Shown here: positions 1-64,000 of the stretch, one piece after another
Position numbering within the stretch: position 1 is the first letter of the stretch
Layout: every line of letters begins with the position of its first letter
Source: Cenococcum geophilum
Lineage: Eukaryota
DNA: 64,000 nucleotides
NCBI GenBank assembly: GCA_050273025.1
Contig: CP158635.1
Coordinates: 1,178,001-1,242,000, forward strand
Direction of reading: 5' to 3'
Made by a program: the position numbers and the translations under genes
Notes under the pieces: model-generated
Database searches by the model: none
Told to the model about the DNA's origin: nothing
What the model saw: only the letters and a program-made list of their open reading frames with translations

Positions 1-918
1 TGTGCCTAGGGGAGCCGTTAATAAATGCGGAAGCAACAGAAGTAGATTCTTGCTACCTGTTATTACCATGACAGAAGCTTGGCCGAAAGATATAACCAGG
101 CTGAGGAGCTAATAACACTGAGTAAGGTGCAACACGGACAGGAGATAAGCGCAAGTGGCAAACCTTTTGGGCAGTTTGATAAAGCTCACGGTCCGTTTTT
201 AGCTATTGCAGGTGTCAGAAATGCCATGTAAAGCTGAGGTCGCTCGTAGCCTACGTCCAAGTTGACATCGATCGAGTGTGTACCGGCCAGGAGCTGGAGT
301 GCATTAATTCTGACTATCGCCAAGCATGGCGTTGAATGTTACCTGGAAAACCATGCCTGACGAAATAATGGGTGTAATACCAAGCTCCATCAATGTCCCT
401 CGGTTACTAGCCATCATCATTCTTGGAATATTATTAATTCGATGCCACGCTACTTAAGTCTAAGCAGGTGTGCTTGCCTTAGCCACATTACCGGATCCGA
501 TGAGTCTGAGTGAGCATGGTCAGTCTCCCAAATGCTTGTGTAGCACATCGCCTTCACTTGCCTGAGGACACAATGCCATAGAGGGGCATTTGGCTCATGA
601 CTAAGAAAATCAATAGTGTCAAAGCCGTCCACATCAACTTCTGATTGAATACAATCTTTGTTTCGGGAGCAGCGACCTAGTGGGGTGTCAATGCGTGGAC
701 ATGGATGCGACTGGAGTTCGACGTACCTCGGGGAGGAAAGGCGTGAAGGCTTGCAAATGGTATTTAGTTCCTAGTCGCAATAGTGTTGGGTATGCGTGGA
801 GTGCACTCACGCTTGACGATATCGAGAAATCGGACTAAAGATAGAAGAGGGTATCAGCATATAGTTTAATTGAGTTTCGGAGCAGTAAAGATATTAATAA
901 AAACTTACAGCCGCTCAT
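1..918 (-). CDS. SEC61: Protein translocon subunit Sec61-alpha (5' part, runs off window); divergent and intron-rich
   Basis: Manual splicing gives [137 protein letters not shown], the Sec61-alpha N-terminus. ATG at 918; exons 918-909, 834-811, 749-727, 676-562, 505-478, 421-343 and further small exons. Confidence 0.92.
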
Positions 919-1165
919 GATTGCGATATTGTGCGAATTGAAAGATCCCTTGAAAAAGAATTCAGAAGGATTCTAGTAGTGAGAGTTAAAGCATGAAGGA
1001 AGAAGATTACAAGGAGTATCGTAAGTGCAGCAAAGAGCAGTGGTAGTGGTGTGTAGAGTCAGCGGCTGCCTAGGTGGATGGAGCTGTTGACACAATATGC
1101 AGACGATTCTGGGTACGACTCCTCCGTGTCCCGCTAGCTATCATTCTCCCAGGGTCTGCCCGCCT

Positions 1166-1174
1166 TCACGTGAC
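1166..1174 (-). promoter_or_regulatory. GTCACGTGA E-box (Cbf1-type site) in the divergent SEC61/MET10 intergenic region
   Basis: Sequence tcacgtgac about 480 bp upstream of the MET10 ATG. RTCACGTG is the Cbf1 site of yeast MET promoters; function here is inferred only. Confidence 0.3.
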
Positions 1175-1648
1175 TTTTGCGGAGGAATGATAATGCGGAG
1201 GAGCCCCAGACTCCGGGGTTTCTTTTTGCCGAAGCGAGGGATTTCTTTATGCCGGGGATGCGGATTGCGATGGATTGCGTGCTCGACTCTGCACCCAAGG
1301 TTTTCGAGGCGATTGCCTGTCGTCGCTGCCACCACCTGCAGAGCTAATATGGAGCCCCAAACTTTTGCCCATAAGGCCCAATGGCCGTCTTTGATTAAGA
1401 ATCCGCGTCTAGAACTTTGCGATTTTATCTATTATTACCTCTTGGTCCCCGACATCACCCTGTCATACCTTCAACCGTCAAATTATTCCCTCTTCCTTTT
1501 CCCTCCTCCTTTCCTTCACTCCTCCCTTCCTACGCCAAATAGTGTAGAGCGTTTGCGAGCTCTCATCACTACCGCTTCTGCGGACTGCCACCATCTGCGC
1601 ATTCCCTAAATCGTTCTCGTTGCGTCTTCCATTCCCCCATTTTCCGCC

Positions 1649-4600
1649 ATGCATCTGCAGCAATCCCAATCCGCGGGACCTGGCGTTACCGAGGATGCCG
1701 TGAAACCTCCCAAGCAGTTCGCGGAGCAGTCCTCGAGCTTGCCGTTCGGCCAGGAGCTCTCTCTGTCCTCAATTAGCGGGCCTACCTACTTGACTGCTCA
1801 GGCTCTTGTCCAACAAGTCGCCTATACGCTTTCCGACAGGATATTTACATATTCGTTGGAATCATTCGATCTGGATGCCGCTGCCAAGCTTTGGGTCTCA
1901 AGGAAAGAGAAGAATGCTTTCGGATATAGAACTGGTGTGTCATTTATGGAGACGCGAACTGGTGCAGCTTCAATTGCTCTTGGGTACATGTTTTCTAAGG
2001 ACTTCGACCTCGCCAAACGCCACATTCCACAAGCTATTATTGCTTCTTCCTCCACGTTACACCATCTCCGCCCCGCTCTCGACCAACTGTCTTTGCTGTA
2101 CTCGGTAGCCAACCCTCTCATCGCCCATATTGCTGCTGTGGACTATACCGAAACCTCTGCAACCGGTCTCGTCACGGATTACATATCGTCCTTGACTCTC
2201 GCAGATGACTTAGGATTGGGACTCGTGTCAAGCGCCTCCGTATTTGAAGTACAGCACATGTCCCTTTTTGCCACTCTGCTATCTAGCGTAGTTCCTACTA
2301 TTCACACGTATGATGGCATCAGTGTCGGCAGAGAAACCACCAGAATCATAGATGTTCTGGACCAGGCTGGGCTCTACAACAACTATCAGGCCATCCTGAA
2401 GGCTACTTCAGGCCCGGAGAAGAAGCACAGCGATAATGAAGGACGAGTAGTCCGCCTCCTAAACGCATTCAATGACGAATTAGGAACCGATTATGAACTC
2501 TTCGAGTACTATGGGCATCAGTCACCAGAATCCGTCTTAGTCGTGTTTGGCACAGTGGAGGCATCCTTGGCTGCGCAAGTTGCGTCCGCTCTTGCCAAGG
2601 ACGGGGATAAGCTTGGCGTGATCAACGTCCGTGTCTACCGACCGTTCGTGGAAGAGGCGTTCATTCAGACACTGCCGAAATCTACTCAAACGATTGCAGT
2701 TCTGGGTCAAGTCAAGGGTGAAGCTGCCGTGTTTGACAATGCAGTCTATTCCCAATTATACTCAGATGTCTTGGCAGCTGTACAGTTCTCCCTGGAACAC
2801 CCGTCTGCAGTCGTTACGGATATCAAATATTCTAGGGAACAGGTCTGGACGCCCAGTAACATCCTTGACGTATTCCAACAAGTGTGCGGTGAAAATACGC
2901 AGTCGGAAGAAGTGCGATCGTACGTGGACATCCTGGACAGCTCTACTGTTCGGCAATACAGCTTCTGGGACGTCGATGAATCCCCGGCTGCCTATGCACC
3001 GATAGTGCTTGGCAAGCTTTTGTCATTGGATTCGTCAAATAACGTGTTGCTCCGTTCTGGTCACGACAACTTGGTTCAAGGGGGTGTTGTCCGGACCAAC
3101 ATTCGGAGCTCCAGCTATACGATTGAGGCTCCATACTCTGTCGAGCAAGCCGATGTGACGTTCATCGGAGAGGAGAAACTCCTCAAGGAATTCGACGTGC
3201 TAAATAGTGTCAAGGCCGACAGCTCCTTAATCGTTAAACTTCCTGGAGCCAAGGATGAGGACCTTGAGAACAGGCTCTCTCCAGCTCTACGCAAAGCTAT
3301 CTTCACGAAGGGAGTTGAGGTCTTCGTATTGGATCCCTCTCTCTCGGGGAAGGTTTCTGAAGATCCTAGCCTCGAGACTTACCTTACCCAATTAGCCTTC
3401 TTGAAGGTCGCTAGAGAGGATATTCTCTCGTCTGGTCTTGGAAAGCTTACTACAATCAATGGGAGCTCTGAAATGTTCAAGAACCTTGTTCTCGACCTTG
3501 AGACAGCTCTTCACGAGATAGAGGTACCAGAGTCATGGTCAACTACAGAACTGGAAATTGAGCATGTGTCGCTTTCGACCGACATCAATGTAAACAGCTT
3601 TTCCGCTTTTGATCGTACCGAGCCAGAACCACCAACTCTACTCAAGTCTTGGATTGTCGCAGCTAAAGGCCTTGCCTTCAAAGAAGCGTACGGAACGAAG
3701 ACAGCCCTTCGACCAGATCTGGGTATCGAGACAACAGTCGCATATGTGAAAGAACATCGCCGACTTACCCCATTGACATACGATCGAAACATCTTCCATA
3801 TCGAGTTTGACCTTACTGGCTCCAGTCTTACCTACGCCATCGGAGAAGCGCTAGGTATTCACGCAGAAAACGACAAGGTGGAGGTAGAAGAATTCATCAA
3901 GTGGTACAGACTGAACCCCGACGAAATTGTCGAAGTACCGTCTCGGGAGGACCCCAACATTCTCGAAAACCGCACCGTTTACCAGTCACTGATTCAGAAC
4001 GTTGACATATTCGGTCGTCCCCTCAAGCGTTTCTACGAAGCACTCTCCGCCTTCGCAGATGACGAGAATGAGAAGAAAACTCTCCTTGCCCTCGCTGGGC
4101 CGGAAGGTGTAACGGAGTTCAAACGTCGTGCGGAAGTTGACACTATTACCTATGCTGACATTCTCCTCGAATTCCCTTCTGCTCATCCTTCATTCCACGA
4201 CATCGCCCGCATCGTTAGCCCCATGAAACGCCGTGAATACTCCATTGCCTCGTCCCAGCACGTAACGCCTAATTCGGTTGCCCTCCTCATCGTAGCAGTC
4301 AACTGGGTCGACCCTAAAGGCCGCGATCGCTTCGGTCAGGCTACTCGCTACCTCAACGGTCTCAAAGTTGGCACACCCGTCACTGTGTCAGTCAAGCCAT
4401 CCGTCATGAAGCTGCCCACTCAGACCACCGCCCCAATTATCATGGCTGGTCTTGGCACCGGTCTCGCTCCCTTCCGCGCCTTCGTACAAGAGCGTGCATA
4501 TCAGAAGCAGCAAGGCCGCGAAATCGGCGAGGTGTTGCTGTACATGGGCTCGCGCCACCAGCGCGAAGAGTACCTTTATGGCGAGGAGTGGGAAGCGTAC

Positions 4601-4903
4601 CAAGACGCCGGCATCATCACGCTGCTCGGACGTGCATTCAGCAGAGATCAACCGCAGAAGATCTATATCCAGGATCGCATGCGCCAGACACTAGGTGATA
4701 TTCGTAAAGCGTACCTGAGAGACGAAGGCAGCTTTTATCTCTGTGGTCCGACGTGGCCCGTGCCTGATGTTACTGAGGTGTTGCAGGAGGCCGTGGAGAT
4801 GGAGCATGCTGCAAAGTATGGAAAGGGTGGCAAGAAGGTTGACTCGAGGAGAGAGATTGAGACGCTGAAAGAGGCGCAGAGGTATGTCTTGGAGGTTTAT
4901 TAG
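1649..4903 (+). CDS. MET10: Sulfite reductase [NADPH] flavoprotein (alpha) subunit
   Basis: 1084-aa intact ORF: N-terminal PFOR-like region (VINVRVYRPF), FAD-binding region (RREYSIASS) and NADPH-binding motifs (IMAGLGTGLAPFRAF, AFSRDQPQKIYIQDR, FYLCGP, RYVLEVY C-terminus). Confidence 0.96.
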   Translation: MHLQQSQSAGPGVTEDAVKPPKQFAEQSSSLPFGQELSLSSISGPTYLTAQALVQQVAYTLSDRIFTYSLESFDLDAAAKLWVSRKEKNAFGYRTGVSFMETRTGAASIALGYMFSKDFDLAKRHIPQAIIASSSTLHHLRPALDQLSLLYSVANPLIAHIAAVDYTETSATGLVTDYISSLTLADDLGLGLVSSASVFEVQHMSLFATLLSSVVPTIHTYDGISVGRETTRIIDVLDQAGLYNNYQAILKATSGPEKKHSDNEGRVVRLLNAFNDELGTDYELFEYYGHQSPESVLVVFGTVEASLAAQVASALAKDGDKLGVINVRVYRPFVEEAFIQTLPKSTQTIAVLGQVKGEAAVFDNAVYSQLYSDVLAAVQFSLEHPSAVVTDIKYSREQVWTPSNILDVFQQVCGENTQSEEVRSYVDILDSSTVRQYSFWDVDESPAAYAPIVLGKLLSLDSSNNVLLRSGHDNLVQGGVVRTNIRSSSYTIEAPYSVEQADVTFIGEEKLLKEFDVLNSVKADSSLIVKLPGAKDEDLENRLSPALRKAIFTKGVEVFVLDPSLSGKVSEDPSLETYLTQLAFLKVAREDILSSGLGKLTTINGSSEMFKNLVLDLETALHEIEVPESWSTTELEIEHVSLSTDINVNSFSAFDRTEPEPPTLLKSWIVAAKGLAFKEAYGTKTALRPDLGIETTVAYVKEHRRLTPLTYDRNIFHIEFDLTGSSLTYAIGEALGIHAENDKVEVEEFIKWYRLNPDEIVEVPSREDPNILENRTVYQSLIQNVDIFGRPLKRFYEALSAFADDENEKKTLLALAGPEGVTEFKRRAEVDTITYADILLEFPSAHPSFHDIARIVSPMKRREYSIASSQHVTPNSVALLIVAVNWVDPKGRDRFGQATRYLNGLKVGTPVTVSVKPSVMKLPTQTTAPIIMAGLGTGLAPFRAFVQERAYQKQQGREIGEVLLYMGSRHQREEYLYGEEWEAYQDAGIITLLGRAFSRDQPQKIYIQDRMRQTLGDIRKAYLRDEGSFYLCGPTWPVPDVTEVLQEAVEMEHAAKYGKGGKKVDSRREIETLKEAQRYVLEVY

Positions 4904-5139
4904 AGGGAGCTATGTGCATGGGGTTTTAGAGAGAAGGTGGGTGTATGGTAGACAAATAGTATCCGGTGCGTAGAAGCGGCTTTGCCCAGCAATATCCGTT
5001 TCTGTAAATCAGATGTAAAATGCTTTCATATAAACACCTAATTCCAACAAATATATCTATTGAAGCGTTAATAGAAAACCACCCGAACCCTTACACTACT
5101 CAACCTCCTTCCCGCCCTTTTCAGGGCCCTAACCTTCTC

Positions 5140-5962
5140 AGTATCACTCATCTCAACCGTCACCGGATTCGTAGCTTGCTGCCCCAGCTGCGCACCCTGC
5201 GCACCCCACGGCGTCTCCCGGTTAAGCCCCACACCAGCACTCCCATACCATACTGCGTTTGCGGCGCACCCGGTCCATAGAGTACCTGCATCGACGGACT
5301 ACTCACAGCACTCAGATTCAAATAGAACAAGCTCGCCGCATTCAGCACCCTCCGCTGCCGTAGCCGCATCCTCGCAATCACCACAATCTCGCGCATCACC
5401 GGCACTGTCTGCGCGTACGCTCGTTGTACACCATCCCCCGCCACCGCCCCTGCCCCCGCACACGTGCCAAATACATCCCGCACACCCGCTCTTCCCGCAC
5501 TACGCCTTGCGGCGCTAGCAGCTCCCGAGCCCCCAGTCTCTGATCGCCTCCTCAAAGCACGCTTCACAAGCGTACATCTCTCCAGACGGCCCGGCGCTCT
5601 GCAGGACGTACCACACGCGGCTCTGCGGGCTCGGTGCCGGCGCAGAGCGGGAGGGGCGAGGCGCCGCACGAAGGCGGCGAAATTGGGGGGTGTTGATTGC
5701 GGCGGCGAAGCCGCGCATCCAGGTGCGCCAGGGTGGGGCCGCGGGATTTAAGGCGCAGAGGCGGGGTGTGGCGGGGTGTGGCGGGTTGCTGGTGCTGGTG
5801 GTGCTGGGGCTGCTGCCGGGGCTGGAAATGGTGTGTTAGGTTCAGGGCGGCGATGAGCCCCGTGTGGCGTGTTTGGCAGATGGAAAAGTCCCCGCCGGTG
5901 ATGCCGTGGGCGGTACAGAGGGAGTTAGTGGCGAAGGCTTGGGAGATGATGTGCAGTGTTCT
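5140..5962 (-). pseudogene. Frameshifted, 5'-truncated remnant of a fungal Cys-motif hypothetical protein
   Basis: GC-rich. Protein-like pieces lie in different frames (DFSICQTRHTG; WYVLQ...MYACEACFEEAIRDWGLG*; QRAYAQTVPVMREIVVIARMRLRQRRVLNAASLFY...YG). The 5' side abuts a RIP-mutated Gypsy fragment directly. Confidence 0.5.
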
Positions 5963-6238
5963 TAAGGCTCCGGGTAACTTAGTAGTAGTATAATTTAGTT
6001 ATGTGACTAAGGTGTTTGCGTTTATCTCTACTGTAAAGCGAACGCCATATAGGTATACGCGATACTTCTTTAACACATACAGCAACGCCCGACATTTAAG
6101 CTTCCCTCAGCTATATTTCTATTCCGCTTAAGACTAGATACCGCTCTTATATTAATATCGGTGACAATGACCTCACATATCTAGTTGTATAAGGCCGCAT
6201 CCCCATCTATTCTTATATCCGTTAACGGTAAGAATAAT

Positions 6239-7639
6239 CGTCAGGAAAACGGGAGAGTAGTAGGGGCTAGCCCGGGGTCATTTTAGCTGGATCCGCTGAT
6301 CTGCTTATGTACACTTCTTTACGCTAGCCCGGGGCCCTATTAGCAATATTAGCAATATTATTTTTAAAAATTATAATATACCCTCCCACCATAATAGTTA
6401 TAATAGCTATAATATATCCTATAACTGCAATATTTATATAAAAATAATAATCAAATTTCAAATTTCAAATTTGGGTATTAAGCAATTAATTAAGATAAGC
6501 GGGAAGCCTCTCATAGAGGCTCCAAATCGTCAATTGGCGGTGTTCCTGACGATCCACCGGCCGCGTACTGATTTCCTAACTAGGCCTAGCACCCGCCTGC
6601 CCGCCTGCCCGCCCTCCTACCTATCTACGCCTACCCGTCCGTGCCTACCTATCCATGCCTACTTATCTACGCCTACCGTCCGTATCCGTCTATAGTATCT
6701 AATTCAATTCGGGGGAGAGGTCGGCCCGATCAAAGGCTCTAATTAATTCAATTGATCGATTGATTGTATTGGTTCGAATTGTTCTCTATAGGCGTTAGCT
6801 GGCTGTACGTTCGAACGGTGGTCGTTTGGGGTACCTCCCTAGGAAGCCTTGATTCGATTCGATTCGGTGGCGGGCTGATATCGAAGCTCTGGTTCGATTC
6901 GATCGATCGATCGAATCGTTCGTGATGTTCGCTGGCTGGTTGTTGGAACGGTCGTCGTCTGGTTCTGGTAACGGTCGTCTGGTTCTGGCCACAGTCCTCT
7001 GCTGGCTGCCGTTCTAGTGCCTCCCTAGGTAGAGAGAATGTAAGGAAGGAAGGGTAAAAAGTAAGGTGGCATTTAGGTGTACAAGGGGTATGCAAAGGCA
7101 CGTGTAGAGGCTATTGGGAATATAGTGGGGACCCGATGGGCTAGGAGGACGATTTGGATAACTAGGAAAATCAAAGTTCTACTAAGGGTCTGCTAGGAAG
7201 CCTGCTAGGAGCCTACTAGGAGGCCTTTAGGGTCTTAATACCCTAATCGCAATAAATGTAATAATGTCGATCTAGGTCGGGTTTTGAAACGGGTTTCCTT
7301 ACCACCGTCTTACTACTGTCTCGGTCACCGACGTAGTCTACTGTCCCTTTTTCTTATGTATACATAGAGGCTATAGAGCCACATTCAATAGACAGAGTCC
7401 TCATTCTTTACTTACTCATCGGTGCACGGACTACCGATCGACAAATAATAATAACAATATTTATTTCATAACTATAAGCTGGCTTATTGCTGCAATATAT
7501 ATAGTATTATACTCTTTTAGCTAGAGCAGTGCTAGCGCATACTCTAAGGTTTAGTTAATATGGCGGAAAGCTAGCCCTAGGCCCTAAATATACTTTTAGC
7601 AAAACTAAATTTTCTACGCCACTCCCCGTTTTCCTAACG
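6239..7639 (-). mobile_element. 1.4-kb non-autonomous derivative of the 21-kb Plavaka element (same two termini, inverted orientation)
   Basis: 6239-~6340 (cgtcaggaaaacgggagagtagtaggggctagcccgggg...) is the reverse complement of the 46116 end. 7445-7639 is the reverse complement of the 25327/25088 end. The core 6500-7240 is homologous to 60250-61460. The flanks rejoin the Gypsy C frame with a 1-bp overlap. Confidence 0.85.
7265..7443. mobile_element. Solo LTR (179 bp)
   Basis: TGTCGATC...GATCGACA inverted termini with a 5-bp AATAA TSD (7260-7264, 7444-7448). Removing it restores similarity to 25250-25326. Confidence 0.85.
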
Positions 7640-7647
7640 TTAGTTTA

Positions 7648-10147
7648 ACGTAAGTGATAGGGTTATGACGGCGATAGGGTTATGACGGTCGGCTAGTACC
7701 GCCTTCCTAATTGGGCTCACGAACACCAAAGTACTACCGAATGCCCGATTGTGGGTAAAATACTAGTAAAAGGCATCGCACTGCATCACGATATCACTGA
7801 GGTTTATGAAGCCTTAATTTAATATAATAGAGGCTCTGTATTAATATTTTTTGGTGTTTTTAATACCAACTAACATCCTCGTCTATATCCGACACCTCAT
7901 CGTTGCTTGATCTACCTAGCTCATCGTCTACTTCTTCATCGTCCACTTCCTCATCTGCCTGTGTAGACTGCTGAGAGGCCTCTTTTGCCTTCTTTGCAGC
8001 GTCTTGTAGAGCCTTAGAGCGAGCTATAGCCTCTATAGCTACTGCGAAGGAGTCCTCCCATTGCTTCCGCAGTATTGCTAAGGCTTCTGCTTTAAATTTC
8101 GCCTCCTCTACTGCTTGAGCAGCTGCTATATAAGCTTCCGTAGTCTTCTTTTTATTTGCTATATTGCCTATAGTTACCAACGCCTTCTGCGCTTTTTTTA
8201 CCGCCCGATTAGCCTCTTCTAGGTTCCTTTTATGTTGATCTGTAGCCTTTTTAGCCTTTATAGCAGCAGCCTGAGCCTCCTTCCTATCTTAAACTTATGC
8301 CTAAACAATTGTAGCTATCTCCTTTTTCTCCTTTTTATGCTGCTATCTAGTATTCCTAGTCCTCTGCTTAGCCTCCTCTACAGCCTCCCTAGCGTTAATA
8401 AGTGCTTTGGCCCATTTAGTAGTAAGTACTAATTCGGTAGAAAGTACTACCCGCTTCTTTTTCTTCTTAGCTCTCCTATCTGCAGCGCCGTTGCGAAGCT
8501 CTGTGTTTTCTAGCCGCAGTATTTCTATGCCTTCGTCCATTGAATCCATATGGCTTATGAGCTTTCTGATAACAACGTTAATCGCTTTAGTAGTGGTATC
8601 TGAGTGACGGATTATATGGCTATACCGAGCTCGATCGGAGTGGCTTTTTAGAGTCTTTGGATATAGAGATAAGGATAAAAGCGTTGGTTTGTTTGGGGGC
8701 TGAGGTATACATAGTCGCGCATATGTAAGGCGTTGGAGGACTTAATTGGGGTTAAAAGGAAGAAGGCCTGCAGCTTTAAATGCACTGTTAATTAGTTCGG
8801 GTGTATATATTTGAGGCCTAATCTCGCCCAGGATCTGCAGAAAGTAGTCTCTATTAATACCAGTAATACCGCGAGCTGCGTATTTATCGACTTTAGCTAA
8901 ATATAGGCGCTTAACTACCGAAAAGATGACAAGATCTAGAGGCTGTAGAAAGTGGGTTAAGTAAGGTGGAAGATATATAGGAATAATCTTATACTTCCAG
9001 TAGAACTCTATAAACTTAATATTAGTATAAGAGATGTGTCCATTTATAATAAGCAATCGGTAGCTATAGTGTTCGACGTTTGGGGTATTAATTTTAGAGG
9101 CCTCCTATGCCTCTGTTTGTTGAGTATAACGCTCAAAATGTTAAAGCTACTTAAGGCCCATTTCTTTATTTAACCAGCCATTCTCCGTTATTCTAATTAA
9201 GCACTCGCCTATAGCTTCCTCTGCTATTTCCCATAGTATATTCGTATACTGCTTCCCTTTAAAAATAATAAACGGTAGAATTATCTGTCCATGCATACTA
9301 ATTGAGTTAATTTAGGTAACCTACTCCCGATTACCGTTAATTGTCTTAAAGTTAATAATTCTGCCTCTTAGTATAACCACCTTTATAGAAAAAGCTAGTC
9401 CCATTATATAGCCCGTCTTATCTATATTCCACCTATTAAATTCGCTAATATTATATTGGGTAATAGCGTTGGTATAGTTAGTAAAGAATCTCTAAATAAG
9501 GCCGGGATTGTTATTTGCGAGAGCTCGTTCTTAATTAATTAAACGCATATAGCAGTAATAAAGCTTATCCTGCCGTTTTAGGAAGTTATACACCTACTTT
9601 ATACTAAGAGAGTCGACATAGACGTATTAAGGAAGGTTGGCGTACTCCTGGTAGAGGACTACTGTGGCAATTAATTAAACGGTATTCTGCCAATATGGAA
9701 ATCCAGTATTTGCAAGATATATAAGGTGTTAAACAATTGCATCTTCGCCAGCAACGGTAATACAATTTTGGTTAGTATGGGCGACTTTATAGGGCTGTTG
9801 CTTTCCATTAAGACGGTGTTAAAATGTCTATAGATCTACCCCATAGGCATTTATATAAGTTTCCCGGTCTTTATAGAGCCTAGAATGCCAGGCAATAATA
9901 GCGCTCTATATTTTCTCTTCCTTGCTAGGTTATAGGGGCTAGCAGGGCATTATAGTATTAGTAAAAGATTTTTTAATTTGGTCGTAAGCATTTAAAATAA
10001 GATAAAGTTGCTGCTATTTTGATTTTGGAACCGGCAATATACTATATTAGGAAAGCGGTAAACTCAATTAGGAAGGCGGTACTAGCCGACCGTTATAACC
10101 CTATCGCCGTTATAACCCTATCGCCGTTATAACCCTATTACTTACGT
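7648..10147 (-). mobile_element. Fot1/pogo-type Tc1/mariner DNA transposon, RIP-inactivated
   Basis: TA TSD (7646-7647, 10148-10149). TIRs acgtaagtgatagggttatgacgg.../...ccctattacttacgt contain 17-bp internal repeats. Encodes a DDE_1 transposase. Confidence 0.93.
7860..9950 (-). pseudogene. pogo/Fot1 DDE transposase with long coiled-coil C-terminus, RIP stops
   Basis: ATG 9950, HTH-like start; LLIINGHISY (=LDGHxSH) and LPPYLTHFLQPLDLVIFS motifs in ORF 8742-9056; charged and acidic tail in ORFs 8343-8549 and 7860-8180. Confidence 0.88.
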
Positions 10148-12004
10148 TAGCCCCCTTACTATAATCTAGTTAAACTAATACGGGTATAATAGTAATTATA
10201 TACTTTAAAGTCTATATAGTAGTTAGAAGATTGGCTCTATCTTAATTATAAAGTCTTCTAGTAATAAATAATAACTTTTAGAAATGCTTAGGCGGACATA
10301 ACGCCTTTATAGTCTATTTAGTAAATAATCTTTATAACCTTTAACTCTCTTAGATATTATCCCTTTCTATTATAGTAGTAACTAACTACTATAATCTTAT
10401 TTTTATAGAAATAAGACTTTACGCCTAATATTATACACCTAGCTTATTTTAAATCTTCTATAGTATTAAATTAACTTTTTTATTTAGTTATTATATGTTA
10501 GGTTACCTAATATAAGGGATATACTTACCCTATTAAATTCGTAACCTTATAACCTTATAACCTTACGACCTCGCGACCTTAAACCCTACCCCTTACTACT
10601 TAAATACTACTCCCTACCTACTGCCTAAATGCCTTCTAACCGCCTATTTTGTACTATGTAACGGCGCTATCATACGTTACCTGCCAAATTCTACTCTGTT
10701 CTGCCGACCTATAATTAGCTTACCTAAAGCTAGCACTTTAGCAGTTTACTTTATATATTTATTTATATTAGTCCTAACAACCCCTTTTCCTTCTCCTTAG
10801 CTTAGTATCTTTATAAGATGGCATTCTATAAGCTTTAGTTTAGAGGCGTTTATACAAGCCGTTATATTATACTAAGCTCTCCTTATATTGTCTAGGAAAG
10901 CCTTAATTAATATCTCACTTAAGAGAAACTTTATCTATAATAACGCGTTAACATATTATACTTAAACACTAAATAACACTATACTGCCTGGGAAGGCCTT
11001 AATAATATCCCACTTATATGCTAGATAGGACTAGACCTATACCGCCGGAATTAAAACCGAAGCGTATAATACTAATAGACCCTAGGAAGCTAATAATAGT
11101 ACCTAAAGCCAGCTTATTTAAGAGAGCTGCCTTTACCTAAGAGGAACCTAAGATCTAATTAGGATTAGAAATTAAAGATAGTAATAACGTTATAGACATA
11201 CGTGAGTAGATTCGCGCCCTTGCGGCCAGCTAGAAAGCTAATTGTTTTAAAGTAAGAAATATATAAGAGACTCTATAAAAGATTTTAATAAGCCTTACGG
11301 CCCTATAAAATAGCCTAGCTTCCCCTTTTTAAAGCCCTAGCCAACCTATTTACTCTACTAAATATAATATACTAGGGAGTATAGATATAATAATAAAGTA
11401 ATTAAAGTCCGTTAAGCTTCCTAACCCTTAACCCCTATCTAATAGAATAAACCCTATCTTTAAGAATTAGAGGATCTAAGTATAAGGAAAACTCCGCGTT
11501 AACTATAACTATTTCCCCTCTAAAGAAGTTAAGATACTTTACCTCTTTAGTTAAACTATAGGAGATGCCTAACGTTACCTTTAAGCTAAATTTAAGGATA
11601 ACTTCCCTGTCCGCTTTATATCTATTAATAAAATGCTATAGTATTTAACCGTTATATATATAAACCCAAATAAAGTACGTGATATATGTTATAACTATAA
11701 TAGCTTAATAATAAAGTTAAACGAATCCTTTACTAAGTTTTAAACTTAATTCTTACACCTAGTAGGCAAAGGCTAGGTTCCCCTTAAGAACTACTATTTA
11801 GACCTATATAATAAGCTAACGGTTTAACTATAAAAGAAGATTGCGGTAGTTTTAGATAACCTACTAACTTACTTAAGATTTACAGTCTAATATTTATTAC
11901 TAAACTTAGAACTAAAGCAAATTAATACCCGTTCTAATTAACAAAAAAAGGCTTATAGTAGTTAAAACTTATTAACTATACCTATAGAAGCTAGAGTAGG
12001 AAGA

Positions 12005-15000
12005 TGTCACGGGACGGGGCAGTGGCTATAAGACGTATGTATTCGAGGAGTCTATAAGATATTACGCGATCGATCATAAGGGTCGAGGGCGTAAGGAGGT
12101 GATATACCTACGCGTAGCTGACATAAGCTGTACGCGAGGTGTACGCGAGAGCACGGGGCTCTCCTATGGAGGCCCCTGCGGTAGGGTTCCGTAATACTAC
12201 CCCCCCTCCTATAGAGGCGGAGCTCCGGCGACGCTGTGGTTACTATATATATATAGAAGGGACACTTAGGGTATAGAAAAGAAGAAAGGGGGGTATTGCT
12301 AAAGGCTTAAAACAACGTTATGTAATAAGGCTTGGTATTTAAGAATCCGACTAATTAGATAACTTTAACCGCCGGTTAAAGTTCCTGGATATCTTAACGA
12401 TATTCCGGTCACGTAATCGCACTTTACCGTAATCTAACGGTAATTTAACGGCAATTTGCCCCTACGTAGTAATATATAACGGTTTAACTCTATAAGGGCT
12501 CCTATAGAGGATTAGGTATAAAATCTCTACTTAGGCCCGGTTTCTATAGGTTCGCGTAGTAAAAGTCGCTAATTAAATCCTTTGCATTTTTAAAGTCTTC
12601 CTATAGTTGCCATTCTGGCTAATCTATATTAAATCCTATGTATATAGCTCTATAGTAGAGCCGTTGTCCTCTACCTTTGCTAAAGTATTTAGAGTTAATA
12701 ATTTGTTTAATAGTCTACTCCTTATGGTTCTCGTCTTCGTTCTTATCTTGGATTAGTACTAGTAGGGGTTTAGGCTATGTCTGCCCCGGTAAGGGGTTAG
12801 GCTAGTAAAGGTATAGTAGCTATAGGTGAAATATAGGCTATATCCCGCGGGTGGCTAGGGTAGGCGGGAGCTCTAGCTTATATACGGCTCCCCTGTTAAT
12901 AACTTATTTAATTAGGTAGGGGCTAAGGTTCTTATAATTAAGTAACTTTATAGGCCTCTGCGTAGAGATATTGCGTGTATCTAGCTATACCCAGTCGCCA
13001 ACACATATCTCCGGTGGTAGCGTTCTATGACGGTTAGCGAAGTAGGCCTACTTTGCTTAAGCCTAGGCCATTTCTCCCTTATAGTAGTTGAGTAGATTTT
13101 TTATACGGTCTGTATACTAGTTGGCAAGTAGCATCTTAAGGCGTTTTCCATATGGCAGTTTTTTATTAATAGGTTCTAGTGGTTCTATGCTAGATTGGGG
13201 GTAATATCCTTTGTTCGCGAAGAACGGGGTAAGTCCTGTAGTAGTTAAGACGTAGTTATTTGCTGCGAATTCACCTAGTAGGAGGTAATCCACCCAGTTA
13301 TCTTGACTATAGGCGACTACCTGTTATAGGTACGCTTTTATACTAGTATTAGCGTTTTCCGGTTGCCTAGCAGTTTTATAGTAGAAGAATGTAGATATCT
13401 TAACGGAGATGCTAAGGCGTTAGCAGATTCGTCTCTATACATTAGAGCCGAACTATATGCCTTAGTCGGACGTAATTAAGTTAGGTAACCTATGTAATTG
13501 GTAGATTTCGCGGAGGAAGGCGTTAGTAACGTTGCTAACGGCTACGCCTTTGGTTGGGACGTAGTGGCGCTCTTTTATAAGTTGGCATATTATTATAAGG
13601 ATGTTCTTATAGGTACGGCCATGTTGCTTATAGGGTAGTAGGTTAACAACGAAATCTATGGCGATATCTACCTATCGTTATATAGGTACTAGTAGAGGGT
13701 GCAGTAGTCCTTAGTACTTTATATTAAAGGCCTTAGCGCGCTTATAACCGTGGCAGGCGCCTATAAAGCGTTTAACTAAGTCTATTATTTTAGGCCAGAA
13801 GTAGTATTAGCTAAGAAGCTTATAGGTTCCTCCTCTGCCTAGGTGGCCGCTTAATTAAAGGTTGTGGGCTATTTGGATTAGTTACCGTTATAGATTTTCT
13901 AAGTTAGGGATAAATAGACGGCCTCTATAATAGAGCCTATTCTCTTTTACTTCTAAGGCTGCTATATTAATCTGGCCTAAGCTTTAGAGTTTAGTTGGCA
14001 GCGTACAGGCGCTAGCGGTCTTTGTGGCAATAAGTTAATACAGTAATAGGTTAACAGAGGTGTTATATGCCGTAGTAATAAGCTTATTAATTTTAGGAGG
14101 TAATTTTAGTTCTATAGTGTAAAGCTAAGGTATAGTTAGCTCTATTATAGGTAGCATACCTAGGGCCAAATTCCGTGCTTTTAGGATCGTTTGTTGTTAG
14201 AACTGGTTATAGGGGTTATCTTTAGACTAAGGAAGGTCTTATAAGCGGCGTGTTAGGCTATTAAGCTTAGTACCTTATACTCCTGGCCTATATATAATTT
14301 TAAAGTTAAAATTAAAGAGGAACTCGTTCTAGCGTGCTTGGCGTTAGTTTAGCTATTTTATAGTTATAAAGTACTTAAGGTTACAATAATCCGTAAGGAC
14401 TTTAGTTGGCTAGTTAGGTTCTGCTAAGGAGAGTTCTAGTTAGAATTCCTTAAACACTTATATAATTACAAGAAGTTCCTTATTATAGATCTTGTAGTTA
14501 TATTCTTATAGTATAAGCTTAGATAAATAGAATGCGACTGGGTAGAGGAGACCGTTGTTACCCATTTGGGAGAAAACGCCTGCATTAACGTGGTTTAAGG
14601 AGTTAGTCTTAAGATAGAGTTGTTGTCCTAGTATAAAGTAAGCTAGGATAGGTGCTTTAGTAAAAGCATCTTTAAGGTTTTAGAACGCCTTCTTATATTT
14701 AGGCATCCAGATAAAACATAAATATATTTTTCTTCCTTTCGCGGAAAGGCCCTTTGTTTATATTATTGCTATAAGTAGTGCTACAACACCTAAGAAGTTA
14801 TATATGAATTTTTAATAGAAGTTAGCGAAACTAAGGAAAGCTTATACGTCTTTAATGCAGTTAGGGGTTTACTATTCGGTAATTATACGTACCTTCTTAG
14901 GGTCCATACGGACACCCTTAGTAGTAACAATTAGTTTAAGGTATTTTACTTCTATAACTAAGAATTCGCACTTCTTTAAATTAATATAAAGTCCTGCGTC

Positions 15001-18000
15001 CCTAAGGCGCTATAGGACCTTTTAAACGTGCTTAGTATGCTTAGAAGGGTTATTGCTATAAATAAGTATATTATCTAGGTACGCAGAGCAGAAGTCGTTA
15101 AGGTAGTCCCGTAAAGCGTTATTAATATAGCTTTAGAAGCTGCCTAGGCCGTTACATACGCTAAAGGGCATAATAGTATATTTAAATTAGCTAAAGCGCG
15201 ATACAAATATAGTTTTCCATTCGTCACCTTTTCGTATTCAGAGGCGGTTAAAGGCGGCGATAATATTAAGCTTAGTATAGATTTTAGCTTAGCTAAGCCG
15301 CTTAAGAGTCTCACATATAAGCGGTATAGGGTATTAGTTCTTAATTGTAATAGCGTTAAATCCTCTATAGTTAATATAGAATTAAATACCTCCTCCTAGC
15401 TTCTTAGTAAGGAGGATAGGGGCGGCTGCTAGGGATATACTAGGGCGAATAAACCCTTTATTAAGGTGTTCGTCAATATACTTTTTAATAACTAGAAGTT
15501 CGTCTTTTAATATTAGGTAGAGTCTCTTATAGGGTAGCATTTTTCCTTATTTAATATTAATGGCATAGTTATTAGGTTAATGTGGGGGGAGTATATCTAC
15601 GCTCTTTTATAAGTACACGTTAATAAAGTTATAGTACCTCTTAGGGAGGAGCTTGCGGAGTTCCTTATTAGTAAGTCCTTTTTTAAGCTTTATAAACTTC
15701 TTAAAGTCTAAAGGTAAAAGTCCGTAGAGTTCTACGGGGGCATCATTTTCTAGGAGGTCGACTATATCTATCCTATTACTATAGAGGACATAGTCCTATT
15801 CTTTATTAAGCTTATATAGTTATAATTAGAAGGCTACGGTAACGGTCTAGCCTTTCCTACGTGCTATACGGTAGAAGGCCGCGGCACTTACGTGGTAGTA
15901 GTTAGTCGTAGGTAGGGTAATAAGGGGTTCCTTAGGTTGGTATCCTAGGGAGTAGATAGAGGCGGCTAGGCCATATCCTAGGCAGGTCTCTCTATAGTAT
16001 TTAGAGTTAAAGGTTACTTCTCTCTTTTTCCAGTTAATGGCGGGGTTATATTATTTAAGCTAGTTTATTCCAAGGATAATAGGGTAGTTAGCAAGTGGTG
16101 TAATATAGGCCCAGAGTTCTTCCTAGTGCCCATTTATATCTAGGTGGAGTTATGCTATATAGGTAATCTTCTATGCGGTATAACTACCATTAGCGAGTTA
16201 TAGGGCGCGGGCTTTAGTAAGGGGTAAGGTAGGTAAGTTATAAGTGCGCACAAATTAGGTATCTATAAATTTATTAGTAGCTCCGCAATTAATCATAGAA
16301 CAGCTTTTATATTATTTTTTAGCAGTAGTTCCTATTACGGGTAAAACTATCTATTTCCGTTTATTTATCTTTACTAAGTTATCTATTAAGCAGGCTAATA
16401 TATAGATCCCCTTATCGTTAGGGCGTCCTAACCTATAACTTAGGGCTAGGACTTAGCGTTTTCCGTTTCCGTATCCAACTCTACCGCTATTACTACGTCT
16501 TTGTCTTATATAGTAATGGTATATAGTAACGTATTTAGTATTCGAGGTACTAGGTTAAGTATTAGGCGGCGGCTGCTAAACCTAGCCATTAGGCAGTTTA
16601 GGCTATAGCTATAACAGCCTTCTTAACGACATTTATAGCAACGCTTTAGCTTTTAGAGTAGCTCGCGTTCTCCGTCTAGTAGCTTCTATAGAAAGGTTAG
16701 TATAAAAAGGTTAATATTAGGACTAGTAGTGTTGCTTAGGGTAGTAGGCGTTAGTAGTTTAGTAGGTCCGGAGGGCTTCTATAGGGAGGTCTTCGGGTAG
16801 AGGTTTGCAGTAGCAATCTAATTCAGTCGTTATTTAATCTTCCGTATAGCTGCTACTATATTATAAACATTATTATAGTTATAGCTGGCGGCTGCGTAAC
16901 TAAGGTAATAAGTAACTTTTTTAAGGAGATCTTCCTGGTCTTTAGTATCGTCTCAGGCGAGGGCTCCGGTATATTCCTGGAATTTAACATAGAACTTATT
17001 AAATAATTCGGTAGGGCTCATCTTTAAGGCACATAGTTTAGCTTAGTTAGTGGCCAGTAGGTTATAGTCGCGGTATATTAGGTTAAGATTATTAAGGACT
17101 TCTTAGTGGGACTGCCACTTCCAGGGGCTATTGGTCTCCTATTAGGCGAAAAATCTATTAAATAGTGTACCCTTTATTCGCCCAATAATATAGCCAATCT
17201 TAGTATCTTCTGTAGGAAAAAGGCAGGCGCTCTAAGTTAGTTTCTCGCGGATTTATATCTTCTAGTAGCTATATTCTTTACGGTCTCCCTAGAAAACTAG
17301 GGGATTAGAGTAACATGCATTAGACCCTACAGTAGTAGCTTAAGTTCGGTTATTATAGCTTTCATCATTACTTTAGTAGGGGTTCCCGTTAGGTAAGACT
17401 GCTTAGCGCTAACCCTCCGTTAAGCGTTAAGTAGGTAAAGTTACTGGGGGCGTAGAGACTTAAGTGGCGTTATATACAGTAGAGAGGTGTCTAGCGTTAT
17501 TACAAATATACTCATTAAGCTAAGATTGTAGGTATTTAATTATGCCTTCTCTTTTAGTAACTATAGCAATAAGTACAATCTCAGCCTTCTTTAACTGTTA
17601 GACGTCGCGTTTAGACATACGGAGGTCATCTTTAGTTTCTTAACGCGTGTTATTAGCGAGCGCCTCGCGAGCTTATAGGTCTTAGATAATATTACAATCT
17701 TAAGTAGTACGCATCTTAGCTTATATAAGCTTTAGGTAGTAGTTCTATAGAAGGCGGTAGTATTTATTAGGTTCTCGTGCTACTATTTTTACAAACGTCT
17801 CGGCGTCTCGTATTTTAATTTTAATAAGTAGTAGCCCTTCCGCTTACTTATCCGTAGTTATATAGTTAATAAAAGATAAAACATTATTAGTGTCCATCTC
17901 CTTAGGGGTTAAGGCTAGGGCTAATAAATCAAATTCTCCTAGGATTAATTGGCGTTGTAGGTTAAGTGTAGGTATTAGATTATTCTTTAGGTTTAATATA

Positions 18001-18348
18001 GTAGCTAGTAAGGAATATTATCTTACTATTATGGGTTCCTTAGAAGTATAAAGTGAGGTAACTTATAGGCACGCTACTTCTAGTAGCGCCTGTAGTATTA
18101 TAGAGACGTAGAATTGGTCGTAGGCTAGGTATTGGTGGTAAAAAGGCGCAACGTAATGTCATGGGACGGGGCAGTGGCTACAAGACGTATGTATTTAAGG
18201 AGTTTATAAGACGTTGCGCGATCGATTATAAGGGTCGAGGGCGTAAGGAGGTGATATACCTACGCGTAGCTAATATAAGCTGTATGTGAGGTGTACGTAA
18301 GAGCACGGGGCTCTCCTATAGAGGCCCCTGCGGTGGGGTTCCGTGACA
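12005..18348 (-). mobile_element. Chromodomain Gypsy family B, copy 1 (full length, uninterrupted, RIP-dead)
   Basis: 192-bp LTRs 12005-12196 and 18157-18348, GAAGA TSD, minus-strand PPT (ctacccccctcct) next to the left LTR. gag-PR-RT (FCSAYLD.ILIYS ~15060-15095)-RH-IN-chromodomain (~12530-12720). Confidence 0.95.
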
Positions 18349-19228
18349 GAAGATAAGCTATAATAGCTCTTGTATTAAAAGCGGTTATATCTATACACCG
18401 GTAAGCCTTGCCCGACCAGCTATATAATACACTATTAACTAGTACTCGTTGTAATACCCCAATTAACTCTATCTCGGCTATGTACTATAACTATAATAAA
18501 AAGGGTTACTTTACCTTGTCTTACTTAGAGTTAAAGGATATAGGCAATACCAAGGAGATAGAGAAAGGAGAAATATCTAATGAGTTAGGAAAAAAAGAAT
18601 TCTAGGGAAAGACTCTCCTCTAGGGTACCCTATTAATTTTAAAGAGATTATCTTAGTTAATAGGTAGAAAGCATTTTACAGTTCTATATATAGTATCTTA
18701 AAATAAATATAGAGTTAATATAACCGCCCTTATTAATACTAGAGTAAATAGCTTTGCTTTTATAAATACTGCTTATATAAATAATGTTACTAAAAATTTA
18801 AATATAAAAGCTACCTAATTAAAGAAGCCTATTTAGGTAAAAGGCTATATTAGCTAAGCCAGTTACCTAGTTACCCACGTTTTAAAGTTATATATTACTC
18901 TTAATAGATATTATAGGACGGGGGCAGTGGCTACAAAGCGTATGTATTTAAGGAGTCTATAAGACGTTACGCGATCGATTGTAAGGGTCGAGGGCGTAAG
19001 GAGGTAATATACCTACGCGTAGCTAATATAAGCTATACGCGAGTTATACGTAAGAGCACGGGGCTCTCCTATAGAGGCCCCTGCGGTGGGGTTCCGTAAT
19101 ACTACCCCCCCTCTTATAGAGGCGGAGCTCTGGCGACGCTGTGGTTACTATATATATATAGAAGAGACACTTAAGGTATAGAAAAGAAGAAAAGGGGGGT
19201 ATTATTAAAGGCTTAAAATAACGTTATA

Positions 19229-22200
19229 TACTAGCGTCTATATATTACTTGGTAGCATCTACCTCAGTAACGCATAATGCTAAGACCTCCTGCAATATTC
19301 GCGAATATCGAACGCAGTTACTATATGGCTAATTCGCTTTTAATATTGCTAAACTTATTAATATTTATTATATATCTATTATCCATTCGTTTAAGAATTA
19401 TTTTATAACGCTATTACCGCTTATAACCAACTAGGAGATTTGTACGCGTGCATAATCCTAATAAGTAAACCCACCTAGACGACCTACCTTAACTACACCA
19501 TTGTCTACAACCGCTATACCCTCCTCTACTAGTTCTATAATGCTGTTTAAGGCTAATATACGCGCCGCTGCCGTAGAAGAGCGCAAAATTGCTAAAGAGT
19601 AAAGGGAATAAGCCTAAGATAAAAGGGAGATTTAGAAGTATAAGGAAGAGCGCAAAGCCCGCCTAGCAGAGGAGGCTTACTAGCATAAATACTACCTGGC
19701 TTAAATAGCTTAATTATAGTTAGGCTTGGCCGCTTCGGCCTTATAGGCTACTATAATAGCTGCTACAGCTAATGTCCTTAGTGAGCCTCTCCCTCTTAGT
19801 ATAAAGTCGCTCGAACTCCGCCTTTCTAGCGTTATAAAAAGGGATTACCTAGATATTTTTAAGGGTACCTTTGATCCAGTAAACCTCGCCCGTTTTTAAG
19901 TCTATACTGCTTAAATTAAGATCGCCGACGAGACATGGATTAAGAATGGTACTCTAGTTATAAGGAAGGCAAAGGTAGACAGGAAGCTATTTATAGATAA
20001 AGGCGTCTAGTTTAAAGGTTTTACTAACTATATGGTTATTACTAGCACCCTTTATATATGCCCGCTGGACCTTATTGCTAGTATACTTCTCTAAATAAAT
20101 ATAATTCGTACCTTATTAACCTAGTATATCTAGGTAGGTTATATACTTGACTTAGCACTCGACTATTATACCTTTATAATAACTAATGGCTAACTAGAGC
20201 CCGCTAATTAGCAAATGCCAGCCTAGTATATAGCGCTATACCTTACGATGTCTAGTGCTATCGGCTTTGCCGCCTTAAAGAGACCTAGGTTAGATACCTC
20301 CTATACCTCTAATACCTGCTATAGGTTTAATAGCAGAGGTTGCGATAATATAGCTTGCAAATACCCCTATAAGTGCTTAAAGTGTAGTAAAGATTATATT
20401 GTATTATCTAAAGCTTGCGCCTAGGAACAGTAAGGCGAACCTTATGAAGTAGGGTCTAGCCTAACAATAACACCAACTTTAATTATACGCCTAGGACCTA
20501 GGCCTAATACGTTACTATTATTCTCTACCTTTGTAGAGGTAAAGGCTCTCTACCACTCTCCATCGCCCCTAAGGATCTTAGCGTGGCACTCCTTTCTATC
20601 TAACTACCTAGGCAACCTACTAGCTATCTTAGTAGGCATCCTAACCTATGGCTGCGAGATAGGAGCTGAGTCTATTTTTACCCTAAGATCTTATAGGAAC
20701 TATAACTCCTCTTAGGATAACGCCGACCTTATCTCTAAGAAGATAATATTAGACCTTAAAAAAGGATACATTAGAATCGTAATAGGGCCTATTATAGTCT
20801 TACCTCTTAGCCTAGTGCCAAAATCGGATAGAGGATACCGCCGAATTCACAATCTCTCCTTTCTACTAGCATTTTTAGTTAATAACGCAATCCTAGAAGA
20901 ATATGGAGTACTAGTATATACTACAGTTACCGCTATTTAAGCCCACGTTATTTCTGTAGGTTATAAATATCTGCTACTTAAAAGAGATATTAAAGACGCG
21001 TTTTATATAGTCCCCCTATCTTATAGGGCAAGAACATTAATAGGCTTCTCCTAGGAAGGTATTACCTACTAGGAATACTGCCTATCCTTTAGTCTTTAAA
21101 CTGCGCCGCTTATATTTAACCTCTTTGCGGAAGGCCTGCACTAGATACTCTATTTATAACTACCTTACGAGGTGGAATACTACCTAGATAACTTTATCTT
21201 TATCCTTACTAACCTAAACAACTTAGCGGCTATTACCTAGACTTATATCTCTATTACTAACTCCCTAAATATCCCTTAAAATGGCTCTAAAGATATAGTA
21301 GGAACTATTATTAAAGTTCTAGGATATACTATTAATACCGTATAAATGCAAACGTGATTATCACCACAGAAACAATTACGTGCTATTAAGAAAGTCACTA
21401 CCGCACTCTAATACGGCTTATTATTGTTCCTTTAAGCCTAGTAGCTTGTGGGCTATCTTGTATAGTACGCCTATATAATTAGACTCGGTTAATCTTACTC
21501 TAGATCCCTCTAGATCTTTATTACTACTTAGCCGGAAACTCTAGTAAATAAGTATAAACCTAGGCGATTTAGTACTAAGTTACGAAGTAACTTATATATC
21601 TAGCTTAACCTACTTACTATAAGTAATAGGGTATTATTCTTTAACGACGTTAAGCATACCTATATTTATCTCTTTACTAACGCCTCTACCCGGTTTAGGT
21701 TTGGCGGCTTTTACTTTTTTAAGGAACTTAAATATAAGGATAACTGGTAGTAGTACACAGCCAACCTCCCTTAATCTTAGGCGTTTAGCATATTACCTAA
21801 GCCTAGTTAATAAGTAGACTATATTAATCTGAAAGAGATGCATACTATTACTTACGCATTTAATCTATAGTCTACCAACTGGTAGTATAGCGCGTTATCT
21901 ATTTATACTAATAGCATAGTGGTTCACCAGGGCATTAAAAAGACCGTTATCCGTAGCGTAGCAAATGAATCGCTCTATAAGATTATGCTAGCTGCTATAG
22001 CTTATAATATTATAATATCCGCAAAGTAGATCCTAGGTAATTCGAATAGCTTAGCTAATACACTATCTTAATTTTAGGCCGCAGCTATTCATTAGTTCTG
22101 CCTACACTAGGCCCTTAATTTATTACTACTAAAGCTAATAAGTTTTTAATAGGTGCCGTAAACCCAATAGACTACTTATAACCGCCTATAAACTTTAAAG

Positions 22201-24039
22201 ATAATATTAACGCGCCATCCGACCTTTACGCGCTCCTTCTTTAAAACGGCCTTATGCTAGCAACCCATAGGAATTATTCCTTAGTAGTTAACAGCTGGGA
22301 GTTATACTGCGCACTTAAAGGAGTCTCCCCTTACCTAGCTAAGCCGCGTAAACTAGGTAAATAGATTACCTGCCGCGTGTTTGGTACCTCCTAGCTATAG
22401 ATAGGTAGGCTTAAGGCCGAAACCTTATAAGCCTACGTCTTCGTAATTCGCTTGCGCTACATAGATTACGGTATCTTAATTACAGTATTTAAGAATCCTA
22501 TAGTACACCGATTACTTACCAGAGCAGCCGCTATCTCTCCCTTAGTAAAAAAGGACAAGTAACCTATTACTAGGGATATTCTAGCCTAAGTAGTGATATA
22601 CGGCCTATTACTACTAGATGTTAACACTGATGCCGTATTTACCCTCGCATTTGCTAGATTTCTATAGATAGGCGAGATTACGTATATTATGGCGGAGCTT
22701 AAGAACCGAACGACCTTCCTAGTAAAAAAGGCCACTTAACACGATATTACCTTTACGCCTAATAGGATGATATTCCGCCTTAAATAGAGTAAAGCTGATA
22801 AGCAACACTAGGGCGTTAACGTCGCCATTACAGCAGTAGGCGGCCTATTATGCCTAGTCGCTGCTATAATAAAGCTGTTTAATAGGGACCCTTAACCCCT
22901 TAACTCTCCCTTATTTAGTCTTAATAGTAAACCCTTTGCCTCTCTAGGGGTTTATAAGATCCTTTCCTCCTATCTAGTAGCTGCTGGGATTAACCTAAGT
23001 AGTTACTTAAACCACTCCTTCCGCTAGGGCGCTGCCCAGTTCGCTAAAGATTTAGGGTATTTATATTAGCAAATTCAGCAGCTAGGTTGGTGGTTATTAG
23101 AAGCCTTTCGCCTATATATTAGAACTAAGACTACTAACCTCCGTCGCCTTAACTCTTACTTCTAGCGTGGTGTACCGCTCTTAGCGTAAGGATTATTAAG
23201 TAGTAGGTTAAGATGTTAAGAGGGCCGCTAAGGCGCTAGTGGTAAGCGAGCTAATAGCGATTTTCTATGCTAGGCATAGAAAATCCTAATTAGTTGGCTT
23301 ATAACTTAGGGTTAGCAGAATATGGCAGAATATAATAATATGGCAGAACTTAGCAGAATGCGATAATGTGGCAGAATTTAGCAGAATGCGACAATATAGT
23401 AGAATTTGGCAGAATATAGTAGAATGTGGTAATGTCTTGTTGGGCGTAGGAGCTTCACTTAGGGACATCTGGCCGCTTTAGGGCAAATCCTTAATAGATT
23501 TAAGTGCTAGGAACTAGTAAAACTGCTAAGAATTAGCCCTAGAGCGACCTTATAGCCCTACGCCTCCCAATTATACAAAAATTAAATATCCCCTTATATA
23601 ACTGTGATAGATAGATACTAGCGTCTATATATTGCTTAGTAGTATCTACCTTAGCAACGCATAATGCTAAGACCTCCTGTAATATTCGCGAATATTAAAC
23701 GCAGTTACTATGTGGCTAATTTGCTTTTCCTACCCGCCATCCCTTATACTTAGTATGCATTATATATAGATAGCGCTTTAAAGCAATTCTTTAGTAGGTA
23801 CTAGGAACTAGCAAAACTACTAAGAGCTAGCCTTAATGCGACTACTATAGTTAGATAGTCTTATAGCTATAGGCTTACGGTTGGGGACATCTGGCCGCTT
23901 TAGGGCAAATCCTTAGCAGATTTGAGTGCTAGGAACTAGCAAAACTGTTAAGAACTAGCCCTAGAGCGACCTTATAGCCCTACGCCTCCCAATTATACAA
24001 AAATTAAATATCCCCTCACGTGACTGCGATAGATAGATA
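19229..24039 (+). mobile_element. Ngaro-type (DIRS order) tyrosine-recombinase retrotransposon
   Basis: Split direct repeats A1 (19229-~19341) ... B1 (~23459-23617), A2 (23616-~23728), B2 (~23881-24039). Gag with a Cys/His finger (~20310-20400), RT YLD(D)F at 21181, RNase H FT(D)AS ~21674, YR motifs HSFR.GAA and LG.W...AFRLYI (~23010-23120). No TSD beyond a shared TA core. Confidence 0.92.
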
Positions 24040-25559
24040 ATAGGGCTTAGCATCTAAAAATCCAACTAATTAGATAACTTTAACCGCTGGTTAAAGTTCC
24101 TGGATATCTTAACAATATTCTAGTTACGTAATTGCACTTTACCGCAATCTGACGGTAATCTAATGGCAATTTACCCTTATATAGCAATGTATAACGGTTT
24201 AACTCTATAAGGGCTCCTATAGAGGATTAGGTATAAAGTTTTTACTTAGGCCCAGTTTCTATAGGTTCGCGTAGTAAAAGTCGCTAATTAGATCCTTTAC
24301 ATTTTTAAAGTCTTCCTATAGTTGCCATTCTGGCTAATTTATATCAAATCCTGTGTATATAGCTCTATAGTAGAGCCGTTGTCCTCTACCTTTACCAAAG
24401 TATTTAGAGTTAATAATTTATTTAATAGTCTACTCCTCGTAGTTCTCGTCTTCGTTCTTATCTTAGATTAGTACTAATAGGGGTTTAGGCTATATCTACC
24501 CTAGTAAGGGGTTAGGCTAATAAAGGTATAGTAGCTATAGGTAAAATACGGGCTATATCCCGTGGGTAGCTAGGGTAGGTAGGAGTTCTAGCTTATATAC
24601 GGCTCCCCTATTAATAACTCGTTTAATTAAATAGGGGCTAAGGTTTTTATAATTAAGTAACTTTATAGGCCTCTATATAGAGATATTGCGTATATCTAGC
24701 TATACCTAGTCGCCAACACGTATCTCCGGTGGTGGCGTTCTATAATAATTAGTAAAGTAGGCCTACTTTACTTAAGCCTAGGCCATTTCTCCCTTGCAGT
24801 AGTTAAGTAGATTTTTTATATAGTCTGCATGCTAGTTAGTAAGTAGTATCTTAAGGCGTTTTCTATATAGTAGTTTCTTATTAATAGGTTCTAGTGGCTT
24901 TATACTGGATTAGGGGTAATAACCCTTATTCGCGAAGAACGGGGTAAGTCCTATAGTGGTTAAGACGTAGTTATTTGCTGTAAATTTACCTAGTAGGAGG
25001 TAATCTACTTAGTTATCTTAACTATAGGCGACTACCTATCGTAGGTATACTTTTATACTGGCGTTAGCGTTTTCTAATTACCTAGCACGTCAGGAAAACG
25101 GGAAGTGGCGTAGGAAATTTGGTTTTGCTAAATGTGTTTTTGGGGCCCAGGGCTAGCTTTCCGCCATATTAGCCGACCCCCTGGAGCCTAGGGCCAGCTT
25201 TCTGCCATATTAGCTAACCCCCTAGAGCTATACGCTAGCTTATGGCTATAAAATAAATATTGTCACTATTATTGCATTTTTTGCCATTAGGGTATTAAAA
25301 TCCTAAAGGCCTCCTAGCAGGCTCTACGTCAGGAAAACGGGGAGTGGCGTAGGAAATTTAGTTCTGCTAAAAGCGTTTTTAGGGCCTAGGGCTAGCTTTC
25401 CGCCATATTCGCCAAAGCCTAGAGCTATTATAATTCTCAAATGGCCATGGCTAAAAGAGCGCAATACTATATATATTGCAGCAATAAGCCAGCTTATAGC
25501 TATAAAATAGATATTATTACCATTATTGCATTTATCGCAGATATTATATATATTGCTTT

Positions 25560-28500
25560 CATTAAAATCTATATTTATAACTATGCTTTTCGTTTACGGC
25601 TCTAACTCTTTATATATTTATTAGCAGCTTATTTACCTTTTAAAAGAAAATCTTTATTATATAATATATTAAACTAATTAAAATCAACCTAAGGATTAAT
25701 AAAAAAGCTTTAGGGCTCTAACCTAAGCTTTAATAGCACTATATACGCGCTACGGAGCACTAATAAAAGGTTATAAATACGACGTCCACTAATACTTCGT
25801 TAGCACTTTGCAAGAGATCGCTGCTATAGCTCTACCTCCACTATACCGTAAAAATCGTTTACGCGGCCTATATCTTTAAGACGAAGCAGGTTAACTAAAA
25901 CACCCATATATTAAAGCCACCTACCCTATAAGTTTAACCTTTCTTTATCTATAACTGTAATAATTAGTTAAGCCTTTCCAGGAAGTATACTGCTAAGAGG
26001 GTATATCTGCCCAGAAGTGGCAGTTTACGTATACTCTTACACCTATATATAATCTCGTCTCTATTTACCTTAGCTCTGCCAATTATATATATATTAGATA
26101 AACTCTTTAGCTATAGAGTCTAGGCTCTTTCCATCCCGCTTCTAACATTGGACTAAGTTATAGATGCACATAAAGTATAAGCCTACTTTAAAAGAATCCT
26201 CTTCTCTATAATCCATTTAAATATTAGTAGTAGAGGTTCTATCCTACTTATTACAATTCTCTTATAAAAACACAGCTAGTGCTTTAATAAAACCAGAAAG
26301 CCCTGTTTCGTTTTTAACTTAATATACCCAGCGCCATATTTTAATTAGGATACTAGCCTCTTCCGCTGCATATCTATTATCCTAGTTAATAAACTAGCCC
26401 ATATCGGTTAGGTCTACTAGTTGTGTTAAGGTTATAGCGTAAACTACCTTAGCAATGTCTACTGGCGATAAAGGTTTCGTCACTTTAAGCATACGGAGTT
26501 CTTTTATTGCTATTATTTGGAGGTACTAGGTATTATAATAGAGCAATTACTCCTAGTAGTCAGAGCGCTTATTTATACAGTTAAAAAATGCCTTTACTAG
26601 AAGTTTATACATAACCTTACTATACTTAACGTCTATACTAGTAAGGCTACCTATCTTATAGATATAGTAGGGGTAATAGGTAAGAGCGTAAAGCTTTAGA
26701 ATATTAAAGTGCCGTTCCTGCGTTACGCGGTATAATAGGCGGAATCTAAAGAAGGCGGTTTTTATCTGGTCTATAATATAGAGTACATATTCCATATACC
26801 TAATAGTATTATTATTATATAAAGCGTATTATATAAGCATTATAAAGTCCAAAACTGCTCAAGCATATAGCATTACTTCTATATATTCCTTTAGTATAAG
26901 GGGTACTAGTACTGCTATAAGCTATCACATTATATCCTTCCGGAGATAGCCTATCCATTAACCAACTAATATAAACTCTTTAAACCGTTTCATACTAACA
27001 AATTCCGGTATTTAACTAAATCGTTCATTTAGCACGGCATTAACATAGTCTTCAGTTAAACCCTACCACTTTAGTTACCCTTTTAATCGCCGTAGTTTTG
27101 CATTTTTAAGCAAGAGATTCTTAGTCCAGTCAATTAGGTCGGTTACTATCCCTTTTATAAGCTGGTGTAGTATATTAGGAGTTATACAGGTATAGATATT
27201 CACTAAGTAATGCTTCCAGGCAAAGTTTTATTATAGGTAAACCTAAGCATCGTCCAACTGTTTAATATTCCTTCTAGATTGGAGCTCTATTTATTGTCTT
27301 ATGCTTATATAATTACGGAACTTCCATTTAGCCTAGAGATTTCCTCGCTAGTCGGGCGGTATCTGGCATATAGTGTATTATCAAAGATTCTTTACACCTA
27401 TAATTACAACTTACTCCTTATAGTCCGCTATTATTAATAAAATAATAGGGTAACATACTCTTATCTTTCTGTCTATATAGGCAATATAAATACCAGTCTT
27501 TAAAATCATTTCTAGCGCTTAAGATGCCATCAGTTAATAATATACGGGTAGGTGGCTTAAAGCACTTATGGGCTAATATAAGTTCTATTACGGTATAGTA
27601 TACTTCTAATTTAACCTACCCTTTTATAATAGGAATAAACCTAAGTAATACTATACCCGGGCGTTTCTGTACATAGCAAGTTCGGCTATCTAAGTTAAAC
27701 ACCAAAGCATACACTGGATATATTATTATTTTACCTTATTCAGACAGTAAGGTCTTATTAGTCGCAATAACTAATAGTACTATAGTAGCGCCCAGTGGAA
27801 GCTAGTCCTACTAGTGCTACTAACAGTTACTAGTATAAACTTCTATATACATCCGTAAATTATCATCATTAAATAGTCAAACTGGGGCGTATATAAGATT
27901 TAGGGCGAATGGCTAGTAACCTAGTAAGAACCGTAGTACCTACACAATACTTCTGTATTGGATGTAGTATTCAGTCTATTTTATTAAACCCTTTCCTTTA
28001 TTAACTTGCAACGTATATTCTTCTTATTTTTTAGGCATAATACCCTGGTTTAATTAATTATATCTCCAAAATAAGTCGTTTAAGTTCTTTACAGATATCT
28101 AATCTTATAGTAGCGGAGCAAGCTAGGGGTCTCGTAGAAATTAATCAATAGCCCCCTATAACACTTTTTCTTGGACAAAGAATAGGGCAAGTATATACTC
28201 CGCTTTACTTTAAAATAGGTAGAATTCGGTTCTAGCGTCATTAGGTAGATTAGGGCATTACTAATATAGCTACGTCTTGTCTTTGGTCGCATAGTATTAC
28301 ACTAGTTCACCAGCACCTCTCCCAGTAACCTCTATATAGCCTTCTATCCTAACAAATATCGCAGTTAATAACAATCCTCTCTCTTATAGGGGGGGTTTCG
28401 GTTAGTTAATAGAGGTCTCTATAGTAGGTACCTCACAGCATATAGCCTGGTCGTTTAACAGTGGGGTAGATATCCCATTAGCAGTAATAATTACTATATC

Positions 28501-28860
28501 ATTATTGCGCAATACAAAGCCCTTATCTTTAGAAGATATTTGTCAGTTACAGTTGGCGATTTTTAGTATATTATCGAATCCGTCATCAGTAGTTTAATAG
28601 TTAAATTAGACCGGTTCATTCTTATCCTTACGTCTACGCCTTTTCTAGGGGTTGCTTTACCTTTAGATTTTATTCTTACATTTACATTTTATTTTATAAC
28701 GTTCCGCGCCACTAGTAGAATATAGGATTGCACGGTATCGGCTATATCTTCTATCTATAAAGTATACGGTAACTATTATAGATTTAGCTAGTGTTTACGG
28801 CTTATTAATACTTAACTTACTCTTATACTAGGGTAGTAATATATTAAGTAGATATAATAT
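25560..28860 (-). pseudogene. Plavaka-family transposase, RIP-mutated; boundaries approximate
   Basis: RIP-corrected motifs: YT.NWW..Q..LP.GATIV....ATDKT.LS...YPVY...GNL (~27840-27690), DYEEQ (~27420), CITPDILHQL.KG (~27190-27150), HFNIPKLHALTHY...I..IGS......E..HK..VK..F..TNK (ORF 26553-26795). Confidence 0.85.
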
Positions 28861-29069
28861 TATTATTTCTAGCTTTATAGTTAGTAAGGAGTAAAGTAGA
28901 CGCGTATAGAGGATTTTTTATAAACTACTTACGCGTGGAGTTTATAAGGTATTATATAATCCGCCAATAATAAGATACCTAAAAATGCAATATTTATAAT
29001 ATTACAGATATCTAACTCTTATAAACCACTAACCTCGAAATTATCTCCTATTAACATCACTAGATTTTA

Positions 29070-30240
29070 ATTTCTTATAATTCTAGTTCTAATATACACT
29101 GCCAAACCTATACGTTAGTTCGGTTTGCAATATTATAAATATTAGCATGCTATATTATATACCTAGGGCATACTATATATAATAGTCGCAATATCGCCTC
29201 CTCACATCCTTGTTTCCTACCTCTTAGCAGCACTACCTAGCTCTAGGGCATACACCAGACCCGCGCGTTAGTACGGTTTACAATATCGCAAATATTGGCG
29301 TGCTATATCGCATGCTATATATACAATAGTCGCAATATTACAACCTTAGTTCCCGCCTCTTAGCAGCACTACCTGGCTCTAGGGCATAGCACCAGACCTA
29401 TACGTTGGTACGATTTGCAATATTGCAAATATTAGCATACTATATCACACACCTAAGGCATACTATATATGCAATAGTCGTAATATTACAACCTTAGTTC
29501 CTACCTCTTAGCACCACTACCTGGCTCTAGGGCATAGCACTAGACCTATACATTAGTACGATTTACAATATTATAAATATTAGCGTGCTGTATCGCATAC
29601 CTAAGGCATACTATATATACAATAGTCGTAATATTACAACCTTAGTTCCCGCCTCTTAGCACCACCACCTAGCTCTAGGGTATAGCACCAGACCTATACA
29701 TTAGTATGATTTACAATATTGCAAATATTGGCGTGCTATATCGCATACCTAAGGCATACTATATATACAATAGTCGCAATATTATAACCTTGGTTCCCGC
29801 CTCTTAGCGGCACCACCTAGCTCTAGGGCATAGCACCAGACCTATACGTTAGTATAATTTGCAATATTACAAATATTAGCGTACTATATCGCATACCTAA
29901 GGCATGCTATATATACAATAGTCGCAATATTATAACCTTAGTTCCCGCCTCTTAGCAGTACCACCTAAGTTCTAGTTCCCTTAATCCCTAACCTAGGGCA
30001 TACTACTAGACCATTACATTAATATATTTTACAATATTGCAAATACTACCATACTATATCGCATACTTAAGGCATCTCATATCTACAATAATTATAGGCT
30101 TAACTCATTACCTTCTTATATCCCAGCTGCACTTAGCACTAATAGGTTTTGCTTCCCTTTAATCCCAGATCTAGGGCATATACTTAGCTCCCTATAACTA
30201 CAAGATTCCGCAATATTACAGTTATTTAAATATCGCGCTA
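29070..30240. repeat. Tandem array, 148-bp unit (about 5 regular plus degenerate flanking copies)
   Basis: caaccttagttccc recurs at 29341, 29489, 29637, 29785 and 29933. The unit holds the palindrome atttgcaatattgcaaat (e.g. 29413-29430). Confidence 0.93.
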
Positions 30241-30567
30241 TATACCTAAGAAATGGAATATATACATTATCTATAACATCTAAATCCTCTACCTAAGCTT
30301 TTAATTTATATTTTCTATATAATAATTATATTTTCCTAGGATCCTAATTATAAGACACCTCTACCCTTAGGCAATTATGCGTTTTCGTAATATTGCCAAT
30401 ATCTAGGGTTATGCACTTTCACTTTTATCTCTATACTTATTTATAAAATTAATTTACCTTACCGTCACAAATCTAGCCTCTAGTCATTTACTTCTATAAC
30501 ATTTAACCCTCCTTAACCCTCTCTTTTCTATATTATATTTCTTACTATATTATAAGCAACTCGCAAA

Positions 30568-33500
30568 ATGTTTTACTAGCGGCAGTTTTCGTATTATATC
30601 CTTTCTTATATTTAAGTTTAGCAAGTTATATATCTTAGTCTATTAGTGCTATACTAGTCCGCCCATTTACTAATCACGCTAATTAATCATTCTAGAATCT
30701 GTATTTTAACCCACTGTTAGGGTTCTGCCCTTCTATATAAATACCATCTAGGACGCCAAGACTGCTATCTAATCATCCTACAAGATAAACCCTAAGAGAT
30801 TAGAACTTAAGGCGGCAATACTATAGGGAAGCTAGGACTAAGTTAGGAATATATCTAGCACTTATAATTGTGTTCGCGCTAGAGAATACATTAAGTATGG
30901 GATATACAGCAATATAGAAGCGTTGGCGTTTAATAATTGCCGCCTTTAAGCAGTATCCCATCCAGTTATTTATAGAGAGGAGCTGCTCGGCACTATTATA
31001 GAGCGAAAATTAAAATGGTAGAAGGAGTAAGACTAGAATCAGCAAGCTAAAAAAGGGTAACACCATTTATAGGTAATAGGAATAATTCTAACCTAGTGCC
31101 TTCTCGCTAGTCTAGAACACCAGAGCTTATAAAAAAGCATTACTATAATAAATTAAAAGCACCTCCGGCTAACGCCCCAAGTGGGATCTCGCCGCACTTT
31201 ATTAAGAGTAAAGTAACTTTATAAGCTTGCTCTATAACAATATATTCTAGTACTACTTATATTATTACTTAGTCTTATTTCCAATCTATTATAAAGCAGA
31301 AGCCTCATAAGTCCGCCTACTAGACACTAGTTAGCCCATGCTAGAACAAGCTTATATTAATAGCTATCGCACCCAGTAGTAAGATTTGGCCTATAGGCTT
31401 TAACACTAAGCGCCCTTATAATAGCTATGGTCCTGCCTAATATAGGAAAAAGCTAGCTATTATAATTAGCGACGCTATAAACTCTAGTTTATAAATGCTA
31501 AAGCCGGAAGTCTAACTTCTATATAAGTGCTTTATATTGCAGGTATTTCAGCTCTTATAGCATATCACTAATATTTAAATCTAGTTATATCCTTATTAAA
31601 TACATAGGTTACAGCTAGCCCATTTCCAACCCTAGATAGCACAACTTCTATGCCAATAACGCCTTAAACCGGTATTTAGAAACTAGTCGCCACCAAAATA
31701 TCTACTAGTTCTGGTAACAATACCACCCTAACTAACCCGCTATTAATCCCCACCTATATTCCTAAAAATAGCGACCAGTTCACGGCTGGTATTGCTAAAA
31801 TTACTACCATTAGTAAAAATAATACTGTAATCTAAAAAGGACAATATAGATACTTCTAGAAGTCAGCCATCTCTACTACTAGCGTTAGTAAATACCCCCG
31901 AGCCGTACGGGATTAAGAAGATAGTACAATTAGAAAATAATATAACAACTCTAAACAACGCCATAGACGTAGAGTTTACTAACAGCAGTAATAACGAAGA
32001 TAATAGCGCTCCCCTCCCTAGTAAAGGTGATGGCGCTAAAAACGACTTCGTGGACTATAAGAATAAAAGGGATATTAGTAATCCCAATGCCACGTTTTTT
32101 TAATGCATGTACGTCCATATATCTCCAATATATCCAATATAAACGCTCTCTAAATTTAAAACCAATATTCATTTAGTTTAAATCCTGGCTTTAACTAAGT
32201 AATAAGGAAAGAATATAAGTATATTAACGAAAATCTATGACCAGAGGTATGCGGATGCCTCCGTTTTGATCCTAATACTAACTTTAACGCAGGTAGCCTT
32301 TTATTGCCACTATAGCCGGTTATAAAATCCTTTAGGGAAAAAAAATGTTAACTAATTACCGCCTATTGTCAGATTATATTTAAAAAAGACGACGTTAATA
32401 GCGGTATGCGCGCTAACTAGATAGGCTTAGGCAAGATAGTAACCGCAATTCTTGCCCATCTACTAAACTGATTAATTAATGTTAATAAATAGGCCATTTA
32501 GGATTCCCGAGTAAAAAGTATAGATTATATTTTACTTATTCCGGAGGGAAAGCCAAAAGCGCGGAATACTCCTTATGGGATAGATTATAAAGGCAGTATA
32601 CCTATATTAATAAGAATCTATATTCTAAATTTAAAGAGTTAATAGACTAACGCTTCTTATAGCGCTACCTAGACGTTTATTAGCCTGGGTAAACAATATA
32701 AAAGTAGGGCTTAGCTATTAACGTATTAAGGATATACGCAAATCCGTAGATATAAATAGTAGAAGGGATATTTAGTTTCGGCTAATCTATAATAACTATA
32801 ACAAAATAAACTGCAAGTTCCTCTCTAATATTCTTAAGTACTATAAAAGCAATATTATTCTTAATACAGATACCCCCAACGTTAAATATTATACCCTACT
32901 TATTAGCTTATCTAGATTTTGTTATTACTATAATATTAAAGTATTAAAAAAAATCTCTTAAGTCTACTAGGTATAAAATAGCACAGACTATAAAGTCCGA
33001 AATGCCCTGTTATATAGCACCATATATATCTTATCCAATTCTATTATATTAAGAAGCGCTTAACTTAAAGCTAGTAGTTAATTAGTAGGTCCGCGAAAAT
33101 TAGCTAATTAGATAATACCCTTGTCTGGTAATATTTTAGTGCTCCAAGAGGCGCTATTTCTAGTAATCTTGGCGCCTTTCTAGAAACTCTATTAATAAGG
33201 CAGGGTAATAAATGGGAGAGTAAGCCTGGTTATAATCTACTACTCGGCCCCAATGTCTTTATACTATAGGGAAGTGTTAATAAGATAGTTAGGACAAAAG
33301 TAAAGCTAACTAAAGGTGCTAGGAAGAAAATATAAGAGGTTATAAACGGCTTCTATAATATTATCCCCTAGTTCGTTATTAGATGTTTAATAAAGACAAA
33401 GTGGTTCATTAAGGAACTACTTATTTGGATTAAAGCGACGCGAACCAACCGGAACTCCCACACCACCTATAATCCCTTTGCTGCAAAGCAGATAAATAAG

Positions 33501-34420
33501 GCCACTTTTAACCTTAAAATAAAGTTTAAGCCACCATATAGTAAGAAATTAGTTGGCTAATTATATAGAGTGTTAAAACTATAATACGGAACTATAGAAT
33601 AATATTAGCTTAGTGTGGCATTATAGAAAGCCTTTATATCTATACCAGTTTTTCAAAATAGCATAATTAAAAGGACAAAGGTTAAGGTTTTAATATGCCT
33701 ATTATACCCATATGCTTATTAAAACAATAATAAATAAAATTATACCCTTGGCCGTTACAAGAACCTTAACAATTTAATCCTTTATAGTAAGTCAGACTCT
33801 TCTATACAGACAAGCCCAAATATAGATACCTTAAAGACTATTTTTACTAAACTTGGGCCTACTCGTAAATGTAATCTATAGAAATTAATTATATTTACCG
33901 CATTCCCTATAATCGCATTTATAATACGCCTAGTATATTATATTTATAATAAGCGCAATATTCTTACATCCCACTCTTTATTTAATCTCTTAGATATAAA
34001 TATAGCGAGAATACCTGCCATTTTATAGCTAGCCAGATCCAGATTAAGAGGGATAAAGTTATTATTAACGACTTCAACACCAAGGCCTACTAAGGCCTCT
34101 TACTTCTACCGGCCAGGATCCAGATAGTAACTCTTAGCAGTAACTTTACTACTTAAATCTCTTACTAAGTTTCGTTCTGCCGGTGTAAAATCAGTAGCTT
34201 AGAGCTTATTTTTAGTATTATAGATTTTAGAGCCGTAGATCAATCAATTAGCGTAGAGCCGTTATATTGTAGTAAAGCTATATCTAGGCAATCTATATCG
34301 TAATCCTTGGTATAATATTACATATAGAAATGCTTAATTGTAAGAATTATATTTTAATTAAATTTATAAGATTATAACTAAAAGTCCTCGCGGTATAGTG
34401 ATACGGTAAGTAATATAATT
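30568..34420 (+). pseudogene. SNF2-family ATPase-like gene, copy 1 (motif I and IV visible; II, V and VI not recognisable)
   Basis: GG.RAD(Q)MGLGKTVTAI at ~32400-32450 and KLIIFTAFP at ~33880. Segments are near-identical to copy 2 (31270-31810 vs 38410-38950; 32100-32580 vs 39260-39730). Introns present. Confidence 0.75.
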
Positions 34421-34694
34421 ACTGCTATTTAGAGCTAGCCCAATAAGATTAAAAATAGTTATCTCTAATATATATATATACATAACAAGAAGCGTAACTT
34501 ATAAAATTGGGCCTTAAGATTTAATCAAAAATATAATATTTATAATTTAAAGCCTTTGCTAATACATAATTTCACAATAAATAACCTTCTTTTTATTGTT
34601 CTTAACGCGCTACGGATAAGAATTAAACCTACTACGCCTAAGAGTTGCACTCGCGACATCTAATTACTCGATCTGGCTAGGTAGCTCAGTAACA

Positions 34695-34795
34695 ATACGA
34701 TAAGACTCGGCAACGATATAATAAGGCTTATAAGACTCGGCGACAATATAATAAGGCTTATAAGACTTAGCGGTAATATAATAAGACTTGGCGTC
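34695..34795. repeat. Short tandem repeat, ~31-bp unit, about 3 copies
   Basis: ataagactcggcaacgatataataaggctt repeated between two convergent cargo genes. Confidence 0.8.
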
Positions 34796-35099
34796 AAGCA
34801 CTAGGAGAATTTAGGGGTTACTCTATCACTATAGGAAGGCTATAATACTTAGCGTAGTATTAAACTTTAAAGATCCCATTTATGGAGTTTTTATTAATAA
34901 CCTATTAATAAAACGTTAACAGCGCTTAATTTTAGTACTTTTATTGGCGGGTATAGGCCTTTAAATTTATGGGTTTATATGGGATAATATAGTCTTTAAC
35001 GCCATTTAAAAGGCCTCCAATAATATTAGCAATATTATAAATATTAACGTGCGTTATATGCCATACATGCAATATTTAAAATCTCGCCTATTGCCGGAG

Positions 35100-36650
35100 T
35101 TATAGTTTCTATAACCCCGTATACACCCTAAACCCATATAATAGTGAGTTTATTTCATTTCTAATAGCTCCTCGCACTACTTACGTAACCTTAATTAAAT
35201 TTCCACGTTATGCGCCGCCTACCTAAGATCCTCTAAATAACTAGGATAGCAAACGCATAAAGTAAAAGCCCTATCCCATCTCAATTTTAGGCATTTACCG
35301 TCGTAATTACCTTAAAAGCTCCTTACTAACCCCCCATTAGATTTTCGTCGGACCGCCGTTCTACAGCTTACTCTTTAGCTTCTTAATTACTCGGCCAACC
35401 TCTCTATAACAATTATTGGCCATTAAACCGGCGTAGTTACTGATATTACTTGCGACTTCGAAGAGCTATTTACGGATAAGGTTTTTCTAGATACTATTAA
35501 GTCTTTAGTTTATAGCGTCTAGTTCGGCTATCTTAGACTCTTTTAAGTCCTTAAACTTAGTGTTAAGCTAGTTTTACTTATACTTCAGCGTAACTAGTTC
35601 TAGCAGCGATTTCTTAATCCGTTTAATTTCTGCCTTTAACTTATCGCGCTCCTTTATAAGACGGATTTCTAGGGCTAATTAGGCTGTCTTTATACAATCT
35701 AGCTCCGCCTTTAATTGGTCGTACTTAAGCGTCTAAGAATCCTCTATTAACTTTTATGTGCTCTTTATAGCCTCCAATTCTTGCACAAATTTAACTAACT
35801 TTTTAGACGTCGCAATAGACTTATTATGCCAATAATTAACTAATCTTAAATAAGATGAGACTGTTATATCTAGTGCCTTATATTTCGCTAAAAGCTTTTA
35901 AAACATTACCTTTCTCTAATTTATATTATTATGCGCTTCGGTTAGTGCGAATATAGTTTTATAACCTTAGAGTTATAGTCCTACTTTATTACTTAGGCGT
36001 CCTAAATTAGATTAACAATAGATATATTCTAAGCCTTCTTAGCTTTTTAAAGTTCCTTAATATTAGTCTTTAGACTCTCTATATTCTGGCGATTAGCAGC
36101 TAACGCAGTCTATAAAGTATCCTACTTCTCCTTTATACAACTAATTATCTAACTTATAACATTAAAGAGGTCCCCCTTTTATAGTTTTCTAGTTTCCATA
36201 ACAGCCATCTCTATAGCGCTATTTTTATTTAACTTAGTTCTCTCTAGACTATATATAGCGGCATTTCTAGCGGCCGACAGAATAGAATGGGTTGGCGAAG
36301 GCTTCTTAAGAGGTAGCTAAACTGTCTTTATAGCTTTAGCTACCTTACCATTCTTCTCTTACTTAATCAGAAACCCTCTAATCCCCTTTTAGCAACTATC
36401 CGCCGCCTTTTTCTTTCGCGGCTTTAGAGCTAGCTTTATAGTTCCATTTCCGTTCTTTAGTAACACCTTTTTAACATAGGGACGCTTAGTACGCTTAGCT
36501 AGGGTAGTTGTATACCCCAGCTTTTTATTTATCTATAATAACCAATTAGCGTAAGATATCTATAACTCCTTACCAGCATACGTACTATTGCGACGTTTAC
36601 CTTAAAATAGGTTAAGGGCTAGTATATAGTTAAGGTAAGGGGAAATTTAT
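35100..36650 (-). pseudogene. Unknown coiled-coil/basic protein, RIP-mutated; boundaries approximate
   Basis: The minus strand reads as an E/K/L/Q-rich helical stretch with a basic patch (RKKKAAD, ~36420) and a branch/acceptor signal (gctaattggttattatag, ~36550). No family recognised. Confidence 0.45.
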
Positions 36651-36729
36651 TCTAATATAGAGAGTAGGTAATAGATAGGTGGATATATAGTTTATAATAT
36701 CACGAATATCTTTACACTAATTTGTATAC

Positions 36730-37460
36730 TTAGGGCATGCTATATATATAATAGTCGCAATATCACCTCTTCGCAACCTTAGTTCCCGCTCTTAGTAGCA
36801 CTACCCAGCTCTAGGGCATAGCACTAGACCCATACGTTAGTATAATTTACAATATTATAAATATTAGCGTACTATATCGCATACCTAAGGCATACTATAT
36901 ATGCAATAGTCGTAATATTACAACCTTAGTTCCCGCTCTTAATAGCACCACCTAGCTCTAGGGCATAGCACTAGACCCATACATTAGTACGATTTGCAAT
37001 ATTATAAATATTAGCGTACTGTATTATATACCTAAGGCATACTATATATACAATAGTCGTAATATTATAACCTTAGTTCCTACCTCTTAGCAGCACCACC
37101 TAGCTCTAGGGCATAGCACTAGACCTATACGTTAGTACGGTTTATAATATTATAGATATTAGCGTACTATATCGCATACCTAAGGCATGCTATATATATA
37201 ATAGTCACAATATTATAACCTTAGTTCCCGCCTCTTAGCAGCACTACCTAAGTTCTAGTTCCCTTAATCCCTAACCTAAGGCACACTATTAGACTATTAT
37301 ATTAATATATTTTGCAATATTGCAAATACTAACATACTACGTCATATACTTAAGGCATCTTATATCTGCAATAATTACAGGCTTAACTTATTACCTTCTC
37401 GCATTCTAGCTGCACTTAGCACTAACGGGTTTTACTTCCCTAGAATCCCTAATTTAGGGC
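36730..37460. repeat. Second tandem array of the same 147-148-bp unit
   Basis: caaccttagttccc-type motif at ~36774, 36921, 37068 and 37216. The terminal degenerate units match those of the first array. Confidence 0.93.
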
Positions 37461-37736
37461 ACGCCACCAGATCCACGCAAATATATACAATATTTTAATT
37501 ATTTTCATTTAATCTATTATACCCAGCCTAATATTACCAATATTGCGCGCAATAACCATTTATTTTATTTTAGTTTAATTCTTAAATTAATTCACCTTCT
37601 TAGTTGTTGGTTATTTACCTATATAGTTAGCAAACCTTTTCTACCTTATGTCTTCTATTACAAGTCCACCGTCTTAACTTTTTTCATCCTAGTATATCTT
37701 CTCACACTAGATATTATTAAGAGGAGATTTTTCACA

Positions 37737-40700
37737 ATGGCTTCTTAGGAAAGTAAGCTTAGTAAGTTAAACTATATAGGCCATTAAAGCTAAGCTAGTT
37801 TATCCTTTTACTATTTATACTAACCCGCTATTATAGGTCCTAAAGTATAGCCCATCGCCAATAACAAACCCTTACACCCGCATTCTATTTAGTACACCTC
37901 GGCTGCTATCTAGCCATTAGACGTAATAGTCTATTAGGGTTTAGCAATTAATATATCTGGGCTATATACGGCTAAGGCCTACCTTTAAAAGATACTTAAT
38001 AAACATAGATATTTTAAGGCTAAACAATACCGCTAAACCGAGATCCGTAGCAATATAAAAGCAATTACACTTACTAAGATTAACGCCTTTAAGCAGTGTC
38101 CCGATTAAACGTTTATAGAAAGAAGCTACTTAGCACTTATTATAAGGATAAAGTTAAACAAATTAAGAGTAAAATCGGAACCGCTAAGTTAAAAGAGGCC
38201 AACTCTATTAATAGACCCAGAAGATAACTTAGACTTAATTCCTCTACGCCTAAATAAAAACCGGAAAGGTTATAAGAAGCATTATTAAGCAAAACCAGAA
38301 ATACCTAAAGCTAACCCTTATGCCGGGATCTTACTATACTATATTAAGAGTAACGTAACCCTATCGGCGTATACTATATATATATCTCACAGTTCTAATA
38401 CTGCTATTACTTAGTTTCGTCTCTAAGCTATTATAAAAGATAAGTTTCATAGGTCCACTAATTAGACGCTAGACAGTTTATCTTAAGATAAGCTCGTATT
38501 AAAAGCTACCGCATCCAGTGGCGTATTTTATCCCATTAACTTTAATACTAAGTATTTATAAGATAGCTTCGGCCCTATCGGGAATAAAGAAGAGTTAGCT
38601 ACCGCAATTAGCGATACTATAAACTCTAGCTTATAGATGCTAAAGCTAGAAGTCTAACCTTTACGTAAGTGCTTTATATTACAAGTATTGCAGCTCTTTT
38701 AGTATATTGCTAATATTTAAATCTAGCTACATCCCAATTAAATAGATAGACCACACTAGACCCATTTCCGAACCTAGACAGTATAGCTTCTACGCCAATA
38801 ATGCCTTAGACTAATATCCGGAAACCAGTTATCACTAGAATATCTACTAGTTCTAGTAATAACGCCACCCTAACTAACCCGCCTTTAATCTATACCAATA
38901 TTCCTAATAATAGCAACTAGCCTACGCCTAGTATTGCTAAGACCACTACTATTGGCGGAAAGGATACTATAATAGGCGGAACCTCTAAGCAGGGCGATAA
39001 GGATGCTTCCAATAGTTAACTACCTCCGCTATTAGCGTCAGCGGATACTACAGAACTTTATAAAATTAAAAAGATTATATAGGTTAAAAGAAACGGAACG
39101 AATATAATAAACGTCATAGAAGTGTCGTCTAATAACAGTAGTAATAATAAAGATAATAACGATCCCCTCCCTAATGCAGGTAATAAGGCCAAAAACAACT
39201 TTAAGGACCATGCGGATAACGAGAAAGGGAATAATCCTAATATTACGTTCTTTAGACGCATATACGTATATATATCTCTAATATATCTAATATAGATACT
39301 CTCTTAATTTAAAACTAATTTTTTTTAGCTTAAATTCTAGTTTTAATTAGGCGATAAAGAAGGAGTGTAAATATATTAACGAAACTCTATAGTTAGAGGT
39401 ATGTAAATGCCTCCGTCTTAATCCTAACGCCAACCTTAACGCAGATAGCCTTTTATTGCCGCTATAGCCGGTTACAAAATCCTTTAGAGTAAAAAAATAT
39501 TAACTAATTACCGCCTATTACTAGACCGTAAATAAAAAATATAACGTTAATAGTGGTATATACGCGGACCAGATAGGCTTAGGTAAGACAGTTACTATAA
39601 TTCTTACCCATCTATTAAACAGATTAATTATTATTAATTAATAGGCTATTTAGGATTCCTGAGCAAAAAAAGATAGATTATATCTTACTTATTCTGCTAG
39701 GGAAGCTAAGGATGCGCAATGCCCCTTATAGGGTAGCCTGCTAATTTAGTGCATATATATTAACAAGAATCTATACTCCATATTTAAAAGACTTAATAGC
39801 CTAATACTTATAATAGCACCACCTAAAGCTCTATTGGCATAGAAAAAGAACATTAAGCTAGTATTTAGCGAAAATTACTTAACTATAATGCGCGAGAACA
39901 TAGGCAAGAATAAGGGCACCGCGGATATTCAGTTTCGAATTATATATAGTAACTACGCAAAAACGGCCTGGGAGTACCGGAAAGGTAACTCTAAATTCCT
40001 TCTTAGCTATATAGAGCCTAACCTAGATAACCCGGACGATATATTATATAATCCTCCCACTAATTTATCCCGCTTTATTATCGCCATGACTATTAAATGC
40101 TAGAAATAACGATTCCTGTACTTACTAGGCGAGATTCTACCTAGGGCACACTATTGATTAAACGCAGTAGTATGGCTCTATATGTTTTTTAATAAGTTTT
40201 ATACCACTAAGAATAGCTAAACTTAGTTATGGACTATAACTAGACAGCTCGCGATTTAGGCTTTACCGAATAATATCTATCTTTGGGGATATTCGGGCAC
40301 CCTAGCAGGCACTAGCCCTAGTAATCTCGCTATATTTCTGTAAACCTTAGCAATAGGGCGGGATAAAGAATAGGTAGAAAAGCCTAATTATAACCTGCTA
40401 CTCGGTTCTAATATCTGTACGCTATAGGCAAAAATGAATAAAATAGTTTAAATAAAAGCTAAGCTATTAAAGGAGGCTAAGAAAGAAATGGGGGCCATTA
40501 TTAACGGTTTTCGCGATATTGTTTCGCAATTTATAATTGGGCGCTCTATAAATATATAATGGTTTAATAACGAACTATTAATTAAAATTAACGCACGAAG
40601 AGTGGACTGGAATATTCATGTTAAGTATATAGGCGAGGTCTTAAAGCGATTAAATAAGGCTATAGACGAACTAAAGAAAGAGATTAATGCAGTATATAAG

Positions 40701-41608
40701 AGGAAACTAGCCAAGTGGAAGTAGAAAGGTTTAAACGCTAATTAAAAACCTACAAAACCATACTGGTCTAGCTCGGCATTTGCCTATAAGCTTCGAATCT
40801 TTACGGACTTCCTAGAGCTACAACTCTAGAAAAATAAGGGCAAAGATTTTAATATGCCTTTTACTAGCTTATATTTAGAAGGAGATAAAAATAAAGGCTA
40901 TATACTTAACTATTATAAGAACCCCAAGCAGTCTATATTTAAGCAAGAACTGCGTTTTATTGTGGCTTTAAGTCTAAAAATAGATACCTTAAAGACAGTT
41001 CTTATTTAGCTAAGGACTAACTATAAAGGTTATCCTAAGAAGTTGGTCGTCTTTACAGCATTCCCAGTAGCCGCCTTTATTATTTATCTAGTATGTCTTA
41101 TCTATTTTTAAAGTAATATTTTTATATTCTAACGCTGGATTAGTATCTTTATAATAGGTACAGATTAGGTAGTTATAAGTTAGTTAGCGGTAAGCTTAAA
41201 ATAGAAGAGAGAGAGAGCATCATTAAAAAATTCGAAAATAACCCCACTCTAAGATTCCTTATATTAACTACCGGTCTTATATCTAAAGTATATACTCTAA
41301 TTAGAACAAGCAAGGTGTTTATATTTAAGCTACAGCCGCTACCTACGGTTAAAGCTTAGGCATTTGGACGTACCTATAGGATTAGACAGCTAGAAGATAA
41401 AGTTACGAATATTAGGGCTGTATCTAATGAGGTTAATATAGAGGTGTATATTTAGCAGCGGGCTAAGAAACATAAGATCTTTATACTAGGCGCTTTTTCT
41501 AGAGCGCTAAAGCATTATATTAAAAAGAAGCACCTTTTTAGTGCCTTATTACTTAAGATTGCTTAATATATATTAGAACCGGGTTCTATTAGCAAGGCTA
41601 TATAGTAG
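37737..41608 (+). pseudogene. SNF2-family helicase/ATPase gene, copy 2 (motifs I-VI recognisable), RIP stops
   Basis: RIP-corrected: GG..ADQMGLGKTV (~39560), FFDEFH..KN (~40185), WGYSGT (~40285), KLVVFTAFP (~41040), ILILTTG...YTL.R.SKVFIFE (~41255) and QAFGR..RIGQ (~41357). Long N-terminal unknown and acidic region. Confidence 0.85.
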
Positions 41609-41936
41609 GGAATAGACGGTTTCTTCTATATACTTAATTGGCTTAATTAGTACCACTAGCTAAGTAGGTACTACCTCTACAGTATACTAATTACAATATA
41701 TTTTATAACACCTAGCTCTAAGTATATATGATAAAGATGTTACGGTTATTGTATATATATAAATATTATAAGAGAGGTAATAAATATAATATATTACGAA
41801 TATTGCAAATAATTAGTAGATATACCTATTTAGGTTTAGCCGCTATATAACTCCTTTTCCCTTACGCTTAATTATAACAACCACCATAAACAACCCAACG
41901 ACAATCGACAGCACTATACTGGGCATTTAAGCGCAA

Positions 41937-43023
41937 ATGGAACAGCAATCCAAACCTATGTCGCTTTCTTTAGTATATAAGGCCCACGCAATAAAAAACT
42001 GGTTAATAAAGTTTATCTGCCTAGGCCTAAAAATTAATAAAATATCATATAGCGACATTTATTCTACTATGGAATAGGGACTTACAGACATTTAAATGCT
42101 TGGTTTACGACTAAATAAGGTCGGGAACCGGTTAAGACTTAATTAGGTGTTTCGCAATATAATTAAATTATTTCCTACCGTTTTTATAGGCATACCAGAA
42201 CCTTGGCAGAGTAGGTATCTATCTATAATCGCCTAAAAATATAACAATAATCGGAAGCATTAAGTGTTAAATAGAGTAACAACCTTAGCATAAATCGAGT
42301 CCGTTGCGTATTATCTTAAATTAACTAATACACGCCGGCTAAGCAAAGAAGACCCAGAGTTAGTTACTTGGAATAGCCTTATATTTAGGACGGTGTAAAC
42401 TAAAGTAGTCTATAAAGGAGATAGCCGGGAAATGCTATGTAGTTATAGATACTTTATGGCCGGTAGTATACCAGATAATAAGATTACGTCAACCGATCTA
42501 AACTTTAGTCTATTTACTAGTGTACTCTTAGAAGATATTAGCTTTAATCCCATAAAACATAGAATTTTCTATTATAATAGCTAAGGAAGGGAGATAGAAG
42601 TTCTTACCAAACGGACCTAAAGGGCTGCTATAGATAAAATATATACTAAAGGACTTAATCGTTTTTATTTTACAGTAAGATATAAAGACTAAGGTAAGAT
42701 AGATTATACAAGCAATTTTAGCAATATTAGAAATATTCTAACGCATTTAAATAGGCACACTACACCCGGCTACTATACCTATATATATTGAAACCATTAC
42801 ACTATAAGCCGTTATAAGCAATTTATTATTAAAGCTACTAGGAATATAACTAGAGTTAGAGAGGAACCGTTTTAAGCCTAAGGGTTTAAGGGCATCTATA
42901 TAGGAAATTAGTAGTACACTTAGGCCAACGGTTTCTATATATAAAGTAGAATTAGTAAGCAATAAGTTAAAGCAGAAACGGGAGACCTCTGTCTAGCCTA
43001 AGAAAAAAAAACCAAGGGCCTAA
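41937..43023 (+). pseudogene. Hypothetical protein, RIP-mutated, basic C-terminus
   Basis: The RIP-corrected frame from ATG 41937 reads continuously (...DLDFSLFTSVLLEDIGFDP.KHRIFY...EIEVLT.RTWRAAIDEMYT.GL.RF.F.V), has an intron at ~42694 and ends KKKKPRA*. Confidence 0.55.
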
Positions 43024-43305
43024 TGTTATATTTATATTATACCAACTATCCCACGTACTATGCTACATTTTATATACCTAATATTTCCAATATAGTGTTG
43101 ATATATACACGGTTGCGCATATATGCTAGCTCAGCTAGATATACTAGATAGCTTAACCTAAGTAAGCAAGTCTTGAAATTAAAGAGCCCCTTTACAATTT
43201 TTACTTTTCTCCTCTCTCTTATTAATAATCTACATTAGTACTCTTTTTATAGGCCATTAAATACATCTTTAACACCAATATATTAAACCAATACTATTCT
43301 CTACT

Positions 43306-45281
43306 ATGGCCAAATTATCTAATATATAGGTTATTGCAGCGTCTAGCAGCCAGGTGCAACTTATATTTACTTTATAGCAGTGCCATATAGCTAATAAGAT
43401 AGAGCCTATAGTATTAGTAAGCTTAAAAAGACTAGCGTATACCTAAGGACGAATCCGATAGTAATAAGATTCTATTACACCCCTATCGCCCTTAAGACAC
43501 TTGCCGTAGAACTAATATAACTTAGTATAAGCTTAAATCTGCCACCTATTCTAAGTCATTAGTTTAGAAAATAGTAAGGCCTACACACCTAGTATATAGA
43601 TTAACTATTTACCTATATATATAGGGTTATCGTGACATATTGCCTAATAAACGCCATTATTAACTAAGTACTGCCAAGGACGGAAGCACTAACGGTATAA
43701 AACGATTAAGATATAAACTAGAACTACTCTAGCAGGGAGTACGACGGCAGGCCAAGTTTAACTCTATACCCGCATATATACCTATACTAGCCTATACTAA
43801 GCTACTTATGCAGGCTATAGTTATAACAGGCTACTTTAATCCTTCCTATAGGCTCTCTCTATGGCCAGAAAGATAGAAGTCGGGCCTAAACGCACTAATT
43901 ATTAATGCTTGGCGAAAGGCTGGTTCGAACAATTAGGGGCGTATATTTAACGATATTCGGCCTCTACCTAAACCAAAAGAAGCTTATAGGGTAAGTCTCT
44001 AAAATCTACACCTCCTACTAGCAATATTTAAAGTAATACTAACACAGTATATATCGCAAAACTATAGTTATTTAACTGCGTTAGCAACTTTAGATCCTAT
44101 ATTCTAAGTAATATTCGTATAGTTATATATATACATTATCCGTTCCTTAATATACTAGATACCTAAGCTCTAGTCTTTTAACTACTTAAAGACAACGCAT
44201 TTGCATACGCATATTCAAAGCTTATAAGCCCTACTATATACTCCTAGAGTTTACCTACTAATAACGGAAGGGGAAACAACAATTTGCAGCACCCGTAATT
44301 ATTAAGTGTATTGCTTAATGCTTTTTTAACCCAAACTCAAAAGGCCTAGCTTTATATCCTTAGACATCCGAGTATTTCTACCCACTTTTAGCTTACACTA
44401 TTGTACTAATTACTACTTATATTTAATATGCACTCACTAAATATAAAAAGGGAGGTCCGTGGCAAATAGTTAAGGTAGATATAATAGGAGAACTAAACGG
44501 TATAAGTAATACTCTAATCTATATATATATTATAAGATACTAATTTATAAAGCAACGTATTATTAAATTTGGAAGATATAGGACGCGTAAGCTTCTAACA
44601 GAAAGGCTAAACTACTATAGGTAATAGCTGGTCTTATTTAGAAGTAGATATACAAAACTAGCAACCTAGTTAATAATATGTATGCAGTATATAATCCATA
44701 TATAGATAACACCGATAATCTAGATAAGCTTAAGCTATATACAACCTAGTATAAGTTTAAGTTCTTAGTAATAGATAGCTTTCCTATCTCTAGCAGCGAT
44801 AACTTAAGGCCTACCAGTTCTTCCTCTTTTGCTTATATAGATAAGGTAACGCTAGTAAGGAGTAAAGATTTAGGTTTAGATTAAAGGGTAAGTAAAAGCA
44901 CATTTCTAAACATTATATTAATAACTTAACTAGGGCACTTTACGCTTGACCTTAATCTCTTTGCCGTCAATAACTATAAATAGCCCGCCTACCTAAAACT
45001 ATAAGGCTTCTTGCTTTAGGGTTGCTTAGTACTATAACTTAGATAATAAACTATATATACTTAATGTACTATATATAATAACACCAGATAGACTACGAAA
45101 CTTACTAGACGTTAAAGAAGAAGATTTTCTTTAGTATACTCTTAGAAAGAGGGAAAAGCTACTAAATAATAGCAGATTTAACGTATTTTTGGAGTCTGTA
45201 TAGTAAAAGGAAAATAACAATATTAAAATAAGGCTAGGATTGCCTAAAGATAACAACCTAGATGCATAGTTACTTCCTTAA
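43306..45281 (+). pseudogene. DUF6532-like protein, multi-exon, RIP-mutated
   Basis: 44283-44455 reads FAAPVIIKCIA.CFFNPNSKGLAL.P.TSEYFYPLLA.TIVLITT.I.YALT.Y.KG, which resembles the DUF6532 core from memory. Several GT-AG introns. Confidence 0.6.
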
Positions 45282-45344
45282 GGTATATAGATAATATTTT
45301 ACTTTCTTTCTAATTATTATATAATAATTTTTTTTTATATATAA

Positions 45345-45975
45345 AATATTATAATTATTACAGTCATAAAAAATATTGCGATTATTATAGTTATAGTATT
45401 ATAGTCGTAGGAAATATTATAATTATTACAGTTATAAGAAATATTGCGACTATTATAGCTATGGGAAATATTGCGACTATTACAATTATAGGAAACATTA
45501 TAAATATTATAACTATTGCAGTCGTGTAAAATATTGCAACTATTACAGTTATGGAAAATATTGCGACCATTACAGTCGTGGGAAATATTGTAACTATTAC
45601 AGTCGTCAAAAATATTGCAACTATTACAGTCGTAGAAAATATTGCGACTATTGCAGCCATAGGAAATATTATAACTATTGCAGTCAAGGAAAATATTGCA
45701 ACTATTGCAGTCGTGGGAAATATTGCAAATATTGCAGTCATGGGAAATATTACAACTATTGCAGTCGTGGAAAATATTATAACTATTGCAGTCATAGGAA
45801 ATATTGCGACTATTGCAGTCGTGGGAAATATTGCGACTATTATAGTTGTGGGAAATATTACAAATATTACAGTCGTGGGAAATATTGCAACTATTGCAGT
45901 CGCGGGAAATATTATAAATATTGCAGTTATGGGAAATATTGCAACTATTACGGTTATAGGAAATATTATAATTTT
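45345..45975. repeat. Subterminal tandem array, 27-bp unit (~20+ copies)
   Basis: ggaaatattgcractattgcagtcgtg repeated; this produces the spurious ORFs 45391-45795 and 45551-46009. Confidence 0.95.
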
Positions 45976-48900
45976 AAGATATAAGGTTGCTAAAGTAGCC
46001 CCAGGCTAGCGTAAAAAAGTGTATATAAGCAGATTAGCGGATCCAGCGGAAATGACCCCGGGCTAGCCCCGGGCTAGCCCCTAGCTAGCCCCTACTACTC
46101 TCCCGTTTTCCTAACGCAGTTTTATAATAGAAGAATATAGATATCTTAACGGAGATGCCAAGGCGTTAGCAGATTTGTCTCTATATATTAGAGTTAAATT
46201 ATATGCCTTAGTTAGACGTAATTGAGTTAGGTAACCTATATAGTTAGTAAACTTCGCGAAGGAAGGCGTTAGTAACGTCACTAATGGCTACGCCTTCGGT
46301 TAGGACGTAGTGGCGCTCTTTTATAAGTCGGCATATTATTATAAGGATATTCTTATAGGTACGGCCGTGTCGTTTATAGGGTAGTAGGTTAATAACGAAA
46401 TCTATGGCGATATCTGCCTATTATTATATAGGTACTAGTAGAGGATATAGTAGTCCTTAGTACTTTATATTAAAGGCCTTAGCGCGCTTATAACTATAGT
46501 AGGCGCCTATAAAGCGTTTAACTAAGTCTATTATTTTTAGCCAGAAGTAGTATCGGCTAAGAAGCTTATAGGTTCCTTTTCTACCTAGGTAGCCGCTTAA
46601 TCGGAGGTCGTAGGCCATTTAGATTAGTTGCCGTTATAGATTTTCTAAGTTAGGGATAAATAGGCGGCCTTTATAATAGAGCCTATTCTCTTTTACTTTT
46701 AAGGCTACTATATTAATCTAGCCTAAGCTTTAGAGGTTAGTAGGCAGCGTATAGGCGCCGGCGGTCTTTATAGCAATAAGTTAATATAATAATAGGTCGG
46801 TAAAGGCGTTATATACTATAGTAATAAGCTTATTAATTTTGGGAGGTAACTTTAGTTCTGTGATATAAAGCTAGGGTATAGTTAGCTCTATTATAGGTAG
46901 TATGCCTAAGGCCAAATTTCGTGCTTTTAGGATCGTCTGTTATTAGAACTAATTATAGGGGTTATCTTTAAACTAAGGAAGGTCTTGCGAGCGGCGTATT
47001 AGGCTATTAGGTTTAGTACCTTATACTCCTAGTCTATATACAATTTTAAAGTTAAAACTAGAGAGGAACTTATTCTAATATACTTAGCGTTAGTTTAGCT
47101 ACTTTATGGTTATAAAGTACTTAAGGTTGCAATAGTCCGTAAGGACTTTAGTTAGCTAGTTAGGCTCTACTAAGGAGAGTTCTAGTTAGAATTCTTCAAA
47201 CGCTTATATAATTATAAGGAGTTCTTTATTATAGATCTCGTAGTTATACTCTTATAGTATAAGCTTAGACGAGTAGAATGCGACTAGGTAAAGGAGACCG
47301 TTATTACCTATTTAAGAAAGGATACCTGCGTTAACGTAGTCTAAGGACTTGGTTTTAAGGTAGAGTTATTATCCTAGTATAAAGTAAGCTAGAATAGATG
47401 CTTTAGTAAAGGTATTTTTAAGGTCTTAAAACGCCTTCTCGCATTTAGGCGTCTAGGTAAAGCATAGGTGCGTTTTTCTTCCTTTTACAGAAAGGCCCTT
47501 CGTTTGTATTATTATTATAAGTAGTGCTACTATACCTAAGAAGTTGTATATAAATTTCTAATAGAAGTTAGCGAAACTTATACGCCCTTAATATAGTTAA
47601 GGGCTTACTATTTGGTAATTATGCGTACCTTCTTAGGGTCTATACGGACACCCTTAGTAGTAATAATTAGTCTAAGGTATTTTACTTCTATAACTAAGAA
47701 TTCGCATTTCTTTAAATTAATATAAAGTCCTATGTCCCTAAGGCGCTATAGGACCTTTTAAACGTGTTCTGTATACTTAGAGGGGTTATTGCTATAAATA
47801 AGTATATTATCTAGGTACGCGGAGTAGAAGTCATTAAGGTAATCCTATAAGGCGTTATTAATATAGCTTTAGAAGGTGCCTGGGCCGTTATATATACTAA
47901 AGGGCATAACGGTATATTTAAATTGGCTAAAGCGCGATGCAAATGCGGTTTTCCATTTATCACCTTCCCGTATTTAGAGGTGGTTAAAGGCGGCAATAAT
48001 ATTAAGCTTAGTATAGATTTTGGCTTAACTAAGCCGCTTAAGGGTCTTACGTATAAGCGGTACTAGGTATTAGTTTTTAATTATAATAGCGTTAAGTCCT
48101 CTATAGTTAACGTAGAATTAAATACCTCCTTTTAGCTTCTTAGCGAGAAGAATAGGGGCGGCTACTAGTGATATACTGGGACGAATAAATCCTTTATTAA
48201 GGTGCTTATTAATATACTTTTTTATAACTAGAAGCTCGTCTTTTAATATTAGGTAGAGTCTCTTATAAGGTAGCATTTTTCCTTATTTAATATTAATGGT
48301 ATAGTCATTAGGTCGATATAGGGGGAGTATATTTACGCTCTTTTGTAAGCATATATTGGTAAAGTTATAGTACCTCTTAGGGAGGAGCTTATAGAGTTCT
48401 TCGTTAGTAAGTCCTTTTTTAAGCTTTATAAACTTCTTAAAGTCTAAAGGTAAAAGTCCGTAGAGTTCTATAGGGGCGTTATCTTCTAGAAGGTTAACTA
48501 TGTCTATCCTATTACTATAGAGGACGTAGTCCTATTCTTTATTAAGCTTATATAGTTGTAATTAAGAAGCTGTAGTAACGGTCTAGCCTTTCTTACGTGC
48601 TATACGGTAAAAGGCTAGGGCACTTATATAGTGGCAGTTGGTTATAGGTGGGATAATAAGGGGTTCCTTAGGTTAATATCCTAGGGAGTAAATAGAGGCG
48701 GCTAGGCTATGTCCTAGGCAAGTCTCTCTATAGTATTTAGAGTTAAAGGTTACTTCTTTCTTCTTCTAGTTAATAGCAGGGTTATATTATTTAAGCTAGT
48801 TTATTCTAAGGATAATAGGGTAATTAATAAGTAGTATTATATAGGCCTAGAGTTCTTCCTAGTACCTATTTATATCTAGGTGGAGTTATACTATATAGGT

Positions 48901-51900
48901 AATCTTCTATACAGTATAATTACCGTTAGCGAGTTATAGGGCGCGGGCTTTAGTAAGGGGTAAGGTAGGTAGGTTATAAGTACACACAAATTAGGTATCT
49001 ATAAATTTATTAGTAGCTCCGCAATTAATTATAAAACGGCTTTTATATTATTTTTTAGTAGTAGTTCCTATTATAGGTAAAACTATCTATTTCCGTCTAT
49101 TTATTTTTATAGAGTTATCTATTAAGCAAGCTAATATATAGATCCCTCCGTCGTTAGGGCGTCCTAACCTATAACTTAGGGCTAGGACTTGGCGTTTTCT
49201 GTTTCCGTATCCAACTCTACCACTATTACTACGTCTTTGTCTTGTATAGTAGTGGCGTATAGCAACGTATTTAGTATTTAGGGTATTAGGTTAAGTATTA
49301 GGCGGCAGCTACTAAACCTAGCTATTAGGCAGGTTAGGTTATCGCAATAATAGCCTTCTTAACGGCATCTATAGCAGTATCCTAGTTTTTAGAGTAGCTC
49401 GCGCTCTCCATCTAGGAGTTTCTATAGAAAGGTTAGTATAGAGAAATCGATATTGGTTCTGGTAGTACTTAAGGTAGTAAGCGTTAGTAGCTTAGTATAT
49501 ATGGGTTTAGTAGGCCTAGGGGGCTTCTATAAAGAGGCCTTTAGGTAAGAGTTAGTAGTAGCTATCTAATTTAGTTATTATTTAATCTTCTATAGAGCTG
49601 CTACCATATTATAAATATTGTTATAGTTATAGCTAGCGGCTGCGTAACTAAGGCAATAAGTAACTTTTTTAAGGAGGTCCTTTTAGTTTTTAGTATTATC
49701 TTAGGTGAGGGCTCTAGTATATTCCTAGAATTTAATATAGAATTTATTAAATAATTCGGTAGGGCTTATCTTTAGGGTATATAGTTTAGCTCGGTTAGTG
49801 GCTAGTAGGTTATAGTTACGGTATATTAGGTCGAGATCGTTAAGGACTTCTTAGTAGGACTGCTACTTTTAGGGGCTACTAGTCTCCTATTAGGCGAAGA
49901 GTCTATTAAACGGTATACCCTTTATTCGCCTAATAATGTAGCCAATCTTAGTATCTTCTATAGAAAAAAGGCAGGCGCTCTAAGTTAGTTTTTTACGGAT
50001 TTATATCTTCTAGTAGCTATATTCTTTATAGTCTTCCTAAAAGACTAGGGGATTAGGGTAGCGTATATTAGACCCTATAGTAGCAGTTTAGGTCTAATTA
50101 TTATAGCTTTTATCATCGCTGCTTTAGTAGGGGTTCCTATTAGGTAAAGCTGCTTAGCGCTAGCCCTCTATTAAGCGTTAAGTAGGTAAAGTTGCTAGGG
50201 GCGTAGAGACTTAGGTGGCGTTATATATAGTAAAAAGGTGTCTAGCGTTATTATAAATGTGCTTATTAAGCTAAGATTATAGGTATTTAATTATGCCTTC
50301 TCTTTTAGTAACCGTAGCAATTAGTATAATCTTAGCCTTCTTTAACTATTGGACGTCGCGTTCAGATACGCGGAGGTTATCTTTGGTTTCTTGTCGTGTA
50401 TTATCGGCGAGCGCCTCACAAGCTTATAGGTCTTGGATAATATTACAATCTTAAGCAGTACGTATCTTAGCTCGTATAAGCTTTAGGTAATAGTTTTGTA
50501 GAAGGCGGTAGTATTTATTAGGGTCTTATGCTACCATTTTTACAAACGTCTCAGCGTCTCGTATTTCGATTTTAATGGGTAATAGCCCTTCCGTTTACTT
50601 ATCTGTAGTTATATAATTAATAAAAGATAAGACATTATTGGTGTCTATCTCCTTAGGGGTTAAGGCTAGGGCTAATAAATTAAATTCTTCTGGGATTAAT
50701 TGGCGTTGTAGGTTAAGTATAGGTATTGGATTATTCTTTAGGTTTAACATAGTAGCTAGTAAGGGATATTGTCTTACTATTATGGGTTCCTTAGAAGTAT
50801 AAAGTGAGGTAATTTATAGACATACTGCTTTTGGTAGCGCCTGCAGTATTATAAAGACGTAGAATTGGTTATAGGCTAAGCGTTAGTGGTAAAAAAGGCG
50901 CAACGTAATATTATGGGATGGGGGCAGTGGCTACAAAGCATATGTATTCGAGGAGTCTACAAGACGTTACGCGATCGATCGTAAGGGTCAAGGGCGTAAG
51001 GAGGTGATATACCTACGCGTAGCTGACATAAGCTATACGCGAGGTGTACGCGAGAGTACGGGGCTCTCCTATAGAGGCCCCTGCGGTGGGGTTCCGTAAC
51101 AATAGACGACACTAATATAGTATCCCTTTTTATATCTTAGACCTAAGATCTTATAATATAATCCTTAGCCAAAAATAGATATCCTATTTTAATATTTGGC
51201 TAAATATATAATAAAGACAATTTATTTAGCCGGAGGATAGACCAAAAGTACCTTCCTTTATTAGGGAGATCCAAACCAACTATAAAACAATAGCCGTAAA
51301 GGCTAACTCTACCTACTAGCAGAACATCTAGGCCTATAACTTAGCCTTTACTAAAGAAAACGCTCGCTATATAGCTAGAAAGAACTCTATATTAATAAAG
51401 ATACTTTTCTAAAGTACTATATTTAAAGAGGACTTTATATATAGTAGTAAGATAGATAGTAATATAAATAACATCTAAATTGTGTAGATTTAACCGGTAT
51501 AGAAAAGAACGCATTAATAGGATATAAGGGATAACCTTTAAAAGATGCGATAGGAGCTAAAAGGAGTAATAATAATGCTAGTACCCTAGAAGCCCCTAAG
51601 GTTATATACACCCCTATTATTATATAACCCCCCTATAATAGATATCGCTGTAATTAGCGCTATAGCGTTCTACTTTAATATATACTAAAAAGATAATAAG
51701 GTCTTTATAACAAGCCTATATAAGATTAACCAAATTATTAATAATAGGAAGAAAAAGCTAGCTAAGGGAACTAATAAGAAACTGGTTAAATGCCTTTTCT
51801 TTACTATCTATATAAACTACAAGGATATATTTTTAAAAGTGACTTTAAATAAGTTACCCCCTTACTAGATATATAATTATAAGATTTAATTAAAAGCCAA

Positions 51901-53408
51901 TAACTTACTAGGCTATAGCCCCTTTACTAATAATTAATAGATAAGCTAAAAGCAATAAAGTAGTACTTAATTAATAACCTGGATAAAGGGTTTATTAATC
52001 TAAGTTTAGCCCCTTTTACTCCCTCTATCCTATTTATAAAAAGCTTAGTAAAGGCCTTTATTTTTATATTAACTATTAAAAGCTAAACACTATTACTTAA
52101 AAAGATTAGTATTCTATTTCTTTAATTAATAAAACCCTTATATATCTAAGCCGGGCAAAGATCTTTACTAAACTTAATATCTATTAAGCTTTCCACTAAA
52201 TTAGGATAGACCCTATATTTAAAGATTTAATAATATTCTATACCTATTATTGTTTCTATAAATATAAAGTTCTTCCTTTTAGACTAATAAACGGACTAGC
52301 TATATACTAAAAGTATATAAATAACATTCTCTTTAGTTATCTTAATAAATTCTATACAGTATACCTAGACGACATTTTTATATACTTAGATAATAAACTT
52401 AAGTATTAAGTTTATATTAAAAAGGGTTTGGAGAGACTATAAAACGCGGGCTTATAAGTTAATATTAAGAAATATAAGTTTAGGGTAAAACGTATAAAAT
52501 ACCTTAGGTTTATTATAACTATAGAAGGAATTAAGGTTAACCCTAAGAAGGTAAAGGCAATCTATAACTAGAAGCCCCCTTATATAGTAAAAGGGATCTA
52601 GTCCTTCCTTAGCTTTTATAACTTCTACCGCTAATTTATCCGCAATTATAGAATTATAGCGAAGCCCCTTATACGCCTAACTAAAATAGACACGCCTTTT
52701 ATATTTAATAGTAGCTATATAAAAGCTTTTAAAGAGATAAAGGATTAGCTTATTTCTTCTTTAATTCTTTATTACTATAGCCCAGACCTTAAATTAATAT
52801 TAGAAATAGATGCTTCTAATAGGGTTATAGCAGGAATTCGATTATAGCTATATCTGGACGGCGAATAGTACCCTATTACCTTCTTTTTAAAAATAATAAA
52901 ACTAGCTAAGTATAACTATAGAGTACATAATAAAAAATGCTAGCTATTATTTAATTACTATTCTAATAGTGTGTAGAGCTTAAAGGTATAAACTTCCAGA
53001 TTAAGATATATATAGATTATAAAGCCCTAAAGTATTTTATAACTATAAAGCAGCTTACTAAATAATAAGCCTAGTAGGCCAAAATACTCTTATAAGTTTA
53101 CTTTATAATTATATATCGTTTTAGTAAGTAAAACTTTAAGGCTAATACCTTAACCTAAAGAGAATAAAATATAGAACTTTAGAATAAAATATAGAACTTT
53201 AGGATAAGCTAAAGACCTAATACCGGACGCGTGCCTTCCTTTATCCTAAATAGCTTAACCTACGGATCCTTAAGGAGCTAGACTTTTAGTAAGCCGAGCT
53301 AGCACTAATAAAGGAGTCCTTAGATAAACTAATAAGGCTAATTAACTGCCTTCTAACTATAAACCGCACGGTTAACGCCCTAAAGGCCCTCCGTAATTAA
53401 GCCGTAAA

Positions 53409-54940
53409 CTCACTAGAGAAATACCAGCTAATCTATTTTATAAGAAAACGCAACCAATCTGCAGATCTCTAGCATATAATTCGCATCTAAGGCTTTGGGG
53501 GTCAACCAGTTCAGGGCCTAAGGGTATTAGGAGTATGGGTAGACAGCAAGCTCCGGTGGAGCGCACATGCGGCGTAAGCGGCCCGTAAAGGCCAAGCACA
53601 GTTCATCGCTTTATCCAGGATTGTTAATTCTATATAGGGTCCATGCTTCCAGAGGTCACGCCTACTATATACAGCAGTCGTCCGGCCAACCATAACATAT
53701 AGATCCAGTATTTGGGCCATTGGAGAAACTAAGAAGGGCCCCCCTAAATCACTCCTTAAACTACTTCAAAAGGTCCAGATAGCCTGCCTTTAGAGTATCA
53801 CAGGCGGGTATAAGCGAACGGCCACAGCACTGCTTAAGAAGGAATCTAATATTCCCCCCCTACAGTTATATATTAAAGCCGCTACAATATAAAGGACGCA
53901 AAATAAACGCAACTCTAATATCACAAAGTACATTAAAACACGCCTAAGTAAACTATAGAGGAACCCTAGGGTGCCCTATAGGAGAACAAACCAACAACCC
54001 CAAAGTAGGGAAGAGATATTAGAGAAACAGGTAAAGAAAGCAGAAGAAAAATAGTGCCGCTTTAGGGCCTAGGCCCATATAGAGGAGGAAGGGAGACGCG
54101 TAAGAGGTTAGCAAAGACAGCAAGATAGAGAAAGGAGCCAAAGTAGAACATGTAAGAACGCCGGGAAACCATCTACCGTAATGCAATACTGGTTGGACTA
54201 ACGCTAGAGAGGCGAATAGGAGTTAAAGGTATAGAGGCTAACTCAGGCAAGACGAACCCAAGCTATAGCATAGTTAACGCCATGGGGGGTAAATACCTAA
54301 GGGCTCCGAGAAGGCCTAATAAAGGCAGAAAATATAATAGCAATACTCTTAAGAACAGGAATAATAGGACTAAAAGACTGGCTTTACTGGGTAGGTGTCC
54401 TAGTAGGTAGCCCAAGATGCGAATATAGCTGGCCAAGACAGACACCAAAACACGTAATACTGCTATGCCCCCTACGCACCAATCAAGAAACAATGCTCTC
54501 AGCAGCTGGCATAGAGAACTATAATACACTACTCTCAATATAAAAAGGCCTTAAGGCGGTCACCTAGTGGCTTATTAGTTAAAATATGCTAAATTAGTTC
54601 CGGGTTATAAGGGAAATAGTAATAAAAGGCAAGGGGGCGAGCAGCAGGTGCCCCCTAGTAACTCTATAGTAGTAGAGTAATAGTTTATAATACTAGCGCG
54701 TCCATAGGCTTATTACGGCAGCAGTGGTTCCTAAGGAGGTCAAACAGTAAGGTAGTAGAGCACCATAGGCGACTCGTAGGCGCTAAGTAGGCGAGTCCCA
54801 AAAGGCGGGGAGATGGATCACAGGGTTTTCTCATTTTTCTTAAATAGAGTTTTCTCCCCATATGTAAATAAGGAGTAGTCCGCGTGGGCCCAATAGGGAT
54901 CCGAATCGGACGTTAAGCAATAAATTATTATTATTATTAT
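53409..54940 (+). mobile_element. 5'-truncated Tad1-like LINE
   Basis: 15-bp TSD taattaagccgtaaa (53394-53408, 54941-54955). 3' aataaa plus (tta)n tail. RT C-terminal motifs LRVLGVWVDSKLRWSAH and SRLLYTAVVRPTITY. Confidence 0.92.
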
Positions 54941-57900
54941 TAATTAAGCCGTAAAAGAAACCCCTAATTTTAAAATAGAGGAAGTGTTGCTTCTATACTA
55001 GGAGCGGCTTATAGTCCCTAATGTTAATAATTTACTAATAGAACTAATCCGCGAAGCTTATTGCTAAGTCTTTATAACATACCCTAGTAAGAATAAGATC
55101 CGTTAAATTATTAACTACTACTATTATTAGCTAAGAATGGTTGCGGATATTAATTAATATATATAGAATTACGAGGACTACTAAAAAGCTATAACCCTAT
55201 AAGATAAAACCCTAAAACTACTTAAGTTACTCTTAATACTAGAGCGCCCTTAGTAGTATATCTTTATAGACTTTTATAAACTACCTATAGACCGTAACGA
55301 ATATAATATAGTTATAGTTATAGTTAGCCGCTTTAGTAAATGCCCGTTTTTAATTCCCTATTATAAAAATCTTAATGCTAAAGAGGTAGCCTAGCTATAT
55401 ATTTACTACGTTTACTAAATATATAGACTACTAGATACTATTATATCTAATTATAGGCTATAGTTTATATTAGCCTTTTAGAGTAAGTTTACTTAAATCC
55501 TAGGTATTAAGCTAAAGCTTTTTATAGCTTATTACCCCTAAATAGATAGTTAGATAGAGATTATAAATTAATACCTAAACTAGAGGCTTAGGCCCTTTAT
55601 TAACTACTTTTAGAATAACTAGTCTAAACTACTGCCTTTAATGGACTACGCCTAAGTAACCTTACCCTATAACTCTATAGGGTTTGCCCTAATTTAGCTA
55701 AAAATAGGATACTTACTCTATATAAGCTTTAACTAAAAAAGGCTAGAAGAACCCTAGACTATATAAGAAACGCTATCCTATAGTAAGGCCTAATAGTACG
55801 CTAAACACTTAGAGGAAGCCTAGCTAGTAACCTATAAGAATCTAGGAAAAGCCTAGAGATTAATAAAATAGTAGGCAAATAAACACCGTTAAGAGCCTAA
55901 TTTTACCCCTAGCGATATAGTTTGGGTTATAATAAGAAATTAAAAGACTAAACAACCTAGCTATAAGCTAGACTACTAAATAGTAGGACTATATAAGGTC
56001 CTTAAGAAGATAGGCAACTTATATAAGGTAAAGCTCCTAAATTTAATTAGGGTACACCCTATTTTCTTACTAGATAAGCTATAGAAAGCTATAAACAACC
56101 TATTACCTAAATAAAGAATAAGCCTTCTCTGCTAATTTAAGTAAACGGTAATAATAAATAGGAAGTTAATAAAATATTAGCCTATAAGATAGTATAGGGA
56201 ATATTAAAATACCGTGTTTAATAAAAGGGGCTATAACCCGGACCTAATCTAGTACCCTATATAGAACTTTATAGGCTACCCCTAAAGGCTTAAAAATTTT
56301 TTTTAACTAATACCCTAACGTACCTAGACCCCTAAAGTACCTAGATAAGTGGACGAAATGCTAGTGTAATAAAGATAATAAGTTATTAGAGGAGTATAGG
56401 GATAAGAACGCCCTTAAGCTCTAATATAGCTATCTGCCAAATTCTACTATATTCTGCTGTTTTCTATAAGTACCGTAAAATATTAAATATCTAGAAACTT
56501 TAACCGCCGGTTAAAGTTATTTAATTAGTTAAATTCTTACTAAGACTTTTAGCGGCTACTATTTTTAGCCTAGTACTTCTACTTAACCTACGGTTGCCTT
56601 TTATACTTAGTTTAGACGCACTTACATCTTCTTTTTCCTCCTTATCTTATATTTTATAATCTTACGTTTTAGAGCCTAGTGCTATCCTATTTCTAACTAA
56701 GCTTAAGAGTAGGCTTTCTTTTAAAGAGGGGGGTAATGTAACGGCGCTATTGCACGTTACCTACTAAATTCTACTATATTCTGCCGACCTATAATTGGCT
56801 TGCCCAAAGCTAGCGCCTTAGCGGCTTACCCTATATATTTATTTCTATCGGTCCTAGCGACCTCTTTTCCTTCTCCTTAGCTTAGTATCTTTGTAAAATA
56901 GCATTTTATAAGCTTTAGTTTATAGGTATTTATACAAGCTGTTACATACTACCTATAAGCAGTATTACTCTTCCGCTAACTTTGCAACGAACTGTTATAG
57001 GGCTCCGTATAAAACCTGTAACTTTTATAGAGGTTAATTTTTTATTTACTCTTTTTTAACTTACTACCTTTCTAACTCTATATATATAGGAGAAAAAAAG
57101 TAAATAATCCTAATAATCTTTAGCAGACCTTCTGCAGCCTATAAACTAATCTATAGCCGCTACTGCCTCCGCTACTACTTCCGCCGCTACTTCTACCATT
57201 GCTTCTCCCCTTATACCGCCCGTATCCATCTAGCTATAACTACCCATATTAATCTAGTCGCGACTACTAGTATTTATTTAGTCGCGACCTATTATAGTCC
57301 GCCCTATTACGAAGCCGCTAGATTATAGTTTTATTACTATTCGCCCTATTACGGAGCAGCTAGATCTTAGTTCTATAGATATCGCCTATAACTTCTGCAT
57401 GGCCCTATATTAGGTAGGTAAGCGTATTAGTATATTACAGCCTAGTAATCTACGCTTTAAAGCCTACTATAAGTACGGTAATATAAACCTCCCTCTATTA
57501 TAGCCTCTACTAAACTATCTATACGACCTTTTAGAGTCCTATAGTACTTCTACTAGGTAATTTAGGTAGCGGCTCTGTCTACATAATATAGTATTAGCTT
57601 TTACGTCCGTAAACTATACCGTTACTAACCGTAGTATAGCCTATAGTTGCCCAAATTGCTTCTAGATATATAGTAAGCTTTACTATCTATAAGGCCCGCT
57701 AAAGGCTCCTATTAACGTAGCTCCGTGGTATACGTAGCTATACTTTTACAACCCTAGTTATACTATAGATTTCTAGCTATAGTTTTATCCTAATACCTAA
57801 CTAGATACAGCTACCCTACGGTGCTTTACTGCTATGCTATCTAAGGTACGGAACCCTTTATCGCCCTCTATTAAACCGTAAAAGAACGGCTTAGGTTTAG

Positions 57901-59766
57901 CCTACAACGACTCTATTACGGATTATCTTAAACCTATAGATGCGGCTTATCTTAAAGGCTGGTACTAATTAGCGCTATAAGAACCTCCTAATAAGTAATA
58001 AGGTGGCCGTTTTTATACTAGATAAGCACGGTAATACTAGCTTCCGCGATATTATGCTTATAGAGCGTTATATACCTAATAAACCCCCGCGATACTGCCG
58101 TATTAGCTTAGTATACGCTATATATATACTGCTCCACTACGTACTACTCTTCCCCTATAGTGATACTAGCTAGTACTAGGGTCTTTAGCTATGTAACTCT
58201 AATTAAGTTTACTAGTGAAACTGTTTAACCTAGTAGGCGTATTTTCGGTTCTACCTATACGTCTATATTTACTCTAGGTTAGTTCCTTTTACCTACTACT
58301 ACCTATTTTAGCAGTATATTATAGATATATAGGCGCTATACAATTAGAATAAGCTTAATTAGATCCGCTTTTACTAAACTAACCTCTATGTGGAGCTATA
58401 TAACGGCTTTATAGATACTCTTACCCGCGTTAATCTAGACCCTAAATTATTAGGCCGCTATATAGTCTATCTATTAAGCCTTTTTAGCGGAGCCCGCTTT
58501 ATTATGTAGTGCTTTTAGGATTCTATAGCTATTGTCCGTAAATACGGCCGTCTAAGCCTATTTATTACGTTTACTACTAACCCTAAGTAGGACGAGATTA
58601 CCCGTAAGCTGCTACCTAGGTAGACCCCTATAAATAGGCCCGATTTAATTATACGCGTCTTTTACCTAAAGCTAAACTATTTCCTACACGACCTAAAACG
58701 GGTCTAGATCTTTAGCTAGTTCCACGGCTACGTTTAGACTATTAAGTACTAGAAACGGGGCCTGCCCTATTTATACCTACTGCTATTTTTATATCCGTAT
58801 AACCGCAATAAGCTACTAAACCTAGCTATTATTAACCGCTTTATATCTACGGAGCTTCCGCAGCTAGAGGATAACCTACTAGCCGTCTTACTATTTTAAC
58901 CCTATTACTATTATACGTTAGGACAGTTATCCGAAATACTGCTATTATAATAATTAGTAGTTATAGTCTGTCCGCTTACTAGGGCCTATTAGAGCTACGT
59001 TTAAAATAGATAACCGCTAAGTTATTTTATACTACCTATACCTAACTATAAAGTATTATGCGTATATAAATGTTAAGGTCTGCGCCTCTATACGGTCCGT
59101 TAAGTATATCTATAAGTATATATATAAGGGGAACAACTGTAATACTTTACGGCTTACGGATGGTAATAAGGTAAGCTAGTATTTGCAGGGCTGTTATATT
59201 GGCCCCTCTAAGGCTATCTAGTGGCTATTTAAGCTTTCTATTTATAAGGAGTTCCCCCCTATAATTTAGCTTGTGGTACACCTTCTAGGCAAGTAAGCTA
59301 TATACTTTTAGCCTAATTAGTCCGCTAATAAGATCTAGCAGCGCCTTAAGCTCTCTTACTTTATACTAACGGCCTTTTTTAAGTATAATGCGGAGTATAA
59401 GGACGGCCGTAACCGCCTATATTAAGACTTCCCTAAGCGGTATACCTTTGTTTTAAAGTAACAGAAGTGGCGTTTACGCTAGCAAGGCTTTATAATAGGC
59501 CGTATATATTACTATTATCCCGTTATAGGTAAGAGGTTCTACTTATAGCTACTACTAACGTCTAGTCCTAGCTATACCTCCTTTAAGGACCTCCGTACTA
59601 TTGTTAGTATAGTTTATTTAACCTTTTAGGCGGCCTATATGGCCCTAAGGCTACTAGAGGATAATTATAAGTAAATTAATTACTTAATGGAGACCACCGT
59701 TTTTGCTGTTAGCGCCTAGCTACGCTCCTTATTTATAACTGCTTTACTTTATAGCCTTATTACAGA

Positions 59767-61473
59767 TATTAGGAAATTGTTAATGCCTCCTAGCGGTACT
59801 GACAGGTTCCTCATAGCTCCTGTTAGGGCTGCCAGGATCTCCAGAAGACACTTACACTCGGTTTCCTATCAGGAGCCTGTCAGGAGGTCGTCCGGACCAC
59901 CCGGACCACCCGGACCATTAGGACCATTAGGACCACTAGGACAATCAGGACTATCAGGACTATTAGTACTATTAGTACTGTCAGTACTGTCAGGACAATT
60001 AGTACTATTAGGACAATTAGGACAATTAGGATAATAATAATTTTTAAAATTTTAAAATAAAGCATATTAATGCTCCAGTATTTACAGCCAGCCAATAAAT
60101 ATAAAAACTAGTTCAATTTTAAGCCCTATGCTATATACAGGATATATAATCTAAATTAATCCTTCCAGCCTACTGTCCGTCTGTTATAGGAGCTCTACGC
60201 CGCTCTAGGGAGACAATCGCTTGGGCGTCGAGCGATCAATTAAGGAGACAATGGGAAGCCAGTCGCAGAGGCTCCAAATCATCAATTGGCGGTGTTCCTG
60301 ACGATCCGCCGGCCGTGTACTGATTTCCTAACTAGGCCTAGTGCCTGCCTGCCTGCCTACCTACCTGCCTACCTGCCTGCCTGCCTGCCTGCCTGCCTAT
60401 ATATTAGTGTCTGATTTAATTCGGGGGAGGGGTCGGCCCGATTGAAGGCTCTAATTGATTCGAATCGTTCTCTATGGCCGTTCGCTGGCTGTACATTCGA
60501 ACAGTGGTCGTCTAGGGTGCCTTAATTTGATTTGGTGACGGGCCAATATTGAAGCTTTGGTTCAATTCGATCGATCGATTAATTGAATTGTTCGTGGTGT
60601 TCGCTGGCTGGTTATTTGAACGGTCGTCGTCTGGCTCTGGTAACGGTCGTCTGGTTTTAGCGATGGTTCTGGCGACGGTCGTCTGGTTTTAGTAACGGTC
60701 GTCTGGTTCTGGCGACGGTCGTCTGGTTCTGACAACGGTCCTCTGCTAGCTGCCGTTCTGGTGCCTCCCTAGGTAGGGAGGATGTAAGGAAGGAAGGAAG
60801 GGTAAAAAATAAGGTGGCTATATAGGGGGTATACTTGGCAAAGGAACGTGTAGAGGCTATCGGGAATATAGCGGGGACCCGATGCAGAGCTTCGTGTAGA
60901 GCCTCCGTACGCAGAGCTTCGCGCAGAGCCTCGTGTAGAGCCTCTGTACGTAGAGCTTCGTGTGGAGCTTTGTGCAGAGCTTCGTGCAGAGCCTCTGTAT
61001 GTAGAGCTTCGTGTAGAGCTTTGTGTAGAGCCTTGTGCAGAGCCTCTGTACGCAGAGCTTCGCGTACATAGGTGTTGCTAGGGTCGTTTGAGGGGGGGGG
61101 GCGTTCCTTTTAGGAGCGTATTAGGATGGTAGGTTCCTGTCAGGAACGCATTAGGATGGTAGGGTCCTGTTAGGAACGCATTAGGATAATAAGGTCCTGT
61201 TAGGAACGCATTAGGATAATAAGGTCCTGTCAGGAACGCATTAGGATAGTAGGGTCCTGTTAGGAACGTATTAGGATAATAGGGCCCTATTAGGGCCCTG
61301 TCAGGAACGCATTAGGATAATAGGTTCCTGTTAGGACGATTAGGACGATTAGGAAAATCAAAAGTCCTGCCAGGAGCCTGCTAGGAGCCTGTTAGGACGA
61401 CTAGGACGATTAGGAAAATTAAAATCCTGTTAGGAGGCCTTTAAGATCTTAGCACCCCAACAAAATGCTGATG
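59767..61473. mobile_element. 1.7-kb non-autonomous TIR element with 2-bp TSD, rich in internal tandem repeats
   Basis: GA TSD (59765-59766, 61474-61475). Imperfect TIR tattaggaaattgtt (RIP form of catcagg...) / aacaaaatgctgatg. Removal restores the Helitron frame IT|E.VTLWDRF. Internal 9-, 4-, 21-, 12/14- and 30-bp repeats. Confidence 0.82.
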
Positions 61474-62071
61474 GAGCTAGTTACTTTATAGGACCGCTTT
61501 AAATACTTTATCTGTAATAATCTGCCTTACTTTTTAGCCTACTAACTTAATACTCCTTTTACTGTTGCTAAGGATAATAACACCTATTTTAATTACGGCC
61601 TATATCTTATCTATTAGATATTTATAGATTAGTAAAAAACGCTTATATACTATAGCCTACCCTAGTTCTAGCACTAGTAGGGTATTATTACAGAGAGAAG
61701 TAACCTACTTTTTATAGCGAAGCTACTGCAATATAACCCTATAGAGGAAGAACGCTAGTTTACTAAGATACGCTAGCAGCTAAATACGGATTAAGCAGCG
61801 TGCTTTAATACTATTATTGCCGCTATAGATGCGGATTTATAAACGGCCCGCTTCTTTCTTTAAGGCCCTATAGGCACTAGTAAAACGTTTCTCTATTACT
61901 ACCTTTACTACTACTACCGCTTACGCCGTAATATTATTCTTTATATAGCTTTTTCTAGTATTATAGCCCTTTTATTACCTAGTAGCTATACCACCTACTC
62001 CTGTTTTTAGATACCTATTAATTTATATAAAGAGTCTACTTATAATATTTCTAAAGGCTTAAATCTGGCTA

Positions 62072-63644
62072 CGAAGGCGGCGGCAAAAAGTATTCGGACA
62101 CCGATACTTAGCGAGAAAACCCTACAAAATTTTAACTTTTTTTCGCGCCTATACTATAAAAACCCACTCTACTTCTCCACTTAGTTAATACCTAATAGAA
62201 TAGGTCCTTATACTTCTAATGTTAGAAAAGCTCAATATTTGACGTATTGTGAGTGTGGAAAGTCTGGAAGAGAGGCAGCAAAGCTCTGTAACCTTGCAAA
62301 ATCAACAGCTGCCGATATATGGAAACGATCTCTTAAAGTTAAAGAAGAGCGCCTTACTGCTAGCCTCCCACCTCCTAAAATTAAAGATCTAGTTTCTGTA
62401 AAGAAGAAGAGCGGAAGACCTTTAGTTTTATTAGTTAACGACGTTATAGAGATCTTTAAGGCTTGCATACTTAATAAGGAGAATTATAAGAAACAGCAAT
62501 ACCACGTTGCCGTAGAGGAAGGCTTTAAAGCTTATAGAAGAACGATTAAGACCTAACTTCGAGCACGAAACCTACACCAATTAAAACCTATGAAGAAGCT
62601 TGCTTTAACGGATATACAGAAGGTATAGAGATACGAGATTGCGCTCTTAAGGAAGAATTAGGGATATAAAGAGTAATTAAAGGTAATCTTTTCTGATGAG
62701 GCTGCTATCCTTATTGGAGAGCACCGTGGCCTATAAAACTACTCTTATATACTAGAAGAACGCTTTTATAAAGATGTTATTAAACGTAGGTATAATAACT
62801 ACTCAGAGGCTATATTTTGAGGGTGCTTTTTATATAATTATAAAGGGCCCTACCACGTGTATTACAAGAAAACACTAGCGCAGAAGATCTACTATAAGGA
62901 GCTTATTTAGACTCTTAATGATAAAGAAATCGAGGTTAAAGTATATATACAATTTGATAAGGAACAAGCCGAACTACGAGTACAATGGGATGTAAAAGGA
63001 AAGAAGAAACTAGGCAAATAGGCCCTTTGGGAGATGTACTGGAAGAACCATAAATAAAAGAGAAATGGGAAGTATAAAGGAGGAATTGATAATATCAGAT
63101 ATACCTACAAATGCCTTATTCCACTCCTTATTCCTTTTTATTACGAAATTAATCTCTAGATTTACGACCCAGACGAATTTGAGTGCGATATTTAACGATT
63201 CCAATTCTAGCAAGATGGCGCCCCATCCTATGCCTCTTAATAGACGACTCGAATTCTTATTAAAGAAGGTATTTAGACACTTAAGTATATTGGAAATAGC
63301 CCTAATATAAGCGCTATTAAAAGCGTATAGATGCTAATAAGGATTATAATTACAAAAGATTGGAATAGGCCTTATACAATAAAATGGAGTGATAGAGCAT
63401 AGCGGGGTAAGTAGGAGAATCTTTACTAAGATTAAATACGTGCTTGGATTTGTAGAATGGCAGCTATAAATTAGTTAGTAATTAAACACAAAGGTGAAAA
63501 TAAATTTTATGGCTAGAACTCTTATTTATATTATAATTACACTAGAGTTAGAGTTAATTTGATGCTAGAATTAATGATTTCTTAGTGGGGTTGTATTTTT
63601 TAGCTAAAGTATCGGTGTCCGAATACTTTTTGCCGCCGCCTTCG
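62072..63644 (+). mobile_element. Tc1-type DNA transposon (DD34E), RIP-mutated
   Basis: TA TSD, ~37-bp TIR cgaaggcggcggcaaaaagtattcggacaccgatact. Motifs VIFSDEA, QQDGAPS(H) and NSP(D).SAI(E), with 34 residues between the second D and E. Inserted in the Helitron helicase. Confidence 0.93.
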
Positions 63645-64000
63645 TAAGCTTTTATACTATACCTTTCTACTTATCTAAGATAAGGTACTAATGTAGTAGT
63701 ACTACTACTACTTTAAAGCCGTATACTATATGCTTACGGACGTCCATATAAGGGCGCGAAGAGACTTTAAGGAAGATTTAAAGGAATAATATAAATTCTA
63801 TCTAAATCTAAGGGTATATAGCTCTCGCTAAGAACAAGACATTACGTAAAAAAGAGAAAGGAATAACGAGAGAATTATATAATTAAATAGCTAGGGGCTT
63901 AGTGGTCAATGCGTACATATATATACACACGGTCTTTAACGGACTTTAGTAAAATTTAATTAATCTAGCCGAATTTAGTTAAAGCGTTAGAATTTATCTA

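Follow-up and report, generated by a model that had tools for sequence, protein, structure and literature searches.

The degraded 21-kb block in this part of the Cenococcum geophilum genome raises the question of whether it is a single transposon and, if so, why two genes for SNF2-family ATPases lie inside it. The window is the whole stretch of DNA that was analysed (64,000 nucleotides), and all positions refer to it. The reading that best accounts for the locus, to which we give a probability of roughly 70%, is that it holds one RIP-killed copy of an autonomous Plavaka-type (CMC/EnSpm-related) transposon of ~21 kb. The SNF2 proteins would then be accessory motors, long kept by the element and acting on its own DNA.

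The element interrupts a Gypsy retrotransposon at its integrase end and spans positions 25088–46116 as one insertion with terminal inverted repeats (TIRs) of 15–17 bp. The left repeat, CGTCAGGAAAACGGGAA, is at 25088–25104 on the plus strand, and the right repeat (reverse complement CGTTAGGAAAACGGGAG) is at 46100–46116 on the minus strand. Over 15 bp, the left repeat CGTCAGGAAAACGGG (25088–25102, plus strand) and its right partner CGTTAGGAAAACGGG (46102–46116, minus strand) differ by one C>T transition. The window contains five matches to the pattern CGTYAGGAAAACGGG with two or fewer mismatches, where 0.07 would be expected; five were reached in none of 100 shuffles. The empty site is preserved in a sister repeat of Ty3/Gypsy type on the minus strand, with domains in the order RVP_2, RVT_1, RNase H and Integrase_H2C2. 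It reads GCCTAGCAGTTTTATAG and contains a single CA at 13371–13372. The filled site consists of GCCTAGCA, the element (CGTCAGG...CCTAACG) and CAGTTTTATA, with one CA on the left (25086–25087) and one on the right (46117–46118). Comparison of the empty and filled sites therefore puts the inserted DNA at exactly 21,029 bp, to which a CA target-site duplication of 2 bp is added. The sequence-only reading had proposed precise TIR ends with a CA duplication against the empty sister Gypsy site, and movement of the whole 21 kb as a unit. Both ends and the empty site are found, and the TIRs bound the insertion that the empty site defines, in agreement with both proposals.

The left subterminal region (25088–25565, plus strand) consists of two copies of a 239-bp unit, with 41-bp repeats at 25141–25241 and a second TIR copy at 25327–25341. 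This duplication of the left terminus is absent from the earlier reading. The copy number of the unit differs among contigs of other copies, with joints near 25224–25450.

A 1.4-kb non-autonomous, gene-less member of the same family, also absent from the earlier reading, is found at 6239–7639 on the minus strand. Both of its ends match those of the big element. Its interior is unrelated to the big element and less affected by RIP, and its flanks (AT and TT) form no clean duplication, so the 2-bp duplication of the family is known from one insertion only. The region around is a nest of RIP-degraded repeats made up of Gypsy copies, a TIR element at 7646–10149 and the 1.4-kb element.

The relic of a Plavaka DDE transposase occupies 25632–28065 on the minus strand and changes frame near 27518–27559. 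The Pfam profile PF18759 matches this strand in two frames, with E values of 3.9e-14 and 4.4e-15 and scores that exceed the 26.3-bit cut-off in each. In tblastn searches, intact ORFs of the metagenome contig L003 match the window with E 4e-67 over 25635–27518 and have a second match with E 5e-13. The Chlorociboria aeruginascens protein P0043 matches the transposase with E 9e-45. When aligned with intact relatives, the relic retains the conserved blocks and its CxxC is decayed. The sequence QCGTCQVP of the relatives corresponds to XXYTICQIP in the relic (one Cys kept, the other changed) and LHQLQKG corresponds to LHQLIKG. The N-terminus of the transposase probably extends beyond the detected part, to about 28.9 kb.

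The two SNF2-family ATPase relics lie on the plus strand and have approximate spans. Relic no. 1 (30550–34250) contains a remnant of motif I at 32421–32438. Relic no. 2 (37700–41400) contains motif I, GLGKT, at 39573–39590 and the helicase C lobe at 41040–41389. The Pfam profile SNF2-rel_dom (PF00176) has no direct match on either relic, and no Pfam profile matches the plus strand at 29000–36000, which contains no. 1. Helicase_C matches no. 2 weakly at 41168–41383 (E 0.002, under the curated cut-off). The SNF2 assignment of both relics is a prediction from their homology with intact members of the family, themselves retrieved by means of no. 2. A phmmer search with no. 2 against 1.84 billion representatives gave 41 matches. 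PF00176 is present in 11 of the 12 distant full-length matches scanned, five of which also contain Helicase_C. One match, the bacterial Ig-repeat protein P0010, is false and was rejected. A profile of 13 intact relatives, with PF00176 in all 11 that were scanned with Pfam, matches no. 2 at 39360–41138 (i-E 3.6e-50) and no. 1 at 33168–33938 (i-E 4e-9). Database fragments also align to no. 1, at 32113–33950. A word-based protein search gave no match among 691 candidates with the RIP relic, and the sole match with P0014 was P0014 itself.

The coding parts of the two SNF2 relics share 71% and 55% identity, and transversions make up 29% and 43% of the differences. By sequence comparison, the two genes are old paralogues and not two unrelated cargo items; paralogy joins the relatives' profile in identifying no. 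1. Among solved structures, the SNF2 relatives match those of chromatin remodellers or of repair translocases, and no one subfamily stands out. With a conserved Cys cluster, the SNF2 proteins constitute a divergent family and differ from the standard remodellers that they match in PDB.

A DUF6532-like relic is located at 44250–44609 on the plus strand. The Pfam profile PF20149 matches at 44250–44453 (E 1.2e-5; the score of 25.8 bits exceeds the cut-off of 24) and covers profile positions 99–168 only. An ORF of the metagenome contig L002 (9627–10142) matches the relic by tblastn with E 1.3e-6. The relatives' ORFs match DUF6532 more weakly than the window relic does, with E 0.0013 in the metagenome and 0.0028 in P0043. 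Language-model features reach 0.98 to DUF6532 clusters, and the ORF of the DUF6532-like protein is probably incomplete. One further relic, at 35180–36550 on the minus strand, is lysine/glutamate-rich and coiled-coil-looking in two reading frames; it was recognised by eye only and is unverified. Six gene relics had been proposed from the letters. Four are borne out: the Plavaka transposase by PF18759 in two frames and by tblastn, the two SNF2 ATPases by the relatives' profile, and the DUF6532-like gene by a PF20149 match above the gathering score. The two "unknown genes" have no match to Pfam or to the relatives' ORFs and are not verifiable.

Each SNF2 relic is preceded by a 148-bp tandem array on the plus strand. 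Array A1 (29102–30180) separates the transposase from SNF2 no. 1 and contains the 13-mer TAGTCGCAATATT and the palindromic TTGCAATATTGCAA. Array A2 (36686–37461) precedes no. 2 and is 89% identical to A1, with transitions making up 93% of the differences. A third array, of 27-bp units (about 21–24), forms the right subterminal region at 45317–46017 on the minus strand. The 13-mer is common to all three arrays, in opposite orientation in the right subterminal one. It has 43 matches against 3.6 expected, a count reached in none of 100 shuffles. The same design is found in the intact relative L002, where the outer arrays and the internal array are reverse complements of each other.

The element is a RIP-killed copy in which all genes are destroyed and RIP is uniform across the parts. 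The TpA/ApT ratio is 1.47–1.57 in all six sub-regions of the element and 0.82 in the genes at 1–6000. Because the copy is dead, no function can be read from it. Diverged contigs cover all 30 bins of the element in each of four sequencing runs, three of which come from other samples and studies. These contigs (4118 to 11371 per run) were aligned at a likeness of at least 80%, and their cover is not a copy number. Runs with a share under 0.2, including root and soil metagenome runs, were left out, and the selection has no bearing on habitat. Nearly all differences between the contigs and the window element are transitions. In the six frames of 25088–45400, the only domains found are Plavaka, Helicase_C and DUF6532, with no other transposon domain detected at the sensitivity that RIP damage leaves. 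Internal inverted repeats are AT-rich, at most 39 nt long and at most 88% complementary, and none forms an internal TIR pair. Nested inserts were considered as an explanation of the loose ends at 34381 and 35513 and rejected; these ends are 8–17 letters long, and the one at 34381 resembles window sequence.

Six loci were returned by a search for intact relatives that used a 4-sequence alignment, because the 13-sequence SNF2 alignment was too diverse. One of these, L001, is 1.1 kb long and without context, and L005 and L006 were dropped as bacterial-looking (GC 0.76, E 2e-5). In the metagenome contigs L002, L003 and L004, an SNF2 relative (E 3e-39 to P0023) is followed first by Plavaka (E 1.8e-46) and then by a DUF6532-like ORF. 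In Chlorociboria aeruginascens, the single 2001-aa gene model P0043, which may be a fusion, contains Helicase_C (8.7e-17) and Plavaka (2.9e-73), and its match to DUF6532 is weak (0.0028). Structure matches of the P0043 helicase lobe are confined to the SNF2 family. An hhalign comparison of the P0043 helicase part with the SNF2 alignment is not significant (E 0.019) and gives no tie to the same SNF2 subfamily. The three metagenome contigs represent one organism or element, so the independent outside instances number only two, and neither shows its termini. The genes also differ in order and orientation. The relatives have one SNF2 gene, on the same strand as the transposase, whereas the window element has two, divergent from the transposase. 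The transposases linked to SNF2 are only 27–49% identical.

Two explanations deny the SNF2 genes a long-standing place in the element. The block could be a nested composite in which a smaller Plavaka element was invaded by SNF2-bearing transposons, after or before its arrival. This would suit the nest of degraded repeats around it, and one X7 contig that joins 29286 to 36737 would remove the first SNF2 block. The joint, however, lies inside the near-identical 148-bp arrays with 48 letters on its short side; it may reflect unequal recombination or an alignment effect and is not counted as evidence. The uniform RIP level, the lack of internal TIR pairs, and the lack of a second transposase, reverse transcriptase or recombinase domain in the six frames make nesting very unlikely. 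One-off capture, in which a Plavaka element took host SNF2 genes and other fragments that have no role for it, is very unlikely. Capture of host genes is known among DNA transposons, the interior of the 1.4-kb relative is foreign, and the outside instances have one SNF2 gene and not two. Against this, two other intact elements, only distantly related, also have the three gene kinds in linkage, and the two SNF2 copies are old paralogues. The arrays before the SNF2 genes bear the element's own subterminal motif, and the SNF2 family, with its Cys cluster, diverges from the standard remodellers. The SNF2 and DUF6532-like cargo looks integral to the element because of the uniform RIP, the contig cover of every bin, the shared 13-mer and the intact relatives with linked gene kinds. 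One-off capture or nested inserts had been named in advance as what would overturn the sequence-only reading, and the SNF2-type helicase, Plavaka and DUF6532-like neighbours in intact relatives answer against both.

In the preferred reading of an autonomous element with its own motors, the Plavaka DDE transposase would recognise the CGTCAGG termini, excise and re-insert the whole unit, and make the 2-bp duplications. An element-encoded protein with DNA-binding activity, which may be the N-terminal part of the transposase or the DUF6532-like protein, would bind to the 13-mer arrays. The SNF2 ATPases would be brought to the element's own DNA and keep it accessible. Such access could permit expression and excision from silent chromatin or could counter silencing. 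The SNF2 proteins may have a role in chromatin access, in anti-silencing or in the mechanics of transposition. The sequence-only reading, too, had offered the opening of heterochromatin or resistance to silencing as no more than a possible purpose. A more specific version is doubtful and is offered tentatively. In it, SNF2, Plavaka and DUF6532 would constitute an old, conserved three-gene lineage of the Pezizomycotina. A sequence-specific partner (the transposase N-terminus or the DUF6532-like protein) would load SNF2 on the arrays at the ends and promoters of the element, and by remodelling its own chromatin the transposon would escape heterochromatic silencing or be excised from heterochromatin. 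If true, the transposon would encode a self-targeted chromatin remodeller.

Alternatively, the SNF2 ATPases may serve transposition itself, by synapsing the distant ends of a 21-kb element, stripping proteins from the ends or acting in donor-site repair. Helitron, AcademH and KolobokH, with their helicases, would offer a parallel. Helicase-bearing DNA transposons exist, as Helitron and KolobokH illustrate in the available text of PMC10799480. SNF2 also stays linked to transposases as divergent as those above, and arrays of the subterminal motif adjoin both the SNF2 and the transposase genes in the window and in L002. Many Plavaka families nevertheless move without such a gene, and none is mentioned in the available part of PMC12730594. 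Together with the match of the relatives to structures of chromatin remodellers or repair translocases without a clear subfamily, this leaves a role in transposition itself possible but on balance unlikely.

To our knowledge, genes besides the transposase are rare in cut-and-paste transposons. Plant VANDAL elements carry an anti-silencing protein. The few known passengers (fungal TET/JBP, red-algal methylase/SET and ParB/oxygenase, and the VANDAL protein) point to a conflict over epigenetic silencing. If several distant ascomycete elements have kept an SNF2-type motor beside the Plavaka transposase, together with element-specific motif arrays, chromatin remodelling would join this list. Intact relatives, such as the Chlorociboria locus, would offer a testable system. 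For annotation, such elements would account for large RIP-degraded blocks and for stray SNF2-like fragments in fungal repeat regions.

Starships are large cargo-carrying elements of the Pezizomycotina that are moved by a tyrosine recombinase "captain" at one end. The window element, in contrast, encodes a DDE transposase and is bounded by TIRs and a 2-bp duplication. No tyrosine-recombinase domain is found in the six frames of 25088–45400 at E up to 0.01–0.1, a search whose sensitivity is lowered by RIP damage, and this agrees with the earlier claim that the element is unrelated to Starships. The maize En/Spm (CACTA) element has a transposase of a related superfamily, CACTA termini, 3-bp duplications and no known ATPase gene, and its short subterminal motifs bind a second element-encoded protein. 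The proposed 13-mer binding sites parallel these subterminal TnpA sites, whereas the window element has neither CACTA termini nor a 3-bp duplication. AcademH, going by the title of a paper, is reportedly a helicase-encoding DNA transposon. Like Helitron, AcademH and KolobokH, the window element is a DNA transposon with its own superfamily-2-type motor, but both its transposase and its helicase family are different from theirs. An SNF2-type motor paired with a Plavaka transposase was not found in the available literature.

Among Plavaka elements, target-site duplications are described in the available sources as 2 bp (A) or 2–3 bp (B). The PlavakaB families of Agaricomycotina (Kojima 2025, PMC12730594, available text) share with the window element the PF18759 transposase and a 2-bp duplication. 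The termini, CGTCA...T(G>A)ACG here and CATCA..TGATG in PlavakaB, are alike in four of five positions, the second base being G here and A there. They are not identical, and the window element therefore has a new terminal variant, unlike the TGT..ACA (A), CATCA..TGATG (B) and CATAC (truffle) termini of the available descriptions. Some PlavakaB families carry TET/JBP, an accessory gene aimed at epigenetic silencing (PMC12730594). The accessory genes here are SNF2 and DUF6532-like instead, and the host has RIP of the Pezizomycotina type. SNF2 occurs nowhere in the available article text of PMC12730594. Consensus Plavaka elements described from the Chinese white truffle (PMC12581995, available text) are also from an ascomycete and have 2-bp duplications and short TIRs. 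Unlike the window element, they have the TIR motif 5'-CATAC-3', and no accessory genes are mentioned. The sequence-only reading had described the group as known mainly from basidiomycetes; this truffle report already places it in an ascomycete.

That reading also knew of no described family with this gene set. This part stands within the available published work on Plavaka, DUF6532 and SNF2-carrying transposons, where no paper with SNF2 plus DUF6532 was found. It does not extend to giant accessory-bearing Plavaka elements as such, which are described from the red alga Bostrychia (bioRxiv 10.1101/2025.02.11.637652, available text). The only mention of SNF2 in that text concerns host gene families. 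The Bostrychia accessory genes are PAG1, PAG2 (adenine methylase and SET) and PAG3 (ParB-like and 2OG oxygenase), not SNF2 and DUF6532, and the host belongs to a different kingdom. The likeness lies in the design: the Bostrychia elements are 17–19 kb long, with several conserved accessory genes of predicted DNA or chromatin function and, beside an accessory gene, tandem arrays that are proposed to be self-binding sites.

The 21-kb element (25088-46116) begins at 25088 with CGTCAGGAAAACGGG and ends at 46102-46116 with the reverse complement of this sequence, with one C>T change. At two or fewer mismatches, this terminal pattern has five matches in the window versus 0.07 expected, and none of 100 shuffles gave five. 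A second TIR copy is present at 25327, where the left terminus is duplicated once as a 239-bp unit. One repeat supplies both flanks of the element, and its sister copy (approximately 12-18.5 kb) is uninterrupted at the insertion site. The empty site in the sister copy reads GCCTAGCAGTTTT, with CA at 13371-13372, and the filled site consists of GCCTAGCA, the 21-kb element and CAGTTTT. The comparison of filled and empty sites therefore indicates a single insertion event of 21,029 bp with a 2-bp CA duplication, which is known from one insertion (n = 1). This empty site bears out the proposal of the sequence-only reading that the 21 kb moved as one unit with a 2-bp CA target duplication. In the bin at 24900-25566, which contains Gypsy flank and left terminus, summed contig depth is 10-30x that of the element interior in all four Logan runs. 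This depth would fit many short derivatives with a common terminus, or just the Gypsy flank, and cannot decide between the two.

Domain content identifies the sister repeat as a minus-strand Ty3/Gypsy-type retrotransposon: the scan gives the order protease, RT, RNase H and integrase zinc domain, with no match on the opposite strand. Between the two Gypsy copies there are 584 transitions and 33 transversions. The C>T changes are mostly before A (80) and T (58), with 18 before G and 10 before C, which is the repeat-induced point mutation (RIP) pattern of Pezizomycotina.

A six-frame Pfam scan of 25088-45400, with every stop read as X, finds three families only: Plavaka (27126-28065, minus strand), Helicase_C (41168-41383; E 0.002, under the curated cut-off) and DUF6532 (44250-44453; 25.8 bits versus a cut-off of 24). 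The second SNF2 relic (approximately 37700-41400, plus strand), entered as a 619-residue X-read frame, has 41 matches among 1.84 billion representatives in a full HMMER search. Nineteen are short ORF fragments (31-148 aa, 43-84% identity), read as probable further degraded copies present in public metagenomes, and 22 are longer proteins (22-31% identity). Thirteen of the 19 fragments match the first SNF2 relic (approximately 30550-34250, plus strand) as well as the second; one, P0039, is nearer to the first. In a Pfam scan of 12 long matches, SNF2-rel_dom is found in 11, five of which additionally contain Helicase_C. The twelfth, P0010, is a false match by the same scan. A profile of 13 intact SNF2 proteins matches the window at 39360-41138 (i-E 3.6e-50) and at 33168-33938 (i-E 4e-9), and the 21-kb element therefore contains two SNF2-family relics. 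Their predicted SNF2 identity comes through homology to intact proteins, without a direct Pfam match to the SNF2 domain. Six gene relics had been proposed; Pfam and the profile of intact relatives recover the Plavaka, two SNF2 and DUF6532-like genes, and the other two have no Pfam family. Between helicase motifs I and Ia, alignments of the intact SNF2 relatives (13- and 4-sequence sets) have a Cys-cluster insertion, C..CCPC, that is invariant. This cluster could be a metal-binding insert that marks a divergent SNF2 family.

The SNF2 relics sit in a duplicated block, with approximately 29.1-34.15 kb matching 36.7-41.3 kb in the window self-comparison. The SNF2 coding parts of the two copies are 71% and 55% identical, with transversions making up 29% and 43% of the differences; the duplication is old. 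The 148-bp tandem arrays ahead of each SNF2 gene (29102-30180 and 36686-37461) are 89% identical, and 93% of their differences are transitions. In the right subterminal region of the element (45317-46017), a unit of 27 bp is repeated in tandem about 21-24 times. The 13-mer TAGTCGCAATATT has 43 matches in the window at two or fewer mismatches, versus 3.6 expected; both 148-bp arrays have it in forward orientation, and the right subterminal array has it in inverted orientation. In a single Logan run (X7), one contig passes from 29286 in one 148-bp array directly to 36737 in the other and lacks the 7450 bp between them, which comprise the first SNF2 block and the stretch that follows. This joint could reflect a version of the element with one SNF2 gene, or could be produced by the array repeats.

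The SNF2 and DUF6532-like cargo belongs to the 21-kb element, and five lines of evidence agree on this. RIP requires repeated DNA, and its signature is even across the element: each of the six measured sub-regions has a TpA/ApT in the range 1.47-1.57, versus 0.82 for the genes at 1-6000. The SNF2 paralogues are too diverged for either to have triggered RIP in the other. The second line comes from contigs of four Logan runs (the likely source sample and three samples with a second organism label from other studies) aligned to 24900-44899 at a likeness of at least 80%. Between 4118 and 11371 contigs were placed per run, and diverged contigs cover all 30 bins in all four runs, mostly at 90-99% likeness with differences that are almost only transitions. 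Contig cover is not copy number, but all parts of the element are represented by numerous diverged versions. In addition, the six-frame Pfam scan of 25088-45400 shows no second transposon protein domain, and a search within the element found no internal TIR pair. The SNF2-adjacent arrays also carry the element's own subterminal motif. Finally, the 1.4-kb element at 6239-7639 (minus strand) has no genes but has both ends of the same family, so that these ends delimit a family that includes non-autonomous elements.

Other repeats are present in the window. A further TIR-bounded element at 7646-10149 lies 6 bp from the 1.4-kb element; its inverted ends (43-65 nt, starting TAACGTAAGTGATAGGGTTATGACGG) are 92-93% complementary. 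The inside of the 1.4-kb element (6481-7138) is 68% identical to 60231-60884, a stretch that adjoins 12/27-bp and 30-bp tandem arrays at 60883-61344. No TIR of the 21-kb element's family was found near 60.2-60.9 kb. A perfect 40-nt inverted repeat at 62070-62109 and 63607-63646, with arms 1.5 kb apart, may represent the ends of a small TIR element.

Six loci were retrieved from JGI metagenome contigs by a search with four aligned intact SNF2 relatives. Three of these, L002 (11.3 kb), L003 (11.2 kb) and L004 (5.4 kb), are 98.6-99.99% identical and are counted as one instance of the same sequence. They are free of RIP decay (GC 0.47, TpA/ApT 0.83). On one strand they contain, in order, an SNF2 relative, an internal tandem array, a Plavaka transposase and, further on, a 172-aa ORF. 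The SNF2 relative matches the intact relative P0023 (E 3e-39), and ESM Atlas features and its own model point to SNF2-rel_dom. The transposase (E 1.8e-46 and 6e-25) matches the window relic over 25635-27518 (E 4e-67). The ORF has a weak DUF6532 match (E 0.0013; features score 0.98) and matches the window relic over 44271-44609 (E 1.3e-6). A search of longer proteins with the intact transposase found P0043, a 2001-aa Chlorociboria aeruginascens gene model that is 49% identical to the query across the transposase part. Its domain order is Helicase_C (8.7e-17), Plavaka (2.9e-73) and DUF6532 (weak, 0.0028). Structure matches of its helicase lobe are limited to the SNF2 family, and its DUF6532-like part matches the L002 ORF (E 1.5e-23). 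Genes for a Plavaka transposase, an SNF2-type ATPase and a DUF6532-like protein are in conserved linkage. The synteny that the sequence-only reading had looked to other fungi for has two independent instances, L002-L004 and P0043, neither of which shows termini. In the merged L003/L002 contig, the same 13-bp array is present in the same orientation at the start (L003 205-539) and the end (L002 11179-11344), and the contig may therefore reflect tandem or circular copies, or a break in the repeat. No TIRs were seen in this contig.

The 21-kb element, of which the window copy is dead, has a DDE transposase, defined ends and a 2-bp duplication. Motif arrays specific to the element occupy one end and also adjoin the SNF2 genes and the transposase gene. 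The CGTCAGG termini would be the cut sites of the transposase, and a protein encoded by the element may bind to the motif arrays. The SNF2 motors may work on the chromatin of the element that encodes them, or else take part directly in transposition. A role in chromatin access or anti-silencing is the tentative preference (probability about 0.4), and a mechanical role in transposition is somewhat less likely. The matched solved structures belong to remodellers and repair translocases and point to no clear subfamily; they therefore do not decide between the two roles. The rest of the probability falls to another function of the SNF2 genes, or none.

The papers searched contain no account of a Plavaka element that combines SNF2 genes with a DUF6532-like gene. 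A eukaryote-wide count exists of gene models that fuse chromatin domains, including SNF2_N, with transposon domains (bioRxiv 10.1101/2021.11.30.470311). Kojima 2025 (PMC12730594) distinguishes two groups from Agaricomycotina: PlavakaA, with a 2-bp duplication and TGT..ACA, and PlavakaB, with a 2-3 bp duplication and CATCA..TGATG. Some PlavakaB families carry TET/JBP, and SNF2 has zero occurrences in the text of that paper. A truffle genome paper describes Plavaka with CATAC termini and 2-bp duplications (PMC12581995). Gene number and orientation in L002-L004 and P0043 are unlike those of the 21-kb element in the window. L002/L003 have the array design of the 21-kb element but another motif: between the SNF2 gene and the transposase gene, their internal array reads as the reverse complement of the 13-bp arrays located at the outer ends of the contigs. 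A preprint on a red alga describes Plavaka elements of 17-19 kb whose three accessory genes have predicted DNA- or chromatin-directed functions; one of these genes has tandem arrays next to it (bioRxiv 10.1101/2025.02.11.637652).
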